Of a stretch of DNA of 64,000 nucleotides, positions 1-64,000 are shown one piece after another. A program made the position numbers and the translations under genes. Below the pieces are notes generated by a model, which had not been told where the DNA came from, ran no database searches, and was given only the letters and a program-made list of their open reading frames with translations. The DNA lies in IMG/VR virus record IMGVR_UViG_3300030041_000009, positions 124,001 through 188,000 of that record; one strand, given 5' to 3'. Each line of letters opens with the position of its first letter. Positions within the stretch are counted from its first letter, which is position 1.

Positions 1-137
1 ATTTTTATTATTATTATTTATTTGATGATGATGATAATTTAATATTATTTTGTGGTGAAGAAGATTTATATGAATATTTTTATACTAAACAAGAAGAAAG
101 AAAAAGAAAATTAGATAAAATAGAAAATTATGAATAA
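1..137 (+). CDS. Partial (5'-truncated) member of tandem paralog family, ends FYTKQEERKRKLDKIENYE
   Basis: Manual translation; same C-terminal block as the six downstream ORFs. Confidence 0.7.
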   Translation, partial: FYYYYLFDDDDNLILFCGEEDLYEYFYTKQEERKRKLDKIENYE

Positions 138-396
138 TTTTAATGATGGTGATAAAATATTATGTAAAAAGGATTTAACTTATTATGGTAACCATATTAT
201 AGAAGGTGATTATTATATTTTTCATGATAATATGTTTAGTGGTATTTTTAATGATTTTTACTGCTGTTATATAAGTGAATCTAATAATATATTTTCATAT
301 TATTTAACTGAACATGATTTAGTTGGTCATTTTTTTATGAAAAATGAGATTAGAAAATTAAAATTAGAAAAACTTTATGAAGAAACAGAATATTAA
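130..396 (+). CDS. Tandem paralog family protein (GDKxLCKK ... RKxKLEKL)
   Basis: Shared N- and C-terminal blocks with neighbours. Confidence 0.8.
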   Translation: MNNFNDGDKILCKKDLTYYGNHIIEGDYYIFHDNMFSGIFNDFYCCYISESNNIFSYYLTEHDLVGHFFMKNEIRKLKLEKLYEETEY

Positions 397-628
397 TGTA
401 GGAGATAGATTATTATGTAAAGAGGAGATTGATAAAATATTTATTAAAGATAAATATTATTATGTAGATGATATTAAAAATTTTTCAACTGATTATAGTG
501 AATATTTTTATGATTTAAGATCAGAATTCAATACAATATTACCATTTTTTAGTGAATCATATTTACATCAGTATTTTTATACTAAACAAGAAGAAAGAAA
601 AATCAAATTAGAAAAACTTTATGAATAA
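377..628 (+). CDS. Tandem paralog family protein
   Basis: NVGDRLLCK / FYTKQEERKIKLEKL. Confidence 0.8.
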   Translation: MKKQNINVGDRLLCKEEIDKIFIKDKYYYVDDIKNFSTDYSEYFYDLRSEFNTILPFFSESYLHQYFYTKQEERKIKLEKLYE

Positions 629-887
629 TTTTAATGAAGGTGATAAAATATTATGTAAAAAAGATTTAATAGCTAATTATAGTACACATTTTATAGAATG
701 TAAATATTATATTTATCATAAAATTCTGAATGATTCATTTAAAGGTTTTGCCTGCTGTATATTTAATGAATCTAATGGAATATATCCATATTTTTTAAAT
801 AAAAATGAATTACTAAATCATTTTTATACTAAACAAGAAGAGAGAAAAATTAAATTAGAAAAACTTTATGAAGAATCAGAATCTTAA
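621..887 (+). CDS. Tandem paralog family protein
   Basis: Close paralog of 130..396. Confidence 0.8.
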   Translation: MNNFNEGDKILCKKDLIANYSTHFIECKYYIYHKILNDSFKGFACCIFNESNGIYPYFLNKNELLNHFYTKQEERKIKLEKLYEESES

Positions 888-1140
888 TGTAGGTGATAAG
901 TTATTGTGTAAAAAAAATTTAAATGAATTATATGCAAGTTTTAATAAAAATAAATATTATATTGTTTATGATATTAAATTATTTGACAATAATACTGATT
1001 ATTGTTATTATATAGAATTTGATAAAAAAAAATATTATTCTTTTAGATATAGCGTTAGATTTTTTTATGAACATTTTTATACTAAACAAGAGGAGAGAAA
1101 AATAAAATTAGAAAAACTTTATGAAGAAACAGGATATTAA
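868..1140 (+). CDS. Tandem paralog family protein
   Basis: NVGDKLLCKK / FYTKQEERKIKLEKL. Confidence 0.8.
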   Translation: MKNQNLNVGDKLLCKKNLNELYASFNKNKYYIVYDIKLFDNNTDYCYYIEFDKKKYYSFRYSVRFFYEHFYTKQEERKIKLEKLYEETGY

Positions 1141-1387
1141 TGATGAAGATAAATTATTATGTAAAAAAAATCTTCTAGTTGGAGCAAATAAATATTTATA
1201 TGTTGATAATTATTATATTGTTATGGTAGTATACGGTCCTTATGAATATTGTTATTATTTTAATGATGAAAATGATAGAATATTACCATTTTCATTTAGC
1301 ATAAAAGAGATGTCTGAACATTTTTATACTAAACAAGAAGAAAGAAAAATTAAATTAGAAAAAATTTATGAAGAATCAGAATCTTAA
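1121..1387 (+). CDS. Tandem paralog family protein
   Basis: Same conserved termini. Confidence 0.8.
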   Translation: MKKQDINDEDKLLCKKNLLVGANKYLYVDNYYIVMVVYGPYEYCYYFNDENDRILPFSFSIKEMSEHFYTKQEERKIKLEKIYEESES

Positions 1388-1631
1388 TGTAGGAGATAAG
1401 TTATTATGTAAAAAAGATTTAACAACATCATATTCAATATATCATAAAGATAGATATTATATTGTTCATTTTATTATTAATTATGATGATGATTATCAGT
1501 ATTTGATATCTGATGATAAAAATGCTTATTCATCTTTTAAACGTGATGAAGAATATTTATATACTTATTTTTATAGAAAAAATGAGATTAGAAAAATTAA
1601 ATTGAAAAAATTGAATAATATTTTTAATTAA
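1368..1631 (+). CDS. Tandem paralog family protein
   Basis: Same conserved termini. Confidence 0.8.
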   Translation: MKNQNLNVGDKLLCKKDLTTSYSIYHKDRYYIVHFIINYDDDYQYLISDDKNAYSSFKRDEEYLYTYFYRKNEIRKIKLKKLNNIFN

Positions 1632-1656
1632 ATTAGGTTATACCAAATATTTACTT

Positions 1657-1664
1657 TACTTTTG
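1657..1664 (+). promoter_or_regulatory. Bacteroidota-type -7 promoter box (TACTTTTG) upstream of cas operon
   Basis: Matches TAnnTTTG consensus, ~33 nt before cas7 ATG. Confidence 0.55.
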
Positions 1665-1696
1665 TACTTTATAAAAACAATTTAAAATTATTTAAT

Positions 1697-2770
1697 ATGA
1701 AAAAAGTAAAGAACATTTTATTTAAAATGGAATTAGAAGGTAATGGTGTTGTTAACTGTGATAGTAATGGACAAAAATGGATATGGAATGAAATTAGTGG
1801 TGGAAAGTATGAAACTGATAATAATTTAATATTTGCAAAAAAAAATATATATCAGAAAAGTAATGGTGAATATGATTATAAAATAAAAATTTCTAGTAAT
1901 TGTTTAAGACATAATATTTTTATTGATGATATTCCATTTCAATCTCCAAATATATTGCATAATAATTATTTACTTGTGTCAATGTTGGCTTCTCCTGCAA
2001 TTATAAATAGAGGTCATTTATTTGCATTGAATGAAGATGAGATTGATAAAACAATTAGAAGAAAAAGTGTTTTATGTATAATTGACGCTGAACAAACAAA
2101 TAATTGTAAATCAAAAATAGAACTTATGACAGTTAGTGGTGAAAAAATAAGTGATACTTCATTATTTAACAAAGAAACTGTAGGAGATATAACATATGAG
2201 ACTGATGGTAATATTGATTTAATGCAAATGCAATTTATTAGTTGTTCTAAAAATTTAGATCGATTAGCATTCAATCCAGATTTATTTCCTTTATATTCAG
2301 AATTATTGAAAAAAAGATTACCATCATTTAATTCGGAATTAAAATATTATAGGATTACAAATAGTGTTGTTGAATTACCAGAATATGGTTTTTTATTATC
2401 CAATACAGATGTTGTTGAACTAACAAAAAATCTATTATATAAAATGCTAAAAATGAATATTTATAAATCTGGATCTAGTGTTGTTACGTCTAAACTTAAA
2501 ATTAAATTAGTATATGACGTATTTAATGATAAAAAAAATAATTCTGATGGATGGATTGAATTAACAAAAGATGTTATAGATAATTTAAATTTTGAAAATG
2601 AAAATTTTTATACTGAATATGATTTTGAAAATGCAAAAACTTTAGATATAGAATTGTCAGATAAGAGATCTATTATAATTAAAAAAAGAATAGATGCTAA
2701 ATTGAAAGCTAAAGATGATAAAAAAGAAAAAAAAGAAGCTAAATTAAAATCTCAAAAAGAAGCTAAATAA
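1697..2770 (+). CDS. cas7: Cas7 backbone protein, type I-F2 (Cas7fv)-like
   Basis: Motifs GNGVVN, ISSNCLRHNIF, LAS-x4-RG, TSLFNKETVGD, QMQFISxxKxxDRxA, ExGxLL match the recalled Shewanella Cas7fv pattern; next to cas6 and array. Confidence 0.85.
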   Translation: MKKVKNILFKMELEGNGVVNCDSNGQKWIWNEISGGKYETDNNLIFAKKNIYQKSNGEYDYKIKISSNCLRHNIFIDDIPFQSPNILHNNYLLVSMLASPAIINRGHLFALNEDEIDKTIRRKSVLCIIDAEQTNNCKSKIELMTVSGEKISDTSLFNKETVGDITYETDGNIDLMQMQFISCSKNLDRLAFNPDLFPLYSELLKKRLPSFNSELKYYRITNSVVELPEYGFLLSNTDVVELTKNLLYKMLKMNIYKSGSSVVTSKLKIKLVYDVFNDKKNNSDGWIELTKDVIDNLNFENENFYTEYDFENAKTLDIELSDKRSIIIKKRIDAKLKAKDDKKEKKEAKLKSQKEAK

Positions 2771-2780
2771 TTCTAATAAT

Positions 2781-3680
2781 ATGGAATATTTTTTAAAATT
2801 GTCATTTAAAGATGCTGGATTTTTTGAAAAAGCAACTAATAATCAAAAACCTAGTATAAGTGTTCATCAAATAAGTAACATGCTGCATGTTTTAATGGGT
2901 GAACGTCCAAGTCCAACATATAGAGATACATTAATTAAACCTATATCAGATATATTTAATATAGCTAATTTAGCTTATATAAAAATAGATACAACAAGAT
3001 TTTTAAATAAATCTAGTGGTAAAATGTGTTATATGAATGAGTTTATACAAACAAATAAATTTGCTTATGATAGCTATAGAGATAAAAAAAGAAGTTTTAT
3101 TTATTGGGAAAATCTAGAATGTTATTTAACTACTGATCTATTTATAGAAATGATTAATTTATTTAATAATATATTAGGTTATGATGTTAAATCAAAACCT
3201 GCAATGTATATAATAAAAGAGATTATTACATATTATAGTAGTTCTAAATTAGTTATAGATATTAATAATGAAATAAAAAATAATAGCAAAATAAAATTTG
3301 CAAATTTCATTAAACAATATAATGATAATTCTGATTTTACAATTTTTTGTAAAAAATTAGTTAAAAATAATAAAACTCCAATTGCAAATCTTCTTATTGG
3401 TATTGTAAATCAATCAGCAATAACAATTGGTCAAAATCCAAAAACTACATTAACAAATATTAGAGGAATTGATAATATTACAAAAATTAGTGGTTCTATA
3501 ATAATTCCTTTAACATCAGAATATGTTGACAAAATTAAAAATTCAAAAGGTTGTGCAACGTTATTAGATGGAGGATTTGTTTGGATAGAAGATTTGATAA
3601 ATGAAGATGAAATGATTGAAAATGATTTAGATAGTTATATTAATATTAATAAATTAGAAGAATATGAGAATAAAAATTGA
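2781..3680 (+). CDS. cas5: Cas5, type I-F2 (Cas5fv)-like
   Basis: Between cas7 and cas6; MLHVLMGER and TKISGSIII..LLDGGFVWI resemble Cas5fv N- and C-terminal RRM elements; ~300 aa with central helical insert. Confidence 0.7.
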   Translation: MEYFLKLSFKDAGFFEKATNNQKPSISVHQISNMLHVLMGERPSPTYRDTLIKPISDIFNIANLAYIKIDTTRFLNKSSGKMCYMNEFIQTNKFAYDSYRDKKRSFIYWENLECYLTTDLFIEMINLFNNILGYDVKSKPAMYIIKEIITYYSSSKLVIDINNEIKNNSKIKFANFIKQYNDNSDFTIFCKKLVKNNKTPIANLLIGIVNQSAITIGQNPKTTLTNIRGIDNITKISGSIIIPLTSEYVDKIKNSKGCATLLDGGFVWIEDLINEDEMIENDLDSYININKLEEYENKN

Positions 3681-4368
3681 ATTTACAGAAAATAAAACAT
3701 TGGTACCGATTAAGAATCAATCATATATTAATTATTATATACACAAATGTCTTGGAGTTAATAATAAATATCATGATTCTAAAAATGATTACTCTATATC
3801 ATCTTTATATGGTGGAAACCTAACTGAAGATAAGTTACATTTATCATTTAAGAATGGAGGAATTATTGTAGTAACTTCAAAAAATGAAGAATTTTTGAAT
3901 GATTTAATAAGTGGAGTGATGTCTAATCAAGATTTAAATTGGGGAATGAAATTTAATAAAATTAATTTTATCTTTGAAAAATTTATAAATGGATGGAATC
4001 ATTTCGCAACATTATCTCCATTTATTATTAGAAAGCATATTAATAAAAAGAAATATACTTATTCAACTTTAAATGATTCTGATTTCGTATATATTGTAAA
4101 AAACCATATTATAAAAAAATTGAGTAAAATTTATAACGGTATTAATTTAAAAGATTTTGATGTTAAAATAATAAATCATCCTTCACATAAAGTAAAGAAA
4201 ATAATGGTTAAAAATGTCAAAAATGAAGCTAATCAATGTCACATTAGTATATTTTGTTCATCTGATGTGGCAGAAAAAATTTATAATTTAGGTATAGGAC
4301 AATCAACTGGTTCTGGATTTGGTACAATTTATAAAACAGAAAATAAAGATAAATATAAATTAGTATGA
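3664..4368 (+). CDS. cas6: CRISPR-associated endoribonuclease Cas6 (canonical, non-Cas6f)
   Basis: C-terminal Gly-rich loop GIGQSTGSGFG, YSISSL and TLSPFII motifs; abuts array leader. Confidence 0.92.
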   Translation: MRIKIEFTENKTLVPIKNQSYINYYIHKCLGVNNKYHDSKNDYSISSLYGGNLTEDKLHLSFKNGGIIVVTSKNEEFLNDLISGVMSNQDLNWGMKFNKINFIFEKFINGWNHFATLSPFIIRKHINKKKYTYSTLNDSDFVYIVKNHIIKKLSKIYNGINLKDFDVKIINHPSHKVKKIMVKNVKNEANQCHISIFCSSDVAEKIYNLGIGQSTGSGFGTIYKTENKDKYKLV

Positions 4369-4469
4369 TAAAAATGAATAAATATAATGATATACGTATA
4401 TTAATAACTCATTTTTATTTATTAATATATACTATAAATAACTCAATATCAATTAATTATAAATATCCT
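4369..4469 (+). promoter_or_regulatory. AT-rich CRISPR leader
   Basis: Between cas6 and the first perfect repeat; repeat variants accumulate at the far end; contains TAATATATAC (4423-4432), like other putative phage promoters. Confidence 0.7.
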
Positions 4470-6930
4470 GATATTATTTATATAAATCCGTAAGGGAGTC
4501 TCAACCAATGAATTGATGTCTATCCTGTTCTGCTAGATATTATTTATATAAATCCGTAAGGGAGTCTCAACTCTAGCTGTTCAATCTCTTTAAATAGATT
4601 TGATATTATTTATATAAATCCGTAAGGGAGTCTCAACATAGTGCAATTACTTATTCTAACATAACAGGATATTATTTATATAAATCCGTAAGGGAGTCTC
4701 AACAAATAAAATGATTGACTTTCAATTATATCAGATATTATTTATATAAATCCGTAAGGGAGTCTCAACATATGTTATATATATGTATTTAATTTGTCGA
4801 TATTATTTATATAAATCCGTAAGGGAGTCTCAACGAGCGTCAGTCAATGTTGAATTCGCTTTTGATATTATTTATATAAATCCGTAAGGGAGTCTCAACA
4901 CATATTGCTTATTTACATTAAATACGCTAGATATTATTTATATAAATCCGTAAGGGAGTCTCAACTATAGTCAATTAAGAAAAGAGTTAATCGGTGATAT
5001 TATTTATATAAATCCGTAAGGGAGTCTCAACACATATTGCTTATTAGAATCAAATACGCTAGATATTATTTATATAAATCCGTAAGGGAGTCTCAACATA
5101 TTTCTACAAATCATTCAAAGAAGAAATGATATTATTTATATAAATCCGTAAGGGAGTCTCAACAAGTGTAGCCAGAAAAAATGGGAAAAGTGCGATATTA
5201 TTTATATAAATCCGTAAGGGAGTCTCAACGAACCCTATTAATGACATTTTTAGTGCAATGATATTATTTATATAAATCCGTAAGGGAGTCTCAACAAAGC
5301 AGAGCAGGAAAAGAAGTGATTATATGATATTATTTATATAAATCCGTAAGGGAGTCTCAACAGTTGATGAAAAAAATAGGGAGGTTATAGGATATTATTT
5401 ATATAAATCCGTAAGGGAGTCTCAACAATGAATTAAAGGCAACCGAAGTTCTTGATGATATTATTTATATAAATCCGTAAGGGAGTCTCAACGAATTACT
5501 ACGTAAAACAAAAAGTGATTCAGATATTATTTATATAAATCCGTAAGGGAGTCTCAACTTATCATATTTAATAAATATAGTAATATAAGATATTATTTAT
5601 ATAAATCCGTAAGGGAGTCTCAACAAAGGAAGTGATATTATTTCAAATACAAAAGATATTATTTATATAAATCCGTAAGGGAGTCTCAACGAAGGTGGTG
5701 CCAGCACATCTATTAATAAGATATTATTTATATAAATCCGTAAGGGAGTCTTAACAAGGTATCAATTCTTTTTCTTAATTGGTAAGATATTATTTATATA
5801 AATCCGTAAGGGAGTCTCAACCCTGATTTTCTTGTAAAGATTTTCAAATAAGATATTATTTATATAAATCCGTAAGGGAGTCTCAACGGTGATTATACAG
5901 ATTTAGAATTAGAATTAGATATTATTTATATAAATCCGTAAGGGAGTCTCAACAGAGAAACAGTTTTAGTTTTAGGTACAACAGATATTATTTATATAAA
6001 TCCGTAAGGGAGTCTCAACATTGATTGATATTCAGTTATAAAATAATTTGATATTATTTATATAAATCCGTAAGGGAGTCTCAACGGTGTAACTCCAATT
6101 TTCACAGATGATTTTGATATTATTTATATAAATCCGTAAGGGAATCTCAACTTCTTACCAGTTGAATATTCAGAGTATTTAGATATTATTTATATAAATC
6201 CGTAAGGGAATCTCAACTATAGAAAAGGAGGGAAGACACTTGTTAAAGATATTATTTATATAAATCCGTAATGGAGTCTCAACAATGAATTACAACGGTG
6301 AATTCTGTATGCAGATATTATTTATATAAATCCGTAAAGGAGTCTTAACAGTTTATGATTTGCAGCATATTCAGATAATGATATTATTTATATAAATCCG
6401 TAAGGGAGTCTCAACAAATCAAATGATCATTTAGATGACAGTTTAGATATTATTTATATAAATCCGTAATGGAGTCTCAACATATATAGAAGAAAAACAA
6501 ATGACAAATATTGATATTATTTATATAAATCTGTAAGGGAGTCTCAACAATAAATCTCTTTCTATTGTTTCTATAGTTGATATTATTTATATAAATCCGT
6601 AAGGGAGTCTCAACTAAAGAAGAAAAAATAATTCTGAATGATAAGATATTATTTATATAAATCCGTAAGGGAATCTCAACTTCTCTTTCTATTTTTGAAA
6701 AAAATGATAAGATATTATTTATATAAATCCGTAAGGGAGTCTCAACATGATTTAGAATTTATTACATTAAGTGAAGATATTATTTATATAAATCCGTAAG
6801 GGAGTCTCAACGACGAACAAGGTCGCACAGAAGTCGAATTCGATATTATTTATATAAATCCGTAAGGGAATCTCAACAAAATAGTGACACTATTTAAATA
6901 TGTGTTTATTATATTTATATAAATCAGTAA
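4470..6930 (+). CRISPR. CRISPR array: 37 full-length 36-bp repeats (GATATTATTTATATAAATCCGTAAGGGAGTCTCAAC) plus a degenerate terminal repeat at ~6907-6930; 37 spacers of 29-31 nt
   Basis: Counted directly; ~66-bp period; point variants only from repeat 20 onward. Confidence 0.99.
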
Positions 6931-6996
6931 TTAAATTTATGATTTATATTATAAATAATTAAAAAATTATTTTTATTCACAATTAAAATAAAAAAT

Positions 6997-9294
6997 ATGA
7001 AATTAGAAGAAATTGTATCAAATAGTAGTGGAATATCATTAATAACTCATTCAAAAGCAGTTAAAAAAATAGGAATGATGTTATCAAAAAAGTTATCATT
7101 AAATGAAGACCTTGAAAAACAAATTTCAATAGCTTGTTTATTGCATGATTTAGGTAAATGTAATTTAGATTTTCAAAATTATATAAAATCAAAAAGTAAA
7201 ACAATTTCTTTTATTAATTCTCCAATATTTCATCATGAAATAAGTTGGGCATTTGTGTCATGTATTTTAAATAATGATGAATATAGATATTCTTTAGATT
7301 CAATATATTGGCATCATTCTAAACCAAAAATAAATTATATAAGTAATGATAATATATCATTAATTTTAAGTGATATGTGTGATGATGATAAAAAAAATAT
7401 TTTATCAATGTATAATTTTTTAATGAATGAAAATATATTATTTGAAGATATAAATTTTGAAAAATCTATCAATACTCCATTATATTATTTAAATGAACCA
7501 AATAGTTTAACAAATTCTAAAAATTCATTAGTAAGATCTTGTGTTATAACTGCTGATAGACTTGTATCAGCATCAGATCAAGAAAAAATATTGTATGATG
7601 ATGATTATTGTGAAGAATTAATAAACAATTTATCATATAAAGATACTAAAGTATATAGCAAACCTATTAATTATGATTCTATTCGTTTTGATTCTCAAGT
7701 TGATTACGCAAATCAATCATTAAATAATCGAACTACAATAATGAAAGCCCCAGCCGGTTTTGGTAAAACATTATTGGGGTTATTATGGTCATTAAAATCT
7801 AATAAAAAATTAATATGGGTATGCCCTAGAAATATTATTGCTGAAAATGTATATAATTCTGTTTTACAAGAATTAAAAAATATATCAGTTGAATTATCAG
7901 TTGAGTTATATTTAACAGGTAATAGACAGAAAACAAATAATGAAAACACTAAAGAATTTACATCTGATATTATAATAACTAATATAGATAATTATTTATC
8001 TCCTAATGTGAATAATTCTATTAGAAATAGATTATTTGTTATTAATTATTGTGATGTGATTTTTGATGAATATCATGAATTAATTAAAGATGATGCACTA
8101 TTTGCATGTTTTATTAATATCATGAAATCTAGACATATGTTAACAAATAGTCACACATTATTATTAAGTGCTACACAAACTATAATGGAATATTTATGGG
8201 ATGGAACAAATATAGATAAAAAAACTAAAATTTTACCAAATAAAAATTCTCATTATACATCTGCACATAATGGTAAATATTTGATTAATTATATTGATGA
8301 TATTGATACAATAACTAATGAAAAAGATTCAGTTGTTATTATGAATTCTATTTCAAATTCTCAAAGATTATATTGTTATAAAAAAGGCGATATTTTAATA
8401 CATAGTAGATATATAGATTCTGATAAAGAAAAAATAATGAATAAAATTATTCATTTATATGGCAAAGAAAATAAAAATATTTTGAATAAAGATAGTATTA
8501 TATCAGCACCTATTTTACAAGCATCTATGGATATATCATTTTTAAATTTAACAGATAGTGTGATGTCTCCAGAAACTACTTTACAAAGAATAGGTCGATG
8601 TGATAGGTGGGGACATTTTTATTATAAAAAAAATAAAACTCCAAAAATAAATTTATTTTTTAATGAAAATAAAAGTGAATTTAGAAACTCAGAAAACACT
8701 AGTATATCAAATCAATATGATTTAGAATTAAATAAATTATGGATTTCATTTATTAAAAAACATATTATTAACGGAAATTTATATTCAATAAATGAATTAT
8801 ATGAATATTATAATATGTTTAATAATGAAAATAATGAAAATTTAAAAAAGTTTATCACATCTAAACTAAAAACAAGTTTATTAAATTTATGTAAAATTGA
8901 ACCGTATAAGATGATGGAGAAATCTAAAAACAATACAATTAAAAATAATAATACTAAATTAAGAAGTGGAGGAGATATATATTGTATATATAAATATGCA
9001 AAAAAAAGACAAATGACGGACTCATTTAGTGTAGATTTTAATCGAGATATTAAAAAATCTGAACCAATAACAGGTTTAGATAGTAAAATTAAGAGAATAA
9101 TAAAGAATATTATAAAAATTAAGGATGATAGATTTTTTTATAATAAATATTCGTTATTTAAAAATAATCAATATACTTTACCTATACTTAAAGATTATGC
9201 CAGGAAAAAAGAAACCCCATATATTGCATTTGATAAAGTTTATTGTGAAAAATTAGGATTAGTAAAAAATGATATTTACGATAATTTAATATAA
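6997..9294 (+). CDS. cas3: Cas3 HD nuclease-helicase (no N-terminal Cas2 fusion)
   Basis: HD motifs HS, LLHDLGK, HHE, WHH, AD; SF2 motifs APAGFGKT, DEYH, SAT, HSR, QRIGRCDR; follows array. Confidence 0.95.
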   Translation: MKLEEIVSNSSGISLITHSKAVKKIGMMLSKKLSLNEDLEKQISIACLLHDLGKCNLDFQNYIKSKSKTISFINSPIFHHEISWAFVSCILNNDEYRYSLDSIYWHHSKPKINYISNDNISLILSDMCDDDKKNILSMYNFLMNENILFEDINFEKSINTPLYYLNEPNSLTNSKNSLVRSCVITADRLVSASDQEKILYDDDYCEELINNLSYKDTKVYSKPINYDSIRFDSQVDYANQSLNNRTTIMKAPAGFGKTLLGLLWSLKSNKKLIWVCPRNIIAENVYNSVLQELKNISVELSVELYLTGNRQKTNNENTKEFTSDIIITNIDNYLSPNVNNSIRNRLFVINYCDVIFDEYHELIKDDALFACFINIMKSRHMLTNSHTLLLSATQTIMEYLWDGTNIDKKTKILPNKNSHYTSAHNGKYLINYIDDIDTITNEKDSVVIMNSISNSQRLYCYKKGDILIHSRYIDSDKEKIMNKIIHLYGKENKNILNKDSIISAPILQASMDISFLNLTDSVMSPETTLQRIGRCDRWGHFYYKKNKTPKINLFFNENKSEFRNSENTSISNQYDLELNKLWISFIKKHIINGNLYSINELYEYYNMFNNENNENLKKFITSKLKTSLLNLCKIEPYKMMEKSKNNTIKNNNTKLRSGGDIYCIYKYAKKRQMTDSFSVDFNRDIKKSEPITGLDSKIKRIIKNIIKIKDDRFFYNKYSLFKNNQYTLPILKDYARKKETPYIAFDKVYCEKLGLVKNDIYDNLI

Positions 9295-9303
9295 TTAAAT
9301 TTT

Positions 9304-9335
9304 AAAAAAGAAGGTTAAAAATACTTTCTTTTTTT
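9304..9335 (+). terminator. Probable intrinsic terminator after cas3
   Basis: AAAAGAAGG/CTTTCTTTT inverted repeat with T-run. Confidence 0.5.
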
Positions 9336-9356
9336 GTTTGTTTCAAATATTATCCT

Positions 9357-9364
9357 TATATTTG
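9357..9364 (+). promoter_or_regulatory. Bacteroidota-type -7 box (TATATTTG)
   Basis: TAnnTTTG, 22 nt before ATG 9387. Confidence 0.55.
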
Positions 9365-9386
9365 TCTGTAATTAAAATATATAACC

Positions 9387-11339
9387 ATGGTAAATAATAA
9401 CATTATTAGTGTTAAAGCTAAAAGAAATTTAATTAATGGTCAACTTACTAAAAATAATAAACCATACGTAAGAAAATTTGATTTTAGTCGTTATAGCAAT
9501 GATCAATTAGTTGATGCTTTATATAGTAAGAAATGGAATACTAATCGAAAAAAAGCACTTATTGCAATTAATAAATTAATAGATATTAGAATTAAAAATG
9601 ATAAATGTACTAAATATGATATTGAAAATCTAAAAGATATTGTATATAATAAAAAACACCAATTAATAAAATCTGCTAATAGTAATAGTAAAACAACTAC
9701 CACCACCACAACTATTCCAGCAAATACTAATTTAGCTCATAGTATAAAATTTCGTATTAATAAATTGATTTCTGAAATATATCGTCTAACTGGCATCAAA
9801 TTAGAAAAATTAAATAGAACTGATAATATTAATGATAAATCACACGTATTTGATGATCAGATTTTTGCATCATTAAGTTGCATATATAATATGTTATCAT
9901 CAAAACTTAATTCAAAACATAGTAGGTATAATATGTTAACTGCAGAAACTCAAGCAGGTAAAACTGGTGTTGTACGTAATATAATATATTTATTAGAAAC
10001 TTATCAAGAATTAAGAGAATATCTAAATTTGAAATTTAGAAGTAGTGTATTAATAACTCCAATGTGTGATAATTCAAATAAAGAACAATTAAAAACTGAC
10101 ATATCTCATGGAGAGTGTCGGCAAGATGATCAAAAAATATTAAAGAGGAATGGTATTATGCATAATCCAGATTTAATTCGTTGGTCAAGAAAAAATAAAG
10201 TAGGTGATTTAAATAATTGTATTATATTTATTGATGAAGCTCATTTAGCATCAAATGTTGATAGTGCTATGAATAGTTATCTTCAAAAAAATGGTATAAA
10301 TTTAAATGGTTCAACTGATTTATCAAAAAAAAATATTTTCTTATTTTCTATATCAGCAACTCCGTATGAAGAACATGTTGGTAATATTTTATATAAAAGA
10401 AAGAACACTATTGAATTATCTCACGGACCTAATTACAAAGGCTTAGAATATTTTTTAAAAAATAATTTTTTAAGAGAATCATTTGATTTATCAACAACAG
10501 AAGGTGAAAAACATTTTATAAATGAAGCAGAAAGCTTTAATAATAAAATAGGATATTATATTGTTAGAATAAATAAAAATACAAATACAAATAATCTAAT
10601 ACCTGATGGATTTAAAACTTTGACATATTATGAGAAAGATAAAGAAGTTATTAATGATGTATTAAAAAATGCACCAGATGCTCCTACCATAATATTTATT
10701 AAGGAGAAAATGAAGCAATCATATCAATTAGAGAAAGAAAATATTGTAATGTTATTTGATAGAACTACAGTTAATGATTCTACATATAGAACAAGTTTTA
10801 TTGTTCAAAGTTTTGCAGGTAGATCATGTGGATATCATAATTATAATTTTATAATTTATACAGAAATAAAACACATCAAACTTCATCTTTCATATTTAAA
10901 AAATAAATATAATGTTCCTCCATGTAAACATGTAATTAAGAAAAATAAATTTAATTTTAAAAATGGTATAAAAGAACAAGCTTCATCATATAGTGATCAA
11001 AATGATTCATCACATACAAATGATTTTTCATTAAAAATTGTACATAATACACCGAATGAAGGTTATATAGAATTAAATAATAATATCATAACAATATATT
11101 TAGATAAAGATAAAAATTTAGTATTATCTAAAAAATCAAAAGTAGAAACAAATTTTCTTGCATCATATATTGAAGATTATGTTGTTATTTCTGATATTAA
11201 AACTCCTTGTGCAAATTTAATTGATGTAAAAAATGCATTAACATATTACTGTCAACTTATATCATCAAAAATAACAATAAATGATATTAAAACTAAAAAT
11301 GGTAAAAAATTTATTGATTTATTAGAATTTGAATTTTAA
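9387..11339 (+). CDS. SF2 helicase-like ATPase
   Basis: TQAGKT (Walker A), IDEAH (Walker B), SATP, QSFAGRSCGY (motif VI). Confidence 0.75.
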   Translation: MVNNNIISVKAKRNLINGQLTKNNKPYVRKFDFSRYSNDQLVDALYSKKWNTNRKKALIAINKLIDIRIKNDKCTKYDIENLKDIVYNKKHQLIKSANSNSKTTTTTTTIPANTNLAHSIKFRINKLISEIYRLTGIKLEKLNRTDNINDKSHVFDDQIFASLSCIYNMLSSKLNSKHSRYNMLTAETQAGKTGVVRNIIYLLETYQELREYLNLKFRSSVLITPMCDNSNKEQLKTDISHGECRQDDQKILKRNGIMHNPDLIRWSRKNKVGDLNNCIIFIDEAHLASNVDSAMNSYLQKNGINLNGSTDLSKKNIFLFSISATPYEEHVGNILYKRKNTIELSHGPNYKGLEYFLKNNFLRESFDLSTTEGEKHFINEAESFNNKIGYYIVRINKNTNTNNLIPDGFKTLTYYEKDKEVINDVLKNAPDAPTIIFIKEKMKQSYQLEKENIVMLFDRTTVNDSTYRTSFIVQSFAGRSCGYHNYNFIIYTEIKHIKLHLSYLKNKYNVPPCKHVIKKNKFNFKNGIKEQASSYSDQNDSSHTNDFSLKIVHNTPNEGYIELNNNIITIYLDKDKNLVLSKKSKVETNFLASYIEDYVVISDIKTPCANLIDVKNALTYYCQLISSKITINDIKTKNGKKFIDLLEFEF

Positions 11340-11347
11340 TAAATTAT

Positions 11348-11376
11348 AAAAAAAGAAGATTATATCTTCTTTTTTT
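11348..11376 (+). terminator. Intrinsic terminator
   Basis: AAAAGAAGAT/ATCTTCTTTT hairpin with T-run. Confidence 0.65.
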
Positions 11377-11475
11377 GCGTAATTAAATAATTTATAGTAC
11401 CTTTGTACTTTAAATATATAATTAATATTTTAATCAAGTAAAATATTAATATATATGAATAAATAAATTTTAGAT

Positions 11476-11931
11476 ATGTACATATATAATTATGAATTAT
11501 TTAAAGAAGCAAGATTTTCAGATGTATATAAAAATATAGATTCTGAAATTTCCTATAATAATTCAAGTGATTATTCTGATGAATTTATAAAATATAAAAC
11601 AATTTCAGCAAGAATAAATAATAAAAAAATTAGAATATCTATTTTATGGAATGATTCTTTATTACATGATTTGAAAGGTAGAATAGAAAAAAGAACTAAT
11701 TTAAAAAGTATTAAAGAATTAAATAAATTAATTGGAGATGGAATAGAAGAATTATATACTACACATTTAATAGGAGCTATGATGAATGGTAAATATTCAT
11801 TATGGTTTTCTGAATATAATTTTTCCGTTGTTGTAATCAAAAATGATAATACAATAAAAATAATTACTATTTTACCAGGAATTAATACCAATAATGTTAT
11901 AAAAACAATAGAATTAAAATCAACTATATAA
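11476..11931 (+). CDS. Hypothetical protein
   Basis: ORF track. Confidence 0.65.
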   Translation: MYIYNYELFKEARFSDVYKNIDSEISYNNSSDYSDEFIKYKTISARINNKKIRISILWNDSLLHDLKGRIEKRTNLKSIKELNKLIGDGIEELYTTHLIGAMMNGKYSLWFSEYNFSVVVIKNDNTIKIITILPGINTNNVIKTIELKSTI

Positions 11932-11933
11932 TT

Positions 11934-12185
11934 ATGAATATATTAGAATCAAAAGAAAAATTAAGAAAATATTGTGAAAATGTTTATTATTTTAATGATG
12001 ATAAAAAATGGTGTTTTTTTTATGATGAAAATGAAAATGATACGGAATCAATTTCAATTCAAAATAAAGTAAAGAAGTTAATAGAATCATTAAATAGTGG
12101 AGATTTGAAATACTTAGATATGGATATAGAAAATGATTTATATGACATGCTAAGTGATGATATTGAATGCTTGAGTTCTAATTAA
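11934..12185 (+). CDS. Hypothetical protein
   Basis: ORF track, tandem with upstream gene. Confidence 0.6.
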   Translation: MNILESKEKLRKYCENVYYFNDDKKWCFFYDENENDTESISIQNKVKKLIESLNSGDLKYLDMDIENDLYDMLSDDIECLSSN

Positions 12186-12246
12186 TTATTAACTACAATT
12201 AACCAAAAAAATCTATTTTTTATTTGTCCAATTAAATGTTTTTTTA

Positions 12247-12256
12247 TATCTTTGCA
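12247..12256 (+). promoter_or_regulatory. Bacteroidota-type promoter box TATCTTTGCA
   Basis: Strong consensus match with TTTG ~25 nt upstream. Confidence 0.7.
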
Positions 12257-12285
12257 TATAAAAATATTAATAAAAACATTTAAAC

Positions 12286-13044
12286 ATGGAAAAAACACAA
12301 ATTGAACAAAGAGTTGAACACGTAGCAGGTTCAAAGATTAAAACTAGATGGACAAAAAATGATGTCATTATAGCTTTTTTATATACTAAATTTACATTAA
12401 GAAAGGTTGGAGTAACTGATGATGATACTCAACTTGAAAGTTTTGTTAATGAATATATTGGTTCAATTGCGAATTCAATAAAAATGGAAGCATTAAATAT
12501 AAAATATGCATTGTGCATAAAACATAACGAAAAAGTAGAAGGATTAGCACATTATTCAAAAATACAAGAAGAAGTTGTAAATGAATATGATAAATGTGAT
12601 GAAAATGAATTAGCAGAAATTGTAAACTTAATATTAGATAATATGACCGAAGAAGAAAAAAAGATTAATTTATCAATTGCAGAAGGTATAAATGCAGAAC
12701 TTAATGCAGAAAAAGAAAAACATAGGTTAGAAGTTCTTGCAAAAAAAGAAGAGAAAAAAAGAAAAGCTCTTGTTAAGAAAGCTCAGAAAGAAAAATATGC
12801 TAAATTATCAGGAGATTGTAAACCAATGACATTTAAACAAATGAATCCTTCAAAAGTAGCATATGTTCAAACTGTTGTTAATAATGTATTTGCTAGTATC
12901 GGAGATGTTCTTGATCATAAAGCATATGGTAAAGGCGCAGTAAAAGAAATAGATGGTAATAGACTTACTATAAATTTTCGTGATAGTAAAATAGGCAGTA
13001 AGGTTATGTTATTTGATGAAAAGTTTTTTATTTTTTCAGAATAA
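12286..13044 (+). CDS. Helical N-terminal domain plus C-terminal PcrA/UvrD-like Tudor domain; paralog of 15541..16290
   Basis: KIKTRWTxNDVIIA shared; C-terminal GDVLDHKAYGKGAV..IGSK. Confidence 0.7.
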   Translation: MEKTQIEQRVEHVAGSKIKTRWTKNDVIIAFLYTKFTLRKVGVTDDDTQLESFVNEYIGSIANSIKMEALNIKYALCIKHNEKVEGLAHYSKIQEEVVNEYDKCDENELAEIVNLILDNMTEEEKKINLSIAEGINAELNAEKEKHRLEVLAKKEEKKRKALVKKAQKEKYAKLSGDCKPMTFKQMNPSKVAYVQTVVNNVFASIGDVLDHKAYGKGAVKEIDGNRLTINFRDSKIGSKVMLFDEKFFIFSE

Positions 13045-13150
13045 TTATTATTTATAATCGTTATATTAATATAAAAAGAGAAGATTTATTCTTCTCTTTT
13101 TTGTTATACAAATTTTTTTGATTATCTTTATAAGATAATAAATAAATAAT

Positions 13151-13504
13151 ATGAAAAAAATGTATATGATTTTTATTTCTGTGTGTGTAATATTTATGCT
13201 ATGCTTATGTAAGAATGATAAAAATAAAATAGAAAAATCTATTATAGTTTCTCTAAAATCTCAAATTAATGAGTATAATAATGGTAATTTGAATATAATA
13301 AATTATGAAAATGTGAAACATTCAAAAGTAAATGATAGCATAAGATATTATATTTTAAATTATAATAGTGTTGATATATATGGATTTAAAGATGAAACTC
13401 ATACTGAAGGATATTTTAATATGAAAACTGGTGAAGATGTAACTGATGTCGAAAAAAATACAGATAATGAAACTAATAGATTTATAAATACTGAAATATA
13501 TTAA
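13151..13504 (+). CDS. Putative lipoprotein or membrane-anchored protein
   Basis: Basic N-terminus, hydrophobic stretch, Cys. Confidence 0.55.
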   Translation: MKKMYMIFISVCVIFMLCLCKNDKNKIEKSIIVSLKSQINEYNNGNLNIINYENVKHSKVNDSIRYYILNYNSVDIYGFKDETHTEGYFNMKTGEDVTDVEKNTDNETNRFINTEIY

Positions 13505-13519
13505 TATGATATTAAAAAA

Positions 13520-13888
13520 GTGTTGAAAAAAAATTTAAATAAAGATGAGAAAGAAATATATGATCTTGTTAAACGATTAAAATATGGTAGAATATCAGCA
13601 TTCACAACTAGAAATAAAAATAAAACAGAATTGATTGATTGGAGAATTTATCGTGATATCATAAATTCTGTAGTAATTGAAACTTGTTGTGGACGTTCGT
13701 GTATAAATAATAAACGTATATATTATGATATTAAATTTGTGTCTGAATATGATAATTATGGTAGTAAATTTTCAAATTTTGATATGATGTTAATTTATAT
13801 ATTAAATTGGTACAATGGGTGCATTGATGAATATATAACAATAATATCACGTAAGAAAAAATTAATTGAAATTGAAAAAGTAGAATAA
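13520..13888 (+). CDS. Hypothetical protein with C-terminal RKxKL tag
   Basis: ends SRKKKLIEIEKVE. Confidence 0.6.
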   Translation: MLKKNLNKDEKEIYDLVKRLKYGRISAFTTRNKNKTELIDWRIYRDIINSVVIETCCGRSCINNKRIYYDIKFVSEYDNYGSKFSNFDMMLIYILNWYNGCIDEYITIISRKKKLIEIEKVE

Positions 13889-13932
13889 TCATTATTATAG
13901 TTTTTTTATATATACTGTAAAAAATCAAATAT

Positions 13933-14175
13933 ATGAAATTATTTAATTGGTTTAAGAAAAAACCTATTCACATTGAATGTGATCAATATGAATATTGTCC
14001 GACATATTTAGCATATTTAGGTAAATATGGAAAAGATTCAGATGAAATTAAATTGTGTAAAAATTCAGAATCTAAATATTGTACTAAATATCATCTTATT
14101 AATCAAACTAAATGGATTGATATGACTGAAGAAGAAAGAATGAAATTGATTAAAGATGTTATAAATAAAATTTAA
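13933..14175 (+). CDS. Small Cys-containing hypothetical protein
   Basis: ORF track; TATATA motif upstream. Confidence 0.6.
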   Translation: MKLFNWFKKKPIHIECDQYEYCPTYLAYLGKYGKDSDEIKLCKNSESKYCTKYHLINQTKWIDMTEEERMKLIKDVINKI

Positions 14176-14426
14176 TAATCTAAATCATTTGAATTTAATT
14201 TATCTATTTTGTCTTTTCTATCTTTTAATAAGAAATAATTATATTCATCTACAAATAATCTACAAGAATTATTATAGTCAACAATTTCATTAAAATATGG
14301 ACTATTTATATTATCACATGTTGTATGCTGATTATCTTGTTGATTACATTCTTTTAATATATCATCAAGAAATATTGATGTTTCTGAGTATTTTGAATAC
14401 ATGCAATTTAAACAATTATCATTCAT
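14172..14426 (-). CDS. Small Cys-rich protein with RKxKI tag
   Basis: CxxC...C; RKDKIDKL. Confidence 0.6.
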   Translation of the reverse strand: MNDNCLNCMYSKYSETSIFLDDILKECNQQDNQHTTCDNINSPYFNEIVDYNNSCRLFVDEYNYFLLKDRKDKIDKLNSNDLDY

Positions 14427-14428
14427 AT

Positions 14429-15196
14429 TTAAAATTTTCTTTCACGTTCCATTCTTTTTAAAGTATCATATGGAGTTTCACCTTTTTTCATTTTATAATT
14501 ACAGCCAGTTGTACCACCTTTCCAGGTACCTTTCCTTTCACCTATATCATCACTAAATTCTATTTCAATGTCTTTACTTATTAATCTAGGAAACTTCAAC
14601 CAAGTGAACCATTTCCATCTCCATTCACGTTCTTGTACTCTAATTGTTGCTAAACAATTTTGTTCATCATCATATTTTGTGTTATATGTATACGGATATG
14701 TTTCTGAAAAAATAATATCTTTCCATTTGTTTTTATTCCAAAACTCCATATTTCTATTTTTCTTTGTTTCATTAATCCAAGTATCATTTTTAGCAAGGCA
14801 ACTTGTTCTTATCCATTCCCAATTCCAAGGTAAATAAAAAACTTTGTGTTTCATTCCACAACTAAACCATATTTTTCTTTCAAGAATATATACTCCATAT
14901 GTTGGCGCAGTACATTGATCGTAAAGAACCTTATCAAATTTTTTCTTTATTTTTATATTTTTATTAGATAAAATAGAAATTTTATCTTTTCTTTTTTCTT
15001 TAATATTTTTTTCAACTTCAACTTTTTTATAATGCTTCCAAGGTAAATATAAAAATAATTTACCCCAAATAAAATATATTTGAAGTATTGGCTTTGTATC
15101 ATAATATCCTGCTAAATGATATTGTATACTAAATCCACTCCACTCTGGAGTAAATTCAAAATATTTATTTTTAATTTCTTTTTTACTCATTATCAA
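14429..15196 (-). CDS. Trp-rich phage hypothetical protein
   Basis: ORF track; GERKGTWKGG motif. Confidence 0.7.
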   Translation of the reverse strand: MIMSKKEIKNKYFEFTPEWSGFSIQYHLAGYYDTKPILQIYFIWGKLFLYLPWKHYKKVEVEKNIKEKRKDKISILSNKNIKIKKKFDKVLYDQCTAPTYGVYILERKIWFSCGMKHKVFYLPWNWEWIRTSCLAKNDTWINETKKNRNMEFWNKNKWKDIIFSETYPYTYNTKYDDEQNCLATIRVQEREWRWKWFTWLKFPRLISKDIEIEFSDDIGERKGTWKGGTTGCNYKMKKGETPYDTLKRMERERKF

Positions 15197-15470
15197 GTTT
15201 TATTAATTTTAGTACTCTATTTACGACTATTATATTATTTGGTAATTTCATATTATATAATTTAGTTAAAGTTTCTTGTTTAAATTTAAATCCGTGGTGA
15301 TAAATATCAAATGAAATTTTTGCAAATTCATCACCTGCATTTATCCAATCTGTCCATTCTTCACCTGAATTATTAAGTCCGTAAGATATACATTGTCTAT
15401 ATAAATTTCTTAATGCTGTGCTATTTTTAAGATATTTAGCAAGCTCAGTTTCTTTTTCGTCGTATTCCAT
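15183..15470 (-). CDS. Hypothetical protein
   Basis: ORF track. Confidence 0.6.
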   Translation of the reverse strand: MEYDEKETELAKYLKNSTALRNLYRQCISYGLNNSGEEWTDWINAGDEFAKISFDIYHHGFKFKQETLTKLYNMKLPNNIIVVNRVLKLIKLDNE

Positions 15471-15540
15471 TTTTTATATTAGTATAAAATATTTATTATG
15501 TTTTCAAAAAAATATATATACTAAAAAATAATAGTTAAAT

Positions 15541-16290
15541 ATGAGAAACTTGATAAGTTTTCAAAAAATGTTTGAATATGCCACAGGTGAAAAAATAAAA
15601 ACCAGATGGACAGAAAATGATGTAATTATAGCATTATATTATGAAAAATTTGGATTTAGTAAACTTGGTATTAAAGATGATAAAATTGAAAAATTTGTAA
15701 ATGAATATATTGGTTCAAATGAATCATCATTAAAAATGGAAGCATTGAACATAAGATATGCATTAGGATTAAAATATAATGAAGAACCAGAAGGATTATC
15801 TAGATTTTCAAAATTACATGTGAAAGTTATAAATGAATACGATAGTTTTTCTGAACCAGAATTAAGAGAAGTTGTAGAGAATATTATAGATAATACAACT
15901 GAATCTCAAATATTTAAGAATGTATCACAAGCAGAAAATCAAAGAAAAGAAGTTCTTAAAAGAAGAGAATCTAAAAGAAAGGCAAAAGAAATGAATCCAG
16001 GTAGAAGAATAGGAAGACCAAGTTCTAGTGATATAGAAATAAAAAATATACCAGTAGATGATTCAACTGATTCATATGGTAGACCAATATCAAAACTTAA
16101 TGATATAAAATCAGATGAACAATCATTTGTTCAAGTTGGTGATATTCTTAATCATAAAAAATTTGGTAGAGGAGATGTGATATCTGTTAATGGAAATTTA
16201 ATTGAAATAGATTTCTTTGAAAATGAATTAGGTACAAAAAAACTTATATTTAAACCTGAATTGTTCAACTGGACTCCTGATTTATTTTAA
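15541..16290 (+). CDS. Paralog of 12286..13044 with N-terminal ..FE tag and C-terminal Tudor-like domain
   Basis: QVGDILNHKKFGRGDVISV..LGTKKL. Confidence 0.75.
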   Translation: MRNLISFQKMFEYATGEKIKTRWTENDVIIALYYEKFGFSKLGIKDDKIEKFVNEYIGSNESSLKMEALNIRYALGLKYNEEPEGLSRFSKLHVKVINEYDSFSEPELREVVENIIDNTTESQIFKNVSQAENQRKEVLKRRESKRKAKEMNPGRRIGRPSSSDIEIKNIPVDDSTDSYGRPISKLNDIKSDEQSFVQVGDILNHKKFGRGDVISVNGNLIEIDFFENELGTKKLIFKPELFNWTPDLF

Positions 16291-16346
16291 AATGAACCTT
16301 TATAAATAACTATATAAATAAAAATTCAAAAAACAAAAGAATTATT

Positions 16347-17681
16347 ATGACACAAATAATCAAATTAAACAACCAACCTGATGACTTAATAAGTCAATTA
16401 AAAGATAAAGAATTATTAATATATGAAGATATTCAAGGATCTCAAGTATTTGTACAATGGGACGGAAATAAATTCTCAATAAGACCAAAATCAATTAATA
16501 ATACAGATCTAAATTTTGTAGATTTAGCTATACAAAAATATTATAATTTCGTATTTCAATATTTTTACACATTACCGGATTTTGTAACTAATTTATTATC
16601 AAAAACTTGGTGGTTTTGTTTTGAATATTTTCCAGATAATCAGCCAGGTAATATTGAATATAAGAAAATTCCGAAGAATAATTTAATATTAACGTGTATA
16701 GTTAAAGGTACAAAATATAAATATAATTACAATGAGATATTAGAATATGCTAAATTATTCAACGTAGATGCATTACCAGTGATATTTAAAGGTAAATTGA
16801 ATGATAAGCAGTTAGAGGTAATTAACTTGTTCTTACATACATCAAAAGAAGATTTAGATTATGTATATGGAGAATCTAATTTTGCATATTTTTTTTATAA
16901 GATATTAAATCCTCAATTAAACAATTCATTTTTAATGGATAGTTTCAATGATAATTTAGAAAAGATAATAGTTAGAATAAACGGAGATGATGAATTTTCA
17001 TTTGAGATATTAAATCCGTCGTATGAAAAAATGAATCTTGATAGTAGAACAGATTATTTAGAGAATTATTCGTTAATATTATTAAATTTCTTAGAATTTT
17101 TACAACTTATTAGTTTTGATAAAATAAAACTAAAAGAGATTACAAAAGAAGAATTATATATTGAATTAATTTCAGCAATATTTAATGATTATGTTGAGAA
17201 TATTACTAAAGAAATAAAAGATTGGAATTTATCAATACCTACATTTTTTTCAGAGGATAAATTTAAAATCAATACATTTTTATTGAAGAATGATAAAACA
17301 ATTGATTATATAAAATCTGATGATAAAATTGAGTATATTTTTAAACTTATATTGAGTTCATTTAATAAAAAATTAAAGAAGCCTATTGGCATTTTTAACG
17401 AAAAAACTTTAGAAATGTTTAATAGAGAAGTAGATAAAATTTCTATTTATTTGGATAATATGCTGAAAGTGAATCGTGAATATTTATTGAGAAATAATGA
17501 TTTATTGAATTTTAAAGATTATTTTAATGTTAATTTTAATACTGATTCAGAAAAAAATATTTATCCTGACGTAAAAAAATTAGGAGCAGAAATACCTTCA
17601 GGTGGAGAAAAAAAGAAAGAAAATCCTAAAGAAGAATTAAAAGGAGGTAAACCTTTTGATATAAAAAAAGGTAAATTTTAA
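16347..17681 (+). CDS. RNA ligase (Rnl2-like) fold protein, apparently catalytically degenerate
   Basis: YEDIQGS (motif I, K->D), FCFEY, LPVIFKG, LEKIIVR, FEILNP. Confidence 0.55.
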   Translation: MTQIIKLNNQPDDLISQLKDKELLIYEDIQGSQVFVQWDGNKFSIRPKSINNTDLNFVDLAIQKYYNFVFQYFYTLPDFVTNLLSKTWWFCFEYFPDNQPGNIEYKKIPKNNLILTCIVKGTKYKYNYNEILEYAKLFNVDALPVIFKGKLNDKQLEVINLFLHTSKEDLDYVYGESNFAYFFYKILNPQLNNSFLMDSFNDNLEKIIVRINGDDEFSFEILNPSYEKMNLDSRTDYLENYSLILLNFLEFLQLISFDKIKLKEITKEELYIELISAIFNDYVENITKEIKDWNLSIPTFFSEDKFKINTFLLKNDKTIDYIKSDDKIEYIFKLILSSFNKKLKKPIGIFNEKTLEMFNREVDKISIYLDNMLKVNREYLLRNNDLLNFKDYFNVNFNTDSEKNIYPDVKKLGAEIPSGGEKKKENPKEELKGGKPFDIKKGKF

Positions 17682-18278
17682 ATGATAAAAACTAAGAGCA
17701 TAATAGTAACTAATGAAACATATAAAAAATATATCAGTAAATATAATACTGATAGAATAGATAGGTTTTTGAAAATTTATACATTTGAAAAATTTAATGA
17801 AAATATTATAATTGAATCATTTGATAAATTATATACAAATACTAAATATAGAGTTGAAAAGTTTAAATTTGATAAACAATATACAAATTATATACCTTCT
17901 AATGGATATAAAATATATTTTTTAACAAATTCTAACACTGAATATAGAATAGATTTAATTCCTATAAAAAATTACAATAAAGATATATCATCAGATTTTG
18001 TTTGGTATATATCTTTTACATTAAGTAAATATGATATTGATGATATAAATTATGAAGAATTAACTGGATTAAATGAAGAAAAAGAAGTTCTGCTTAGAAT
18101 TAGTGATATATTAAATAATTTTACAGTTGATAAAATATTTATAATAGGTAATACTTTTTTAGAAAAAAAGATATTATTATATAAAAAATTTATGATTTAT
18201 GTTTTTCCTAATTATAATATAAAAATTGACTATTGTAAAGGATTTATAGATAATAAAGGATTATATATTTGGAAATAA
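17682..18278 (+). CDS. Hypothetical protein
   Basis: ORF track. Confidence 0.65.
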   Translation: MIKTKSIIVTNETYKKYISKYNTDRIDRFLKIYTFEKFNENIIIESFDKLYTNTKYRVEKFKFDKQYTNYIPSNGYKIYFLTNSNTEYRIDLIPIKNYNKDISSDFVWYISFTLSKYDIDDINYEELTGLNEEKEVLLRISDILNNFTVDKIFIIGNTFLEKKILLYKKFMIYVFPNYNIKIDYCKGFIDNKGLYIWK

Positions 18279-18344
18279 ATATAATTATTTTGATTAAATT
18301 TTAAACTTATTCAAATTATTATAATATAAAAAAGAAAAAAGATT

Positions 18345-18896
18345 ATGGGAATATTTCAAATTTTGACTATTGTTTTTGGTGTGTTAGCACTTATTTTTGG
18401 AATTGGTTGGTATAAAAATAATTCTAAAACAATTATTACTAATGCAGATAATGTCGTAAAAGACGTTGATAATGTAAAAGATTCAGTTGTTACTAAAGTC
18501 GATGATATCGTTAAAGATGTTATTGATGTAAAAGATTCAATTGTTACTAAAGTTGATGAAATTAAAGATTCAATTGTAACAGATGTTGATAATGTTAAAA
18601 AGACATTTGTCACAGAAGTTGCTAATGTTGAAGATATTGTTTCTAAAATTGAGAAAATTATTTTAGATTTTAAAGAAAAATCAAAAAATTCAATTGTTAC
18701 TACCGTTGATGACGTTAAAACTTTTGTTGCTAATATTGAAAAAATTATATCTGATGTTAAATCAGATGCAGAAAAAACTACAACAGAAGAGCCTGTTAAA
18801 GTAGTAGACGCTTTAATAACAGATGCTACAACAGTACCTGTTAAAGTAGTAGAAACTGTAACAGATACTACAACAGTACCTGTGAAAGCTGTATAA
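18345..18896 (+). CDS. Membrane-anchored protein with 11-aa repeats (KDSIVTKVDxx)
   Basis: N-terminal TM helix; tandem amphipathic repeats. Confidence 0.7.
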   Translation: MGIFQILTIVFGVLALIFGIGWYKNNSKTIITNADNVVKDVDNVKDSVVTKVDDIVKDVIDVKDSIVTKVDEIKDSIVTDVDNVKKTFVTEVANVEDIVSKIEKIILDFKEKSKNSIVTTVDDVKTFVANIEKIISDVKSDAEKTTTEEPVKVVDALITDATTVPVKVVETVTDTTTVPVKAV

Positions 18897-18940
18897 TTGT
18901 AATATATACAACTATTACTAAGTAAAAAATTAGATTAATT

Positions 18941-18970
18941 AAAAAGCTACTAAAAATTTAGTAGCTTTTT
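18941..18970. terminator. Bidirectional terminator
   Basis: AAAAAGCTACTAAA/TTTAGTAGCTTTTT between convergent genes. Confidence 0.75.
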
Positions 18971-19303
18971 TTATAAATTAAATTTGTTTGATGCTAATAT
19001 AATTTCTGATTTAAAATCATTAGCTAAGCATTGATTTAAAATTATATTATGTTTTATGTCTTTAACGTCAATCCACCAATCCCCTTTATATTTTTCTGTT
19101 ACATATTGATGATCAATTATAAATGGATTTCCTTCATCATCAAAATTTTCCTCATATATTTTTAATACTAAATATTTTTTACCTTCTTTTGGTTCAGTAC
19201 TATTATAATTTTTCCTTTTTTCACCGTGAATGCATATTACTTCATCACCTACTGAAAAATATATATCGTCATTTTCTTCAAATATTTTAAAATTTGTTAT
19301 CAT
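18971..19303 (-). CDS. Dual-tag family protein (MITNFKIFE ... NKFNL)
   Basis: Terminal motifs. Confidence 0.75.
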   Translation of the reverse strand: MITNFKIFEENDDIYFSVGDEVICIHGEKRKNYNSTEPKEGKKYLVLKIYEENFDDEGNPFIIDHQYVTEKYKGDWWIDVKDIKHNIILNQCLANDFKSEIILASNKFNL

Positions 19304-19791
19304 ATGTTAAATTTGTTTGCTGATTTATTTAATTTAAATTCTTCAAATTCTTCTGGAGTTAATACACCAGATGTTTGGAATATTACAAATCCGTTATTTT
19401 TTAATTCTTCTGTGAAATTTTTAATAGCATAATCAGCATAATAAAAAATTTCTGAGTAATCTTCATTACCTTCGTCAGTTAATTCACCAGAATCATCAAT
19501 ATAATATCCTATTGTAATACAAGGAGCTTCCATCATAATACCAATATCAGAAATATTATAAATATATAATAATTCAGAGTTTGAAGATATATTTTCAAAA
19601 TAATCAAAAAAATCTGCTTCCTTTATATCAATATCTTCTTCAACTTTTTCTTTTCCTTCTTCAGTTAATGATATTTTAAGATTCCCATTTTCTAATCTTT
19701 CTAATGTTAAATAATTACCACTGCGTAACTCACGTGTATCATGAGATATCATAGTCTCATTTAGAGTAAATATATTAAATTTTGTTATCAT
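19300..19791 (-). CDS. Dual-tag family protein (probable start MITKFNIF ... NKFNI)
   Basis: Start reassigned to the ATG next to the upstream stop. Confidence 0.7.
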   Translation of the reverse strand: MITKFNIFTLNETMISHDTRELRSGNYLTLERLENGNLKISLTEEGKEKVEEDIDIKEADFFDYFENISSNSELLYIYNISDIGIMMEAPCITIGYYIDDSGELTDEGNEDYSEIFYYADYAIKNFTEELKNNGFVIFQTSGVLTPEEFEEFKLNKSANKFNI

Positions 19792-19792
19792 A

Positions 19793-20233
19793 TTATATGT
19801 TAAATTTATTTGTTGTTTTATATATTTCAATTCCTCCAACTTCATTAATACTATTTAATAATTCTGCTATATTTTCTGTGTCACCAACATATCCAGGATT
19901 AGAATTTTCATCTAAATTGTTAATTGGAAATCCTTCAATATATAATTCATCTTCTAATCCAGAACTTTCCATACTCCAAATTTTATATGTTTTCCCAAAT
20001 ATACTAACTATAGCATAAGCACCTTGATATAAATCGTGTCCTCTAATATCTTTTATTTTTAATATAGTATCATTATCTAAATTTGAAATTATATAATCTA
20101 ATCTTTCTTCTAAATACCTAATTAAACTTGCTTCTTCACTATCATCATCAGGATTATCTTTAACATAGTTCCAATTTACATCTCTACTCCATTCTCCTGT
20201 TTCGTATATTTTAAATGTTTTTAAATGTTTCAT
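19793..20233 (-). CDS. Dual-tag family protein (MKHLKTFKIYE ... NKFNI)
   Basis: Terminal motifs. Confidence 0.75.
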   Translation of the reverse strand: MKHLKTFKIYETGEWSRDVNWNYVKDNPDDDSEEASLIRYLEERLDYIISNLDNDTILKIKDIRGHDLYQGAYAIVSIFGKTYKIWSMESSGLEDELYIEGFPINNLDENSNPGYVGDTENIAELLNSINEVGGIEIYKTTNKFNI

Positions 20234-20286
20234 AAAAATATTTTTTATTTATATATAAAAAACTTGCACAATAAAAATATTTATAT

Positions 20287-20405
20287 TATCTTTGTATTTG
20301 ATTTTAATATCTATTTGTTGTGAAGCAAGAGATATTTAATTTTTAATTTTATTAGTTATATTGTTTTATAAAAAACTCTCTTGCTGTTTATCAGTAAGAG
20401 AGTTT
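20287..20405 (+). ncRNA. Putative small RNA unit 1 (promoter, UGUGAAGCA hairpin, U-rich tract, terminator)
   Basis: Architecture duplicated at 20493-20623 with compensatory stem changes. Confidence 0.55.
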
Positions 20406-20492
20406 AATAAAATTAAAATATTAAAAGACATCAATATATAATATTTTTATAAATAAAATCATTTTCCTATTGTAGGAATAAAATATTTTACT

Positions 20493-20623
20493 TATCTTTG
20501 GATTTCTTTTTACATCTACAATTTGCTGTGAAGCAAAAGATGTTTCTTTTTGTTAAATTTTGTTAGTTGTATTACTTAGTTTTTAGAAAGACTTCCTTAC
20601 TGATATATTCAGTAAGGAAGTTT
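20493..20623 (+). ncRNA. Putative small RNA unit 2
   Basis: TATCTTTG box, ACATCT..TGCTGTGAAGCA..AGATGT hairpin, CTTCCTTACTGA/TCAGTAAGGAAG stem. Confidence 0.55.
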
Positions 20624-20645
20624 AATAAATTAAAAAATTAAAAAT

Positions 20646-20849
20646 ATGAAAGAATTAATAGATGATACTCAGGTTCCAGATAGAGGATATTATTATTTAT
20701 TAGATTGGAATGAAGCCGATAGATGGGAAACTATGCTAAGATTATTTGATAAAAAAAGATTATGTGATTTGGAATTACATGAATATATTCAATTATTCGA
20801 AATTGCAACAAAAAAAGATTTAGAAAATTTAAAAATAGAAAAAACTTAA
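20646..20849 (+). CDS. Hypothetical protein
   Basis: ORF track. Confidence 0.6.
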   Translation: MKELIDDTQVPDRGYYYLLDWNEADRWETMLRLFDKKRLCDLELHEYIQLFEIATKKDLENLKIEKT

Positions 20850-20895
20850 TAAAATTATATTACTATATACATTACAAACAAAAATTAAAATTCTT

Positions 20896-20949
20896 ATGAA
20901 TAATAATATTTCAAACATGATTCAGCAACAACAACAAACTTACGTTTGA
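20896..20949 (+). CDS. Gln-rich leader peptide MNNNISNMIQQQQQTYV
   Basis: CAG CAA CAA CAA CAA run; stop codon overlaps antiterminator arm; precedes two tRNA-Gln genes. Confidence 0.75.
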   Translation: MNNNISNMIQQQQQTYV

Positions 20950-21033
20950 TTGGGTTAGAGTCATGTCTGTTTTTTACCCAATCCTGAAATGGTTTGGGTT
21001 TTTTTGTGCCCAACATTTTATGTTGGGTTTTTT
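20916..21033 (+). promoter_or_regulatory. Transcription attenuator with two tandem terminators
   Basis: Antiterminator GATTGGGT(20948-55)/ACCCAATC(20976-83); terminator 1 at 20976-21005; terminator 2 at 21008-21033. Confidence 0.75.
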
Positions 21034-21043
21034 GTTAATATAC

Positions 21044-21129
21044 TGCCTTGTGATGGAATTGGCTAAACATTTCAGTCTTTGAAACTGATGCTCATTGTGA
21101 GCTTGTGGGTTCGAACCCCACCAAGGCGA
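21044..21129 (+). tRNA. tRNA with TTG (Gln) anticodon on a class II long-variable-arm body
   Basis: Acceptor TGCCTTG/CAAGGCG, anticodon arm TCAGT-CTTTGAA-ACTGA, variable stem GCTCA/TGAGC, T-arm GTGGG-TTCGAAC-CCCAC; CCA not encoded. Confidence 0.85.
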
Positions 21130-21135
21130 CAATAT

Positions 21136-21206
21136 TCTTTCTTGATGTAATGATAGCATATCATTTTCTGACAATGAATGACTAAGTTCAAATCTTAGAG
21201 AAAGAA
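21136..21206 (+). tRNA. tRNA-Gln(CTG), AT-rich
   Basis: Acceptor TCTTTCT/AGAAAGA, anticodon arm TCATT-TTCTGAC-AATGA, T-arm CTAAG-TTCAAAT-CTTAG; D-loop has GA instead of GG. Confidence 0.75.
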
Positions 21207-21207
21207 C

Positions 21208-21244
21208 AAAAAAATCCTGAAATTTAAATTTCAGGATTTTTTTT
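21208..21244. terminator. Bidirectional terminator after tRNAs
   Basis: Perfect palindrome AAAATCCTGAAATTTAAATTTCAGGATTTT. Confidence 0.7.
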
Positions 21245-21502
21245 ATAATCATTATAGAATTTAAGATATTCTTCATCTGTTTGTTTATTAAATTTCATTT
21301 GGTACATTAGAATTTGTCCTAATTCAGCTCCAGATAATTCACCTGAATCAAATCCAAGTTCTTTTATAATTTGGAAGATAGTTTTATTTTTCATATCTTC
21401 TTTACTTGTAGTTCTAAATTTAAACTCTAATTCAATTGCTAATTTTTTAATTTTTTCAGGAATGTTATATTCGAAAAATTCATAAGTTTTAATAAATTTC
21501 AT
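21224..21502 (-). CDS. Hypothetical protein with N-terminal MKFIKTYE tag
   Basis: ORF track. Confidence 0.65.
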   Translation of the reverse strand: MKFIKTYEFFEYNIPEKIKKLAIELEFKFRTTSKEDMKNKTIFQIIKELGFDSGELSGAELGQILMYQMKFNKQTDEEYLKFYNDYKKNPEI

Positions 21503-21608
21503 GCTTTATTTTTTTTATGTTATATATAAAAAATAAGTACTAAGTTTTTTATCTTCACAGATATACTAACTTAGTACTTATTCAACAAACATTATTATGA
21601 TATAGAAA

Positions 21609-22319
21609 TTATGTGGTTTTGCTATATTTATCAATTATGCTTTTTATATTAAGGTTAAAAAATTTTTCAGAAAATTCTTCAATATTACTATATTTTTTTA
21701 ATCTATTTAATATCATTTGCTTAATATCTATTTTTAAAGTGTCAGAATTTTCTATTTTATTAATATCTGATAATGACATTGTTAACGATTTTAAAAAAAT
21801 ATTAAGTTTTTCTATTTCTGAATAACTTTCAAAATCATTTGGAGTACGAGATATTTTTATAATATTTCCGTTTATTTGATTTAATTTTAATTCTCTTTGC
21901 TCTCTTATACTAACTTCACAAAAATTATATGTTGATAATTTATTTTTTATTCCTTTAACTTTTATATAATCATTAGAATATTGTTTTTCTACGTAGTATA
22001 TTTCATTTTCTTTAATTAATTTTGAGCTATATCTACTTCTAATATATTGTCCAACATAATTAATATTATAACTATCTAAATATTTATCAGTAATACGAAA
22101 CAATTCATGATTAATTAATAATTCATCATTTTCTAATTTGAATTTTTCTGCAGAATAAGTACTCAATCCTTTTATAACAACACGCTTATTTGTTTCATTA
22201 TCATATTGATATAAATTAATAGCATAATATATTCCACCTTTTATTAAATTTATTGCATCTTTTGTATCAATACAAATTACTTTAATTGGAGAATTTATTA
22301 ATTTTATTTGATCATTCAT
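21609..22319 (-). CDS. Hypothetical protein
   Basis: ORF track; internal RELKLNQI. Confidence 0.65.
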   Translation of the reverse strand: MNDQIKLINSPIKVICIDTKDAINLIKGGIYYAINLYQYDNETNKRVVIKGLSTYSAEKFKLENDELLINHELFRITDKYLDSYNINYVGQYIRSRYSSKLIKENEIYYVEKQYSNDYIKVKGIKNKLSTYNFCEVSIREQRELKLNQINGNIIKISRTPNDFESYSEIEKLNIFLKSLTMSLSDINKIENSDTLKIDIKQMILNRLKKYSNIEEFSEKFFNLNIKSIIDKYSKTT

Positions 22320-22525
22320 TATTTTAAATATTTAAGTCCACCTACTGTACCTTCATATAATCCTGCTAAATAGCATTGTATCATATCTTCTGTCATTGGT
22401 ACTTGAGTAGAATATTTAATATTATTTTCAATCATTACAATTCCAGTGTTATAAGTAATTATTATATTTAGAGTTGGTATTACTTTCTTTATTTCACGAT
22501 AAATTGCTTCAGATTCTATATTCAT
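22319..22525 (-). CDS. Hypothetical protein
   Basis: ORF track. Confidence 0.55.
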   Translation of the reverse strand: MNIESEAIYREIKKVIPTLNIIITYNTGIVMIENNIKYSTQVPMTEDMIQCYLAGLYEGTVGGLKYLK

Positions 22526-22531
22526 AATTTA

Positions 22532-22963
22532 TTAAAATATTTGTTTATATAAATTTGTAAGTAATACTATATCAGGTATTTTATAGAATAATAAATTTAT
22601 TAGTATTATAGTTAATATTAATATTGATAAAACTGAGTCAATTATTAAAATTAATTTTCTTATATTTATATTTTTTAAATATTTAAAAGAAAATGTTTTT
22701 ATAAATGACATTAATATTAAAATAAAGAACAATTCAAAATTTATTGTAAATATTCCTATCAGTGTTATAATTGAATAAATAATATCAGCAAGTGCTATTT
22801 TAGAAAATAACGATAACATATTAGAATTCAATTTTTTTTGTATATTTTTACCATAATAAACTGAAATTGTGGTAATTCTATAAAATAGATTAGCTCTGAA
22901 CAGTTTATGAATTTCAAATGAAAGAAATATTCCAATAAATAAAATAAAAATTAAATTTAGCAT
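22532..22963 (-). CDS. Multi-pass membrane protein
   Basis: Several hydrophobic segments. Confidence 0.65.
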   Translation of the reverse strand: MLNLIFILFIGIFLSFEIHKLFRANLFYRITTISVYYGKNIQKKLNSNMLSLFSKIALADIIYSIITLIGIFTINFELFFILILMSFIKTFSFKYLKNINIRKLILIIDSVLSILILTIILINLLFYKIPDIVLLTNLYKQIF

Positions 22964-23128
22964 AAGTTTTTTCCGTTAAATGGTTCAATATTTGGTCCAG
23001 TACTAATTCCACGTTCTAATATTGTTCCCATGTATTTATATTTATTATCATGAAGCATAATATTAAAATCTTTCTCTGATGCACACCAAATTAAGGTTTC
23101 TCCGTATAAAAAAAAGTAGTAATTCATA

Positions 23129-23731
23129 TTATTGATTTAATTTGTTAATTTTTCTTTTTCTTAATTCTTGTAATGTATCTAATTTAACTTCAACAGAATA
23201 ATCCATTGTAGATTTAGTAATAGATGAGTCTACTGTATAATTACTTTTATCTTTTTGATTTTTCCAGAATTCGTATCTTATAACTTGTAAAATATCATAA
23301 GCTTCTCTACATGTTTCATCAGTTTGTGGATTATAAATTCCAAAATCTCCATTATAAAAAGTGATATCTCCCGTAATTAAATATTTAATTTCTTTTAATT
23401 TTTTATCAATTTCATCACGAGTAAATTGCAATTTTGACCAATCTGGCGACATTTTTATATTTTTAATGTCATTCCAAGTTCTTATTTCATTTCCATTACC
23501 CCAACTACCTTCTGTTTTTATAAAATCTTCACCTATTTCAACTATTTTTCCTCTCATAGTATCATCACCAACTTCAAGAGTTTTTTTAACTGTAAATTGA
23601 TCAGTTATACATTTATCAATAGTTGGATGTGATACAATTTCATTTAGTTGTAAAATTCCAATTCTTGAATATAAATCTAAAGCCCTTTGAATTAAAGTAA
23701 GCTGTTTATTTGTTAATTTTATAGTTGCCAT
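23129..23731 (-). CDS. Hypothetical protein with RKxKI tag
   Basis: ends LRKRKINKLNQ. Confidence 0.7.
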   Translation of the reverse strand: MATIKLTNKQLTLIQRALDLYSRIGILQLNEIVSHPTIDKCITDQFTVKKTLEVGDDTMRGKIVEIGEDFIKTEGSWGNGNEIRTWNDIKNIKMSPDWSKLQFTRDEIDKKLKEIKYLITGDITFYNGDFGIYNPQTDETCREAYDILQVIRYEFWKNQKDKSNYTVDSSITKSTMDYSVEVKLDTLQELRKRKINKLNQ

Positions 23732-23734
23732 ATA

Positions 23735-24097
23735 TTATTTAGAGTAAACTAAAAAAGGAAGTTTTTTATCTTGATAAGGAGAATGAGTAAATCTGAATCT
23801 TGGATCAATTTTTGCTTCTTCTATTGTGATATAGAAAAAATGGTTAGAATCTAAATTATTCCAATTATTAAATTCTTCTTCAGTTTTAAATTCTGGCTCC
23901 ATTCCACCATGAAATTCATCTGCGAGAGCATTTTTAATTGCAATAAAATAATCTTCAGGAATAGGATTAATTTTTTCTACGCCTGATCTGTCTAATACTG
24001 TGGCTATAACACCTGTCATTTGATTAAAATAAATGTATTTGCTTTTTGATACTTCATCAAGTGCAATAGCACTAACTTTTTCAAAACTTACTTTCAT
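23735..24097 (-). CDS. Hypothetical protein
   Basis: ORF track. Confidence 0.65.
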   Translation of the reverse strand: MKVSFEKVSAIALDEVSKSKYIYFNQMTGVIATVLDRSGVEKINPIPEDYFIAIKNALADEFHGGMEPEFKTEEEFNNWNNLDSNHFFYITIEEAKIDPRFRFTHSPYQDKKLPFLVYSK

Positions 24098-24109
24098 GAT
24101 TTTAATAAT

Positions 24110-24379
24110 TTAGTTGATTAAACATTTATTGTTATATATAGTATCAATATCAATATTTCTTATTTTTATGAAAGATTTAATTATATTAATTCCTCCTGAT
24201 GAAACTTCTATTTTATCAGAAATACGGATCAGAAGATATGTATTTTCAAATCCAATATTGAATTTAATTAAGTCATATGATTTTTGTTCATATATAACAG
24301 ATTCTTTCAATTCTTTTAAAAGACTTGTTTTCTGTTCTGATAAATCAATTACTTGTTGTATTTTATCTTCTGTTTTCAT
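24110..24379 (-). CDS. Hypothetical protein
   Basis: ORF track; TATCTTTG box upstream on minus strand. Confidence 0.6.
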   Translation of the reverse strand: MKTEDKIQQVIDLSEQKTSLLKELKESVIYEQKSYDLIKFNIGFENTYLLIRISDKIEVSSGGINIIKSFIKIRNIDIDTIYNNKCLIN

Positions 24380-24461
24380 AGTACAAAGATAATAATAAAT
24401 ATTGGCATACTAAAAAAGTTAATCAAAAATGATTAACTTTTATTCTTTTTTAACAATTTAA

Positions 24462-25196
24462 TTACTGAGAATATATTTTATCATATAAAATGCCTATTAT
24501 ATCAATTAATTTTTTAAATTTTCCTTCATTTCTTAATTTTTTGAATACTAAATTTTCAATTGAAAATTCTCCACTTTCTGATAATCCATCTTTTCTAGAT
24601 TTCATTATCTTAGTTTTTAATTCTTTTGCTTTGTTATAATATTGCTCAGAATCATAAGGATCTAAATTTTGTTTTGATAATTTTTCAAATTCATTAATAT
24701 CTGATGCTCTTAGTTCATATTTAGAATTAACTTCTTTATTGTCTACATTTGGCTGACTATAAGATGGCTCTTTTAACCATATATGATTCATTAATGAATA
24801 ACTACCTGATGATATATTTTCTTCATTTACATCTTGTACATATAACTCAACATCATGTTCTTTTATAATAATGTTATGTCTTATGTTCCACATGAATCTT
24901 TGCCCATCAAATGCTTTTTTAACTAATTCAACATTATCATCTACTTCAGAAAAATCAATTATAATATGTACGTCTAAATCTGATAATTTTGTATAATTAA
25001 AATTGGTAATTGATCCTGTTAATATAATATCTTTTATTTCTGCTTCTACATCTAACTCTTTATAAAAATCTCTTGCAATTCTTAATAATTTTTCTTCGAT
25101 TCTTGGTATAATTACTTTATTTTCCCAAATATCAGGGCAAAGTAATTTTTTATATGATATTTTTCTTTCTGTTATGAAGTTATTATAGCTTTTCAT
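24462..25196 (-). CDS. Pol-beta superfamily nucleotidyltransferase
   Basis: LTGS-x9-SDLDVH and third acidic residue in VELYVQD; N-terminus MKSYNNFITE. Confidence 0.8.
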   Translation of the reverse strand: MKSYNNFITERKISYKKLLCPDIWENKVIIPRIEEKLLRIARDFYKELDVEAEIKDIILTGSITNFNYTKLSDLDVHIIIDFSEVDDNVELVKKAFDGQRFMWNIRHNIIIKEHDVELYVQDVNEENISSGSYSLMNHIWLKEPSYSQPNVDNKEVNSKYELRASDINEFEKLSKQNLDPYDSEQYYNKAKELKTKIMKSRKDGLSESGEFSIENLVFKKLRNEGKFKKLIDIIGILYDKIYSQ

Positions 25197-25246
25197 TAAG
25201 TATCTAATATTTTTTTGTATATATAAAATATTAGATATTTTATTTT

Positions 25247-25555
25247 TTAATAAAATAATGAATTATAATAATTCCAAAATGTAGTACTATCACGTGCTAA
25301 TATTTCCATGCATACTTCCCATGCATAATGTTCATCATCATCATTTCGATCACCATTTTCTTTTGATGTTTCAAATTGATCTGATGCTAATTTGTATAAT
25401 TTATCAAAAAAATTACATTTTTCTAAATCTGTAAATTCAGATAAATTTTTGATTGCTACTTCTTTATTTTTTAATTCAGCTTTTAGCTCTAATTGTTCAA
25501 GTTCTTTTTTCTTGAGTTCAATTTCTTCTTTAATTTTTTCAATTTCTGTTTTCAT
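25247..25555 (-). CDS. Hypothetical protein, N-terminal coiled coil
   Basis: ORF track. Confidence 0.65.
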   Translation of the reverse strand: MKTEIEKIKEEIELKKKELEQLELKAELKNKEVAIKNLSEFTDLEKCNFFDKLYKLASDQFETSKENGDRNDDDEHYAWEVCMEILARDSTTFWNYYNSLFY

Positions 25556-25567
25556 TTTTTATTATTT

Positions 25568-25951
25568 TTAAAATGGTAATTCTTTAAATCTAGAATGTTT
25601 ATAAACTTCATCATCAGTCCAAATTTTATAATCATATTCTGGTATTAATTCTAATGATTTTATTTTCATATTTCTTTGAAGTTTAATATTAATAGGTTTA
25701 ATATTTGAAAATTGAAAATCAGAAAGATTTAAATTAATCCATCCTCTATCAGTTAACTTATACTCCCTAAAATTTGTTCTATCTTTATTATATAATGTTG
25801 ACCAATTATTAATTTCAAATGTTCTTGTTGAACATTGAATTATCGCATTTTTACATGATTCTTTAAGTCGTATTACTAATGTTTTAATATTCATCATATA
25901 ATGTTTCTCCGTGTATAATTGATTTTGATATTTCGAACCAAAAAAAATCAA
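25568..25951 (-). CDS. Hypothetical protein (start uncertain)
   Basis: ORF track. Confidence 0.5.
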   Translation of the reverse strand: MIFFGSKYQNQLYTEKHYMMNIKTLVIRLKESCKNAIIQCSTRTFEINNWSTLYNKDRTNFREYKLTDRGWINLNLSDFQFSNIKPINIKLQRNMKIKSLELIPEYDYKIWTDDEVYKHSRFKELPF

Positions 25952-26099
25952 TAATTAAACCAAATAGGAATCCAAATATCAATCCAACATAAGAAAATAC
26001 TAATAATCCTAATATAGCAAAAATAATAGGATATGCAATTAAAATTAATATTTTTTTCATGATATTTTTATTGAATAGGTTATATAATATTTTCAACAA
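25884..26099 (-). CDS. Small membrane protein (probable start MKKILIL)
   Basis: Two hydrophobic helices. Confidence 0.55.
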   Translation of the reverse strand: MLKILYNLFNKNIMKKILILIAYPIIFAILGLLVFSYVGLIFGFLFGLIIDFFWFEISKSIIHGETLYDEY

Positions 26100-26156
26100 A
26101 GATAATACATTATTTTGAAATAAAAAAATGATATAATGATTTTTATATATAATAAT

Positions 26157-26486
26157 ATGAAATATTTAAAATATTATGAAAATATAGAAGATAATTTAGA
26201 AGTTGGTGATTATGTATTAATTAAAATTAATATACTTCCTTATACTCAAAAACAAATAGATACAGAGAATTTTATAAATAATACTATTGGTAAAATAATT
26301 GATATTATTACTGACCGTAATGATGTTGTTGTGTTATATGAAAATGTGCCTGAAACTATTAAATCTTATTTTAATATTAATAATGGATTAGATATTCGAA
26401 CTTTTGATATTAATAGAATAGTTGAGCATGGTAAAACAAAAGAGCAATTAGAATTAAAATTACAAGCAAATAAATTTAATTTATGA
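26157..26486 (+). CDS. Dual-tag family, VGDYV/NNxIG/YxNxP subfamily
   Basis: MKYLKYYE ... LQANKFNL. Confidence 0.75.
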   Translation: MKYLKYYENIEDNLEVGDYVLIKINILPYTQKQIDTENFINNTIGKIIDIITDRNDVVVLYENVPETIKSYFNINNGLDIRTFDINRIVEHGKTKEQLELKLQANKFNL

Positions 26487-26995
26487 AATACGTAAAAACA
26501 TTTGAAGAAAGAAAATCATCTGATTATAATAATCAATATTTAACAAAAGAAGAAGAATCTTTACTTTCAGTGTTTATCACTGATTATATAAAAAGATTAA
26601 ATATTTTAGATAAAATTGATGATTTAACATTAACAGAACTTGAATCAGATAGGTTTCAACATAGAACAATTTTCAATAATCTTATTGGAATAAATAATTC
26701 ATATACTGATACTAATAGTTTTTATAAAAATATAGACAAATTTATTAAAGAAAAAAACATTAATTCTTCTAGTTTAATTAATCGTAAATCTATATTTAAA
26801 ATAGAAGATAATATTTATAAATATTATAAACCTGAATTTACTAATAAATTAGACAATAAAATAATTGAATTATTATCAAATATTCCGAATTTAGAAATAA
26901 TTAAAAAATATTACAACGAATATTCTTATTATTTTACATCTAAAGTAAAAAATGCATTTTCATATATATTTAATACTGATAAATTTAATATATAA
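26483..26995 (+). CDS. Dual-tag family protein
   Basis: MKYVKTFE ... DKFNI. Confidence 0.75.
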   Translation: MKYVKTFEERKSSDYNNQYLTKEEESLLSVFITDYIKRLNILDKIDDLTLTELESDRFQHRTIFNNLIGINNSYTDTNSFYKNIDKFIKEKNINSSSLINRKSIFKIEDNIYKYYKPEFTNKLDNKIIELLSNIPNLEIIKKYYNEYSYYFTSKVKNAFSYIFNTDKFNI

Positions 26996-27067
26996 TGTAA
27001 ATAAAAAAGAATAAATAAAAATTATATATAGAATAAATAATAAATAAAAAATAAAAAAATAAATTAT

Positions 27068-27541
27068 ATGAAAAAACTTAAAGATTTTGGTTCATTTATA
27101 ACTGAAAAAGTAAAAACTAATAACGAAGAAAATAACTTAAATGAAAATATATGGTCTGAATTATTTTCTAATGCAGCATCATTAGGTGCTCTTGAACAAG
27201 TGTATTATTGGGCTGGAATAGCAATTGATGCATTAGCAGTAGGAGCAATTGGAACAGGTATCGTTAAAGTTACAACAAGTGGAGTTTTAGAATTATTAAA
27301 AAATAATAAATTAGGAGAGCGTGGTAAAGAATTCGCTGAAAAAGTCATAGAATTGGGCAAAAAAGGAGCAGAATTATTTAAAACTAAGCAAAAAGACGAA
27401 TCTTTTCCTGAACAAGTTAATAGTGAATTTAGTAAATATCAAGATGTTATTGGACAATTAAATAATGGTGAATTAGGTGAAGAAGGTGTAAATCTTGCTA
27501 AAAAAGTAACTAATGCTAAAGAAGCCGCTGAAGAAGTTTAA
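27068..27541 (+). CDS. Protein with N-terminal ..FITE tag and hydrophobic Gly/Ala segment
   Basis: MKKLKDFGSFITE; WAGIAIDALAVGAIGTGIV. Confidence 0.7.
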   Translation: MKKLKDFGSFITEKVKTNNEENNLNENIWSELFSNAASLGALEQVYYWAGIAIDALAVGAIGTGIVKVTTSGVLELLKNNKLGERGKEFAEKVIELGKKGAELFKTKQKDESFPEQVNSEFSKYQDVIGQLNNGELGEEGVNLAKKVTNAKEAAEEV

Positions 27542-27656
27542 ATATTAAAATGTATTATAAAATAAAAAGTCATTCTTTAAAAAGAATGACTTTTTGCTTT
27601 TATGGCTTTCATTTATATTTTTATCTATATTTTTCGATTATATATCTTATATTTTG

Positions 27657-27787
27657 TTATATCGGCGGTGAATTGCAACTATCTTTCATATTATTATATT
27701 ATTTATATTTTATCTAATTTATTTATATTTTATCTATTATATTTTTATCTATTATTGTATCGGCGGTGAATTGCAACTATCTTCCAT
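27657..27787 (-). repeat. Duplicated ~33-bp element encoding micro-ORFs M(E/K)DSCNSPPI
   Basis: Copies at 27657-27689 and 27752-27787, flanked by repeated TAGATAAAATATAAAT. Confidence 0.7.
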
Positions 27788-27906
27788 ATTAAATATTTTT
27801 TTAAAGTAAATATATTAAGTTTTAATTACAGTACAAAGATATAGTTTTTTAATGATATATGAAAATTAAATGATATTTTTATTGAACATTTAATATTTTT
27901 TAATAT

Positions 27907-28245
27907 TTATTTATTTTTTTTGTATTTATCAGGATATTTTTTTTTATCATTAGCAATATATTCAAATAATTCTTTAATTTTTGAAATGTCTTTTTTTGAC
28001 TTTTTTATTTTAATGTATTCAATTTTTCCTATTTCGTTTGTTTTTGAATTATCATCAATTAACTCCATTGCAATAGATAAACAAAATAAATGAAAATCTC
28101 TCAAATCTTCGTTTATATTTTCAGTAGTAATTTTCCAATTATATTTTATATAATCTGTTTGAATTTTATTTCTATTAATCTTATTAAGTTTAATTTTTCT
28201 AATAATATTAATAGGAGGATTTACTTGATTTATAGTTATTTTCAT
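27907..28245 (-). CDS. Hypothetical protein
   Basis: ORF track. Confidence 0.6.
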   Translation of the reverse strand: MKITINQVNPPINIIRKIKLNKINRNKIQTDYIKYNWKITTENINEDLRDFHLFCLSIAMELIDDNSKTNEIGKIEYIKIKKSKKDISKIKELFEYIANDKKKYPDKYKKNK

Positions 28246-28721
28246 AATTCAATTGAGTTTAATTCTCCAATTTTTAACATTCTAATTAATGATTTAGAAT
28301 CTTTAAATGAATATGTAGAATATTTTACATTTTTATTTATAAACATTTTATTCGAAGTAAAATAAGATATTCCTGAACAACTAACATGAATTTTAGTACC
28401 ACATTTTTTTTGTATTGAAAAAAATCCTTGTTCTTTAAAATAATTATCTTCTGGATTTGAAAATATACATTTTTTATATAATGTAAAATTCTCATTTTTG
28501 AATTTTTGTTGCCAAGATATATAAATTTCATCTTCTTGATTATTAAAATTTATAATATCTAATAATGATTTCATTTTTGAATCTGCCGTAATAATTAAAT
28601 CAAATCCATGTTCAGATTGATTAATCATTTTAAAGAAATCTTTGTCTTTTTGATTGATAGTTATAAATCTTTTCATTGTGATATATTTTAAATTTTGTGT
28701 AAAGATAATATATTTTTTCAA
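28242..28721 (-). CDS. Hypothetical protein (start uncertain)
   Basis: ORF track. Confidence 0.55.
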   Translation of the reverse strand: MKKYIIFTQNLKYITMKRFITINQKDKDFFKMINQSEHGFDLIITADSKMKSLLDIINFNNQEDEIYISWQQKFKNENFTLYKKCIFSNPEDNYFKEQGFFSIQKKCGTKIHVSCSGISYFTSNKMFINKNVKYSTYSFKDSKSLIRMLKIGELNSIEL

Positions 28722-28747
28722 ATATACAAAATAAAATGATTTTTTAT

Positions 28748-28933
28748 TTATATCGCTATAATTGGGGTTATTAATATTGCATATGATAATACTGTTAATA
28801 TAAGTATTGATATTATTATTATTCCAAATATTTCATATATTGGTGATTTATTACCATATTTTATGTTTAATGAAACTAAAGTCATCATTATTACTAAATA
28901 TAAAATATTTAATATAAATATAAATGTATCCAT
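28748..28933 (-). CDS. Small 2-TM membrane protein
   Basis: Hydrophobicity. Confidence 0.55.
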   Translation of the reverse strand: MDTFIFILNILYLVIMMTLVSLNIKYGNKSPIYEIFGIIIISILILTVLSYAILITPIIAI

Positions 28934-29073
28934 TATTATTAATTGTTTTTAATTCGTATATTATTTATAATTAAAAGTTTATATTTTGTTATAAATATTT
29001 ATTTTAAAAATAAAAATAATATAAGAAAACAAACACTCATAAATCTTATATATGAAAGAAAAAATAACGTTCA

Positions 29074-30258
29074 GTGGTTTCAAAATCTAGTGATTATATT
29101 TGGCAATTTGTTTCAAAGGACTTAAATTATTTAACTCAGCAAAAAAAATTAGAATATAAAGGTATAAATTTGAAATGTTCGTACCTTATTAATATAGTAC
29201 ATGAACTTATTATCAAATATTATTTCAGTAACAATACAGATTCTAAATTTAAATTATCATCAATAATATTAAAAAAACGATATGGAGAATATTATAATTA
29301 TTATATAAATTATTTATGTGAGCAAGGTTTCATGACTATGATATCTAATTATTGTGTAGGTAAAAAAACTAAGACATATAAATTGTGTATTGATTATACT
29401 TATGATGTATTAAGATGGAAAAATTACGATAATATGTTATTGAAAAAAATCAATAATAGGTATGAGACATCTATTACAGAGATGAGTTTTAGCTCTATCC
29501 AAGTAGATATTAGAGCAAGGTTAATAGAATCATTAAACAAGATAGATATTGATTATGAAGGAGCTTTAAAACTACTTGATTGTAGACGAAAAAGTGGTGA
29601 AATGTGTGAGCCTAAATATCAAAAAAATTTAATATCAATTGAAAATATAAATTCCAAAAGTATTTATTTTAATTTTGATGATTATGGTAGATTCCATACA
29701 AATTTTACAATTCTTAAAAAAGAAATTCGTAATCAATATTTAAGTATTAATAATGAGAATCTTTCAGAAATTGATATTAATAATTCTCAGCCATTATTTT
29801 TTGCTGTTCTATTAAAAAAAGAATTGTCATATATAAATGGTGATACTAAAAGATATTTTGAATTAGTAAAAGAAGGATTAATATATGAAGATATTATTAA
29901 AAATTCAAAATTAAAAGAAAGATATGAAGCTAAAGAACTTATTTATAAAGTTCTGTTCGGTAATAATTTAAAAACAAATAAGAAATTAAATAGAATATTT
30001 CAAAATTTGTATCCATCTGTTTATGAGTACATTTTAGAATTTAAAGATAAAAGAAATAATTATAAAGAATTATCACATGAACTTCAGAAAATGGAGAGTG
30101 ATTTTATATTTAATACTGTTATAAAAGAAATTTATGATACCTATCCAGATATAATATTATTTACTGTACATGATTCAATTGTATGTTCTAAATCTAATTA
30201 CGATAAAGTTAAAATCATATTTGATAAACATTTTAAAGAATTGATTAAAAATTTATAA
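29074..30258 (+). CDS. Stand-alone family A polymerase-fold protein
   Basis: GRFHT, EIDINNSQP (motif A), KELIYKVLFG (B), LQKMES, VHDS (C); no exonuclease domain. Confidence 0.7.
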   Translation: MVSKSSDYIWQFVSKDLNYLTQQKKLEYKGINLKCSYLINIVHELIIKYYFSNNTDSKFKLSSIILKKRYGEYYNYYINYLCEQGFMTMISNYCVGKKTKTYKLCIDYTYDVLRWKNYDNMLLKKINNRYETSITEMSFSSIQVDIRARLIESLNKIDIDYEGALKLLDCRRKSGEMCEPKYQKNLISIENINSKSIYFNFDDYGRFHTNFTILKKEIRNQYLSINNENLSEIDINNSQPLFFAVLLKKELSYINGDTKRYFELVKEGLIYEDIIKNSKLKERYEAKELIYKVLFGNNLKTNKKLNRIFQNLYPSVYEYILEFKDKRNNYKELSHELQKMESDFIFNTVIKEIYDTYPDIILFTVHDSIVCSKSNYDKVKIIFDKHFKELIKNL

Positions 30259-30324
30259 TTACTATTCAAAAAATGAATAGTTTTTTATTATTCAGTGTTT
30301 CATAAATATTTTAAATATTTCATA

Positions 30325-30702
30325 TTATACGTTAAATTTGCTTGCTGTATTTTTTAATTCCCAATCTTTTATCCAGTCATTAAGTTCAACTTTTTCATTC
30401 AATTCACAATAAATTAAATATACTCTCATTCTATGATTTTTACTACAAAAAATTTCATATAAATCATTAAGATTATCAGCAGTACTAAATTCTATTAATA
30501 TCTTGCTACAATATTCTGAATTATATTTTTCAGCATATTCATCATAAATTAAATTTTTAAGATAAATAAATCCTTGATATTCATTATCACAAAGATAAAC
30601 ATCTGGATTATTGTCATCTTCATCAATATAACTTATAATTGTGCAATAATTATTCCATTTTTCTTTGCTTGCTTCTTCAAATATTTTAGTATATTTTTCC
30701 AT
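30325..30702 (-). CDS. Dual-tag family protein
   Basis: MEKYTKIFE ... SKFNV. Confidence 0.7.
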   Translation of the reverse strand: MEKYTKIFEEASKEKWNNYCTIISYIDEDDNNPDVYLCDNEYQGFIYLKNLIYDEYAEKYNSEYCSKILIEFSTADNLNDLYEIFCSKNHRMRVYLIYCELNEKVELNDWIKDWELKNTASKFNV

Positions 30703-30704
30703 AT

Positions 30705-31157
30705 TTATATGTTAAATTTTGAAGCATTTTTTCTCATATCAATTGCATCTTTATAAACTTTTTTACCATATTCATCAGCTCCGTAACTTTTATTTTTATT
30801 TATCATTTTTAATAGCCAAGGCTTCATATCACCGTCAGATTTACCTTCAATATCCGTTCTCATTTCTTTTGGTAACCATATATGATATATTTTACTATCA
30901 ATTTGAAATTTTTCTCTCATTTCTAATCCATGAATTGAAAATAATCCATGATAATCAGGAGTAATTCTAATCATATTTTCGATTTCTAATTCTTTTTTAT
31001 ATAATCCTCCTTTAGTTTCTTTAAATGTATCTTTTGCAAGAAAAATATAAAAATCATTGTCTTCACTTTTTGGATTTCTACTCATCAAATCTGCTAATAA
31101 ATCAACTTTTTCTTGTTCTTTTTCTGTTAATGACTCAAATGCTTTAACGTGTTTCAT
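30705..31157 (-). CDS. Dual-tag family protein
   Basis: MKHVKAFE ... SKFNI. Confidence 0.75.
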   Translation of the reverse strand: MKHVKAFESLTEKEQEKVDLLADLMSRNPKSEDNDFYIFLAKDTFKETKGGLYKKELEIENMIRITPDYHGLFSIHGLEMREKFQIDSKIYHIWLPKEMRTDIEGKSDGDMKPWLLKMINKNKSYGADEYGKKVYKDAIDMRKNASKFNI

Positions 31158-31171
31158 ATTTTTATTTATTT

Positions 31172-31702
31172 TTATATGTTAAATTTTTTTGCTGTAATAA
31201 ATCGTATAACATTTTCATCATCAATAGTATCAATAATTTCTTTTCTAAATTCTTTTGTTGAAATATCCAAGAAATCTTGACCTTTATCATTAGTTAAATA
31301 TATATTAGAACCTAATTTAATTAATGTTTCAACTGCTAATATTTTATTATTCATAGAAGCTAACATTAACGCTGTTAATCCTTTATAATTTTCATTTATA
31401 TATTCTTCATCTCCAAATTCTATTAATGTTTCAATTATATCAATTTTTCCAATATAAGATGCAATCATTAATAATGTCCAATTTGCATTATCGATATCTG
31501 GAATTATATCTAATGTACGTTTAATATCATAAGATACTCCAAAAATTATACCATTAAGTTTATAAATTCTATCATTTATATTTATCTTGTTTTTATCTAA
31601 TAGCTTCTTCATTTTTAATGAATTATCTTCAATAATAATATCAAGTACATCGTTTCGACGTTTTCCTTCTATTATATTTTCAAAGGTTTTTACGTATTTC
31701 AT
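31172..31702 (-). CDS. Ankyrin-repeat protein, dual-tag family
   Basis: TLLMIAS, GLTALMLAS..LIKLGS; MKYVKTFE ... KKFNI. Confidence 0.8.
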   Translation of the reverse strand: MKYVKTFENIIEGKRRNDVLDIIIEDNSLKMKKLLDKNKININDRIYKLNGIIFGVSYDIKRTLDIIPDIDNANWTLLMIASYIGKIDIIETLIEFGDEEYINENYKGLTALMLASMNNKILAVETLIKLGSNIYLTNDKGQDFLDISTKEFRKEIIDTIDDENVIRFITAKKFNI

Positions 31703-32043
31703 AAATTAAATTTATTTGCTTGTAATTTTAATTCTAATTCTTCAATTGTTTTACCATGTTCAACTATTCTATTATATCTAACATTTTTTATTATTTTACC
31801 ATTTTCTTCTATAAACCATATCTTACGTATACGTTCTGGAACATTATTATATTCTATTGTTATATTATTATATAACTTATTAGGACTAAATATTTCTATA
31901 ACTTTACCAATATTATTATTTATAAATTTCATAAATTCTTTTGAACCAACAACTGTAGAATTATAATTAATATTTATTAAAACATAATCTCCTACTTTTA
32001 TATCATCATTACTAATATTTTCAAATTCTTTAATATATTTCAT
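31699..32043 (-). CDS. Dual-tag family, VGDYV subfamily
   Basis: MKYIKEFE ... LQANKFNL. Confidence 0.75.
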   Translation of the reverse strand: MKYIKEFENISNDDIKVGDYVLININYNSTVVGSKEFMKFINNNIGKVIEIFSPNKLYNNITIEYNNVPERIRKIWFIEENGKIIKNVRYNRIVEHGKTIEELELKLQANKFNL

Positions 32044-32044
32044 T

Positions 32045-32905
32045 TTATAGTTTCATCAGTTTTTTACAGTAAAGATAATATAAAAAAGCGGTAAATACCT
32101 TATCTCTGGTATAATTTTCTATCATAATAGGAATATTTAAATATTCTTTATATTTATCTGACATTTCATCTTCAAATGTGACAATATATTCATCAAAAAT
32201 TGTCAGGCTGTTATTCATAATTATCTCATTATAAAGTTTATATGGATCTTTATCTTTTGATTTTTGTTTAAATTCATCTACATTTTTTGCTCTTTCTACA
32301 TTTAGAAATAAAATTTCACGAATTTCTTTATCACTTATATTAAATTGCACATTTTTTAAATGATTTACAATAATATCTGATACTATATTAGCTTTTTTAC
32401 CGTACATATTTTTAACAATTCTTGTAAAGTTTTCAGCAAAATCTCTTTTGAATTGATTTGTAACCTCATCAAATTCAACTTCAGATTTTTTTAATTTTCG
32501 TTCAGATGAATATTCAGGTAACCAACCTCCTGATACTATAACATATGATTTACATCCTCTTTTAATTTTACTTAAAATATCAGATATTGTTGTTTTTACT
32601 CTATCTACTTTTCCCCAATCTTCATTTCCAAAATCATCTTTTTCAATTAACTTAAATGTTTCTATATAATATTCTGATTCATAAGAGAATGAAACAAATA
32701 TATTATTTTTACAAATTGAAACTATTAGATTATTAGTAGGTTCTGTTAAATATTTTATAATATCTTTTTTTACTTTTAATAATTTCCATTCTGCATCACT
32801 TGATATTTCATAATTTTTCTGCATACTTTTCATAACAGAATATGGCACTCCTATATTAATAAGGGATGTTTTTTCAAAAATTTTATATGTTTTTATATGT
32901 ATCAT
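32045..32905 (-). CDS. Hypothetical protein with N-terminal tag MIHIKTYKIFE
   Basis: ORF track. Confidence 0.7.
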   Translation of the reverse strand: MIHIKTYKIFEKTSLINIGVPYSVMKSMQKNYEISSDAEWKLLKVKKDIIKYLTEPTNNLIVSICKNNIFVSFSYESEYYIETFKLIEKDDFGNEDWGKVDRVKTTISDILSKIKRGCKSYVIVSGGWLPEYSSERKLKKSEVEFDEVTNQFKRDFAENFTRIVKNMYGKKANIVSDIIVNHLKNVQFNISDKEIREILFLNVERAKNVDEFKQKSKDKDPYKLYNEIIMNNSLTIFDEYIVTFEDEMSDKYKEYLNIPIMIENYTRDKVFTAFLYYLYCKKLMKL

Positions 32906-33171
32906 ATGTTAAATTTATTTGCTGATTGTTCTAATTCATATTGTATTTTTTCTTCTGGCGTTGCTAATCTAAATCTATTATCATTCCAATCATAATTAAT
33001 ATTATAAAAATTGTATTGTGTAACACCACTCCTATATGTTATAATATTTTCAATTTTGTAAAATTTGCCATATTCTAATAACTCTTCAGTATCTGAATGA
33101 TCTATACATTTAACCACATCTCCTATTTTTATTTGTTCATTATTTTCAAATAATTTGAAATTAGTTATCAT
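32902..33171 (-). CDS. Dual-tag family protein
   Basis: MITNFKLFE ... NKFNI. Confidence 0.75.
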   Translation of the reverse strand: MITNFKLFENNEQIKIGDVVKCIDHSDTEELLEYGKFYKIENIITYRSGVTQYNFYNINYDWNDNRFRLATPEEKIQYELEQSANKFNI

Positions 33172-33284
33172 AAAATATCATTTTTTTATAATTATATATA
33201 TAAAAAAAGAAAATAAAAATATTTATAAAAAAATCAGTTTTTTTATTTAATATATAATAGAAATTAAAAAATAAATTAAAAAAT

Positions 33285-33638
33285 ATGAAACAAACAAAAA
33301 TTATAGACGGAGCATTTTATAGCTATCAACCAACTGGTAATACAGCTCCTTACGGTGAAGGATATTCATTTCACGTAGACGATTCAGCAATTTTATCTTA
33401 TCCAGGATTTACAATTACTGGAATTAGAACAATTACAGATAATTTTATTACAGGTACTACAATTCCTGTTGATAACGATGTTTATGTTGATTATACTTAT
33501 TTATCTGGCGTTACTGTTGTATCAGGAACAATTAGTATTTATGCATATCCAACTACAACTACAACTACAACTAATGCTCCTACAACTACAACAACTACAA
33601 CTCATGCTCCTACAACTACAACAACTACAACAGCATAA
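33285..33638 (+). CDS. Small putative virion protein with Thr-rich PTTTTTTT tail
   Basis: Three ACT/ACA-rich repeats. Confidence 0.65.
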   Translation: MKQTKIIDGAFYSYQPTGNTAPYGEGYSFHVDDSAILSYPGFTITGIRTITDNFITGTTIPVDNDVYVDYTYLSGVTVVSGTISIYAYPTTTTTTTNAPTTTTTTTHAPTTTTTTTA

Positions 33639-33714
33639 TTATTTAATAATTAAGCAAAAAAAAATAAGTTACTATTTATAGTAACTTATTTTTTTAATTT
33701 ATATGTGAGTTTAA

Positions 33715-34689
33715 TTATTCTTCTGATGAATCAATATCAAAAAAATTGTTAGCGTCATCATCGTCATCTCCAAATGCTTCATCATTAATTTTACTAGATT
33801 TTGATTCTTTTGTTGATACATTATCATTAGATGAATTTTCAGCTTCTTTTTTAGCAAAAGATGTTTCATTACCTGAAATAATATCAAGTATTTGAGTTAC
33901 TTTAAATCTATCTTCAGAAGTCCATTCTTTTGGTTGATGATCTTCAAGATCAATTGTACGTTCCTTTAAAAACGTCATTACTTTTTCTTTAACTTTAGGA
34001 TTAGTAATTTTATTTTTTCCTGTTTTTTCATCAACTTCAATTGGAACTTTAACCAAACCTTTTGGAGTCATAATTTTAATAGGAGATACTTCTAAAAAAG
34101 TACTAGAATCATAATTAGGAAATTCTCCTAATTGCTTCATAACCAATTTGAAGTCTTTACCATTTGCCAAATCAAAAACATTACAAGCATCTGATGATAT
34201 ACCATCTTTTTGATCTTTAATTTTTTCTTTGATTTTGTAACCATAAGGATAAATTAAAATTTTGCCTTCTAAATCACGATTTTGTTCATCTTCAATTACT
34301 AAAATATAAGAATAATATTTAGTACTTCTACTAATCAAATCTGCTTTTTCAACATCTGATGCGTTTTTTGAGTTCTTCAACTTCCAGTACATAGTACAAA
34401 TATCACATTTATCTGTGAAATTTTTCATACAATCATAGTAACCTTGAAGTTCTGGATGATTTTTAAAATCAACATAATGCTGATGTTTTTCAATTGCTGA
34501 TAATGATACTTTACCATCTTTTGTAAGATTTGGTAAAAATCTAATAGTAGAAACATAACCTTTCTTTTTGTCTGTAATTTTAGGACGATAAATACCATCT
34601 AAACTACCACCTTTTTTTTCTAGAAAATCTAGAGTTTCGCTTTGTGCGTCAATTGCGTCGAATAAATCGACATTTTCAAATTCTTTCAT
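33715..34689 (-). CDS. Single-stranded DNA-binding protein, T4 gp32-like
   Basis: IRFLP, H/C-x-C-x2-C Zn ligands, FDLANGKDF, NYDSSTF, acidic C-terminal tail. Confidence 0.85.
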   Translation of the reverse strand: MKEFENVDLFDAIDAQSETLDFLEKKGGSLDGIYRPKITDKKKGYVSTIRFLPNLTKDGKVSLSAIEKHQHYVDFKNHPELQGYYDCMKNFTDKCDICTMYWKLKNSKNASDVEKADLISRSTKYYSYILVIEDEQNRDLEGKILIYPYGYKIKEKIKDQKDGISSDACNVFDLANGKDFKLVMKQLGEFPNYDSSTFLEVSPIKIMTPKGLVKVPIEVDEKTGKNKITNPKVKEKVMTFLKERTIDLEDHQPKEWTSEDRFKVTQILDIISGNETSFAKKEAENSSNDNVSTKESKSSKINDEAFGDDDDDANNFFDIDSSEE

Positions 34690-34810
34690 GCCTTTAATTT
34701 TTTTTTATAGCCTTTTAGCTTTAAATGTTTCAATTTTTTTAATTCCTGCAACATTTATAATTTATATATGAGAATATATAAAAAGTTTTATTTAATTTCA
34801 AAAAATATAA

Positions 34811-35167
34811 TTATTCTGATAAAATATTCATATTAACATCTTTTTTATAAATATCTTCATATTTATATCCAAGTGTATCTAGTTTATTAGATAACATATT
34901 TTTTAAATTGTATAAATTAAATACCCAAAAGTTTGAATAAAAAGAATCATATTCATCAAAATTAAATATATCTACATTTTCAATTTCTTTTAATGTTTGA
35001 TTTAAAAATTCGATACAAAACTCGTCATATGAATATTGATATTTAATACCATTATCAGATAATTCTTTATTAATAATATTGACAGTATTTTTATAAGAGT
35101 TATGTTCTTCAACAAATGAGTTTATTAACGCTTCTTTTATAACTTTTTTTCTTTCATTTATTCTCAT
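34811..35167 (-). CDS. Hypothetical protein
   Basis: ORF track. Confidence 0.6.
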   Translation of the reverse strand: MRINERKKVIKEALINSFVEEHNSYKNTVNIINKELSDNGIKYQYSYDEFCIEFLNQTLKEIENVDIFNFDEYDSFYSNFWVFNLYNLKNMLSNKLDTLGYKYEDIYKKDVNMNILSE

Positions 35168-35241
35168 ATTAGTATATATAAATATTTTTATTTATAAGTT
35201 ATATTTTTTTATATATAATAATGAAAAAATTAATAAATTAA

Positions 35242-37107
35242 ATGAACGTAACTCAAGGGGGTTTTAAAAATACTAATATCTATGGAATGACATTTATAGA
35301 TAAATATGCAGGAATAAAAACTATTATTACAAGTGAAGGATATAATTCACAATTTTTAAGTAATATTAATACAAATACATCTCAAACATCTACTATAATA
35401 TCAGATGATACTACATATTATAATATAGTTGAAAGTTGTACATTAACAAATTGTAATATTGAAACTGGTAGATTTATTAATTGTAATATAAATGGTAATA
35501 CTAATAAATCTAATTATATAAAAAATGGATATTTTAGTGGTTGTACATTTTTAAATTATACTATAGATGATGGTAAGTTTATTGATTGTATTTTAGATGA
35601 TACTAATTATTTTAATAATGGATTTTGGAATAATATAAATTCAGATATTAAATGGACTCAACCATGGACTAGTGGAATTTGGAATAGTGGAGTATTTGAT
35701 AATCCATATGGATGGTATGGTGGTACATTTAATGGAGGAACATTTCAAAATACTTTTTGGTCTGGTGGAACAGCTAATGGAGGAACATTTAACGGTATTA
35801 TATGGAGTGATGGTTTAGTTCGTTATGCTGATTTTATTGATTGTACATTTGAAGATGGAGTTTTTAATGATGGTACATTTACTGATGGTTCATTTAATGG
35901 AGGATATTTTAATGGTGGCGCTATGACGAATTCAAATATTTCTGGTGATACTACAAATGTAGTCATTAATAATGGTACAATTTTTAATTGTAATATTGAT
36001 GGAAATGTAGATATTAATGGCGGATATATTGAAAATGATTCAGATACTTATACTATATATAATGCAAATATATATAATGCAAATATATCAAATTTAAATA
36101 TTATTGGAGGTAGTTTTTATAATGGTAAATATAATAATGTAAATTTTTATGGTGGAGATATATATAATGGATTTTATGTTAATATAAAATCTTTAAGTTT
36201 TAATATGCTAAGTGAAGATGGTAATATATTAATTATGGAAGATAATAATATTGAAACGATGGAAAGTATGAATAATTCATTAGGATTAAAAATTCATAAT
36301 GGAATTTTTAAAAATAGTAATTTTACATATGCAAATATTAAAAATGGTAATTTTACTAATTGTTATTCAAATAATTGTATTTTTGATTATAGTGTATATA
36401 GTGATGGTAATATGCTTGATTGCGTTTGGAATGACGGTTATTGGAATGATGGAACATTTATATCAACTTTAATAAATTCTGGTATATCTAATTCATTATC
36501 TATATCTGTAATATATCCTATAACTGGAACAACCACAACTACTACAACTTATACTACAACTACTACAACTTATATTCCAATTACAACAACTACAACTACT
36601 ACATCAGAAGGATTTAATATAACTGGAATTTATTATAATTCATTAGAAAATAATCTTAATATTTATTTTAATGGATGTCCATCTGGAGCAAATAATATCA
36701 TAATTTATGAATATTCTACAGGTTCAACATCTGATAAGCAATTAGCTGGAAATACTATCTCTCCAAGACAATTTAGTTTGGTTGGAGTTCCTAGTACAGG
36801 ATTAACATTTATATTATTAGCAACAGGTATAGGTAGTATGATTCCTGTATATTCGAATTCATACTTTTATGATAATTCTTCATATATTCCTCCAACTACA
36901 ACAACTACAACCACAGTAATTCAAATGATACAATATATTGTCACCAATAATAGTCCAAATAATACTTATGTATATTGGACAAATTATACACATCAAACTC
37001 AAAGTCAATTTTTAGAGAAACTAGGTACATTAACACTTTGCTCTTATACATATCCAACAGGTAATTATATAACAATTGTAGTCGATGGATATTGTGGAAT
37101 AGTTTAA
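35242..37107 (+). CDS. Putative structural protein with 5-residue (GxFxx) beta-helix repeats and Thr-rich linkers
   Basis: GTFNG/GYWND repeats; poly-Thr tracts. Confidence 0.7.
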   Translation: MNVTQGGFKNTNIYGMTFIDKYAGIKTIITSEGYNSQFLSNINTNTSQTSTIISDDTTYYNIVESCTLTNCNIETGRFINCNINGNTNKSNYIKNGYFSGCTFLNYTIDDGKFIDCILDDTNYFNNGFWNNINSDIKWTQPWTSGIWNSGVFDNPYGWYGGTFNGGTFQNTFWSGGTANGGTFNGIIWSDGLVRYADFIDCTFEDGVFNDGTFTDGSFNGGYFNGGAMTNSNISGDTTNVVINNGTIFNCNIDGNVDINGGYIENDSDTYTIYNANIYNANISNLNIIGGSFYNGKYNNVNFYGGDIYNGFYVNIKSLSFNMLSEDGNILIMEDNNIETMESMNNSLGLKIHNGIFKNSNFTYANIKNGNFTNCYSNNCIFDYSVYSDGNMLDCVWNDGYWNDGTFISTLINSGISNSLSISVIYPITGTTTTTTTYTTTTTTYIPITTTTTTTSEGFNITGIYYNSLENNLNIYFNGCPSGANNIIIYEYSTGSTSDKQLAGNTISPRQFSLVGVPSTGLTFILLATGIGSMIPVYSNSYFYDNSSYIPPTTTTTTTVIQMIQYIVTNNSPNNTYVYWTNYTHQTQSQFLEKLGTLTLCSYTYPTGNYITIVVDGYCGIV

Positions 37108-37145
37108 TGTTGATATAATAAAAATAAAAATAAAAATAAAAATAA

Positions 37146-37508
37146 ATGTCAGAAATAATAATAGATAGATTACCATCAGGTAATATTGATATTGGTCAAC
37201 CAGTAACATTTTTTATAGTTAGTGGATATACTGCATATTCAACTTATCAATGGTATTTAGTATCAGGTAGTACAACGACTTTAATAAGTACTAATAGTGG
37301 ATGTACTGTAATATTTAGTGATATCGGAGATTTTTCAATATCATTAGATGTATCTAATTATCCTGAATCTTGGACTGGCGGTAATTTTTATGGTGGAACA
37401 TTTGAAGGATTTTTTGGAGGAGGAACATTTAATTATGGTACATTAAATGGCTATGATATCAATCAAATAAATATAAATAAAAAAACTTTTATTGAAAAAC
37501 TCATTTAA
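37146..37508 (+). CDS. Small Ig/PKD-like putative structural protein
   Basis: YQWY..GDFSISLDVSN; GTF repeats. Confidence 0.55.
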   Translation: MSEIIIDRLPSGNIDIGQPVTFFIVSGYTAYSTYQWYLVSGSTTTLISTNSGCTVIFSDIGDFSISLDVSNYPESWTGGNFYGGTFEGFFGGGTFNYGTLNGYDINQININKKTFIEKLI

Positions 37509-37553
37509 ATTAAACTTATCTGTTTTTTAATAATAAAAAAATAAAAAATAAAT

Positions 37554-38360
37554 ATGGAAAATTTTTTAACTTTTATAAAAAAATATTACCCTTTGTTATT
37601 TTTTGTTGTTATCATTTTGTTATCAATATTTCTTTTTAAGACTTGCTCAAATCTTAAAAATGAAAAAGCAAACGCAGAATTTCAACAAAAATTATATACT
37701 CAAAATGTTAAAGCAATGACTGATAGTATTACAAAAGTATTTAATACTAAATTAAATGCTTATGAATTTACTAAAGATAATTTAGTTTTAAATAAATTAT
37801 CTGATTTAGAACAATATAATAAATCATTATCAAATGAATTAAAAAATGTTAAAGGAGATGTTTTATCTGCAATACAAACTAATGTTGAAGGTAATCTTGG
37901 TGGTATACAAGGATCTAACAATTTAGCTGTTTTAGATAGTACAACAAATCATTATGGATTGAAGTTTTCAACTAATTATGTTGATAGTGGATTTCAGCAA
38001 AAAATTGTTGGTATGAGCAAATTTTATGCTATTCCAAATGAAGATACCAAGAAATGGACATTAAAACCTGATGTTACTGTTCTTGATACTAATTTAACTA
38101 GTATTAGTGTAACTTATGGATTTAAAGATTTGAAAAATAAATATCAAGTATTTGCAATATCTAAATCTCCAAATATTAAAATAACTGATTTAACTGGAGG
38201 ATATTTTATTGATAAACAAATTCAAGCTCCAATTAAAGCAAAAAAATGGGGATTTGGTCCTTATGTAGGATTTGGATTGAATACTTTACCTAATTTAGGT
38301 AATCCACAATTTGGATGGAGTATAGGATTTGGTATACAATATAGTATATTTCAATGGTAA
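37554..38360 (+). CDS. Membrane-anchored protein, possible spanin-like lysis accessory
   Basis: N-terminal TM, coiled coil, C-terminal amphipathic beta-hairpin KKWGFGPYVGFG..IQYSIFQW. Confidence 0.5.
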   Translation: MENFLTFIKKYYPLLFFVVIILLSIFLFKTCSNLKNEKANAEFQQKLYTQNVKAMTDSITKVFNTKLNAYEFTKDNLVLNKLSDLEQYNKSLSNELKNVKGDVLSAIQTNVEGNLGGIQGSNNLAVLDSTTNHYGLKFSTNYVDSGFQQKIVGMSKFYAIPNEDTKKWTLKPDVTVLDTNLTSISVTYGFKDLKNKYQVFAISKSPNIKITDLTGGYFIDKQIQAPIKAKKWGFGPYVGFGLNTLPNLGNPQFGWSIGFGIQYSIFQW

Positions 38361-38662
38361 CTAATGATTTGTGTAGTACTATATGGAGAGATATTAAAGA
38401 TTTTGTAAATTCACATGAAAAATTCACAAGAAAAGATTTATATAAAAATGGTTTTTATACTACTGGAGAAAATTATATATTACTAATGAAACATGTTGGA
38501 TTTATAAATAAAGTTGGTATTGCGAAATATGAAAGAATAATTAAAATACCTGAATCATTATCATCAACTAAATTATATAATTTAGTTAAAAATAAATCAG
38601 AAGGATTAAAATATATGAGAAAATATAAGTTAGAAAATATAAAAAATCTTTACAAATTGTAA
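38354..38662 (+). CDS. Hypothetical protein with RKxKL tag
   Basis: MRKYKLENI near C-terminus. Confidence 0.6.
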   Translation: MVTNDLCSTIWRDIKDFVNSHEKFTRKDLYKNGFYTTGENYILLMKHVGFINKVGIAKYERIIKIPESLSSTKLYNLVKNKSEGLKYMRKYKLENIKNLYKL

Positions 38663-38676
38663 AGATTTTTTTTGAA

Positions 38677-39981
38677 TTATATAACAATCATTCTTATATT
38701 ATTAGTACTAGAAATAGATCCCATATAACAACTTATTATATCATTATTAGCTATTTCACCTGGAACAGAAATAAATATATTACTATTTGTACCGACAGGT
38801 GTATTATGTATATACCATTGAAATGTTGGATTTGAATAACATTGAATATTTGCGTAAAATGTAACACTATCACTACTATTTATAGTATATTTATCTGCGG
38901 TAATTTCAAATATTGGTTGTAATATATTAATATAAATAACATTACTGGTATATCCAGTTAAAACATCAATAAAATCATTATCTATAATTGTACAATAAAT
39001 CATATCATTGTTATTAAAATTATTATATGAAAAATTACTATTATTAGATCCAACTGGTATATTAATTCCAGTTCTTGTTATAAACCATTTATAATTAATA
39101 TTTTGTGAATATCCTAAATTTGTTGATGTAAAGTTAATAATATTAGTTGAACATGTAGAAATAATATTTGTACCAAAATTAGGTTGTATATTAATAGATG
39201 ATATAGTTATACTATTATTACCTTCAATCATTGAAATATTTTGAGTTACTTTCTCATCTAAATTGATATGCACATTAATAGTATTTATTATAAATCCAGG
39301 AGAATAACATTTTATTAAATTATCTCCTGATGCCGCATTTATGATATAATATCCATTTGAATCTGTTGTATGTATTATTTTTGTTCCTGATACTGTAATT
39401 AATGCTCCTGATATCGGTATATTTCCTATACTAATAATACCACTAATTGTAGCAAATCCAGCATTAAGAATACTACAGTTATAAAATACAACTCCATCAG
39501 ATACAGAGTTATATAAATATCCACCTCTACATGATATTTTACTGATTTGTTGATTTGCTAATGAATAACCAATCGGTATATCATTATAATGTCTATTTAT
39601 TACTATTTCATTTTTAAATTGATTAACGTATAATATTTTATATCCTAAATAAAATCTATTACTTCCCTCATCAGGTATAGAAGGATTTTCAAGATTAAAT
39701 ATATTTGGCTCTGTATTTGTTGAAGTATAAGTAATATATGCAGTGTCACCAACTATAAAATTACTTTGAACTTCGGTATAAAGTTTTATATAACCATTCC
39801 AATTAGAATAAATTTCTAATATATTAACAGCATTTTTAACATTAATATAATCATTAGTTTTTTGAGTCACTTGGGATTTTATTAAATTCATATTACCATT
39901 CAATGATGATGATACATTTGATGATGATACTCCAGATGTATTTATTGTTACTCTATTTGCTGCTATTTTTATTGTTGGCAC
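38677..39981 (-). CDS. Putative virion protein with carboxypeptidase-regulatory-like and Ig-like domains
   Basis: PISGALITV..TDSNGYY; two YxW..PVGxN repeats. Confidence 0.65.
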   Translation of the reverse strand: MPTIKIAANRVTINTSGVSSSNVSSSLNGNMNLIKSQVTQKTNDYINVKNAVNILEIYSNWNGYIKLYTEVQSNFIVGDTAYITYTSTNTEPNIFNLENPSIPDEGSNRFYLGYKILYVNQFKNEIVINRHYNDIPIGYSLANQQISKISCRGGYLYNSVSDGVVFYNCSILNAGFATISGIISIGNIPISGALITVSGTKIIHTTDSNGYYIINAASGDNLIKCYSPGFIINTINVHINLDEKVTQNISMIEGNNSITISSINIQPNFGTNIISTCSTNIINFTSTNLGYSQNINYKWFITRTGINIPVGSNNSNFSYNNFNNNDMIYCTIIDNDFIDVLTGYTSNVIYINILQPIFEITADKYTINSSDSVTFYANIQCYSNPTFQWYIHNTPVGTNSNIFISVPGEIANNDIISCYMGSISSTNNIRMIVI

Positions 39982-40196
39982 GATATAAAATATTATTTTT
40001 CTTATATATAAAAAATATTAATTTCAAATAATAATATCTATATTTATTTGGTAGGTAATTTATAAATAGTTATATTTGGATAACTAATAATTTTGAACAT
40101 CGTGATAAATATCAAAAATATTATGATAAATCAATTATAATGTTAAGAGAAGAAAAACTTAAAAAACTCAGTAAAATTTAATTTTTACTGAGTTTT

Positions 40197-41018
40197 TTAA
40201 TAATTCATTATTATTATTTCTTTTGAATTTTTTGTATTTTTATTTCTAGCAACTTTTTCATAGTCGAAATCTAAAATTTTATATCTATAGCCATCAGATA
40301 TTAGATCATCTATAAGTTTAGATCTTTTGCCATTTTTATGCTCGCCTACAACTCCAGACATCATAAAAGAACATCCTTTTTTATCTAACTCTTTACAATA
40401 ATCATATAATTTATTACCATCACTATTAGAAAAATAATTATTATATCCAGCTTCAGTTTCTAAATATGGTGGATCTAAATATACCATACAAGGTTTTAAT
40501 ATTTTAACATCAGAAAAATGTTTTGATGAAAATAATATTTTATCTTTATATGGTTGAATATAATCAATAAATAAATCTAATTTTTTTTGTGTACTATTTG
40601 AAAAATTTCTACGACCAAAAGTCTGATTATATTCAAATTTTTTATTAAATCTCATCATATTATTAGTTGAGCATAACATCAAAGCATATAAACCTTCTGG
40701 TGTATTATTTTCATTGTATTCTTTTCTTAATTTATTAAATCCGTCTTGATCATCTTTTTCTACACATAAATTTTTAACTTTATTTATGAACATTTCAGAA
40801 TTATAAATTGTTTCTTTATGTATATCGATTAAATCTTTTATAATGTCATTAAGTAATACTTTTTTATATTTATCAACAACATTAAATCCTACAACTCCGC
40901 TACCTGCAAACAAATCTATAAAATAATCTTTTTCATAATCCATCTCTATTAATATTGGATCTAAAATTTTATATTTAGATCCAGTGAAATTTAGTGCTGT
41001 GTTTATATAATTACTCAT
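40197..41018 (-). CDS. dam: DNA adenine methyltransferase (Dam/D12 class)
   Basis: NFTGSK, DLFAGSG, LND, YLDPPY. Confidence 0.88.
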   Translation of the reverse strand: MSNYINTALNFTGSKYKILDPILIEMDYEKDYFIDLFAGSGVVGFNVVDKYKKVLLNDIIKDLIDIHKETIYNSEMFINKVKNLCVEKDDQDGFNKLRKEYNENNTPEGLYALMLCSTNNMMRFNKKFEYNQTFGRRNFSNSTQKKLDLFIDYIQPYKDKILFSSKHFSDVKILKPCMVYLDPPYLETEAGYNNYFSNSDGNKLYDYCKELDKKGCSFMMSGVVGEHKNGKRSKLIDDLISDGYRYKILDFDYEKVARNKNTKNSKEIIIMNY

Positions 41019-41274
41019 TATTAGATATTTCTTTTAATCTTTTTAATCTTTTATTTCGTATGAAAGCTGTTATATTTTTTTCTTCAATAACTTTAACTTC
41101 AGACCAGCAATTTGAGCACATATAATCACCTTCTAATTCATAACAACTATTATAAATTTTATTGCATTCTTTGCAATAATAGACATTATTTTCTTTTATT
41201 TCTCCAAACATTCTATGCATATTCATTAGTTTTTTATGATGTGCTGTTATTAGTTTTTCATGATGTGCTGTCAT
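41011..41274 (-). CDS. Zn-finger small protein with RxKRL tag
   Basis: CKEC..CSNC; N-terminal 24-bp tandem repeat. Confidence 0.6.
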   Translation of the reverse strand: MTAHHEKLITAHHKKLMNMHRMFGEIKENNVYYCKECNKIYNSCYELEGDYMCSNCWSEVKVIEEKNITAFIRNKRLKRLKEISNNE

Positions 41275-41281
41275 TAGTTTT

Positions 41282-41482
41282 TCATGATATATTATTATCT
41301 AAACTTCTAATATTTAATAATTTATTTTTTCTTTCTTTTTTCAGAAATGTATTTTTTATTGATAATGCTGTTTTAGGATTGACTATAATATAAGAAGAAT
41401 CATTAGAAATCATTATTTTATTATCTTCCATATATAAATCGCAATATATGATAATTCCAGGTAAAGTAAAAAAATTATACAT
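41282..41482 (-). CDS. Hypothetical protein with RKxKL tag
   Basis: ERKNKLLNI. Confidence 0.55.
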   Translation of the reverse strand: MYNFFTLPGIIIYCDLYMEDNKIMISNDSSYIIVNPKTALSIKNTFLKKERKNKLLNIRSLDNNIS

Positions 41483-41508
41483 TATTGAATTTTATTTTTT
41501 TGAATATA

Positions 41509-41832
41509 TTAATCTTTCATAAAAAATAAATTATATTCGCCTGCTATATCTGTTAATCTTTTATTAATATCATCAACTACATCATCATATTTATCAATCG
41601 TATTTTTATTATCCATAAAATATACTTCCCATAACCAGCCTCTTAATTCTTGTAAATTATCAAAAGTTTCAATAAATTCTGTAACCCTATTTGAATCATC
41701 TAAATATACTTCAATTAGCAAATTAGAATACGGTTCAATACAAACTACAGAATCTATTTCAATATAGTTATCATTTTTATATACTTCAATATCTACAATA
41801 GTCATTTTTTTATATTTTAATCTAAAATTCAT
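41509..41832 (-). CDS. Hypothetical protein
   Basis: ORF track. Confidence 0.6.
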   Translation of the reverse strand: MNFRLKYKKMTIVDIEVYKNDNYIEIDSVVCIEPYSNLLIEVYLDDSNRVTEFIETFDNLQELRGWLWEVYFMDNKNTIDKYDDVVDDINKRLTDIAGEYNLFFMKD

Positions 41833-41857
41833 TTTATATTTTCTTTTTTATTTATAT

Positions 41858-42226
41858 TCAATTATTACAAATTTGTTTTAATTTTTCCAATTTTTCTTTC
41901 CGTTTTAAGATATTATAATCTATAAATTTATACATATTCCAATCAGGATAATCATTATAATCACTATAATTTCTACAATAAAATCTAAATTCAGTATAAT
42001 TATCATATCTTTCAACATCAATTAACGCAATTGTTTCTTTTTTATTTAATCCTTTTTGGAAATTTTTTAAAATATATTCTCTATTTTCAAAAAATCTATC
42101 ATGTTCAGATAAGGTTTTAGAAAAATCTATTTCTTTTGTTGCCATGTCAATAAAATCTAAAAAATTATTATATTTTTTACATATAATTGCAATATAATTA
42201 TATTGTAATGCTAGTTCTTTAATCAT
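41858..42226 (-). CDS. Hypothetical protein with RKxKL tag
   Basis: KRKEKLEKL. Confidence 0.65.
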   Translation of the reverse strand: MIKELALQYNYIAIICKKYNNFLDFIDMATKEIDFSKTLSEHDRFFENREYILKNFQKGLNKKETIALIDVERYDNYTEFRFYCRNYSDYNDYPDWNMYKFIDYNILKRKEKLEKLKQICNN

Positions 42227-42986
42227 ATTTTACATTTATTTTAGAATCATTATAAAATTTTTCAACTCTTTCACTACCAATAAAATCACATTTTTTATTA
42301 ATACATCCTTTTGCTGTTGTTCCGATGCCCATAAAAGGATCATAAATTAAAGAATTTTCAGGAAAATATATATTTATTAATTTTTCTACAAATTCACTTG
42401 AGTATGATGCTTTAAGTTCAGATTTAAATCCGTCATTATTTTTTGCTTCAATAAGATTAGTATAATTTTTATAAAATTTCTGGCCAGTTCTTTCATTTAT
42501 CGAACTTACTTCTTTATTAGCTTTAAATGTATTTAAATAATCTTTATGTACAATTATATAAACCAATTCACATAGTCTTGTTACTTTGTTTGGACTTGTT
42601 TGAAATGGACTGGCTGAGTTCTTTTTCCATATTACAATATCTGTAAGTGTTAGATTAGTTTCTTCATTAATCTTATTTAAAAGAAGAGTTGGTAAAATAG
42701 GGTTATCTCCTGAATATGACATATTATAACAAATTACTCCATCATATTTAAGTATTCTATCAAATTCTTTAAATTCATTTAATCTTATTTTTAAATATTC
42801 TTTAATAGTAAGATTATCAATATTATTTTCATATAAATTGAAATCATCTTGATCTTTTCGTCTATGATTAGGATTTTTGCCTAAATTATAAGGCGGACTG
42901 CATATAATTCCATTTAAAAATTGATTAGACATTCTGTTCATAGTGATCAAATTATCCTCATTATATATTTTATTTATTTCTATCAT
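42219..42986 (-). CDS. DNA methyltransferase, beta class (N4-C/N6-A)
   Basis: SPPY before DPFMGIGTT. Confidence 0.88.
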   Translation of the reverse strand: MIEINKIYNEDNLITMNRMSNQFLNGIICSPPYNLGKNPNHRRKDQDDFNLYENNIDNLTIKEYLKIRLNEFKEFDRILKYDGVICYNMSYSGDNPILPTLLLNKINEETNLTLTDIVIWKKNSASPFQTSPNKVTRLCELVYIIVHKDYLNTFKANKEVSSINERTGQKFYKNYTNLIEAKNNDGFKSELKASYSSEFVEKLINIYFPENSLIYDPFMGIGTTAKGCINKKCDFIGSERVEKFYNDSKINVKYD

Positions 42987-43257
42987 TTATCTTTTTTAAT
43001 TTTTTTAATTTTTTCAAGCGTATAGTTTTAATATTATCAATTTTATATTCAGAATTATAATCCCAATTAGTATACGATAATAATATTCCAAATAAATGAA
43101 TATTTAAATCAAAACATATATCTTTTATATTTCCTTTTTTAGCACCATTTGTATAACATTTGAATTTGAAAAAATATTTTATATGAAAATTTATAGTTAT
43201 AGATTTACTACAATATATTTTTTTACTTCCTATTTTTTTATAAAACCATATTGTCAT
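42970..43257 (-). CDS. Hypothetical protein with RxKKL tag
   Basis: IRLKKLKKL. Confidence 0.6.
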   Translation of the reverse strand: MTIWFYKKIGSKKIYCSKSITINFHIKYFFKFKCYTNGAKKGNIKDICFDLNIHLFGILLSYTNWDYNSEYKIDNIKTIRLKKLKKLKKINDRNK

Positions 43258-43702
43258 TTAATTTAATTATTTTTTTCTTTCTGATAATTTTTTTACATAA
43301 TTCAATTTCATTCAAAAATATTTTATCTGGATTATTTATATCTCCATAGTATGAAGCAATATTTTTATCATTGATATAAATATACATAAATAGTGCATTA
43401 ACGTGAGTATAATCAAGTTCGAGTTTTAATATATCCTTATTATATAATGTGATATCATATTCAAAACTATCTTTTTTCTTAATTAATAAATAATTATATT
43501 TTTTACCAACCACAACAATATTATCATAATTTTCTGTAATAAAATAATTTTCACGTTTAGTTCTACATTTAGAATTTGTATATATTCTAAAGGTATAGCC
43601 AGTACCATTTTTAATATAAGATTCATAAATAAAATATTCTATATTTTCTATTTTGATTGAATATTTATTTTCTACAATTTCAAGTTTAAAATCTTTAATC
43701 AT
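43238..43702 (-). CDS. Hypothetical protein with RKxKI tag
   Basis: IRKKKIIKL. Confidence 0.6.
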   Translation of the reverse strand: MIKDFKLEIVENKYSIKIENIEYFIYESYIKNGTGYTFRIYTNSKCRTKRENYFITENYDNIVVVGKKYNYLLIKKKDSFEYDITLYNKDILKLELDYTHVNALFMYIYINDKNIASYYGDINNPDKIFLNEIELCKKIIRKKKIIKLNDNMVL

Positions 43703-44549
43703 TTATGCTATCATTTATTTTTTTAATTTTTTCACGTCGATAATATGATATGTCTTTTGTATCTATTACTAAAAATTGATTTTCTGCAGAACCACCAATA
43801 GTTTCAATTGAATAATACATTTCATATGTTATATTATATGGAGTTTCAATTTTGTTAAATATTATATTTTTATTATTATCTGAATATATAAAGCAATGAA
43901 CTCCATTATTATCTATTGAATTTTTTCTACCTAGAATAATATAATTTTCTTTAATTGAATTAACTATTTCATATTTAATATTATTTATATCATAAATATA
44001 TTTGTTTATACAATTATGAGTTTTATAATTTGAAATATAAAAATTAGGATGACCATATCTACCTTTTGTTGTTATATAATTACTAGCACTTATAATTCTA
44101 GAACAAATATTATTTTTTATTTTTTTTTGTTTATCATTAGGTAATTCTTGATTATATTTTTTTTCTATTTTATCTATAATAATATCAAAGTAATCATCAT
44201 TTTTTGAATCTAATTTTAAATTTTCTCTATTTTTATTACCTAATTCTAAAATTATAGGTATAAATTTATTTTTTAGTTCATTAATTATACCAGATTTTAA
44301 ATATTTAGTTATTTGTTCTTCATTATATTTTTTATTTATATCAAATGTTAATTTTATAAGATTTATAGTTTTACTACAAAGATTTACACTTAGATTTGGA
44401 TATGACATCCTAGTTAAACTAGCTGGAGTAGTCATAGGATTTACATAATTTTGCATATCTATATAATTAATCTCGCATTTTAAATTATTTACAGGAGATA
44501 TAGAGAATAAATCATTATCTAGTTCTGATATATTAATTATTGGATTCAT
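43695..44549 (-). CDS. Hypothetical protein with RxxKI tag
   Basis: RREKIKKI. Confidence 0.65.
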   Translation of the reverse strand: MNPIINISELDNDLFSISPVNNLKCEINYIDMQNYVNPMTTPASLTRMSYPNLSVNLCSKTINLIKLTFDINKKYNEEQITKYLKSGIINELKNKFIPIILELGNKNRENLKLDSKNDDYFDIIIDKIEKKYNQELPNDKQKKIKNNICSRIISASNYITTKGRYGHPNFYISNYKTHNCINKYIYDINNIKYEIVNSIKENYIILGRKNSIDNNGVHCFIYSDNNKNIIFNKIETPYNITYEMYYSIETIGGSAENQFLVIDTKDISYYRREKIKKINDSIND

Positions 44550-44796
44550 AGTATTGGTTTAATATTTTTAATTTATATTTTCTAAATATTTTATTATGTG
44601 TTAATATAGATAATAAATATTCGGCATATAAAAATACTGTAGAATCATAATTATTTTTATTAGAAATTATATTATTAATATATTTTAATGCTTCATTATA
44701 TTTAGATTCTGAAAAATTTATAAATTTAGATTCTATTGCATCACTAAAATATTCAGCATATTTTTCTAATTTTTGAACTACATTATTATCTTTCAT
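44533..44796 (-). CDS. Hypothetical protein with RKxKL tag
   Basis: FRKYKLKIL. Confidence 0.6.
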   Translation of the reverse strand: MKDNNVVQKLEKYAEYFSDAIESKFINFSESKYNEALKYINNIISNKNNYDSTVFLYAEYLLSILTHNKIFRKYKLKILNQYYESNN

Positions 44797-44873
44797 TTTT
44801 ATAAATTATTTTTTATTTTTATAGATAAAAAAAAGCTTTTAGTTTTTTAATATATAAAGAAAAAAGAATATTA

Positions 44874-45455
44874 ATGGAAAAATTTACACAAATAAAAGAC
44901 ATACCAGTTATACCAGATGAAGAAGTATTATTTAATGGTAAATATTTAGATATGATTCAATATAAAGAAAATGAAATACTAAAAGGTCATGATTGTGTTG
45001 CTATATTACCATATTTCAGAGATGAGGCAACATTTCTTATGAGATTAGAATATCTTACAGCATATCAACATAAAAATAGAGAAATACCAAATCTTAGAAA
45101 TGTAACTAATTATTTAACCGTAATTACAGGAAGTATAGAAAAAAATGAAACTCCAGAACAAACAATAAGAAGAGAATTATATGAAGAAGGTGGTATAGTT
45201 TTAAATAATTTATATCCATTTGATATTGAAGGACCTTTTTTTACAGATAAATATAGTACTAATCAAGTATATCTTTGTTTTTTAGAGCTACCAGTAAATA
45301 CTTATCGTCAAATGAAACCACCTACTGATGGATCAAAAAATGAAAAATTATCTAAATGTATACGAGTTTCTATTGCTGATGTTAATCAAATAGTAAATAA
45401 TGACTTAATTACTAAATGTTTAATAACAAAATTACTAAAAAGAATTGAATCATAA
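44874..45455 (+). CDS. NUDIX hydrolase
   Basis: Nudix box GSIEKNETPEQTIRRELYEEGG. Confidence 0.85.
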   Translation: MEKFTQIKDIPVIPDEEVLFNGKYLDMIQYKENEILKGHDCVAILPYFRDEATFLMRLEYLTAYQHKNREIPNLRNVTNYLTVITGSIEKNETPEQTIRRELYEEGGIVLNNLYPFDIEGPFFTDKYSTNQVYLCFLELPVNTYRQMKPPTDGSKNEKLSKCIRVSIADVNQIVNNDLITKCLITKLLKRIES

Positions 45456-45787
45456 TGAAGCATTTGAAATTATATGAGGAGTATGAAGATTCAAATGAGC
45501 CAGAAGTTGGTGATTATATATTAGCAAAATGGAAAAACGCTGATGATGATCATCCTGCGAATATTTTTGTAACAAATAATATAGGGCAATTAATTAAAAT
45601 AGAAAAAGATATGTATAATATTGTTACATATTTAGTAAAATATAATAATATACCAAAAGAAATAGATATATATAAATCTATGAATAATGATACTTCGTTT
45701 AGATTTAAAAAAGAAGATTTAATAAAATATTCAAAAAATAAAGAATATTTAGAAATGATATTACAAACAAATAAATTTAACATATGA
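45455..45787 (+). CDS. Dual-tag family, VGDY subfamily
   Basis: MKHLKLYE ... NKFNI. Confidence 0.75.
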   Translation: MKHLKLYEEYEDSNEPEVGDYILAKWKNADDDHPANIFVTNNIGQLIKIEKDMYNIVTYLVKYNNIPKEIDIYKSMNNDTSFRFKKEDLIKYSKNKEYLEMILQTNKFNI

Positions 45788-46119
45788 AATATATAAAAGA
45801 ATACGAAAAATTGAATGTAAATGAACCAGAAGTTGGTGATTATGTAATAGGATATAGTAATCTTGAATTTTTTACTGAAGTTAACGATTTTACTAAAAAT
45901 AATATTGGTAAACTAATTGAAATATTAGAGAGTAAATATGATGATATTGATGATTCTTATTTGATAGAATATTATCATATACCAGATGAATTAAGTTTTT
46001 TTAAATTTGCTGAATATGGAGATAATATATTAGCATTAAATAAAGAAGATATAAAATATTGGTCTAAAAATAAAAAAGAATTAAAACTTATATTACAATC
46101 AAATAAATTTAACATATGA
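45784..46119 (+). CDS. Dual-tag family, VGDY subfamily
   Basis: MKYIKEYE ... NKFNI. Confidence 0.75.
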   Translation: MKYIKEYEKLNVNEPEVGDYVIGYSNLEFFTEVNDFTKNNIGKLIEILESKYDDIDDSYLIEYYHIPDELSFFKFAEYGDNILALNKEDIKYWSKNKKELKLILQSNKFNI

Positions 46120-46553
46120 AACATATTAAAGAATATACCATATTTGAAGGAGAATATTATACAGACGATGATATTAAACGTATGAAAGATAATTTACCTA
46201 AATTTGCAAAATATATTAGGAAAATTATCATGAATTTTGGTTATGAGTGCGTTAATTTTAGTGAAGACGAAGATATTCAATTCTCATTTTATTTAAAGAA
46301 TACTGAAAAAGTGTTATTTTCTATAATGACGGGAAATGATGAATACTTTGTTTTAGATTCATTTAATAATAGTAACGATATTATTATTTCATCTATACCT
46401 GAATATATGAAAACAATAAAAGGAATAAGATTTAATAAAAAAGTAAGTGATGAATATGAATTTTATATTGAAGGAAATGTTAATGATATTATTAATCAAA
46501 TAGATAATGAAAAAATAAAATTGTTCGCAATTACAAATAAATTTAACATATGA
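46116..46553 (+). CDS. Dual-tag family protein
   Basis: MKHIKEYTIFE ... NKFNI. Confidence 0.75.
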   Translation: MKHIKEYTIFEGEYYTDDDIKRMKDNLPKFAKYIRKIIMNFGYECVNFSEDEDIQFSFYLKNTEKVLFSIMTGNDEYFVLDSFNNSNDIIISSIPEYMKTIKGIRFNKKVSDEYEFYIEGNVNDIINQIDNEKIKLFAITNKFNI

Positions 46554-46897
46554 AATATATAAAAACATTTGAAACTAGTAATAAAAGACTCAATTTAGGA
46601 GACTATGTTATATGCAAGGAAATTCCTGATATGTTTGATAAAGAAAATTATAAAGATATTATTGAATTTGAAAAAAATAATATAGGTAAATATGTAAAAT
46701 ATATTCCTGATAATGGAAAATTCAAATATGCTATTTATTATGATGATTTACCTCAAAAATTTAAAGATAAATTTTTTATGAAAGAAGGCGATATAGATAA
46801 ATATTGTAGAGTAATGTCTAGAAATGAAATAAATTATAATTCTAAAAATAAAGAAGAGTTAGAAGCAATAATAGCGGCAAAAAAATTTAATATATGA
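46550..46897 (+). CDS. Dual-tag family, GDYV subfamily
   Basis: MKYIKTFE ... KKFNI. Confidence 0.75.
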   Translation: MKYIKTFETSNKRLNLGDYVICKEIPDMFDKENYKDIIEFEKNNIGKYVKYIPDNGKFKYAIYYDDLPQKFKDKFFMKEGDIDKYCRVMSRNEINYNSKNKEELEAIIAAKKFNI

Positions 46898-47306
46898 AAC
46901 ATTTAAAAATATATGAAGACATTAATGAAGTCACTGATATAAAAAAATATTAAGTCATTTAAATAAATTTTTTAGTTTTTATGGAATTAATTATTCAAAT
47001 TATTTTGAAAATAGAACATATGAAACAGAATATTTTATTTCAGATAGAAGATTATTATTTGATATATCAGTAGATAATATTCTTGGTAAACATTTATCTA
47101 TTAGAATAGAGAATAATGAATCATTTTATAAATATATATTAGAATATTTTAAAACTATAAAAGGATTAGAAATTTATTCTGAATATTCAAATAGAATAAA
47201 ATTTGATATAATTGGTAATATAAATGATATTATTGAACAAATAACAAATGATGATTTTGACTCTAAATATGAAATATATAAAATGACAAGTAAATTTAAC
47301 TTATGA
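46894..47306 (+). pseudogene. Frameshifted dual-tag gene (paralog of 46116..46553)
   Basis: MKHLKIYE start; a -1 shift at A7 (46941-46947) restores an open frame to SKFNL. Confidence 0.75.
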
Positions 47307-47632
47307 AATATATTAAAACATTTGAAAATATAAGTAAAAAATTTAAAGTTGGTCAATATGTAATAGTTAAATACATATCATATACTCCACAATTATATGA
47401 TTTTTTAAATAACAATATAGGAAAAATTGTTAGTATAACTGAGCATTTTGAAATACCAAAATATATTATATATAATGTGAAATATGAAAATATTCCAGAT
47501 GATATAAAATGGGCATTTAATGGTAGAAATAAAAATTTATATAAAGCATATTCAAATGAGTTAAAATTAGCAACTGATAAAGAAATAAAAAAATATAAAT
47601 TGAATATTATTGCAAATAAATTTAACATATGA
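47303..47632 (+). CDS. Dual-tag family, VGxYV subfamily
   Basis: MKYIKTFE ... NKFNI. Confidence 0.75.
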   Translation: MKYIKTFENISKKFKVGQYVIVKYISYTPQLYDFLNNNIGKIVSITEHFEIPKYIIYNVKYENIPDDIKWAFNGRNKNLYKAYSNELKLATDKEIKKYKLNIIANKFNI

Positions 47633-48027
47633 AATATTTAAAAACATTTGAATCATTAGAAACAAAAATAACTATTGAATTATTTGATTTTTGTGAATTT
47701 TTTGGTATGCATGAAGCTATTAAAAAATTAATAATATTAAAAGATAATTCAAAAGCAGTTGGATTTACTATTAATATTAATACAAATAAACATTATTATA
47801 AAAAATCTGATAATATTGAGATGCTTGAAATAAATATACATAATGATTTTTATATTAATGATGGTGATTCAATTGGATTAAGAATAGGTGATTATGGTTT
47901 TAGTTATGGTTATTTAAGAGCATTAAACGAAAAAGGTTCTCCAGGAATTATTATAAATTTTTACAATGTAGATATTGAAGATGATAATATATTACTTTAT
48001 ATTAAATCTAAAAAATATAATATATGA
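47629..48027 (+). CDS. Dual-tag family protein
   Basis: MKYLKTFE ... KKYNI. Confidence 0.7.
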   Translation: MKYLKTFESLETKITIELFDFCEFFGMHEAIKKLIILKDNSKAVGFTININTNKHYYKKSDNIEMLEINIHNDFYINDGDSIGLRIGDYGFSYGYLRALNEKGSPGIIINFYNVDIEDDNILLYIKSKKYNI

Positions 48028-48046
48028 TACAAAAAAAATTTAATTT

Positions 48047-48235
48047 ATGAAAAATTTAAAAACATTTGAAGAATATGTTGGTGTTGAATATGTTCCATAT
48101 AAACCACAGCACAAATCATATAAAAATGAAGAGAAAAAGAAAAAGAAAAAGAAAAAAGGTGGAGGTACACTTGAGCCAGTTGATGTAATGCCCAATAAAA
48201 CAAAAGATATGGTATCATTTCAAACAAAATTTTAA
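48047..48235 (+). CDS. Small Lys-rich protein with N-terminal tag
   Basis: MKNLKTFEE; poly-Lys run. Confidence 0.6.
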   Translation: MKNLKTFEEYVGVEYVPYKPQHKSYKNEEKKKKKKKKGGGTLEPVDVMPNKTKDMVSFQTKF

Positions 48236-48238
48236 ATT

Positions 48239-48898
48239 ATGAAATATATAAAAAAATATGAGAGTAACGATGATATTGTATATTCAGTAAATGATATTGT
48301 AATTTGTTCTACAAAATTTGACGCATATCGTGACTATACAGGTAGAATAACTCAGTATGGTGAATTAGAATATGGTAATGAAAAAGAAATTAAATATGGT
48401 AGAGAATATAAAGTTATACAAATATATTGGAGTGGAAGAGGTTATAGGAATGTAACAACTAATTTATTATATAATGCTTATGTAGATGTTCAAGATATTA
48501 AAACAGATGAAATAATAACTATGAAAAATGCATATATGTTTACATTGAAATCTGACTGGAAGATTCCAGATGAACCAATGATAGGAGATTATGTATTATG
48601 CGAAATAAATAGTAATAGATATAGTGATGACGACAATATTTTTGATGAATATATAAATAATAACATTGGAAGAGTTATTAGACAAAACGAGAAAAATACA
48701 TATGTAATTGAATATAGAGATATACCTAAAAAAATGATAGGAGAGATAAATCAGTTTTATAATGATACAAATCCTATTATTAAAAATCTAGGAAAACATG
48801 AATTTAGAATTAAAGATATTAAATTATATTCTAAAAGCAAAAAAGAGGTTGAAGATTATTTAAAGATAAAAAAATCTACCAACAAATTTAATTTATAA
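48239..48898 (+). CDS. Dual-tag family, two-domain fusion
   Basis: MKYIKKYE ... IGDYV domain ... NKFNL. Confidence 0.75.
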   Translation: MKYIKKYESNDDIVYSVNDIVICSTKFDAYRDYTGRITQYGELEYGNEKEIKYGREYKVIQIYWSGRGYRNVTTNLLYNAYVDVQDIKTDEIITMKNAYMFTLKSDWKIPDEPMIGDYVLCEINSNRYSDDDNIFDEYINNNIGRVIRQNEKNTYVIEYRDIPKKMIGEINQFYNDTNPIIKNLGKHEFRIKDIKLYSKSKKEVEDYLKIKKSTNKFNL

Positions 48899-49013
48899 AA
48901 ATCTATAATTTAATTATAGATTTTTTAATTTTAATAACTTATAATTACGAAATTTATTTTTACATTTTTCATAATTTAATTCAACTCCATCTAAATAAAA
49001 ATCTATAATTTAA

Positions 49014-49349
49014 TTATAGTTCTTTTAATTTTAATAATTTGTATTTACGAAATCCATTTTTCCAAGTATCATAACTTAATTCAACTCCATTCAAATAATA
49101 TTTTTTATTAATAATTATTTCATTATCTTTTTTATATAATATAGATGGTCCGAAATCATTATGAAATGCATTATTTTTATAATATGATATTTCAATATTA
49201 TTATTTAATTCATGTATTATTTTCACATATTTATATTTTTGTATAAATTTAGTAATAAATTTAACATCATCTTTATCTATAGAATTAAATTTTAATGAAT
49301 GATATTCTATTTCATGCTCTATTACTATATCTGATTTGTGGTTATTCAT
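49014..49349 (-). CDS. Protein with HxxxGPS/YYLNG unit and RKxKL tag
   Basis: FHNDFGPSI..YYLNG; FRKYKLLKL. Confidence 0.65.
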   Translation of the reverse strand: MNNHKSDIVIEHEIEYHSLKFNSIDKDDVKFITKFIQKYKYVKIIHELNNNIEISYYKNNAFHNDFGPSILYKKDNEIIINKKYYLNGVELSYDTWKNGFRKYKLLKLKEL

Positions 49350-49633
49350 AAATTAAATTTATTTACATTTGAATCTAATTCATATTTTTCAATCTCATTA
49401 GTTGTTAATTTTCTTTCAATTTCATCATTCGATACCCAAATTGTTTTGTTATTAGGATCATTACATAAATAATAATAGCCATTAACAGTTGGATCTATTT
49501 TTATTATTTTTGTATATCTTGGAATATTATCAATAAAAATTATTGCTTTTAATTTAACATAATTTCCTATATTATATTTCTGTATATTATCTGACTTTTT
49601 CTCATTCATTTTAAATTTATTAATATGTTTCAT
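49346..49633 (-). CDS. Dual-tag family protein
   Basis: MKHINKF..NE ... NKFNL. Confidence 0.7.
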   Translation of the reverse strand: MKHINKFKMNEKKSDNIQKYNIGNYVKLKAIIFIDNIPRYTKIIKIDPTVNGYYYLCNDPNNKTIWVSNDEIERKLTTNEIEKYELDSNVNKFNL

Positions 49634-50172
49634 AAATTGAATTTATTTGCATTAGTCTTTAGTTTATCAATAGTAATAATATTCATACATATTGAATTTT
49701 CGTATTTTAACTCATCTATTCCGACTAATTCAGCAGAAACAAGAGCACTTTCATTAATATATTGAAAGTTTAATCCTTTTATTATACCATGATATTTTAT
49801 ATCAGTCATAAAATCAATTACTCCATCTGATATATATTTACCTATAATTTCTTCTCTTAGAAATTTTGAATAATGCTTATTAGGATTATAAATAGACATA
49901 TAAAAATCATGATATAATTTGTGAATGTTTATAATTATTTCATTATTAGTTTCTTTGAAATTTCTTTCTTTTGTTATTTTTTTAAAATTTTCATATTGTT
50001 CCTTCTCACTAACTTCACTACTAATATGATATACCTCATCATCATCTGGATCTATTGTACCATCTTCAAACCCTGGTACAATTTGAGGCTCGTCCTCTTC
50101 TGTTCTTGGTTCAAACATATCAGGATATTCTCCTCTTAAATCATAATTTTCAAATTTTTTCAAATATTTCAT
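49630..50172 (-). CDS. Dual-tag family protein
   Basis: MKYLKKFE ... NKFNL. Confidence 0.75.
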   Translation of the reverse strand: MKYLKKFENYDLRGEYPDMFEPRTEEDEPQIVPGFEDGTIDPDDDEVYHISSEVSEKEQYENFKKITKERNFKETNNEIIINIHKLYHDFYMSIYNPNKHYSKFLREEIIGKYISDGVIDFMTDIKYHGIIKGLNFQYINESALVSAELVGIDELKYENSICMNIITIDKLKTNANKFNL

Positions 50173-50206
50173 ACTAATATATATAAAAAAAAGTTAGTAA
50201 AAATTA

Positions 50207-50485
50207 CTAACTTTTTTCTAACTCAGATAGTTTTTCTAATTTTTTCTTTCTTTCTTCATTTAAAAAACAAAAATAGTCATAAAAATAATATTCATTATCA
50301 CCTATAAAATCATCAACATATGTCATAGATTTATTTAATCTAAATCTAAATACCAAATGTTCATTATCTTCAATTGATATAAAATCATCTTTATCAAATA
50401 CTGAATAAATGTTATTAATAATATAATATTTATTTTTTTCAAATTGATAAAAATTATTTTTACAATGAGCTTTCATTAATTTCAT
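50207..50485 (-). CDS. Relative of the 130-1631 family with RKxKL tag
   Basis: CKNNF..KNKYY..FYDYF..ERKKKLEKL. Confidence 0.65.
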   Translation of the reverse strand: MKLMKAHCKNNFYQFEKNKYYIINNIYSVFDKDDFISIEDNEHLVFRFRLNKSMTYVDDFIGDNEYYFYDYFCFLNEERKKKLEKLSELEKS

Positions 50486-50723
50486 TTATTTTTTCCTTTC
50501 TTAAAAAATTATTTATTCCATAAATTTTATTAATATCTTTTACTGTTAAGCATTTTAATTCTGATTTTTCTTCATCACCCCATTCTTCTACACAAATATA
50601 ATATTTTTCCCAACTAGATTTGAAAATATAAAGTACTAAACTATTATATTTATCAATATACTTATGTAGATTTGATGAATTATCAACCTCATTAAAATTA
50701 TATTTTAAAAATTTTTGACTCAT
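50460..50723 (-). CDS. Hypothetical protein with RKxKI tag
   Basis: LRKEKINEI. Confidence 0.6.
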   Translation of the reverse strand: MSQKFLKYNFNEVDNSSNLHKYIDKYNSLVLYIFKSSWEKYYICVEEWGDEEKSELKCLTVKDINKIYGINNFLRKEKINEINESSL

Positions 50724-51196
50724 TTTTTCTTTTTTTCGTGCCTTTTTGACTTAGATTGATTAAAAATTATGCCATTAATACTAGGTTTTGATTTACTAAA
50801 ATCTAAACTATTTACTGATGTTTTAAAATCTTTTTTTATGTTTTCATTTTTTTCAATTTCAGAACTTTTAATTACTTGTTTAATATTACTAATAAATTCA
50901 AGTTGATTTTCACTTGGTTCAGTACATCCGTCATCAAACATTATATAATTACTATCAACACTTATATATTTTAAATATTCAATCATATCAAATATATATT
51001 TAGATGTTTCACCAAATATTAAATCATTATATTCTGTTATATTCCAAGATTTTGGTTCATAATTTTTAAATTTATCAATATCATCTTCATTTGTTATAAA
51101 TATATTTATCCAATCAACATAATTAATAATCATATCTTTTTGTCTCTTACTTAACGCTTTTTTTGAAACTACAAAACTACTTGGTTCAATTTTCAT
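50720..51196 (-). CDS. Diverged paralog of 51202..51600
   Basis: SSFVV..QKxMI..WxIxxYNDxIFGETS. Confidence 0.65.
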   Translation of the reverse strand: MKIEPSSFVVSKKALSKRQKDMIINYVDWINIFITNEDDIDKFKNYEPKSWNITEYNDLIFGETSKYIFDMIEYLKYISVDSNYIMFDDGCTEPSENQLEFISNIKQVIKSSEIEKNENIKKDFKTSVNSLDFSKSKPSINGIIFNQSKSKRHEKKKK

Positions 51197-51201
51197 CTAT
51201 T

Positions 51202-51600
51202 TTAATATTTTTTATATTTTAATTTAATAAGTTTTTTTTTACGAAACTTTTTTTTTGACTCAGTTATAAAATCTAATTGACTTTGATATGGCTCGTCATT
51301 ATATCCTTCGTTCCAATTAATTGAATCTGGATCAACTTTTATATAATCTAAAAAATCTTGCATACTAAAATTATCCATTGAAGTTTCACCAAATATAAAA
51401 TCATTATAATCAACTATTCTCCATGGATCAGTATCACAATATTCGAATTTATCTATACATATTTCATCAATAGTTTTAAAAAACTCAACATAACTTTGAT
51501 AATCATAAATCATTTCTTTTTGTTTATTAGTTAAAGAATCTTTAATTACTACAAAACTGCTTGATGATGAGTTACTTACAAATCCATTTCGTATTTTCAT
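51202..51600 (-). CDS. MKIRxGFVSNSSSSSF family protein
   Basis: Characteristic N-terminal motif; RKKKL tag. Confidence 0.75.
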   Translation of the reverse strand: MKIRNGFVSNSSSSSFVVIKDSLTNKQKEMIYDYQSYVEFFKTIDEICIDKFEYCDTDPWRIVDYNDFIFGETSMDNFSMQDFLDYIKVDPDSINWNEGYNDEPYQSQLDFITESKKKFRKKKLIKLKYKKY

Positions 51601-51609
51601 TTGATTTTA

Positions 51610-52185
51610 TTATTTTTTAAACATTATTTCTTCTACCATTTCACATATGATATGTCCAATCATAATATGAGATTCTTGTATTCTTGGTGTATTATCAGAT
51701 GGAACATTAATTGTGTAATTACTTATTCCTTTGAGTTTTCCACCATCTTTACCTGTTAATGCAATAGTTATCATTCCTAATTTATTAGCTTCATAACAAG
51801 CATTAAAAACATTATTAGAGTTACCTGAGGTTGAGATTGCAATTAGAATATCATTTTTTCTACCCATTCCTTTTATTAATCTTGAATATATATTATCAAA
51901 GGAATAATCGTTTGCAACAGCAGTCAAATATGATGTATTTACATGTAATGCTTCAGCAAATAATGGATCTCTATCTATATAAAATCTACCTGATAATTCT
52001 GCAGCAATGTGCTGAGCATCAGCAGCACTTCCACCATTTCCACATAAAAGAACTTTACCGTCATTTTTAAAGCACTTAATCATCAAATTAGTAATATCTT
52101 CTATTGTTTTAATTAAAGTATCATCAGAATAAATTAATTCTTTTACATTTATTGATTCTCTTATTATATTTTTAATTCTTTTCAT
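51610..52185 (-). CDS. gmhA: D-sedoheptulose-7-phosphate isomerase
   Basis: CGNGGSAADAQHIAAEL, TAVANDY, ISTSGNS, TPRIQESH. Confidence 0.95.
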   Translation of the reverse strand: MKRIKNIIRESINVKELIYSDDTLIKTIEDITNLMIKCFKNDGKVLLCGNGGSAADAQHIAAELSGRFYIDRDPLFAEALHVNTSYLTAVANDYSFDNIYSRLIKGMGRKNDILIAISTSGNSNNVFNACYEANKLGMITIALTGKDGGKLKGISNYTINVPSDNTPRIQESHIMIGHIICEMVEEIMFKK

Positions 52186-52597
52186 TTTTACTCCACATAA
52201 AATTTTGAATTAAATCATAAAAATCATCCAATTCTGATTCTTCTATCTTATCATAATCTAAATTATAAAAATAATCAAATTTTGTTTGAATTTTTTCTTT
52301 TTCAATAATGTTATATGGTGATTCACATCTCCATATAATTTTTTCATCTAAATATTTTAAATAACTATTTATTTTGCTTTTTTTAACTTCTATAGCACAA
52401 TTATCTATTAAGTTTTTTAAATTATCTATTTCATCATCACTAATATTTTCTTCCGTGACATCAAATTTGCCAAATATTGAAGATATATCATTTTTTAAAT
52501 CATTTTCTTCATTTGACCACTCTTCTCTTGATGCATGACTACAATTATCCCAATAATATTTTCGTAATTTTTTTATTTTCTCTTTATTATCTTTCAT
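52172..52597 (-). CDS. Hypothetical protein
   Basis: ORF track. Confidence 0.6.
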   Translation of the reverse strand: MKDNKEKIKKLRKYYWDNCSHASREEWSNEENDLKNDISSIFGKFDVTEENISDDEIDNLKNLIDNCAIEVKKSKINSYLKYLDEKIIWRCESPYNIIEKEKIQTKFDYFYNLDYDKIEESELDDFYDLIQNFMWSKNEKN

Positions 52598-52605
52598 AAA
52601 AATAA

Positions 52606-52881
52606 TTATTTTTCTTTAATAATCTTTTTAGTAGTTTTTTTCGTTGTTGTTTTCTTTTTCGTTACTTTTTTTTCACTGCCAATATCTTTAACTAAAATAT
52701 AAGGACCTTTGAATGTACTACTTGTATATGCTTTACATTTATCAATTTCTAAATCAATTAAACATTTTTTACAATAATTTGTATAATACTCTCTATTGGG
52801 CACTAATGCAGCAAAAATTTCCTTTGAAGGAAATTCATTTAAACACTCTGAACAGACATATGAATCTTTTTTCTTAGCCAT
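52606..52881 (-). CDS. Zn-finger protein with Lys/Thr-rich tail (probable start MAKKKD)
   Basis: CSEC..CKKC; TATATTTG box upstream on minus strand. Confidence 0.6.
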   Translation of the reverse strand: MAKKKDSYVCSECLNEFPSKEIFAALVPNREYYTNYCKKCLIDLEIDKCKAYTSSTFKGPYILVKDIGSEKKVTKKKTTTKKTTKKIIKEK

Positions 52882-52984
52882 TTTTATTTTATTTTTATTT
52901 AAGCAAATATATAAATTAATTTGCATACCCACAAATGATTTTATATTTTTTATATATAATAATATAATAAAATAAAGTTTATAT

Positions 52985-53434
52985 ATGAAATATTTAGAAA
53001 GTTATAAAGTAATAGAACCGTCCGATATTAAAGTTGGAGGAGAATATGGTAAATTACCAGGAGTAATTATTAGTGATAAATTTTTTGAAAAAATACCATA
53101 TATTATTAATTTTTTAAATTCAAAAAAAATAAAATTTGAATTATTTACTAATGATATATATTTTTTTATAATATTAAATCATGTTGATGATATTAATTTA
53201 TTACCATATAACTATAATAGTATGGAACATATAATTCCGTTATCGGATGATTATAATAGAGATGATATATTGAGTAAATTACAATTGAATTGGTATAAAA
53301 ATAAATTTCAAAAATATAATCCTGATGTTATATTTAGAGATTTTACAATTAAAACCTCAGACGATATGATAGAATTAAAAGAATATATTAATAACCTTTT
53401 AATTAAAATAAGTGCAAAAAAATTTAATCTATAA
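52985..53434 (+). CDS. Dual-tag family protein
   Basis: MKYLESY ... KKFNL. Confidence 0.7.
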   Translation: MKYLESYKVIEPSDIKVGGEYGKLPGVIISDKFFEKIPYIINFLNSKKIKFELFTNDIYFFIILNHVDDINLLPYNYNSMEHIIPLSDDYNRDDILSKLQLNWYKNKFQKYNPDVIFRDFTIKTSDDMIELKEYINNLLIKISAKKFNL

Positions 53435-53452
53435 AAAATTATATATATTATT

Positions 53453-54835
53453 ATGAGATATATTAAAAATTATGAATATTTTACTCCAATCAAAATAAAT
53501 AACGAAAAACCTTTCAAAATTGATGATAACATTGCAGATAAGATTGCATATATGCAAGATAGTCTCAAAAAACTTAGAAAGAGAGTTCAAAACGAAAAAG
53601 ATAGAAAAACACAAGCAGAATTAAATAATGAAATAAATATTAAAGTTAAAAAACTTAGTGACTTAACATTTAAACAAACTAAACAAGTTGCATATTTAAA
53701 AAATAATCCAATAACAGAAAGTTCTGATGTTGAAGATAATATAGATAATATACCAAATTTAATAAAAGTATTATCATCAAAGAAATTTAAACCAGAAGAT
53801 ATCAACAAATATATTGGATTCGATGAAGATGAAGCAATAATAAATTCAGAAAAAAATTATCATTATCCATATGAAAAAGAATTTTCATATGATGAGAAAG
53901 GATTCACTTTAATTATTAATATTGAGGTTCTTGAAAATTTACTTGATATCGAAAATGGTTCTATAAGTTCTATTTTACAATTAACTCGAGATAATAATAA
54001 TTATGAATTCTATGTTGATAAAGAAGAATTAGATTATTTGGGTAATTATACAAAAAAAGAAACTAATGATAAAATTATAGAATTATCCAAGTTATTTTAT
54101 TTTGACGATAATATAGATCCTACAGAACAAGGTAAAATAGCAGACTTATTTAAATATTTAGATTTAACTGATGATTTAGAAACATTTGAAAGTGAAATTT
54201 CAATGGCTCATGAACGTGCAGTAGAAATAGCAGCAAAGAAAGCATTAGAAAAAATGCCTTTTAATATTAATGATAATACTAATCATGATAGTGACACAAA
54301 AAAATATCAGATAGAATTGGTTTTTGAGTATAAAACTATGATTAAGTATATGATAAAATATAAATTAAATGTTAAAACTATTAAAGAATTTTTATCTAAT
54401 ATATATGATTCTGATGACTTAAGATATGAAACTATTGAATATGAAGATAGTTATAGTCATCTTAATTTTGATAATTTAAAAAACTCTATTGATGATGTAG
54501 TTAGTAAATATGTAGACAGTCCTGATGATATATTTCCGATTTGGATTAAAACAGATAATTTAGAAATGTTTAAAAAAATGGAAAAAAAATATGCATTTTA
54601 TGATTATGACTATGATATTTGGTTTAAATATTATAGAAAGCATATAAATTTATTAGAAATTGCTAAATTATATAATGGAAAAATATTAGAATGGTTTAAA
54701 ACTTATGAATTTCAAAAATACTTAATTGAAAATGATAATGAAAATTATAAATTAATAATGAAATCAAATATATTGAATCCTGAAATTATAAATGAATATA
54801 GTTATATTGTAAATGTAGATAAATTTAATATGTAA
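53453..54835 (+). CDS. Large acidic dual-tag family protein
   Basis: MRYIKNYE ... DKFNM. Confidence 0.75.
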   Translation: MRYIKNYEYFTPIKINNEKPFKIDDNIADKIAYMQDSLKKLRKRVQNEKDRKTQAELNNEINIKVKKLSDLTFKQTKQVAYLKNNPITESSDVEDNIDNIPNLIKVLSSKKFKPEDINKYIGFDEDEAIINSEKNYHYPYEKEFSYDEKGFTLIINIEVLENLLDIENGSISSILQLTRDNNNYEFYVDKEELDYLGNYTKKETNDKIIELSKLFYFDDNIDPTEQGKIADLFKYLDLTDDLETFESEISMAHERAVEIAAKKALEKMPFNINDNTNHDSDTKKYQIELVFEYKTMIKYMIKYKLNVKTIKEFLSNIYDSDDLRYETIEYEDSYSHLNFDNLKNSIDDVVSKYVDSPDDIFPIWIKTDNLEMFKKMEKKYAFYDYDYDIWFKYYRKHINLLEIAKLYNGKILEWFKTYEFQKYLIENDNENYKLIMKSNILNPEIINEYSYIVNVDKFNM

Positions 54836-54840
54836 AAATT

Positions 54841-55203
54841 ATGAAACACTTAAAAATATTTGAAGAATTTGACGATGATGACGAATTATCACCAGTAGGA
54901 CATTATACATCTCAACATGTAGGAGATTATGTAAAATTAGAAGATTATGTAAAATTAGATGATTCTGAAAGTGAATTGAATGTTGTAGGTCCATTTGTTA
55001 AAATTATTGAAGTTAACGATACAGATTTTGATGAAAATGATGATGATATGTATGAGCCAAGATATAAAGTAATATCTATTCATAAAAAGACAAGAGAATT
55101 AAAAGAATTTTGGATAGGTGAAAGTGAGATTGATAGAGATTTAACTTCAAGTGAAATTGAAGAACTTGAACTATTATTAACAGCAAACAAATTTAATATG
55201 TAA
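54841..55203 (+). CDS. Dual-tag family protein
   Basis: MKHLKIFEEF ... NKFNM. Confidence 0.75.
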   Translation: MKHLKIFEEFDDDDELSPVGHYTSQHVGDYVKLEDYVKLDDSESELNVVGPFVKIIEVNDTDFDENDDDMYEPRYKVISIHKKTRELKEFWIGESEIDRDLTSSEIEELELLLTANKFNM

Positions 55204-55207
55204 AACT

Positions 55208-55732
55208 ATGAAACATTTAAAAATATTTGAAGAATTTGACGATGATGAAGATTTCGAAGAATATCATGATATTAATGAATTTGAAAATGATTACGATATA
55301 GATACTGCTGTTGATAGCTATATAACAGCATTAATTTGGACTGAAGAAGGTCATGAAACAGATTATGATCCATGGGAAGGAAAAAATATATATGATATCG
55401 ATGAAAATTCTAAAGATGAGATTGTAAAAGAAGTTGAATGGTTTATTAATTCAGCAGGAGATGTTTTTGAAGATATGACAGATGACCAAATTGGTAATGA
55501 TTTATGGTTGACAAGAAATGGACATGGATCTGGATTTTTTGAAAGAATAAATGATAGTGAAAACTTAACAATCATTACTAAATTATGTGATGTTTTAGGA
55601 AATGTAGATGCTGAAATAGGAGATGATGGTAATATATATCATCATTCAAATGATAAATATAAAACTTTTAATGTAGATGAATATAAAAAGAAAATAGAAT
55701 TTGATAAAACAGTAAATAAATTTAATTTATAA
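55208..55732 (+). CDS. Dual-tag acidic protein with GxDxWLTRNGHGxGF motif
   Basis: MKHLKIFEEF ... NKFNL; motif recalled from phage proteins of unknown function. Confidence 0.75.
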   Translation: MKHLKIFEEFDDDEDFEEYHDINEFENDYDIDTAVDSYITALIWTEEGHETDYDPWEGKNIYDIDENSKDEIVKEVEWFINSAGDVFEDMTDDQIGNDLWLTRNGHGSGFFERINDSENLTIITKLCDVLGNVDAEIGDDGNIYHHSNDKYKTFNVDEYKKKIEFDKTVNKFNL

Positions 55733-55756
55733 CATATTTTAAAAAAATAATATCTT

Positions 55757-56002
55757 ATGAAAAATGCTAAATACATAGAAAAAAATCCTAAATATAAGAA
55801 AGGAGATTTCGTTAAGTTGATTGAGAATAATTTGAAAGTTGAAAATTTAGTACATATTTTAGATGTAAATGATGAGTTAAAATCACCAGATTATTATATT
55901 GAAGCATTTAATATTAAAACTCAAGAAATAGTTAAAATATGGATCGATGAAGAAGAAATAGATAAAAAAACCAATGCAAAAGGAAAAATAAAATTTAAAT
56001 AA
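55757..56002 (+). CDS. Hypothetical protein related to 54841..55203
   Basis: GDFVKL..WIDEEEID. Confidence 0.6.
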   Translation: MKNAKYIEKNPKYKKGDFVKLIENNLKVENLVHILDVNDELKSPDYYIEAFNIKTQEIVKIWIDEEEIDKKTNAKGKIKFK

Positions 56003-56003
56003 A

Positions 56004-56414
56004 TTGAAATATATTAAAAAGTTTGAAAAATCAAATAGTAAAGAGAAAATTCAAGAACTCGCTTATTATATACATAATTTTATAAATAAAAATCAAAATG
56101 AAATTATTTATTCATATGAATATAATTGTGATTATGCGTTTAGTTATAATAAAAATGATATACAAAGAAATTATTTTTTAAATTTAAGATTATCCACAAA
56201 TAATGATTATTTTTTGTTTGATATTAATACTATACTAGATAATCCAGGATGGATAGATTCAGAAATAGAAAAAATATCAAAATTTATAAAATATATAATG
56301 GATAAATATTCAGAATTAGGTAGAATAAAAATCACAGAAATAGATAATATTATAAATGATATATCAAAAGAAAATTACGAAATTTATCTAAATGCATTAA
56401 AATTTAATTTATAA
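56004..56414 (+). CDS. Dual-tag family protein (TTG start)
   Basis: MKYIKKFE ... LKFNL. Confidence 0.7.
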   Translation: MKYIKKFEKSNSKEKIQELAYYIHNFINKNQNEIIYSYEYNCDYAFSYNKNDIQRNYFLNLRLSTNNDYFLFDINTILDNPGWIDSEIEKISKFIKYIMDKYSELGRIKITEIDNIINDISKENYEIYLNALKFNL

Positions 56415-56479
56415 AAAAAGAGAATCAATTGATTCTCTTTTTTGTTATTTAAGGTTCATTAAATCTCACTATTTTATCT

Positions 56480-57088
56480 TTATTTTTGGAAAAGATTATC
56501 CTTTACATTATTTTCGGTATAATAAGTCGTTGCAGCAGAAATATTTGAATATGCTACTATTATTCCGTCATTCGTAGCATCATAATTAAATGAATTGCTT
56601 CTACTCATTCCCATTGATTCTGCGACAAAACATGAATCTTGATTTGCACCTAAATAAATAAATTCAATATTTAAATTTTCTCTCATATCTGTCACCATTA
56701 ATTTAATCATATCACGACTATATATAGTAGAAGAATTTTCTTCTCCGTCTGTTAATATAACAAATAATGTTTTATCACTTCTTTTACTTTTTTTAGTTGA
56801 TCCTAGTTGCTTTATATAATTATCTGAAGCAAATCCTAACGCATCATATAAACTAGTACCACCATTAGCATAATAAGTGTTTTCATTAAGTTCATTTACT
56901 TCTTTAATGTCAACGTTTTTATATGGCATATAAAAACTTGTATCAAAAAACATCAATGAAAAATTTATTTTATTTCCATTTTCCTTTTGTTCCGTTAAGA
57001 ATTTGTTAAATCCTTCTCTCGCTTTTACTATTATCGACCCCATTGAGCCAGACATATCCAATATGCAAACTATATCTACCTTATTCAT
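56480..57088 (-). CDS. von Willebrand factor A domain protein
   Basis: MIDAS DMSGSM, GGTSLYDA, ILTDGEENSS. Confidence 0.9.
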   Translation of the reverse strand: MNKVDIVCILDMSGSMGSIIVKAREGFNKFLTEQKENGNKINFSLMFFDTSFYMPYKNVDIKEVNELNENTYYANGGTSLYDALGFASDNYIKQLGSTKKSKRSDKTLFVILTDGEENSSTIYSRDMIKLMVTDMRENLNIEFIYLGANQDSCFVAESMGMSRSNSFNYDATNDGIIVAYSNISAATTYYTENNVKDNLFQK

Positions 57089-57096
57089 ATTATAAA

Positions 57097-57984
57097 TTAA
57101 ATTTTAGTTCCGCATTTCGGACAGAATTTCCAAGAACTTTTTCTTAAACGATATCCGCACTCATTACAATATTCACGTATCTCATTGATACTCTGAGATT
57201 TAGAAGAATAAGGCATAAGTTTATAAGATATTGAATAGAATGATGTATTTGAAAATTCGACGTTTACATTTTTTAATTTTTGATCTGATAATTCTCCTTT
57301 TTCAACTCTACCAGTTTCAATAGAATTAATATTTAAACTAGATGTAAATGTTGATCCTCCAATATTACTTGATGAATTAAATATATTATTATTTAATGAA
57401 TTGCAACTTTGAGTATAAACACAACTAGTATCTGAATTATATTTAGAATTAGAATTATTAGTATCAAAAAATCCAGAAAAACTTATAGAATTTCCAGTTA
57501 ATGATGTTATTGAAGAATTTCCAAAATAATTTCCATAATATGTTCCAGTGTTATTAAGATTATTATAATTATAAGGCTTAGGTGGAAATTCATAATTTAC
57601 ATTTACTTCATTAGTATTATTACTTCTCCAATATTCTTTATAGAAATTAAAGGTAATTAATCCATTTTTTTCAATCGCTTCTAACGCTTCTTTATTATTA
57701 CCATCAATGTTATAAGTTTCAAATAACATTTTACGTTGTTCATCTAAAAACCGATCTAAAAATACATTTTGACCAGGATTTAAAATTAAATAAGAATCTC
57801 CTTTTTTGATTCCGTTAAATTCGATACTAACTCCAATTTTTTCATTTGTTGGATTGAAAAAATTAAGTTCAAAGTTATCACCATTATTTAAGTAAATAAT
57901 GTTACCTTGATAAATTTTCAATTCGTTTCTTTTGCTAGAAATTTGAACAGAAGGGTTCCTGTCCAACAGTTTGTTGTTTGTCAT
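57097..57984 (-). CDS. Hypothetical protein with C-terminal double Zn ribbon
   Basis: YCNECG..FCPKCG; co-oriented with vWA gene. Confidence 0.75.
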   Translation of the reverse strand: MTNNKLLDRNPSVQISSKRNELKIYQGNIIYLNNGDNFELNFFNPTNEKIGVSIEFNGIKKGDSYLILNPGQNVFLDRFLDEQRKMLFETYNIDGNNKEALEAIEKNGLITFNFYKEYWRSNNTNEVNVNYEFPPKPYNYNNLNNTGTYYGNYFGNSSITSLTGNSISFSGFFDTNNSNSKYNSDTSCVYTQSCNSLNNNIFNSSSNIGGSTFTSSLNINSIETGRVEKGELSDQKLKNVNVEFSNTSFYSISYKLMPYSSKSQSINEIREYCNECGYRLRKSSWKFCPKCGTKI

Positions 57985-58217
57985 AATTTTTTTATTTTTT
58001 TTATTTTTAGTTTGCTAATTCATTCATTGCTTTTCAACAATTCCAAAGTCATAATGACTCTAAACTAACATAACCCAAAAAATGAACCTCGTCACTTTAA
58101 GTGCGACATTATTATATATATTTTTATTGCTGTCCTATTATATTAAATATTATTAATTTTTATATTATATTCAATTTTTATTTGTATCTTTGCACATTAA
58201 CTTTAAATACTAATAAT

Positions 58218-58487
58218 ATGAATAGATTTTTAAGATATAAAGAAACTAAATTATATAATCATTTGATTAATTCAATAGATTATCATGAAAAAAGACGTCT
58301 TAAACAAAAAAATGAACATGATGCAATTCAAGTAAAATTGAAGAAATATGAGGAAAAACAAATTGAACGTGATAACGTAATATCTGAACCTAAAGATTCT
58401 AAATTGATAAATAATGAAATTGATAAAATTTCAGAAGAAGAATATTATCAAATTTATTTAAAATTAAAAAATAGTTATGAAAAATAA
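58218..58487 (+). CDS. Hypothetical protein (probable start MNRFLRY)
   Basis: TATCTTTGCA box at ~58185 upstream. Confidence 0.6.
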   Translation: MNRFLRYKETKLYNHLINSIDYHEKRRLKQKNEHDAIQVKLKKYEEKQIERDNVISEPKDSKLINNEIDKISEEEYYQIYLKLKNSYEK

Positions 58488-58668
58488 AACAATGTATATT
58501 TTTAGCATTATTATAGGCATGATTATAAGTAAAATTGCTATTTTTATAAATATAAAAGCATATTCTTTTGAATGGTGGAGATTCTGCTTAACATTTGATA
58601 TTATAATAATTGTAAGTTTTTTTTATATAGTTGAATTAATAATAAAAAATAAAAAACCTAAAAAATGA
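58477..58668 (+). CDS. Small membrane protein
   Basis: Two hydrophobic segments. Confidence 0.55.
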   Translation: MKNKTMYIFSIIIGMIISKIAIFINIKAYSFEWWRFCLTFDIIIIVSFFYIVELIIKNKKPKK

Positions 58669-59021
58669 AAGATTTAAAAAATATAACCAAAGAAGAAGTT
58701 GAAATAATATGCGAAATGTACGGTGAGCCATTTATTGATTATCTTGCAGGTGAATGGAATTATGGATTAGCAGTTCAAATTAATACAACATCAACTGCAT
58801 ATAATAATGTGAATGATTCTTATATCACAATATATTATAATGGTATTATTAACTTACATAGAAACAATGGCAATTGGGGCGGAATGATAACTGAAAGTAT
58901 ATCTCCTTTAATAGCAATAGATTATTTGAGAAGTCAAGGTTACGAATTCAAATATGAAATTCCTAAACAATTAGAAAGAAAATTCAAATTAAACGAATTA
59001 AATAAAATATCTAAAATATAA
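58665..59021 (+). CDS. Hypothetical protein with RKxKL tag
   Basis: ERKFKLNEL. Confidence 0.65.
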   Translation: MKDLKNITKEEVEIICEMYGEPFIDYLAGEWNYGLAVQINTTSTAYNNVNDSYITIYYNGIINLHRNNGNWGGMITESISPLIAIDYLRSQGYEFKYEIPKQLERKFKLNELNKISKI

Positions 59022-59122
59022 TAAACTTATTATTTATTTAAAAAGACTACAGAAATATCTGTAGTCTTTTTTTTTGCCTGTTTTTGACTTTATTATATTT
59101 ATATATACAGATAAAACAATAT

Positions 59123-59266
59123 ATGAAAGTTCAAAAAACATTTACAATAGAAAAAGAAATATCAAAAGAATTTGATAAGATTTCAAAAGAGAAATCAATT
59201 AATAAATCATTATTCATAGAAAATGCTATGAAAGATTTTATTGAAAAAATAATAAATCAAAAATGA
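59123..59266 (+). CDS. Ribbon-helix-helix DNA-binding protein
   Basis: KTFTIE beta-strand, NKSLFIENAMKDF helix. Confidence 0.65.
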   Translation: MKVQKTFTIEKEISKEFDKISKEKSINKSLFIENAMKDFIEKIINQK

Positions 59267-60138
59267 TTATTGGTGTATATAAAATAACAAATTTAATAAA
59301 TAATAAATGTTATGTTGGATCATCAATAAATGTTAAAGGAAGATTTACTCAACATAAGAATCAATTAAAAAAGAATAAACATCATTCTATTAAATTACAA
59401 AGAGCTTATGATAAATATGGTATTGAAAATTTTACATATACAATTTTAGAAGAATGTAGTATTAATGAAATTTTAATTAGAGAACAATATTATATTGATT
59501 TTTTTGATTGCTGTAAAAATGGATATAATATTTTACCTAATGCTGGACATAATTTAGGAATGAAACATAGTGACAAAACAAAAGATATATTAAGGCAAAA
59601 AAGTATTGGAAACAAAAGTCACTTTGGTATAAAACAAAGTGAAGAAACAAAAAAAATAATATCAGAAAAATTAAAAGGAATAAATATTTCAGATGAAACT
59701 AAATTAAAAATGAGTAAATCACAAAAAGGTAGAATAACAAGTGATGAAACTAAATTAAAATTAAGTATATTAAATAAAGGTAAAAAAATGAGTGATGAAG
59801 CTAAATTAAAAATAAGCATTTCAAAAAAAGGTAAACAGCAAAGTAAAGAAACTATTGAAAAAAGGGTAAAAAAGAATACTGGTCAAAAAAGAACAGATGA
59901 AGTTAAATTGAAAATGAGTAAAGCTATGATTGGTGTAAAAAAAAGACCTATGACTGAAGAATATAAATTATTAAGATCTAAAAAAGTTGCTCAAATATCA
60001 GAAAGTGGAGAAATAATTAAAGAATTTAATAGTGTAAAAAATTGTGCGTCGTATTTTAATACTAAAACTAATAGAATATGGGAAGTATTATCAGGTAACA
60101 AAAAATCTTATAAAAATAATTATTTCAAATATTTATAA
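59263..60138 (+). CDS. GIY-YIG homing endonuclease with NUMOD3 repeats
   Basis: GVYKITN..CYVGSS..R; repeated SDETKLKMS; C-terminal NUMOD1-like HTH. Confidence 0.92.
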   Translation: MIIGVYKITNLINNKCYVGSSINVKGRFTQHKNQLKKNKHHSIKLQRAYDKYGIENFTYTILEECSINEILIREQYYIDFFDCCKNGYNILPNAGHNLGMKHSDKTKDILRQKSIGNKSHFGIKQSEETKKIISEKLKGINISDETKLKMSKSQKGRITSDETKLKLSILNKGKKMSDEAKLKISISKKGKQQSKETIEKRVKKNTGQKRTDEVKLKMSKAMIGVKKRPMTEEYKLLRSKKVAQISESGEIIKEFNSVKNCASYFNTKTNRIWEVLSGNKKSYKNNYFKYL

Positions 60139-60205
60139 ACTTATTATTTTTTATTACTATATAGAATGTGGAATTTATCCACAATAATAAAAATAATAAT
60201 AAATA

Positions 60206-60406
60206 ATGAGTAAATTAAATGGCACCGTAAAATTTTTCAATTCGGAAAAAGGATATGGGTTCGTAGCCGAAAAAGAAACAGGTAAGGAATATTTTGTTCA
60301 CATCACAAATTTGATAGACAAAATATATGAAAATGACGAAGTCAGTTTTGATCTAGTTGAAGGTAAAAAAGGACTGAATTGTTCTAATGTAGAAGTAATA
60401 AATTAA
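60206..60406 (+). CDS. Cold-shock domain protein
   Basis: GTVKFFNSEKGYGFV, YFVH. Confidence 0.92.
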   Translation: MSKLNGTVKFFNSEKGYGFVAEKETGKEYFVHITNLIDKIYENDEVSFDLVEGKKGLNCSNVEVIN

Positions 60407-60459
60407 AAATTAATATATTTCTAAAATTTAAAAAAGACTCAATTTAATTGAGTCTTTTT

Positions 60460-60933
60460 TTATATGTTGAATTTTTCAGCTTCTTGTTGTAATAAATAAT
60501 CTTCATATTTATCTGGATAATCTTTTTTAATTTTTTCTTTAATTTCAGTAGGTAAATAATCAAAAAAAGTAATTTTAACAATTCTACCTTTAACATTCCA
60601 ATCAGCTCCTGAATCTATTAATAATTTTATAGTATCATAATTTTCGATATAAGGAAACATAAATCTATTAGAGGATGCTAGTAATAATGGTGTATAACCT
60701 TGATTTGTAGTATCTTGGATATTTACATCCGCTCCGTTTTTAATTAATATTTTTAAAATATCAATATTATTAACAGAATATATTAATGAGTTGAAACCAT
60801 CTTTATTGATATAATTAACATCAGCTCCTTGTTTTATTAAACTTTCAACTTTTTTTATATTATTATTTATACAAGAGTCTATTAATTCATTATTTAAATC
60901 TAAATTTTGTTCAAATGTTTTTATATATTTCAT
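60460..60933 (-). CDS. Ankyrin-repeat protein, dual-tag family
   Basis: LIKQGADVN, GYTPLLLAS; MKYIKTFE ... EKFNI. Confidence 0.85.
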   Translation of the reverse strand: MKYIKTFEQNLDLNNELIDSCINNNIKKVESLIKQGADVNYINKDGFNSLIYSVNNIDILKILIKNGADVNIQDTTNQGYTPLLLASSNRFMFPYIENYDTIKLLIDSGADWNVKGRIVKITFFDYLPTEIKEKIKKDYPDKYEDYLLQQEAEKFNI

Positions 60934-61445
60934 ATATTAAATTTTTCAGAAGTTTTTATCATTAAATATATTTCATATTGTTTATGATATTTCTTTAATA
61001 TATGTCTTTTAAATTCGTTATCTTGTATATGTTCAAGAAAATCTTTTTCACGTCCATAATTTTGTGTTTTATTCCAATCTGCTCCTGCATCAATTAATTT
61101 TTCCATTATAGATTTATAATAATCACTACTACTTCCAGTGCTACCTATTGCTGAGATTATTAATGCTGTATTTCCATTATCATCTTGTAAATCTAAATTC
61201 ACATCTGATTTTATCAATTCATCAAATACTTTTTCATATCTATTAATCATAGAATATATTAAAGCTGTTCTATAACTTAGTTGATCTTGTAAATTTAAAT
61301 CTATTTGTCCAGAATTTATCATATCAATCATTTCAGCTTCTCCTTTTGAACCTAAATCATGCATCTGAACAAGATTCAATAGTTCATAAGTATGGTATTG
61401 TTTCTCATTGAATTTTAATTCCTCATATAATTTCAAATGTTTCAT
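60930..61445 (-). CDS. Ankyrin-repeat protein, dual-tag family (start MKHLKLYE)
   Basis: TALIYS, GNTALII, LIDAGADWN; ends EKFNI. Confidence 0.8.
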   Translation of the reverse strand: MKHLKLYEELKFNEKQYHTYELLNLVQMHDLGSKGEAEMIDMINSGQIDLNLQDQLSYRTALIYSMINRYEKVFDELIKSDVNLDLQDDNGNTALIISAIGSTGSSSDYYKSIMEKLIDAGADWNKTQNYGREKDFLEHIQDNEFKRHILKKYHKQYEIYLMIKTSEKFNI

Positions 61446-61504
61446 ATCTTTATATATAAAAAATAACTTATAAATTTTATATATAGATAAAATCAATTAT
61501 TAAT

Positions 61505-61819
61505 ATGAAAATAAAAAAATTTAATGAAAATTCAACTGATAGCATTACAGGAATATTCGCTATTGTTACTATACCAGTTGATAAACGTCATATTCCTTTT
61601 GATGATTTGATTAAAGATAGTTATTATATACAATATGAAAAGGATTATAAAAATGATAAAAAATCGTTAATACAATATACAATTGAGCATATTATTCTTG
61701 AAGAAGGATTATTAAATTTTTCATATAAATTAGTTGATGAATTTGGTAAAGAAATAACAACAGAAGAATTATATAACCGAATTGAACTTAATGATAGTGC
61801 AAATAAATTTAACTTATGA
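61505..61819 (+). CDS. Dual-tag family protein
   Basis: MKIKKFNE ... NKFNL. Confidence 0.7.
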   Translation: MKIKKFNENSTDSITGIFAIVTIPVDKRHIPFDDLIKDSYYIQYEKDYKNDKKSLIQYTIEHIILEEGLLNFSYKLVDEFGKEITTEELYNRIELNDSANKFNL

Positions 61820-62305
61820 AATACATAAAAACATTTGAATCAAGGAAAAAAGAAAATATGATTAATTTAATAAATTTAGATAATGATTCTAAAATTATAA
61901 AAGTAACTCAAGAAGAACTTGATGCATTAATAGACAATGATTTTACAGTTCTTTATGATAATGAAAGAATTAGATATGATTCAAATCATCTAGATGAATG
62001 GAGATATGATTCAGATGAAGAAGATGATATAAAAAAGTTTTTAAAATCATTTAGAAGGCATGATAGCGTTATATGCTTTGAGTAGCAAAAAAATAATAAG
62101 AGTTACGAAGGAAGAACTCAATGTATTAATAGGAGAAAAATTTGAAATTCTTTATGATGATGACGAAATAGTTCATGATCCAACTTTACCAAATGAATGG
62201 AGATATGATGATGATGAATATGAAGAAATAACAAGATGGTTAGAATTATATAGAATATTAAAAGATCCTGAACAAGTTAATCAAACAATTAAATTTAACT
62301 TATGA
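61816..62305 (+). pseudogene. Probable single two-repeat dual-tag gene split by a frameshift (ORFs 61816..62085 and 62060..62305)
   Basis: First ORF has only the N-tag, second only the C-tag; both contain KIIxVTxEEL..EWRYD. Confidence 0.6.
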
Positions 62306-62799
62306 AATATATAAAAAGGTTTGAAAGTTTAGATCAAAATGATGCTGAATTTTATTTAGAAGTTACACCAGAAATTGCACTTAGTTTTTGTAATGGTAAG
62401 CCGTTACCTTCTGATGATCCTATACCATTAAATCATCAAATTTTAGAATATGCATTTGGAATGGCTGATGATGTAACAGATAATGATTATATCTCTGCTG
62501 CTATAGATGTTTGCGATTGGTTTGATGGTACTCCAAAATCAATAAAAGATGGAGTAAATGCTATCAATCAATATGAATTTGATTATGTAAGTGAAGGACC
62601 AGATTTTGTATTAGGAGTCAATTACGATGGTGAATCAGCAGAATTTGGAGATATTCATGTATTTTTAAAAGATTATAGAAAAATTGAAGTAGTTTTTGTT
62701 TATGATTGTAAGAAGGAAAAATTTATGACTCCGAAATATTTTAGAAATATTTATAGTATTCCTGGATTATATAATAATATAGATAAATTTAACTTATGA
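62302..62799 (+). CDS. Dual-tag family protein
   Basis: MKYIKRFE ... DKFNL. Confidence 0.75.
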   Translation: MKYIKRFESLDQNDAEFYLEVTPEIALSFCNGKPLPSDDPIPLNHQILEYAFGMADDVTDNDYISAAIDVCDWFDGTPKSIKDGVNAINQYEFDYVSEGPDFVLGVNYDGESAEFGDIHVFLKDYRKIEVVFVYDCKKEKFMTPKYFRNIYSIPGLYNNIDKFNL

Positions 62800-63047
62800 A
62801 ATATATAAAAAGATTTGAAAAGAAATTATTTAATCCTAACGATTGTAAAGTTGGTGATTATATAAAATATAGACAAAATAACTATACATTTGATGCTAAA
62901 ATAATTAAAAAAGACGAGTCATTTTATTTAGTTCAAAATGAAATATGTAAAATTGGAATTATTAAAGAACAAATTTTAAGATTTTTAACTTCATTAGAAA
63001 TTGAAAATTTTGAATTATTATTAAATACCAATAAATTTAATTTATGA
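62796..63047 (+). CDS. Dual-tag family protein
   Basis: MKYIKRFE ... NKFNL. Confidence 0.75.
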   Translation: MKYIKRFEKKLFNPNDCKVGDYIKYRQNNYTFDAKIIKKDESFYLVQNEICKIGIIKEQILRFLTSLEIENFELLLNTNKFNL

Positions 63048-63355
63048 AATATATAAAGAAATTTGAAAATAATATTGATTTACCAGAAGTTGGTGATTAT
63101 GTTTTAATGAATAGTTATAGTACTAATAGCGTTATAAATTTTGTAACTAAAAATTTTGGTAGATTAACAGCTGTAGAATTCGATCCAAATTTAAAAAAAT
63201 ATAAATGTAGAGTTAGATATGAAAATATACCAGATAATATAGATTTATTTTTTCATGATGGTACAAGAATTTTTGATATCGAATTATTAGTGGAATATGG
63301 AAAAACAATTGAAGAATTAAAATTGAAATTACAAGCAAATAAATTTAACTTATGA
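63044..63355 (+). CDS. Dual-tag family, VGDYV subfamily
   Basis: MKYIKKFE ... LQANKFNL. Confidence 0.75.
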   Translation: MKYIKKFENNIDLPEVGDYVLMNSYSTNSVINFVTKNFGRLTAVEFDPNLKKYKCRVRYENIPDNIDLFFHDGTRIFDIELLVEYGKTIEELKLKLQANKFNL

Positions 63356-63687
63356 AATATATAAAGAAATTTGAAAATATTAAAGATGAACCAAAAGTAG
63401 GAGATTATGTATTAATGAAATCTTCCATGCAGAATAAAGAAATGACTGATTTTATTGATAATACTATTGGTAAAATTATAAAAATTGAAATAAAATATCA
63501 TTTCAATACAGTAAGTGTTGAATACGAAGATATACCTATGGAGATTGCAAGTTTATTTGGATATGAGAATTATAATCTTAATCATAATATTGGATTTAGA
63601 GAATTTTTATATAGTAGTATTATTGATTATTCTGAAAATAAAGAAGATTTAGAATATAAAATAAAAGCAAAAAATTTTAATCTATGA
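63352..63687 (+). CDS. Dual-tag family, VGDYV subfamily
   Basis: MKYIKKFE ... KNFNL. Confidence 0.75.
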   Translation: MKYIKKFENIKDEPKVGDYVLMKSSMQNKEMTDFIDNTIGKIIKIEIKYHFNTVSVEYEDIPMEIASLFGYENYNLNHNIGFREFLYSSIIDYSENKEDLEYKIKAKNFNL

Positions 63688-64000
63688 AATATATAAATAC
63701 ATTTGAAAAATATGGTGATTGGAAATATGAGGATAAATATTGGCAAGTAACATTATTGCAACCATATTTTAGATTGTCTTTAAAAAAGATAGGAGTACCA
63801 GATGATTTAATTGAAGATTGGTGCCTTTGGTATACTAATGAAAATGTTCTTGTATATATTTATAAAGAAAAAGTTAAACAATATAATAGCTTAACAGATG
63901 ATTATGATGAATATTTTGAATGGATTTTAAAATTAGAACCAGATAATAGAGATCATGCATTATTTATGGGAAAGGTTAAACTTCAAGATTTTGAACTGAC
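63684..64000 (+). CDS. Partial N-tagged protein (MKYINTFE...), runs off window
   Basis: Manual translation. Confidence 0.65.
   Translation, partial: MKYINTFEKYGDWKYEDKYWQVTLLQPYFRLSLKKIGVPDDLIEDWCLWYTNENVLVYIYKEKVKQYNSLTDDYDEYFEWILKLEPDNRDHALFMGKVKLQDFEL

What the first reader, a model, noticed from the sequence alone, without database searches (positions are those of the whole stretch)
12286..16290. Paralog pair fusing a restriction-enzyme-like N-domain to a PcrA/UvrD-type Tudor domain, in host-promoter and tagged versions
Seen: 12286 and 15541 share RWTxNDVIIA..EYIGS..S(I/L)KMEALNI..EGLxxxSK and a C-terminal GDxLxHKx(Y/F)GxGxV..GxK. 12286 follows a TATCTTTGCA host-type promoter and has no tag; 15541 follows a TATATA motif and starts MRNLISFQKMFE. 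Knowledge: the PcrA/UvrD C-terminal Tudor domain binds RNA polymerase. The N-domain recalls the WTxxE..Y..SxxMKxxN domain of many HNH restriction endonucleases. Inference: a DNA-binding RNAP recruiter or inhibitor, delivered both from the virion and by early expression.
Basis: partly seen in the sequence, partly recalled or inferred. Interest (0 to 1): 0.6.

Follow-up and report, generated by a model that had tools for sequence, protein, structure and literature searches.

The report
Megaphage paralogs with UvrD-type Tudor domain
Two related genes of a huge peat-bog phage each join a helical domain, otherwise found at the front of HNH restriction nucleases, to the small Tudor domain that bacterial UvrD/PcrA helicases use to grip RNA polymerase; this suggests an untested phage adaptor that docks on the host's transcription or repair machinery.

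Summary
The paralog pair is real: 12286-13044 (A, 252 aa) and 15541-16290 (B, 249 aa) are 40% identical (E 1e-56). Both are conserved side by side in related 326-711 kb phage contigs from peat.

Both domain calls hold.
- **C-terminus:** it is a PcrA/UvrD-type Tudor domain. The Pfam match is below threshold in A and B but reaches E 4.7e-7 in homologs. A profile search of the PDB puts the PcrA Tudor first. The AlphaFold model's top structural matches are all UvrD/PcrA C-terminal domains. The four residues needed for RNA polymerase binding in PcrA are kept.
- **N-terminus:** this six-helix domain is homologous to the N-terminal domain of HNH_2 endonucleases (hhalign 97.5%, E 5e-12) and of a NOV_C nuclease. 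No phage relative carries a nuclease. It has no solved structural relative and belongs to PHROG 21120, a family of unknown function.

A sits behind a Bacteroidota-type TTTG-N20-TAnnTTTG promoter, found at 10 of 336 genes. B sits behind the phage's common TATATATA motif.

The "tag" and virion-delivery idea is not supported: B does not match the genome's MKYIKTFE...NKFNI termini. Binding to RNA polymerase remains an inference, and the complex prediction gave no verdict. The N-domain is acidic, so the basic, AT-hook-bearing linker is the likelier DNA contact.

The parts
12223..12254 (+). Bacteroidota sigma-A-type promoter-like site upstream of paralog A: TTTG (12223-12226), a 20-nt spacer, then TAtcTTTG (12247-12254)
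   Evidence: Sequence read. The composite motif lies upstream of 10 of 336 genes, against 0.6 expected from shuffles. Its position and most bases are kept in a relative 76% identical at the protein level, where the -7 element reads TATCTTCG.
12286..13044 (+). Paralog A, 252 aa
   Evidence: ORF. 40% identical to B. Orthologs at 76-99% identity, including one on a 711 kb contig. Exact-match contigs from two metatranscriptome libraries lie inside it.
12331..12684 (+). A, N-terminal six-helix domain (aa 16-133); the HNH-N-type domain, PHROG 21120
   Evidence: AF2 model medf285c3a4aa with pLDDT 94-98 over aa 21-130. A's own match to phrog_21120 is weak, E 0.005. hhalign against HNH_2 N-domains gives 97.5%.
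12685..12876 (+). A, basic K/E-rich helical linker (aa 134-197; pI 9.6 for aa 121-197)
   Evidence: The corresponding region of B has low pLDDT.
12877..13029 (+). A, PcrA/UvrD-type Tudor domain (aa 198-248) with H211, Y214, K239, M241
   Evidence: Pfam PF21196 at E 0.024, below threshold. Aligns with B's Tudor domain and with PcrA. Residue mapping.
15501..15540 (+). Conserved upstream block of paralog B containing TATATATA (15513-15520); a phage-type promoter-like motif
15541..16290 (+). Paralog B, 249 aa
   Evidence: ORF. Orthologs at 64-94% identity. One RNA-library contig covers 16059-16377.
15580..15930 (+). B, N-terminal six-helix domain (aa 14-130)
   Evidence: AF2 model m6d1060e83d12 with pLDDT 96-98 over aa 21-130. 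A profile of this domain finds 97 proteins among 1.84 billion.
15931..16125 (+). B, basic linker (pI 9.8 for aa 121-192) with two AT-hook-like GRP cores (aa 154-160 = 16000-16020; aa 179-183 = 16075-16089)
   Evidence: Sequence and charge. B orthologs carry a canonical RGRP, and the Pfam AT_hook family is found in two distant family members.
16126..16260 (+). B, PcrA/UvrD-type Tudor domain (aa 196-240) with H205, F208, K233, L235
   Evidence: Pfam E 4.7e-4. A PDB profile search puts 5dma first. The Foldseek top 7 are all UvrD/PcrA C-terminal domains, probability 1.0. VIA gives Z 7.4, rmsd 1.8 A over 50 residues to 7egs_B.

Best explanation
A and B are two copies of a modular phage adaptor, expressed at different stages.

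The C-terminal Tudor domain is the docking module. It is inferred to bind the beta-hairpin 'helicase-interaction motif' that host UvrD/PcrA recognises on the RNA polymerase beta subunit (lobe/SI1), and which is also present on UvrB.

A flexible basic linker follows; in B it carries AT-hook-like GRP cores and would contact AT-rich DNA. This linker tethers the N-terminal six-helix domain. That domain is borrowed from the non-catalytic front end of HNH_2 and NOV_C nucleases, where it probably acts as a recognition or regulatory module.

The net effect would be to place this domain on transcribing or initiating host RNA polymerase and so modulate or redirect transcription. A would be made first, from a host-type (Bacteroidota sigma-A) promoter. 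B would be made later, from the phage's own TATATATA-type promoter.

Shown: paralogy, both domain homologies, the fold, conservation of the PcrA contact residues, and the two promoter-like motifs.
Inferred: the binding partner, the timing and the effect on transcription.
For: Paralogy and conservation. The gene order Cas3 - 654 aa gene - A - ... - Acb3 - B - 444 aa gene is conserved in the 326 kb, 330 kb and 26 kb contigs examined, and orthologs of both A and B are on record from a 711 kb contig.

Tudor domain:
- PF21196 matches at E 4.7e-4 (B) and 0.024 (A), and in 14 family members the best is 4.7e-7. DUF3553 and CarD_TRCF_RID also appear.
- NCBIfam pcrA/uvrD models match through their C-terminal ends in 13, 11 and 6 members.
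- A PDB profile search puts the PcrA Tudor 5dma first, at E 0.0016, followed by many UvrD chains.
- In the AF2 model the domain has pLDDT about 94.
- The Foldseek top 7 and the VIA top 4 are all UvrD/PcrA C-terminal domains. They include 7egs_B, which is UvrD's C-terminal domain bound to the E. coli RNA polymerase lobe (Z 7.4, rmsd 1.8 A over 50 residues).

Contact residues: PcrA H681, W684, K712 and L714 are needed for RNA polymerase binding (PMC5397179). They correspond to H, F/Y, K and L/M in A and B; H and K are invariant in the 12-sequence alignment.

N-domain: the family has 97 members. About 22 carry the Tudor domain, 21 carry an alternative C-terminal G(K/F)DPSKMK peptide, and about 10 carry AT-hooks. 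This pattern fits a constant N-module with exchangeable address modules.

Cultured relative: the standalone member in Cellulophaga phage phiST scores 49.9 bits and lies two genes upstream of the phage RNA polymerase gene.

Promoters.

Presence in RNA libraries: A in two studies and B in one.
Against: - No binding data exist. The complex prediction with B. thetaiotaomicron RpoB 1-560 gave no verdict.
- The host is unknown, and I could not check whether Bacteroidota RpoB carries the TGE hairpin motif.
- The same Tudor surface binds UvrB and other partners (PMC8318588; PDB 7egt), so the target need not be RNA polymerase.
- The N-domain core is acidic, and it has no significant structural match to a DNA-binding fold.
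- A and B themselves fall below Pfam's gathering score.
- The promoter assignments rest on motifs alone.
- The RNA-library contigs are at depth 2-5, and DNA carry-over is not excluded.
Confidence: 0.4

Rival explanations
1. Competitive decoy. The Tudor domain occupies the helicase-interaction hairpin on RpoB and/or UvrB so that host UvrD/PcrA cannot dock. This would disable UvrD-dependent repair, R-loop suppression or conflict resolution during infection. The N-domain and linker would only raise the local concentration on DNA.
For: The Tudor contact residues are conserved. PcrA's C-terminal domain shares one motif on RpoB, UvrB and other partners, and free UvrB competes with RNA polymerase for it (PMC8318588). 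Structures 7egs and 7egt show the same domain bound to the RNA polymerase lobe and to UvrB. The genes sit in a counter-defence neighbourhood, with Acb3 between them and a phage CRISPR-Cas system upstream.
Against: A bare Tudor domain would be enough for a decoy. Yet the N-domain is the more strongly conserved half: the N-domain alignment has 68% mean column identity and the C-terminal one 61%. The N-domain also occurs without any Tudor domain in most relatives. No direct data exist.
Confidence: 0.2
2. Anti-restriction or nuclease-regulating protein. The nuclease-less copy of the HNH_2/NOV_C N-terminal domain mimics or poisons host nucleases built on the same domain. It could do this by occupying their targets, by heteromerising with them, or by acting as an acidic DNA mimic.
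For: The N-domain is homologous to the front end of HNH_2 and NOV_C nucleases, one of them in a Bacteroidota plasmid (Hymenobacter). In HNH_2 enzymes, target recognition lies outside the catalytic domain (PMC5714182). The domain is acidic. It sits in a counter-defence neighbourhood.
Against: This gives no role to the conserved Tudor domain or its retained RNA polymerase/UvrB contact residues. There is no evidence that these nucleases oligomerise through the N-domain. None of the HNH proteins compared here has been characterised as a defence enzyme.
Confidence: 0.12
3. General phage DNA-associated (nucleoid or chromatin-like) proteins. The basic/AT-hook linker and an SH3-like barrel would bind nucleic acid directly, with no specific host protein partner.
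For: The linkers are basic, with GRP cores, in a genome of 22% GC. AT-hooks occur in distant family members. SH3/Tudor-like barrels often bind nucleic acids; KOW and Spt5 rows appear.
Against: The best matches are specifically the UvrD/PcrA subfamily, with its signature GDxVxHxx(F/W)GxG and its protein-contact residues, rather than generic SH3 folds. The Tudor domain of B is acidic (pI 4.8) and that of A near neutral (pI 6.8).
Confidence: 0.15
4. One reading: B is an N-terminally tagged version that is packaged in the virion and injected, while A is made de novo.
For: The N-terminus of B (MRNLxSFxxMFEY) is conserved in its orthologs. Some distant homologs begin MKYLKKFKIFEY or MKYINSFKIFEY, which resembles the genome's common MKYIKTFE start.
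Against: B scores -1.1 bits on the MKYIKTFE PSSM, rank 59 of 272, and lacks the paired NKFN[IL] C-terminus. That 'tag' forms part of a junction of about 45 nt between tandem genes that overlap by 4 nt, in 33 gene pairs whose cores are unrelated. This points to a gene-junction element rather than a packaging signal. A has a leader of equal length. No virion proteome is available.
Confidence: 0.05

Closest known systems
C-terminal Tudor domain of PcrA/UvrD helicases (Pfam PF21196; PDB 5dma, 7egs, 7egt, 6yi2, 9dqs)
   Same: Same fold. Same signature GDxVxHxx(aromatic)GxGxV...GxKxL. Same position at the C-terminus after a flexible linker. The four residues needed for RNA polymerase binding are conserved.
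   Different: There is no SF1 helicase core; the domain is attached to an unrelated helical domain in a 250-aa phage protein. A and B score below Pfam's gathering threshold. The partner is untested.
CarD / CdnL and the Mfd (TRCF) RNA-polymerase-interacting domain
   Same: A small Tudor-like barrel that docks on the RNA polymerase beta subunit is combined with an all-helical second domain. One family member hits CarD_TRCF_RID at E 1.2e-4. CarD chains appear among the structural matches at Z 5.5-5.9.
   Different: The domain order is reversed. The Tudor domain is of the UvrD subtype, which binds the lobe/SI1 hairpin rather than beta1 (PMC8318588). The helical domain is unrelated to CarD's. This is an analogy, not membership.
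N-terminal domain of HNH_2 (COG3440-type) and NOV_C/DUF3883 nucleases, e.g. the ORFs at L006:2495-3244, L009:1180-1965, L010:874-1896, L011:1186-1890 and L007:3974-4762
   Same: A homologous helical domain of about 100 aa with the shared pattern W(T/S)xx(D/E)..(I/L)A(L)Y..(E)LAxx(I/L)G.., SxxMKxxNF..L, GLSxxSKxxxxVxxE(F/Y). hhalign gives 97.5%, E 5e-12 over 98 columns. Profile scores are 28, 24.7 and 24 bits against at most 11.5 for 1000 shuffles.
   Different: None of the 107 phage-family sequences carries an HNH or PD-(D/E)xK domain. The function of this domain in the nucleases is itself unknown.
PHROG 21120 / Cellulophaga phage phiST CGPG_00030 (142 aa, hypothetical protein)
   Same: The same N-domain as a standalone phage protein. 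The A5 profile scores it at 49.9 bits. BFVD Foldseek gives probability 1.0, TM 0.55. Twenty of 107 family members hit phrog_21120, best E 8.8e-20. The host is a member of the Bacteroidota.
   Different: It has no Tudor domain. It lies two genes upstream of a single-subunit phage RNA polymerase gene. Its function is unknown.

Membership tests
PcrA/UvrD Tudor domain (PF21196) | Match to the Pfam model at or above the gathering score (23.9 bits) | tested here: inconclusive
   A scores 14.9 bits (E 0.024) and B 20.4 bits (E 4.7e-4), both below the cut-off. Fourteen homologs match, best E 4.7e-7. A PDB profile search puts 5dma first at E 0.0016.
PcrA/UvrD Tudor domain (PF21196) | Small SH3/Tudor beta-barrel that superposes on solved PcrA/UvrD C-terminal domains | tested here: met
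   Model pLDDT is about 94. The Foldseek top 7 are all UvrD/PcrA C-terminal domains, probability 1.0, with TM by target 0.49-0.75. VIA gives Z 7.4, 7.3, 6.8 and 6.7, with rmsd 1.8-2.0 A over 47-50 residues.
PcrA/UvrD Tudor domain (PF21196) | Conserved partner-binding residues (G. stearothermophilus PcrA H681, W684, K712, L714) | tested here: met
   A has H211, Y214, K239, M241. B has H205, F208, K233, L235. H and K are invariant in alignments A1 and A3.
PcrA/UvrD Tudor domain (PF21196) | Physical binding to the RpoB lobe/SI1 hairpin or to UvrB | not testable with these tools
   Complex prediction returned no verdict. No sequence of the host RpoB was available.
PcrA/UvrD helicases (whole protein) | SF1 helicase core (UvrD-helicase, UvrD_C) | tested here: not met
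   No helicase domain appears in A, B or any of the 107 relatives. Membership therefore holds at domain level only.
HNH_2 endonucleases carrying this N-domain | Homology of the N-terminal helical domain | tested here: met
   hhalign gives 97.5%, E 5e-12 over 98 columns. HMM scores are 28.0, 24.7, 13.2 and 10.6 bits for four HNH proteins and 24.0 for a NOV_C protein, against at most 11.5 for shuffles.
HNH_2 endonucleases carrying this N-domain | His-Me finger catalytic domain (PF13391) | tested here: not met
   Present in the Neisseria ORF at aa 146-197, E 7e-14. Absent from A, B and all 107 family members.
PHROG 21120 | Match to the PHROG profile | tested here: met
   A matches at E 0.0053 over aa 19-133, a weak match. 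Twenty of 107 members match, best E 8.8e-20. B alone has no hit at E 0.001.
   The PSSM score of B is -1.1 bits, against a family median of 25.2; B ranks 59th of 272 non-family proteins. A scores -27.4.
   B ends ...NWTPDLF and A ends ...FIFSE. Both stand alone behind intergenic promoter-like regions.
AT-hook proteins (PF02178) | RGRP core flanked by basic residues | tested here: inconclusive
   B has GRRIGRP and YGRP. B orthologs have RRRGRP. Pfam AT_hook is significant only in two distant members. A has none.

The most novel reading that the evidence does not exclude
The N-domain defines a previously undescribed effector module shared between restriction-type nucleases and phages. In phages it has shed the nuclease and is aimed at host machines by interchangeable 'address' modules. 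In this megaphage lineage the address is a captured UvrD-type Tudor domain; elsewhere it is a G(K/F)DPSKMK peptide or AT-hooks. The megaphage would then hijack the UvrD docking site on Bacteroidota RNA polymerase twice during infection, with an early paralog and a late one. This would be a new class of phage transcription or repair takeover factor, and the first known use of the helicase-interaction motif by a virus.
Probability: 0.25. Interest if true: 0.7.

Novelty: new variant of a known kind. Interest (0 to 1): 0.5.

Why it matters
Phage factors that bind host RNA polymerase are classic tools for understanding transcription. Almost none are known for Bacteroidota or for megaphages.

If A and B dock through the UvrD-type Tudor domain, they would show that viruses exploit the 'helicase-interaction motif' on RpoB/UvrB. 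They would also give a handle on the poorly understood beta-lobe/SI1 surface.

Separately, the work gives a first set of contexts to an uncharacterised domain: PHROG 21120, which is also the N-terminus of many HNH_2 endonucleases. These contexts are nuclease, Tudor, AT-hook and peptide-tail fusions, and they make its function testable.

If the Tudor domain proves to bind something else, the finding reduces to an unusual domain fusion in an uncultured phage.

Tried and rejected
- **Complex prediction** (RPOB_BACTN 1-560 with B 188-249): score 0.14 against a mark of 0.34. This is no verdict, and counts neither for nor against binding.
- **ESM Atlas:** the search by shape gave only weak UvrD-like rows, TM at most 0.32, driven by the Tudor domain. 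The search by features for the N-domain gave no usable hit.
- **N-domain against solved structures:** the PDB sequence profile gave nothing. Foldseek PDB gave nothing, best E 2.4. The best VIA-wide match was Z 3.9; the homeodomain and Myb rows lie within noise for helical models. They are kept only as a weak lead.
- **Word search with the 107-sequence alignment:** no new architectures.
- **tblastn of B, P0045 and P0107 against cultured phages:** no match. Only a permissive search with A's N-domain, together with the BFVD fold hit, led to Cellulophaga phage phiST.
- **Sub-threshold hits:** the Pfam GP3_package hit in A (19 bits against a cut-off of 29.4) and the PyrI hit in B were dismissed as chance.
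- **Giant eukaryotic virus:** rejected. There is no NCLDV capsid match, though that search rang in no control genome either, so it shows little. The positive evidence is that gp32, Acb3 and Cas3/Cas6/Cas7fv are present, and the standard genetic code fits.
- **Searches within the 214 kb record (about 30% of the genome):** no sigma-70 region 2 and no RNA polymerase beta domain, and no helicase-interaction motif in the phage proteome.
- **Tool limits:** Context look-ups for P0028 and P0016 gave only short contigs. Read laying failed twice before answering.
- **L022:** what looked like a third paralog is simply a B ortholog of a related strain.

Full report
**Setting.** The window is the minus strand of positions 65980-129979 of a 214,510-base IMG/VR virus record that CheckV rates about 30% complete. 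GC content is about 22%, and the standard genetic code fits. It is a phage, not a eukaryotic giant virus. It encodes a gp32-type single-strand-binding protein, an Acb3 anti-CBASS protein and a Cas3-like HD-helicase. Related contigs carry Cas7fv-like and Cas6 genes upstream, and an array of 66-nt period lies at 4404-6800. Orthologs of both genes in question are on record from contigs as long as 711 kb, so this is a megaphage lineage. Near-identical DNA occurs in peat, soil and freshwater metagenomes from 14 studies.

**The observation.** ORFs 12286-13044 (A, 252 aa) and 15541-16290 (B, 249 aa) are intact and 40% identical end to end, E 1e-56. The record holds exactly these two copies. Each has its own ortholog group, at 76-99% identity for A and 64-94% for B. 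The two groups sit in conserved synteny: Cas3, a 654-aa gene, A, small genes, Acb3, B, a 444-aa gene.

**C-terminal domain.**
- Pfam PcrA_UvrD_tudor matches both proteins below its threshold (E 0.024 for A, 4.7e-4 for B). Among 107 family members, 14 match it (best E 4.7e-7), two match DUF3553 and one matches CarD_TRCF_RID.
- NCBIfam pcrA and uvrD models match through their extreme C-termini.
- A profile of the last 55 residues, searched against PDB sequences, puts the PcrA Tudor domain 5dma first (E 0.0016), followed by many UvrD/PcrA chains.
- The AlphaFold2 model of B has mean pLDDT 86 and about 94 over this domain.
- The top seven Foldseek matches are all UvrD/PcrA C-terminal domains, probability 1.0. 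In the Foldseek-independent search the top four are the same family: Z 7.4, 7.3, 6.8 and 6.7, rmsd 1.8-2.0 A over 47-50 residues. They include 7egs_B, the UvrD C-terminal domain bound to the E. coli RNA polymerase lobe, and chains of 7egt, the same domain bound to UvrB.
- Sanders et al. tested H681A, W684A, K712A and L714A in G. stearothermophilus PcrA for loss of RNA polymerase binding and report that mutating these conserved surface residues substantially reduces it (PMC5397179). By the alignment these are H211/Y214/K239/M241 in A and H205/F208/K233/L235 in B. H and K are invariant across the 12 orthologs.

The proteins are not helicases.

**N-terminal domain.** A profile of residues 1 to about 130, searched against 1.84 billion representative proteins, found only 97 proteins at E 1e-3 or better. 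These are standalone proteins of 90-170 aa and some longer fusions. None has an HNH domain. Twenty match PHROG 21120, a family of unknown function.

The domain folds with high confidence (pLDDT 94-98) into six helices. It has no relative among solved structures. Foldseek found nothing. The best exhaustive match is Z 3.9, to homeodomain or Myb three-helix folds over the first three helices, which is within noise.

- It weakly hit a 249-aa ORF in a Neisseria gonorrhoeae record and a 262-aa Terribacillus protein. The first carries Pfam HNH_2 at residues 146-197; the second carries NOV_C/DUF3883 at 148-236.
- The Neisseria N-domain then recovered three annotated HNH endonucleases, from Hymenobacter, Priestia and Psychrobacter.
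- The phage-family HMM scores these five at 28.0, 24.7, 24.0, 13.2 and 10.6 bits, always collinearly over the same N-terminal region. The best of 1000 shuffles scored 11.5 bits.
- Profile-profile comparison of four HNH N-domains with the 94-sequence phage alignment gives 97.5% probability, E 5e-12, over 98 columns.

The homology is real. What the domain does is not known. In HNH_2 enzymes, target recognition lies outside the catalytic finger (PMC5714182). That, together with fusion to two unrelated nuclease folds, suggests a recognition or regulatory module. However, the core is acidic in A and B (pI 4.7-4.8, net -6 to -7) and in most relatives (median pI 5.5), so direct DNA binding by this domain is doubtful. 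The linkers, by contrast, are basic (pI 9.6-9.8). In B and its orthologs they carry AT-hook-like GRP or RGRP cores.

**Family architecture.** Of 110 sequences, about 22 end in the Tudor signature, 21 end in a conserved G(K/F)DPSKMK peptide, and about 10 carry AT-hooks. This looks like a constant N-module with exchangeable C-terminal address modules.

A cultured representative exists. Cellulophaga phage phiST CGPG_00030 (142 aa) scores 49.9 bits on the profile and is the single clear BFVD structural match (probability 1.0, TM 0.55). It lies two genes upstream of that phage's RNA polymerase gene. Its host belongs to the Bacteroidota.

**Promoters.** Upstream of A, TTTG (12223-12226) and TATCTTTG (12247-12254) are 20 nt apart, matching the Bacteroidota sigma-A consensus (-33 TTTG, -7 TAnnTTTG; from my own knowledge). 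The composite motif stands upstream of only 10 of 336 genes. Controls gave 2 on the antisense strand, 0.6 in shuffles and 0 of 2000 coding windows. It is largely kept in a diverged relative.

Upstream of B, TATATATA (15513-15520) belongs to a T-rich+TATATA(T/A)A motif that peaks about 30 nt before the start codon of 64 genes. The 40 nt before B's ATG are nearly invariant in a diverged relative, while the sequence further upstream is not.

Different regulation of A and B is therefore plausible but unproven. Contigs from metatranscriptome libraries match A exactly in two studies and the 3' part of B in one. Depth is 2-5, and DNA carry-over cannot be excluded.

**The 'tag'.** Sixty-four of the 336 predicted proteins in the record end in [KQN][FY]N[ILM], and most of them begin MK[YH][IL]KxFE. 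With the termini trimmed, these proteins fall into 37 BLAST clusters, 32 of them singletons. Thirty-three neighbouring pairs overlap by exactly 4 nt. The two 'tags' are therefore the two halves of one conserved gene junction of about 45 nt.

B does not belong to this set. It scores -1.1 bits on the PSSM, ranks 59th of 272, lacks the C-terminal motif, and stands behind its own intergenic region. A and B have leaders of equal length. Some distant Tudor-bearing homologs do start MKYLKKFKIFEY, so a historical link cannot be excluded. Nothing supports virion delivery.

**Mechanism.** The best-supported reading is a modular adaptor. The UvrD-type Tudor domain would dock on the hairpin 'helicase-interaction motif' that PcrA/UvrD recognise on RpoB SI1/lobe and on UvrB (PMC8318588). 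The basic linker would touch DNA, and the N-domain would act on, or be positioned by, the complex. The architecture is the mirror image of CarD (a Tudor-like RNA-polymerase-binding domain plus a helical domain), which is an analogy only.

Rival readings are a decoy that blocks UvrD docking, an anti-nuclease protein, and a plain DNA-associated protein. One complex prediction with Bacteroides RpoB 1-560 gave no verdict. I could not obtain a Bacteroidota RpoB sequence to look for the motif.

**Novelty.** Literature searches found the PcrA/UvrD Tudor work, but no phage protein using this domain and no description of the N-domain. The finding is a new domain architecture built from one known docking domain and one uncharacterised, nuclease-associated domain. 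I class it as a new variant of a known kind, of moderate interest until binding is tested.

Noticed in passing
window 18971-20233, 26136-26995, 30705-33171, 45455-50172, 53453-55732, 60460-64000, and elsewhere in G000: 64 of the 336 predicted proteins in the record end in [KQN][FY]N[ILM], and most begin MK[YH][IL]KxFE. Their cores are mostly unrelated (37 BLAST clusters, 32 singletons). 33 tandem neighbours overlap by exactly 4 nt, so the two termini form one conserved junction of about 45 nt (...AAATTTAAttTATGAAAtAt.TaAAa..TtTgAa). This could be a cassette-junction, translational-coupling or recombination element rather than a protein tag.
   Followed up: partly
window 1697-9294: A phage-borne CRISPR-Cas locus. 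ORFs at 1697-2770, 2781-3680 and 3664-4368 correspond to genes that carry Cas7fv-like and Cas6 Pfam hits in relatives. An array of at least 32 units of 66-nt period lies at about 4404-6800. A Cas3-like HD+DEAD helicase lies at 6997-9294. Spacer targets were not examined.
   Followed up: partly
window 14429-15196 (-): An Acb3 CBASS-inhibitor homolog (Pfam PF25187, E 3e-46) lies between the two paralogs. In relatives, an ankyrin-repeat gene sits next to it but is absent here.
   Followed up: partly
window 9387-11339 (+): A 650-aa protein with Walker-A-like (AETQAGKTG) and DEAH-like (IDEAHL) motifs has no Pfam or PHROG hit. It is one of only 10 genes with the full Bacteroidota-type promoter motif, like paralog A just downstream.
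   Followed up: no
window 21044-21207 (+): Two adjacent tRNA-Gln genes (anticodons TTG and CTG). The first is 87 nt long, with its anticodon at position 36, which is unusually long.
   Followed up: no
proteins P0024-P0104 (distant N-domain homologs): 21 standalone homologs end in a conserved G(K/F)DPSKMK(K/S)hG peptide. 13 homologs start with a different recurrent leader, MKKIIxLTESQLxxIIK. Both are unexplained short motifs that recur across otherwise different architectures.
   Followed up: partly
L023:3995-4423 (Cellulophaga phage phiST, NC_020842.1 16485-16913): CGPG_00030, a 142-aa hypothetical protein of a cultured Bacteroidota phage, is a clear member of the N-domain family (49.9 bits). 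It lies two genes upstream of the phage RNA polymerase gene and downstream of the primase/helicase gene.
   Followed up: partly
L004:13175-13924: The B ortholog on the 330 kb contig was called from an internal Met (240 aa, P0003). An in-frame upstream ATG gives MRNLKSFNQMF..., matching the conserved B-type N-terminus.
   Followed up: yes
L006 (NZ_CP119142.1): A 2.17 Mb Neisseria gonorrhoeae record is filed in the plasmid collection as a 'plasmid' and is clearly chromosome-sized. Its HNH_2 ORF at L006:2495-3244 is not in the distributed gene table.
   Followed up: no
window 33715-34689 (-) and 16347-17681 (+): A gp32-like single-strand-binding protein (Pfam E 4e-20). Immediately downstream of B lies a conserved 444-aa gene with no family hit; one RNA-library contig spans the B/444-aa junction, 16059-16377.
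   Followed up: no

Follow-up and report, generated by a model that had tools for sequence, protein, structure and literature searches.

Tagged genes along the window

The 64,000-nucleotide stretch of DNA analysed here (the window) carries, from position 18971 to its end, arrays of genes whose products begin with MK[YH][IL]Kx[FY]E or a variant (the N-tag) and end in K[FY]N[LI] or a near variant (the C-tag; Table 1). Its source is a peat-bog bacteriophage with a very large, AT-rich genome. There are 36 tagged genes within 45 kb, and tagged open reading frames (ORFs) cover 32% of positions 18971-64000 and none of positions 1-18970. Six-frame translation of the window yields 38 endings of the form K[FY]N[LIMV]-stop, where 30 second-order Markov simulations give 3.1 on average and 8 at most, and the motif is depleted inside ORFs (16 observed, 31 expected). 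The window has 23 copies of the strict N-tag, M[KR][YH][ILV]K.[FY]E, and 20 simulations have none. Among window ORFs of at least 30 aa, 32 have the C-tag end, 26 the N-tag start and 23 both; most of those with only the C-tag have a variant N-tag (MITNFKIFE, MKIKKFNE, MEKYTKIFE) or a mis-called start (26157, 19791), and C-tagged proteins nearly always carry some N-tag variant as well. These counts confirm the dual tagging that an earlier note had read from the letters, including its figure of about 32 C-tagged ORFs, almost all with an N-tag.

Table 1. Tagged genes, promoter-like sites and one neighbouring gene in the window
Position	Strand	Length (aa)	Ends	Core and remarks
18971..19303	-	110	MITNFKIFE...NKFNL	SH3-like (VGDxV); terminator hairpin 3' of stop
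19300..19791	-	~163	MITKFNIF...NKFNI	Acidic; start re-assigned
19793..20233	-	146	MKHLKTFK...NKFNI	First gene 3' of TTTTTATATATA
20250-20261	-			TTTTTATATATA site
21224..21502	-	92	MKFIKTYE	N-tag alone
21521-21532	-			TTTTTATATATA site
24462..25196	-	244	MKSYNNFITE	5/9 as T4 capsid-targeting sequence, has I-x-E; no C-tag
26140-26151	+			TTTTTATATATA site
26157..26486	+	109	MKYLKYYE...NKFNL	SH3-like family; from second ATG
26483..26995	+	170	MKYVKTFE...DKFNI	Orphan
30325..30702	-	125	MEKYTKIFE...SKFNV	Variant N-tag
30705..31157	-	150	MKHVKAFE...SKFNI	Orphan
31172..31702	-	176	MKYVKTFE...KKFNI	Ankyrin repeats
31699..32043	-	114	MKYIKEFE...NKFNL	SH3-like family; AlphaFold2 model
32045..32905	-	286	MIHIKTYKIFE	Variant N-tag, no C-tag
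32902..33171	-	89	MITNFKLFE...NKFNI	SH3-like; first gene 3' of TTTTTATATATA
33195-33206	-			TTTTTATATATA site
44874-45455				Untagged NUDIX gene, 5' of next gene
45455..45787	+	110	MKHLKLYE...NKFNI	SH3-like
45784..46119	+	111	MKYIKEYE...NKFNI	SH3-like
46116..46553	+	145	MKHIKEYT...NKFNI	Orphan
46550..46897	+	115	MKYIKTFE...KKFNI	SH3-like
46894..47306	+		MKHLKIYE...SKFNL	Decayed; many in-frame stops, C-tag in another frame
47303..47632	+	109	MKYIKTFE...NKFNI	SH3-like
47629..48027	+	132	MKYLKTFE...KKYNI	Orphan
48047..48235	+	62	MKNLKTFE	N-tag alone; poly-Lys run, probably truncated
48239..48898	+	219	MKYIKKYE...NKFNL	Two SH3-like modules; terminator 3' of stop
49346..49633	-	95	MKHINKFK...NKFNL	Variant N-tag
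49630..50172	-	180	MKYLKKFE...NKFNL	Acidic orphan; C-tag Phe is TTC; first gene 3' of TTTTTATATATA
50178-50189	-			TTTTTATATATA site
52947..52958	+			TTTTTATATATA site
52985..53434	+	149	MKYLESYK...KKFNL	Orphan
53453..54835	+	460	MRYIKNYE...DKFNM	Largest tagged protein; no Pfam match
54841..55203	+	120	MKHLKIFE...NKFNM	Acidic SH3-like
55208..55732	+	174	MKHLKIFE...NKFNL	Very acidic; NGHGSGF motif in core
56004..56414	+		LKFNL	Lacks N-tag, listed with TTG start; possibly tail of gene split with 55757-56002; terminator follows
60460..60933	-	157	MKYIKTFE...EKFNI	Ankyrin; AlphaFold2 model; terminator follows
60930..61445	-	171	MKHLKLYE...EKFNI	Ankyrin; first gene 3' of TTTTTATATATA
61451-61462	-			TTTTTATATATA site
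61505..61819	+	104	MKIKKFNE...NKFNL	Variant N-tag
61816..62305	+			Single tagged gene broken into two ORFs, 61816-62085 (N-tag) and 62060-62305 (C-tag); intact ortholog of 162 aa at L105:400-888
62302..62799	+	165	MKYIKRFE...DKFNL	Acidic orphan
62796..63047	+	83	MKYIKRFE...NKFNL	Short SH3-like
63044..63355	+	103	MKYIKKFE...NKFNL	SH3-like
63352..63687	+	111	MKYIKKFE...KNFNL	SH3-like
63684..64000	+		MKYINTFE...	Continues past window end; ortholog in L020 has 112 aa and ends DKFNL

In 18 of 31 cases the C-tag overlaps the next gene start as ATGA, and NKFN[LI]-TGA overlapping ATG-AAA-TAT forms a recurring DNA element of ~40 nt. Thirteen C-tagged ORFs stop at TAA, several directly 5' of terminator hairpins and with the tag still perfect, and N-tags are also found after promoter-like TTTTTATATATA sites; each tag therefore occurs without a junction. 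These sites lie 15-35 nt 5' of the first gene of tagged operons. They also stand before genes for PPK2, DeoC aldolase and a GIY-YIG endonuclease, none of them clearly a late or structural gene. The promoter motifs suggest a Bacteroidota host, which we regard as probable.

Modular ends selected at the protein level

About 14 window ORFs belong to one paralog family with a VGDYV SH3-like core, three are ankyrin proteins and the others are orphans. The cores are thus diverse, as had been claimed, but the description "~32 unrelated proteins" is overstated because of the single large family. Related bog-phage contigs encode 264 unique dual-tagged proteins in 85 BLAST clusters, LRR proteins among them, with Pfam matches only to Ank, LRR, ExoX-like_C and DUF4240. 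The core of the 55208-55732 product has out-of-clade homologs with neither tag, to which clade members add MKHLKIFE and a ~25-aa tail ending in KFNL; the tags are therefore modular additions to domains found elsewhere without them. Tagged products are small, soluble proteins (1 of 85 has a TM-like segment), and their median pI in the window is 5.0, against 7.6 for untagged ORFs. In AlphaFold2 models of an SH3-like and an ankyrin member, with core pLDDT of 82-89, both tags are placed at peripheral, low-confidence ends: in the former the N-tag scores 42 and the last residues 49, and in the latter the N-tag scores 58 and the C-tag is predicted to end a terminal helix (75).

In 18 homolog pairs picked by core similarity alone, both tags are retained in 18 of 18 partners. 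Synonymous differences per codon are 0.157 in the N-tag, 0.167 in the C-tag and 0.143 in the core, and every tag replacement is conservative (Y/H, I/L/V/M, F/Y, K/R, L/I/M). The aliphatic position 4 of the N-tag uses six different codons, the last C-tag codon takes all four bases at its first position with hydrophobicity retained, and the C-tag Asn is AAT or AAC at ~50:50. Because the tags diverge at synonymous sites as much as the cores do and are replaced only conservatively, they are selected at the protein level. The earlier note had argued as much, and this codon-level comparison, together with the tags at operon ends, bears it out.

Its description of the C-tag as a tetrapeptide was too short, since weaker preferences reach -14: [AST] or small residues at -6, N/K/D at -5, L at -10 and Glu at -11 to -14, with Glu enriched as far as -17 and hydrophobic residues at -3 and -1. 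The C-tag, which has no sequence match among known packaging signals, appears to be an undescribed peptide and is confined to one phage clade.

Likeness to known head-targeting systems

By sequence, the N-tag is probably related to MKTYQEFIAE, the T4 capsid-targeting sequence (CTS). This peptide, which the earlier note had brought into the comparison, is indeed the N-terminus of T4 IPII and IPIII, and C-tagged proteins of related contigs start with MKKYKEFINE (6/9 identities), MKKYNQFINE or MKTYQQFNE (5/9); at least five identities are expected by chance at ~1e-4 per ORF. Of the 10 CTS residues, 4 and 7 act in targeting and 8 and 10 in processing (PMC9026906). As in IPI, IPII, IPIII and the T-even IP loci, a peptide of ~8-10 residues starts otherwise unrelated small proteins, with an initial MK, aromatic or aliphatic residues at 3-4, Phe at 7 and a terminal Glu, and the genes are diverse, fast-evolving and arrayed. 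T4 internal proteins are themselves diverse anti-restriction proteins that share the CTS alone (PMC3012670).

Related megaphages that bear the N-tag have T4-type portal (gp20), gp21-like protease and Gp23 capsid genes, as in LR756504, with the N-tag on ~25 ORFs; those with the N-tag and T4-type head genes lack the C-tag. The N-tag occurs in many head-module loci, and at one of them (L160) seven MKHIKL[FY]EQF[IV]NE paralogs flank the major capsid protein (MCP) gene. Clade MCPs all match Pfam Gp23 among the matches listed, and 18 inspected clade MCP N-termini have one propeptide junction in common, ...H[SQ][ILV]-x-E|N. A search for the head module and the protease of this phage itself found neither.

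The likeness to T4 has limits. The main N-tag form ends in [FY]-E and has K or T, not L/I, at P3, and a canonical [LIVM]-x-E motif lies near the N-tag in only 32% of tagged families, which complicates a cleavage reading. Dozens of tagged genes occupy 45 kb here, against three to ~12 per genome in T-even phages; the putative cargo is mostly acidic whereas T4 internal proteins are basic, which counts against T4-like packaging; and there is a second, C-terminal tag.

Other systems offer partial parallels to the second tag. T4 Alt, an ejected ADP-ribosyltransferase, is head cargo with both N- and C-terminal propeptides, tied to head incorporation and maturation (PMC5694885); however, its C-terminal propeptide is 63 residues long, is cleaved at LTE and belongs to Alt alone, whereas the C-tag is a short motif that includes a near-invariant tetrapeptide and is found on more than 80 families, with an upstream cleavage-type Glu that is common, not universal. 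Encapsulin cargo binds an HK97-fold shell through short C-terminal peptides (PMC8346489), which in Family 1 sit at the extreme C-terminus of diverse cargo, dock inside the shell and are portable to foreign proteins. Their GSL-type consensus, SDGSLGIGSLKRS, nevertheless bears no relation to K[FY]N[LI], encapsulins are DNA-free compartments of cells, and their pocket comes from an N-terminal helix generally absent in phage capsid proteins. SPN3US has a head-protein paralog family of 20 members (PMC5694885), and the phiKZ inner-body and SPN3US family B genes are likewise many related head-internal genes of giant phages, several with products processed by a gp21-type protease; those are true paralogs of one fold, whereas here only the two termini are common, and the folds differ.

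Possible roles of the two tags

Why mark so many proteins at both ends? Our best explanation, offered tentatively and at somewhat less than an even chance, is that both tags are head-cargo addresses, a CTS-like N-tag and a second, clade-specific C-tag on delivered small proteins. It would make the window part of a megaphage of ~21% GC from a T4-related group with Gp23-type capsids, an assignment we likewise hold a little short of even confidence. Such a phage would deploy a large set of small soluble proteins that diversify fast (SH3-like barrels, ankyrin, LRR, many orphans), each with two portable, exposed terminal peptides. The N-tag, with variants up to MKKYKEFINE, would tether cargo to the scaffolding core during prohead assembly and usually be cut off after the conserved Glu by a gp21-type prohead protease. 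The C-tag, putatively a short helix ending [AST]-[NKD]-K-[FY]-N-[LI]-COOH, may have arisen later as a second address on N-tagged cargo; most likely a free-carboxylate docking peptide or a C-terminal propeptide, it would retain or arrange cargo inside the head so that it is delivered together with the DNA. The earlier note had read the N-tag as a head-packaging signal and the C-tag as a second one for ejection or docking, a reading that these results support in part. We infer every step from packaging through cleavage to injection, as we do any part played by the C-tag, and 36 genes in 45 kb would, if packaged, mean very many different cargo species, which counts against the head-cargo reading.

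Alternatively, though this is unlikely, the tags could be terminal degrons, a hydrophobic free C-terminus (Phi-x-Phi-COOH) and an M-K-aromatic-aliphatic N-terminus through which an AAA+ or PDZ-type tail-specific protease of host or phage would clear early host-takeover proteins together at a set time. Recognition of terminal peptides by ClpX- and Tsp-type proteases is established, and a degron would suit a C-tag that is strictly terminal and depleted internally, the exposure of both tags in the AlphaFold2 models, small, acidic, soluble proteins like typical early phage proteins, and a promoter class shared with metabolic, not clearly late, genes. Yet known LAA-COOH and MuA-type motifs are unmatched, two degrons per protein on more than 80 families are unparsimonious, and neither the CTS likeness of the N-tag nor its presence across Gp23-type megaphages, sometimes adjoining the capsid gene, is explained. 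We give similarly low probability to tags acting as intracellular assembly handles outside the virion, with terminal helices that attach to one shared hub or to one another. The proteins would then be gathered in a body made by the phage or on a host structure, or be taken into a compartment. The predicted terminal, partly helical, amphipathic tags, detachable from folded cores, would fit, as would their modularity and the near-constant pairing of C-tag with N-tag; but no gene for a hub or compartment came to light, and a CTS-like N-tag spread through T4-type megaphages suggests that any such hub is the prohead core.

Export signals, routing phage ankyrin and LRR effectors through a host secretion system, seem very improbable. 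Ankyrin and LRR are classic in effectors aimed at eukaryotes, and the Glu-rich stretch before a hydrophobic C-terminus loosely resembles type IVB signals. The main Bacteroidota export route, T9SS, however, depends on a Sec signal peptide together with a C-terminal domain of ~80 aa, both lacking in tagged proteins; no genes for secretion turned up, the near-invariant tetrapeptide of the C-tag is unlike known secretion signals, which are degenerate, and the N-tag is left unexplained. Slighter still is the chance that the conserved ends are passive or recombination-promoting DNA for cassette shuffling, with peptides that have no function. Mobile regulatory cassettes with such shuffling have been proposed in T4-type phages, the ~40-nt junction element retrieves 120 IMG/VR loci, and the tandem arrays include decayed and split copies. 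But the tags are kept at operon starts and ends, off junctions, and on unrelated folds, an outgroup of one core has neither tag, and as a sole explanation passive DNA is largely refuted by the codon-level divergence and conservative replacements. Metatranscriptome contigs match positions 46044-46331 exactly.

Terminal tags and the proteins that carry them

Six-frame translation of the window yields 38 endings of the form K[FY]N[LIMV]-stop (the C-tag), where second-order Markov simulations average 3.1 and never exceed 8, and internal copies of the same four residues are depleted (16 versus 31 expected). The strict form of the N-terminal tag (N-tag), M[KR][YH][ILV]Kx[FY]E, occurs 23 times in the window and never in the simulations; the dual terminal tags that an earlier note had described on many window ORFs are thus confirmed. 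Among window ORFs of at least 30 aa, 32 bear the C-tag, always as the last four residues, 26 bear the N-tag and 23 bear both, and most C-tag-only ORFs have a variant N-tag (MITNFKIFE, MKIKKFNE, MEKYTKIFE) or a start mis-called upstream. Tagged ORFs cover 32% of 18971-64000 and 0% of 1-18970; one tagged copy has decayed (46894-47306, with many stops), and another tagged gene (61816-62305) is split, its ortholog at L105:400-888 being intact. The tagged proteins are small, soluble and mostly acidic, with a median pI of 5.0 versus 7.6 for untagged ORFs.

Family-weighted logos resolve the N-tag as M1 K2 [YH]3 [IL]4 K5 x6 [FY]7 E8, with information content dropping after residue 8, and the C-tag as [AST] at -6, [NKD] at -5, K at -4, [FY] at -3, N at -2 and [IL] at -1, with weaker preferences for L at -10 and Glu at -11, -13 and -14. 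In AlphaFold2 models both tags have the look of linear motifs that are exposed and probably helical. A member of the family with a VGDYV core is modelled as a small SH3-like barrel (pLDDT 82) in which residues 1-10 have pLDDT 42 and a C-terminal helix (100-112) is followed by NKFNL at pLDDT 49; in an ankyrin model (pLDDT 89) residues 1-10 stand at 58 and the C-tag is the tip of the terminal helix, at about 75. Foldseek searches of the PDB and BFVD with the SH3-like model gave just weak SH3-like (PsaE) matches, E > 0.03.

What lies between the tags? The cores had been called unrelated, which within the window holds in part: about 14 tagged ORFs form the one VGDYV SH3-like family, three encode ankyrin-repeat proteins, and the rest have neither a Pfam match nor mutual BLAST similarity. 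The profile of this family finds 246 metagenomic homologs, all unannotated, and nearly all of the 120 listed have both tags or recognisable variants. A tblastn search with a tagged SH3-like protein matched none of 50,697 GenBank phage records, and the family is therefore absent from deposited phages at that sensitivity.

A scan of IMG/VR for the DNA pattern of the gene junctions returned 120 loci from a narrow set of samples (33000288xx to 33000315xx, 3300020048 and 3300009502), which encode 264 unique proteins with both tags; BLAST sorts these into 85 clusters, led in size by SH3-like (77 proteins), ankyrin (25) and LRR (14). Pfam and PHROGs searches with 88 representatives assigned just Ank, LRR, ExoX-like_C, DUF4240 and 12 PHROGs of unknown function. 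A single paralogous family with a common core fold would account for the SH3-like subset alone (14 window ORFs, and 77 of the 264 proteins from the clade of related peat-bog megaphages at about 21% GC), and the tags are shared by ankyrin, LRR, NGHGSGF and orphan proteins. The NGHGSGF motif belongs to the core of 55208-55732, homologs of which outside the clade have neither tag; clade members have gained MKHLKIFE at the N terminus and, at the C terminus, some 25 residues that end in KFNL. The tags are modular additions to domains that existed before them. The largest tagged operon opens with an untagged NUDIX hydrolase gene (44874-45455), an order kept in the related phage L127, and between tagged arrays lie two minus-strand genes, one for a VWA-domain protein (56480-57088) and one for a zinc-ribbon protein (57097-57984).

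Conservation of the tags as peptides

At 18 of 31 junctions the TGA stop overlaps the next ATG, creating a recurring element of about 40 nt, and the tags might on this ground be taken for the ends of a DNA-level cassette. The C-tag also persists at operon ends and with synonymous codons, as the earlier note had it: a TAA stop follows 13 C-tags, several of them immediately 5' of terminator hairpins, tag Phe is encoded by both TTT and TTC, and the Asn at -2 by AAT (16) and AAC (15). Five codons serve for the last residue of the C-tag (TTA, CTA, ATA, ATG, GTA) and six for the aliphatic position 4 of the N-tag, and N-tags also occur directly downstream of promoter-like TTTTTATATATA sites.

For each of 18 window genes we took a homolog chosen solely by the similarity of its core (40-85% identity). 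For N-tag, C-tag and core in turn, synonymous differences per codon came to 0.157, 0.167 and 0.143, and non-synonymous differences to 0.231, 0.167 and 0.365; replacements inside the tags were solely Y/H, I/L/V/M, F/Y, K/R and L/I/M, and all 18 partners retained both tags. A separate set of same-length pairs gave a matching picture. Because synonymous sites diverge like the core, replacements are conservative and partners retain both tags, the tags are kept as peptides, not as DNA or RNA elements, in line with the protein-level selection proposed at the outset. The synonymous-site data contradict cassette ends as a sole explanation, which we reject, and on the same data we reject an RNA-level operator of the RegA kind; a mobile or recombination DNA cassette of the T4 PeSL type fails as well, since the flanks are not conserved beyond coding need (synonymous divergence equal to that of the core, multiple codons per position). 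The C-tag Asn is encoded by AAC in 48% of the 31 genes versus 7.6% genome-wide (p about 1e-9), more commonly before ATA (10/14) than before TTA (4/13), an excess that could stem from selection for accuracy at a residue that is critical, or from avoiding the promoter-like string TATATA.

The window has two promoter-like classes, TTTTTATATATA and the Bacteroidota-type TAnnTTTG. The former lies 15-35 nt upstream of tagged operons and a few other genes, with 63 matches at no more than one mismatch versus 28 expected. As a guide to the timing of expression it would not mark late genes, because it also precedes the genes for PPK2, DeoC, a GIY-YIG homing endonuclease and a Fib_succ_major protein. TAnnTTTG-like -7 boxes, the Bacteroidota promoter type, precede several untagged window genes (e.g. 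TATCTTTG), so a Bacteroidota host is likely. A metatranscriptome contains just a few exact contigs, at low depth, which, with DNA carry-over possible, is weak evidence of transcription.

The N-tag, the T4 capsid-targeting sequence and head genes

The internal proteins of T4 were described in the earlier note as carrying the capsid-targeting sequence MKTYQEFIAE, and IPII and IPIII indeed start with it. Its 10 residues are enough for head targeting, with residues 4 and 7 mattering in targeting and 8 and 10 in processing (PMC9026906); the protease gp21 cleaves after L/I-x-E (PMC9026906; PMC3012670), and the internal proteins of T-even phages are diverse and defence-countering, with this peptide as their only common part (PMC3012670). 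The bog-clade proteins resemble them in that small proteins, otherwise unrelated, begin with a conserved peptide some 10 residues long (26 window ORFs; 264 clade proteins in 85 clusters), and differ from them in being mostly acidic. The likeness of the N-tag itself to the T4 sequence varies by class: a minority class of C-tagged proteins has N termini such as MKKYKEFINE (6/9 identities), MKKYNQFINE and MKTYQQFNE (5/9 each), and the main class shares only M1, K2 and F7 and has its aromatic Y at position 3, not 4. By composition, five or more identities of nine have a chance of about 1e-4 in any one ORF; among 1076 ORFs, 0.12 such cases would be expected, and 10 were observed. Position 8 of the N-tag is Glu in 81% of families, and 32% have the canonical [LIVM]-x-E, its P1 falling at positions 8-16, the main form having K or T at P3. 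Because just 32% of families have such a site near the N terminus, either the clade protease may differ or most N-tags may stay uncut.

The megaphage LR756504 (26.5% GC) has about 25 ORFs starting MKYLK[LIT][FY]E in its first 350 kb, where K[FY]N[LI] closes just one ORF out of 726. Its gp20-like portal gene, a gp21-like protease gene with a fused long scaffold-like tail, and its gp23-like capsid gene adjoin, and gp21-type protease, scaffold and gp23-type capsid genes are likewise present in the N-tag-bearing relatives L140 and L251; the protein of 720-760 aa in these three phages looks like a protease-scaffold fusion. The LR756504 capsid protein has 1988 homologs, with Pfam Gp23 on all 120 listed, and the 18 capsid N termini inspected have in common a propeptide junction, ...EYAE[YF]H[SQ][ILV]-x-E followed by N after the cut, that agrees with the T4 rule. 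N-tagged genes are common near these head modules, and at one locus seven MKHIKL[FY]EQF[IV]NE paralogs lie no more than 10 kb from the capsid gene. Because LR756504 and the head-module loci carry it, the N-tag is an old feature of Gp23-type megaphages; the C-tag, almost confined to proteins that also have the N-tag or a variant, was added later, in the bog clade at 21% GC.

The head module of the window's own clade was not found with T4 head proteins in 960 kb of clade loci, with two AT-biased codon patterns, or in 10 kb beyond each window end, nor was a clade major capsid protein found in IMG/VR with that of LR756504 or a 12-sequence profile; two capsid-gene contigs selected for size or composition do not belong to the clade. 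Whatever these searches recovered came from other megaphages (24-48% GC) and not once from the clade at 21% GC. In a relative with 24.5% GC (IMGVR_UViG_3300020048_000026), a 107-aa ORF (L226:3589-3912) has the invariant capsid motif LLPMAMKVAARTIGLDLVAVKP; it is far too short for a capsid protein and could be a fragment or a decoy-like paralog.

Candidate roles and the phage context

Why mark a protein at both ends? We tentatively favour, at somewhat under even chances, a packaging model in which the N-tag would be a T4-type capsid-targeting peptide, the tagged genes a much-expanded repertoire of internal or ejection proteins, and the C-tag a second address on the same cargo. We lean towards the N-tag part and regard any specific role for the C-tag as doubtful. 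Two forms of the latter are favoured. One is a docking peptide with a free carboxylate, comparable to the short peptides at the C terminus of encapsulin cargo that bind the inner face of an HK97-fold shell (PMC8346489); like the Family 1 cargo peptide, the C-tag is short and sits at the extreme C terminus of diverse proteins (38 versus 3 expected), but its logo lacks a GSL-type consensus, the window has no shell gene and clade capsids are Gp23-type. The other is a C-terminal propeptide, for which T4 Alt is the model: Alt is trimmed of 6 residues at ITE-6 and of 63 at LTE-619, the role of both propeptides being unknown (PMC5694885). The C-terminal propeptide of Alt (L126:25455-25694, the 3' end of alt) ends ...MPYKFVQG, with a K-F pair as in the C-tag, probably by coincidence. 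It is less likely than not, in our estimate, that the two peptides form a two-ended address code in which a T4-like N-peptide and a portable K[FY]N[LI]-COOH load small effectors (SH3-like, ankyrin, LRR and acidic DNA-mimic-like, a very large and varied set) into a giant head for injection with the DNA.

The small size and solubility of the tagged proteins agree with packaging, and a giant-phage head can hold 20 members of one paralog family, as in SPN3US (PMC5694885); against it count the few [LIVM]-x-E sites (32%), the acidic pI, TTTTTATATATA before metabolic genes and the clade head module not recovered in searches. The tags could instead be terminal degrons, a possibility for which the hydrophobic free C terminus is the sole feature in common with ssrA/MuA-type C-motifs, whereas the consensus [AST][NKD]K[FY]N[LI]-COOH is neither LAA-COOH-like nor of the basic-A-I-COOH type. 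It is also possible that they are assembly handles outside the virion; export signals are unlikely.

At the level of titles and abstracts, the literature on capsid-targeting sequences, huge phages and megaphages yielded no description of these tags, a weak negative; the N-tag is probably a variant of a known signal, itself new, and neither the dual-tag architecture nor the K[FY]N[LI]-COOH tag appears to have been described. Should the tags prove to be packaging signals, sequence alone would mark the injected protein arsenal of uncultivated megaphages, and the tagged proteins, in at least 85 families that are almost all unannotated, would provide candidates for anti-defence or host-takeover roles. 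This touches on two open questions, the non-DNA contents of huge phage heads and how huge phages disarm hosts at entry. The very short C-tag could then also serve as a handle for loading foreign proteins into capsids, beside the T4 sequence and encapsulin peptides, and under a two-ended code it would give tailed phages their first defined signal for packaging or ejection at a C terminus. The finding would be unusual even with the packaging model wrong: a near-invariant four-residue free C terminus and an eight-residue N terminus imply an unknown receptor or protease, because both are under protein-level selection on unrelated folds.

The window has a G+C content of about 21%, and its DNA recurs on a JGI contig of 181 kb from sample 3300029922 and on others as long as 346 kb; for the clade there are contigs of 346, 531 and 711 kb. 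The best database relatives of its gp32-type gene are in the uncultured megaphages LR756501-4 and LR745206 (630-735 kb; 42-47% identity), followed by T4-like phages (28%). The window also encodes two DNA methyltransferases, the GIY-YIG homing endonuclease and a phage-borne CRISPR-Cas locus (1697-9294) comprising a CRISPR array, Cas7fv-like, Cas6 and Cas3; in a host search, its repeat matched none of 185,579 species genomes.

Features of the window and of related phage loci (window positions unless a locus is named)
Feature	Position	Strand	Remark
Cas7fv-like gene	1697-2770		CRISPR-Cas locus
299-aa gene, no assignment	2781-3680		between Cas7fv-like and Cas6
Cas6	3664-4368		CRISPR-Cas locus
CRISPR array	4470-6811		about 35 copies of 36-nt repeat GATATTATTTATATAAATCCGTAAGGGAGTCTCAAC, spacers about 30 nt
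Cas3, HD-helicase	6997-9294		CRISPR-Cas locus
TTTTTATATATA sites	13903-13914, 35206-35217, 40003-40014	+, +, -	further examples besides tagged-operon sites
TAnnTTTG boxes, Bacteroidota type	e.g. upstream of 12286, 24110 (-), 28242 (-), 58218		before genes other than tagged operons
ORF starting MKSYNNFITE	24462-25196	-	start like the T4 capsid-targeting sequence
gp32-type single-strand DNA-binding gene	33715-34689	-	database relatives
gp21-like protease as N-terminal part of 720-760-aa protein	L134:35342-37636 (LR756504), L140:7644-9917, L251:7761-9929		between portal and capsid genes

Two adjoining tRNA-Gln genes (anticodons TTG and CTG; 21044-21207, plus strand) lie within a region of minus-strand ORFs, one of which (20974-21276) overlaps both and is probably not a gene. 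Six overlapping head-to-tail ORFs of about 88 aa each occupy 130-1631, with 15 in the full contig (upstream continuation L249:6034-9935); they start MNNFNDGDKILC or MKNQNLNVGDKLLC and end ...KLEKLYEE, with neither N-tag nor C-tag. LR756504 has a similar small GDxL family, members of which end ...RKxIIxELL, in what looks like a different conserved C terminus.

What the first reader, a model, noticed from the sequence alone, without database searches (positions are those of the whole stretch)
20260..20630. Tandem pair of host-promoter-driven small RNA genes
Seen: two units, each with TTG..TATCTTTG, a hairpin capped by TG(T/C)TGTGAAGCA, a U-rich tract containing TTAGTT, and a closing stem with compensatory changes (CTCTCTTGCTG/CAGTAAGAGAG versus CTTCCTTACTG/CAGTAAGGAAG). 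No ORF is evident. Inference: phage sRNAs whose U-rich part could pair with A-rich Bacteroidota translation-initiation regions or sponge a host RNA-binding protein. They may mimic paralogous Bacteroidota sRNAs; this resemblance is recalled and unverified.
Basis: partly seen in the sequence, partly recalled or inferred. Interest (0 to 1): 0.6.

Follow-up and report, generated by a model that had tools for sequence, protein, structure and literature searches.

The report
Duplicated promoter and structured phage leader RNA
The two repeats are real copies of a conserved, folded RNA made from a Bacteroidota-type promoter in a huge peat/permafrost phage, but the RNA is most likely the untranslated leader of a small phage gene that has been duplicated, not a pair of free-standing regulatory RNA genes.

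Summary
Two homologous units (about 77-83% identical, 206-218 nt apart) lie on the + strand at 20264-20427 and 20470-20645. Each has an invariant TTG-N20-TATCTTTG promoter, a 5' hairpin (P1 plus P2, capped by GUGA), a U/A-rich linker, a long hairpin (P3) and an A-rich tail.

I found four more variants in related phage contigs. All six keep the three helices through compensatory changes: 94% of cells are paired against 41-53% in slid controls, and 10 pairs changed on both sides (0 of 500 shuffles reach this).

- Every relative carries a single unit. It sits between the promoter and the start codon of a conserved 67-aa gene, with no second promoter, so it is that gene's 5' leader.
- P3 is a poor terminator. 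Its U tail is short in most variants and absent in one.
- Rfam, GTDB genomes and GenBank phages gave no match. The architecture does not fit FopS.
- The U-rich tract pairs with phage start regions no better than shuffled versions of itself.
- Metatranscriptome contigs do not cover the units.

In this phage the promoter-plus-leader module is duplicated, and the upstream copy has no ORF. Both copies have stayed under structural selection since the duplication. This is a new RNA motif of a known kind, of moderate interest.

The parts
20264..20294 (+). Promoter of unit 1: -33 TTG (20264-20266), 20-nt spacer, -7 box TATCTTTG (20287-20294)
   Evidence: Both elements and the spacing are invariant in all six variants. 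The motif class TTG-N17-21-TAnnTTTG has 28 of its 58 genome hits in the 12% intergenic DNA, mostly 11-70 nt before an ATG.
20306..20336 (+). Unit 1 5' hairpin: P1 (20306-20311 with 20331-20336) and P2 (20315-20319 with 20324-20328), with GUGA tetraloop at 20320-20323
   Evidence: Fold. Covariation. The loop and four of the five P2 pairs are invariant in six variants.
20337..20373 (+). Unit 1 U/A-rich linker. Its core (UAAUUU, one or two bases, AAUUU) is conserved, clearly in four variants and more loosely in U2 and V75. The TTAGTT stretch is specific to this phage.
   Evidence: Alignments. A 14-nt stretch is perfectly complementary to the tail (20341-20354 with 20405-20418).
20374..20404 (+). 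Unit 1 long hairpin P3 (13 bp, loop 20387-20391)
   Evidence: Not flagged as a terminator. Discriminant -11.5.
20405..20427 (+). Unit 1 A-rich tail, homologous to the start region of the 67-aa gene but followed by no ORF
   Evidence: Homology to the unit 2 tail ends at the position of the ATG. The covariance-model match covers 20298-20427.
20470..20500 (+). Promoter of unit 2: TTG (20470-20472), 20-nt spacer, TATCTTTG (20493-20500)
20511..20544 (+). Unit 2 5' hairpin: P1 (20511-20516 with 20539-20544) and P2 (20523-20527 with 20532-20536), with GUGA at 20528-20531
20545..20589 (+). Unit 2 U-rich linker
20590..20622 (+). Unit 2 long hairpin P3 (14 bp, loop 20604-20608)
   Evidence: Two pairs differ on both sides from unit 1 and from all relatives. 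Discriminant -9.1.
20623..20645 (+). [quoted passage not shown]
   Evidence: It runs directly into the ATG at 20646. Mean predicted unpaired probability over -25..-1 is 0.43.
20646..20849 (+). Conserved 67-aa gene served by the leader. Function unknown.
   Evidence: ORF. Homologs at 40-90% identity in phage contigs. AF2 pLDDT 95, a beta-hairpin plus three helices. No Pfam, PHROG or significant PDB match.

Best explanation
Each unit is a promoter-plus-leader module, not an independent sRNA gene.

A host-type (Bacteroidota sigma-ABfr class) promoter starts an RNA with four parts:
- a conserved hairpin (P1-P2, GUGA loop) within the first 40-45 nt;
- a conserved U/A-rich linker;
- a long hairpin, P3;
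- an A-rich tail that is the ribosome landing region of a conserved 67-aa gene.

The RNA therefore acts in cis as the 5' leader of that gene. It probably serves the whole short + strand block that ends after the two tRNA-Gln genes.

My preferred mechanism is as follows. P3 acts as a clamp that holds the U-rich linker next to the A-rich start region, so the linker can mask it. The sequence-invariant P1-P2 hairpin is the docking site for a phage or host factor that shifts this balance. P3 may also stop a minority of polymerases, giving some short RNA.

In this phage the module, from upstream of the -33 element to just before the ATG, was duplicated in tandem. The upstream copy adds a second promoter and a second leader copy in the same transcript.

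Shown: the promoter conservation, the three helices, the strand, the position relative to the gene, and selection on both copies.
Inferred: the start site, the masking of the start region, factor binding, and the fate of unit 1 transcripts.

The confidence given is for the cis-leader reading. The specific clamp-and-mask mechanism deserves about 0.25.
For: - Six variants keep P1, P2 and P3. 94% of cells are paired against 41-53% when partners are slid. 10 pairs changed on both sides against 4.0 +/- 1.4 in shuffles, 0 of 500. In my own table 129 of 131 cells are paired.
- Relatives at 65-90% protein identity carry one unit only, always between the promoter and the ATG of the 67-aa gene.
- More distant homologs of the gene have the same class of promoter only 28 nt before the ATG, or sit inside operons, and lack the unit.
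- Other intergenic promoters of this class in the genome that face a nearby gene lie 11-70 nt before its ATG. Unit 2's lies 145 nt before.
- P3 is a weak terminator at best. One variant lacks a U tract and another has a 44-nt loop insert.
- Folding predicts linker-tail pairing in several variants.
- Unit 1 and unit 2 differ at 9 of 44 paired positions, yet only one pair is broken. Random placement of those differences breaks 6.6 on average, P about 5e-4.
Against: - No transcript ends are known. The two metatranscriptome runs gave only low-depth contigs on flanking genes and none on the units, so neither read-through nor termination is shown.
- Unit 1 has no ORF behind it yet keeps its structure. 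That fits a trans-acting RNA as well as a second leader copy.
- The linker-tail pairing is A-U only and both partners are conserved, so covariation cannot test it.
- Predicted accessibility of the start region is intermediate (0.43-0.52).
- A phage-specific promoter hidden inside or after P3 cannot be excluded.
- There are only six variants, from one narrow clade.
Confidence: 0.55

Rival explanations
1. Two stand-alone, trans-acting phage sRNA genes. Each promoter makes a 115-135-nt RNA that ends at P3. The conserved U/A-rich linker or the hairpin then pairs with host or phage mRNAs, or titrates a host RNA-binding protein.
For: - Unit 1 has a promoter, a conserved structure and no ORF, and has stayed under structural selection since the duplication.
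- Five of six variants have 3-4 or more U after P3.
- The same genome drives other non-coding units from this promoter class next to a GOLLD RNA.
- Bacteroides annotation recognises a class of 5' UTR-derived sRNAs (PMC10994844).
Against: - In all relatives the unit is the only route from a promoter to the 67-aa gene.
- P3 scores below three neighbouring terminators. One variant has no U tract.
- No RNA contigs cover the units although the flanking genes are covered (weak evidence).
- Linker-to-start-region pairing is no better than for shuffled linkers.
- No host or Rfam counterpart was found.
Confidence: 0.2
2. A transcription switch of the nut/put or attenuator kind. P3 is a regulated stop. 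The promoter-proximal P1-P2 hairpin, with its GNRA-type loop, recruits a phage or host factor to the polymerase. Early transcripts then end at P3, and later ones read through into the 67-aa gene and the tRNA-Gln genes.
For: - The hairpin lies within about 10 nt of the promoter's -7 box, and its loop and P2 stem are sequence-invariant.
- A hairpin with a short U run follows in five of six variants.
- Downstream there are further terminator-like sites before the tRNAs.
Against: - The U tract is absent in V75.
- V90 has a 44-nt loop insert, which is unfavourable for a terminator.
- Terminator scores are negative throughout.
- There is no conserved alternative (antiterminator) pairing. One possible pairing, seen by eye in unit 1 only, is not kept in the others.
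- No N-like or other factor was identified.
Confidence: 0.15
3. A passive element. The hairpins only stabilise the mRNA or insulate the divergent promoters, and the duplication simply doubles promoter strength, with no regulatory input.
For: - Tandem promoters are a common way to raise output.
- Strong hairpins in leaders often protect mRNAs (general knowledge).
- No ligand or partner was found.
Against: - P2 and its loop are far more conserved in sequence than the rest of the unit: 13 of 14 positions are invariant across six variants whose overall identity is about 70-77%. Pure stability does not need this.
- The linker core is also conserved.
Confidence: 0.1

Closest known systems
Structured 5' leaders and translational operators of phage and bacterial mRNAs (general class), including 5' UTR-derived sRNAs as annotated in Bacteroides (PMC10994844)
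   Same: It sits between promoter and start codon. It has conserved helices with covariation and an element adjacent to the ribosome landing region. A short by-product RNA is possible.
   Different: There is no match to any Rfam family. The ligand or partner is unknown. The module is duplicated together with its promoter, leaving one copy without an ORF.
FopS/GibS paralogous sRNAs of Bacteroides thetaiotaomicron (PMC11697453)
   Same: Canonical sigma-ABfr-type promoter, multicopy, a hairpin near the 3' end, and possible action at A-rich start regions.
   Different: FopS RNAs are 65-70 nt, with a single-stranded 5' seed directly followed by a terminator. This RNA starts with a conserved hairpin, is about twice as long, has a weak or absent U tail, shows no similarity by Rfam, and in relatives is the leader of a gene.
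Lambda nut (boxB) and HK022 put antitermination RNAs (from general knowledge, not tested here)
   Same: A promoter-proximal hairpin with a GNRA-type loop in a phage early transcript, followed by a stop-like hairpin. The two copies in one phage recall nutL/nutR and putL/putR.
   Different: No boxA-like element or N-like protein was identified. The hairpin sequence is unrelated. P3 is a weak terminator. The host phylum is different.
Intrinsic (Rho-independent) terminators
   Same: P3 is a stable 10-14-bp hairpin, flanked by an A run on the 5' side and in most variants by U on the 3' side.
   Different: The U tail is only 3-4 nt in four variants and absent in one. The loop is 44 nt in another. 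The discriminant is negative where neighbouring terminators are positive.

Membership tests
FopS/GibS sRNA family | Sequence and structure similarity to the family model (the authors state the consensus was deposited in Rfam) | tested here: not met
   The Rfam 15 gathering and E<=10 scans of 20200-20700 list only chance matches: Lacto-rpoB at 28.6 bits against a 40-bit cut-off, and microRNA models. I could not verify that release 15 holds the FopS model.
FopS/GibS sRNA family | Architecture: RNA of about 65-70 nt with a single-stranded 5' seed followed directly by a terminator hairpin | tested here: not met
   This RNA starts with a conserved P1-P2 hairpin, and 24-45 nt of linker separate it from P3. 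The total is about 125-145 nt. FopS description from PMC11697453.
FopS/GibS sRNA family | Canonical sigma-ABfr promoter | tested here: met
   TTG-N20-TATCTTTG is invariant in six variants. The motif class is enriched in intergenic DNA. The consensus itself is from general knowledge.
FopS/GibS sRNA family | Binding by RbpB and repression of SusC-type mRNAs | not testable with these tools
   The host is unknown and no binding assay is available.
Intrinsic terminator (needed for a discrete sRNA 3' end) | Stable G+C-containing hairpin | tested here: met
   P3 has dG -15 to -19 kcal/mol in all variants.
Intrinsic terminator (needed for a discrete sRNA 3' end) | U-rich tract directly after the stem | tested here: not met
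   Neither unit is flagged by the scan that requires 5 T in 8, although three nearby sites are. Tails are UUUA or UUUU in four variants, none in V75 and U-rich only in V90. Discriminant -5 to -45 against +7 to +16 (formula recalled from memory, so only the ranking should be trusted).
Leader-peptide attenuator | Conserved short ORF with regulatory codons inside the leader | tested here: not met
   The only recurrent frame starts at the GUG of the loop. Its residues change with stem substitutions, and its length is 8, 8, 8, 9, 12 and 27 codons across the variants (sequences).
Riboswitch / T-box type leader | Match to a known aptamer family, and mutually exclusive terminator and antiterminator helices | tested here: not met
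   No Rfam match. By eye, a 9-nt stretch of the hairpin's 3' strand could pair with the P3 5' arm in unit 1 only. It is not kept in unit 2 or the relatives (sequences).
nut/put-like processive antitermination site | Promoter-proximal conserved hairpin in an early transcript, upstream of terminators | tested here: inconclusive
   Position and hairpin conservation are met. P3 is a weak stop. No linear boxA-like element could be defined.
nut/put-like processive antitermination site | Cognate antiterminator protein, or direct action on RNA polymerase | not tested
   No candidate protein was identified. The neighbouring proteins have no family hits.

The most novel reading that the evidence does not exclude
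Unit 1 is a young, orphan sRNA born by duplication of a gene's promoter and 5' leader. It keeps the leader's conserved hairpin and linker so that it can act in trans as a decoy for the same factor that controls the leader of the 67-aa gene and tRNA-Gln block. That factor could be a phage regulator or a host RNA-binding protein. This would give the phage a dosage-tunable RNA sponge in a Bacteroidota host.
Probability: 0.15. Interest if true: 0.6.

Novelty: new member of a known kind. Interest (0 to 1): 0.35.

Why it matters
Very little is known about RNA-level control in phages of Bacteroidota. In this phylum translation starts without Shine-Dalgarno pairing and depends on open A-rich leaders.

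A conserved, covarying leader that places a U-rich strand beside such an A-rich start region is a concrete object for testing how these phages gate early genes. It comes in single and duplicated forms in closely related huge phages.

The pair also shows a possible route by which a leader copy could become a free RNA gene.

The motif is absent from Rfam and could be added as a small new family. On present evidence it is confined to one clade of peat/permafrost phages and has no demonstrated function, so its general importance is modest.

Tried and rejected
- **Rfam.** The whole window at gathering thresholds and the locus at E<=10 gave only two tRNAs and chance hits.
- **More copies or relatives.** DNA patterns in IMG/VR found only the same clade plus chance coding hits. 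The metagenome scan found the same three lineages. The GTDB genome scan gave one chance hit in an archaeal MAG. GenBank phages gave nothing by DNA or by the 67-aa protein. The covariance model R1 found nothing in the rest of the own record or in four more distant phage records.
- **Host genomes.** A model search of Bacteroidota genomes could not be run.
- **Coding potential.** Rejected.
- **DNA-level operator or palindrome.** Rejected. G-U wobbles occur in all helices, and the upper half of P3 is replaced wholesale while pairing is kept.
- **Specific targeting of phage start regions by the linker.** Best duplex energies are -15.8 and -23.0 kcal/mol, against shuffled-linker minima of -18.3 and -23.05.
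- **Conserved antiterminator pairing.** A possible pairing was seen by eye in unit 1 only; no computation was run on it.
- **ORF remnant after unit 1.** Homology stops where the ATG would be.
- **Expression.** Two permafrost metatranscriptome runs, held as contigs, cover the neighbouring genes at depth 2-5 but not 20083-20628. This is inconclusive, because contigs cannot show ends and small RNAs are often lost.
- **Function of the 67-aa protein.** Pfam, PHROG, PDB sequence search, AF2 and Foldseek gave no significant match. The best was the Red-beta C-terminal domain at E 1.7.
- **Replication origin.** Considered from GC skew and dropped, because the skew simply follows gene orientation.
- **CRISPR-repeat mimic (RNA anti-CRISPR).** Considered but not tested, because the host's repeats are unknown.

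Full report
**Setting.** The window is the reverse strand of positions 65980-129979 of a 214.5-kb IMG/VR virus record. G+C is about 21%. CheckV rates the record 30% complete, and a related 330-kb record 46% complete, so this is a very large phage. Runs that hold parts of it are labelled permafrost metagenome.

The finding lies in the 412-nt gap between a - strand 146-aa gene (19793-20233) and a + strand 67-aa gene (20646-20849).

**Observation.** There are two homologous units on the + strand (A1, 83% column identity; repeat families 206-218 nt apart). Each unit has:
- TTG, a 20-nt spacer and TATCTTTG;
- a two-tier hairpin, with P1 of 6 bp and P2 of 5 bp closed by GUGA;
- a U/A-rich linker of 37 or 45 nt;
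- a 13- or 14-bp hairpin, P3;
- an A-rich tail.

Exact coordinates were verified and are listed under parts. Both RNAs fold with z-scores of -5.2 and -5.9 against dinucleotide shuffles. No further copy exists in the record. Eight separately assembled contigs carry the identical tandem pair.

**Promoter.** The genome holds 58 matches to TTG-N17-21-TAnnTTTG, the Bacteroidota housekeeping promoter form as I know it from the literature. Of these, 28 lie in the 12% of DNA that is intergenic. Where they face a nearby gene they lie 11-70 nt before its ATG. Eight more drive a non-coding array beside a GOLLD RNA. The two boxes and their spacing are invariant in all six variants of the unit. 'Host-promoter-driven' is therefore reasonable, and the host is probably a member of Bacteroidota. 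This is an inference.

**Relatives.** Exact-pattern scans returned only the same phage. Neighbouring proteins led further.
- The 146-aa protein found lineages at 74% and 65% identity.
- The 67-aa protein found these plus more distant phages. Through the word search and contig look-ups it also found two more lineages, at 90% and 75% identity.
- This gives four extra variants: R74 (L056), R65 (L049), V90 (L072) and V75 (L067).
- Each has one unit only, placed between the same promoter and the ATG of the 67-aa gene. P3 ends 19-27 nt before the ATG, or 62 nt in R74.
- More distant homologs of the gene either have a promoter of the same class 28 nt before the ATG (L073) or sit inside operons. None has the unit.

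**Structure.** A covariance model built from four sequences (R1) scores the six variants at 121, 111, 107, 100, 55 and 54 bits.

| Measure | Observed | Control |
|---|---|---|
| Cells paired, model-guided alignment of six | 94% | 41-53% with partners slid |
| Pairs changed on both sides | 10 | 4.0 +/- 1.4 in shuffles; 0 of 500 reach it |
| Cells paired, four-sequence alignment | 94.8% | 42-51% with partners slid |
| Cells paired, my own helix table | 129 of 131 | 109 +/- 3 shuffled |
| Pairs with double changes, own table | 13 of 23 | not computed |

The own helix table also handles the 44-nt loop insert of V90. Wobble pairs occur in all three helices, which fixes the RNA strand as + and argues against a DNA palindrome. 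The GUGA loop and four of the five P2 pairs never vary. The linker keeps a core of UAAUUU, one or two bases, then AAUUU; the match is clear in four variants and looser in U2 and V75.

**Is it an sRNA gene?** Four results say not primarily.
1. In every relative the unit is the only link between a promoter and a conserved, expressed-looking gene, so it must be part of that mRNA.
2. P3 is a poor terminator.
   - The scan that flags three sites within 2 kb does not flag it.
   - The tails are UUUA or UUUU in four variants, nothing in V75, and U-rich only in V90, whose loop is 44 nt.
   - A hairpin-plus-T-tail discriminant gives -5 to -45 for P3 and +7 to +16 for the neighbouring sites. I recalled the formula from memory, so only the ranking matters.
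3. The proposed pairing of the U-rich tract with A-rich start regions is non-specific. Against all 5' regions of the phage's ORFs, the real linkers do no better than shuffled ones.
4. RNA-library contigs from two permafrost runs lie on the flanking genes, including 20699-20849, but not on the units. This is weak evidence, since contigs cannot show ends and small RNAs are easily lost.

**Unit 1.** The duplicated segment runs from upstream of the -33 element to just before the ATG. Similarity stops where the ORF would start. Units 1 and 2 share a two-pair-longer P3 and the TTAGTT insert. On that basis I infer that the duplication happened within this lineage.

The copies differ at 9 of 44 paired positions, yet only one pair is broken, in unit 2. 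Random placement of those differences breaks 6.6 pairs on average, and P(one or fewer) is about 5e-4. Both copies, including the ORF-less one, have therefore been kept folded.

This is the best argument for some RNA-level role of unit 1 beyond carrying a promoter. It keeps the trans-acting reading alive at about 0.2.

**Mechanism.** Folding of leader plus start region predicts that the linker pairs with the A-rich tail around P3 in unit 1, in unit 2 and partly in R74. It includes a perfect 14-nt match in unit 1.

As I recall from the literature, Bacteroidota ribosomes rely on open A-rich leaders rather than Shine-Dalgarno pairing. I therefore favour a clamp-and-mask model: P3 holds an anti-start-region strand in place, and the invariant P1-P2 hairpin is a docking site for a factor. 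All of this is inference.

An antitermination switch and a passive stabiliser are the alternatives. No conserved antiterminator helix, leader peptide or known aptamer is present.

**Comparison with the known.** Rfam has no family for this RNA. FopS/GibS differ in length and architecture. The hairpin pattern is absent from 185,579 species genomes except for one chance archaeal hit. A model search of Bacteroidota genomes could not be run.

The 67-aa protein folds confidently (pLDDT 95) into a beta-hairpin plus three helices, but matches nothing significant.

**Verdict.** This is a genuine, conserved, covarying RNA element and a new motif of a known kind (a structured phage 5' leader), tandemly duplicated in this phage. 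The stand-alone sRNA and host-mimic readings are not supported but not excluded for unit 1. Several side observations in the same block look at least as interesting; they are listed separately, above all the glutamine-codon leader ORF in front of the tRNA-Gln genes.

Noticed in passing
window 20896-21043 (+): A 17-codon ORF (20896-20949) contains five consecutive glutamine codons. Four or five segments follow that can pair alternately (UUGGGU / ACCCAA type), forming two terminator-like hairpins with U6-U7 tails. These sit directly before two tRNA-Gln genes. The ORF and hairpins are conserved in R74 and R65, and four of the five ORF substitutions are synonymous third-position changes (one is Ser to Leu). 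Constrained folds: with a ribosome at the stop codon the first terminator forms, and with a ribosome stalled on the Gln run an antiterminator replaces it. The second terminator persists in both. This looks like a leader-peptide attenuator that controls phage tRNA genes according to Gln-tRNA supply. One full-text search listed no paper on such a case.
   Followed up: partly
window 21044-21130 (+): The first 'tRNA-Gln' (anticodon UUG, 87 nt) has a long variable arm with a 4-bp stem, and A at the discriminator position. This is the shape of class II tRNAs (Leu/Ser/Tyr type), not of normal tRNA-Gln. It is conserved in R74 and R65. Which amino acid it carries is open.
   Followed up: partly
window 20859-20877 (+), and upstream of other genes (e.g. 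16324; before the - strand gene start at 20233): A 19-nt stretch (ATTACTATATACATTACAA) is invariant in three lineages between the 67-aa gene and the Gln leader ORF. Similar TATATA-containing stretches lie 20-30 nt before several ATGs. This may be a second, phage-specific promoter class.
   Followed up: partly
window 18971-20233 (-), and elsewhere in the record: A paralogous gene family whose products end in NKFN(I/L). Relatives carry one more copy beside the unit. At other family sites in the record the upstream sequence suggests that the stop overlaps the next start (ATATGA), an inference.
   Followed up: no
G000:C1:52514-52935 (+), outside the window (L059:4015-4436): GOLLD RNA, Rfam RF02032, 278.9 bits, E 2e-79.
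   Followed up: yes
G000:C1 about 49150-52000 (+), outside the window (L059): About 3 kb without ORFs of 60 aa or more, holding several copies (seven at intergenic sites in the promoter scan, plus near-copies seen by eye) of one Bacteroidota-type promoter. Each is followed by a short non-coding unit, including a repeat of about 65 nt seen by eye five or six times. It lies just upstream of the GOLLD RNA, and aragorn finds no tRNA there.
   Followed up: partly
G000:C1:4949-5020 (+), outside the window: A tRNA with anticodon CUA (amber-suppressor type; aragorn labels it Pyl). It hints at TAG reassignment in part of the genome. ORFs in the studied region read normally under table 11.
   Followed up: no
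L075-L078 (distant homologs of the 67-aa gene): In more distant phages the homolog sits in a block after a sigma-70-family gene and a small HTH gene. This suggests an early regulatory neighbourhood.
   Followed up: no
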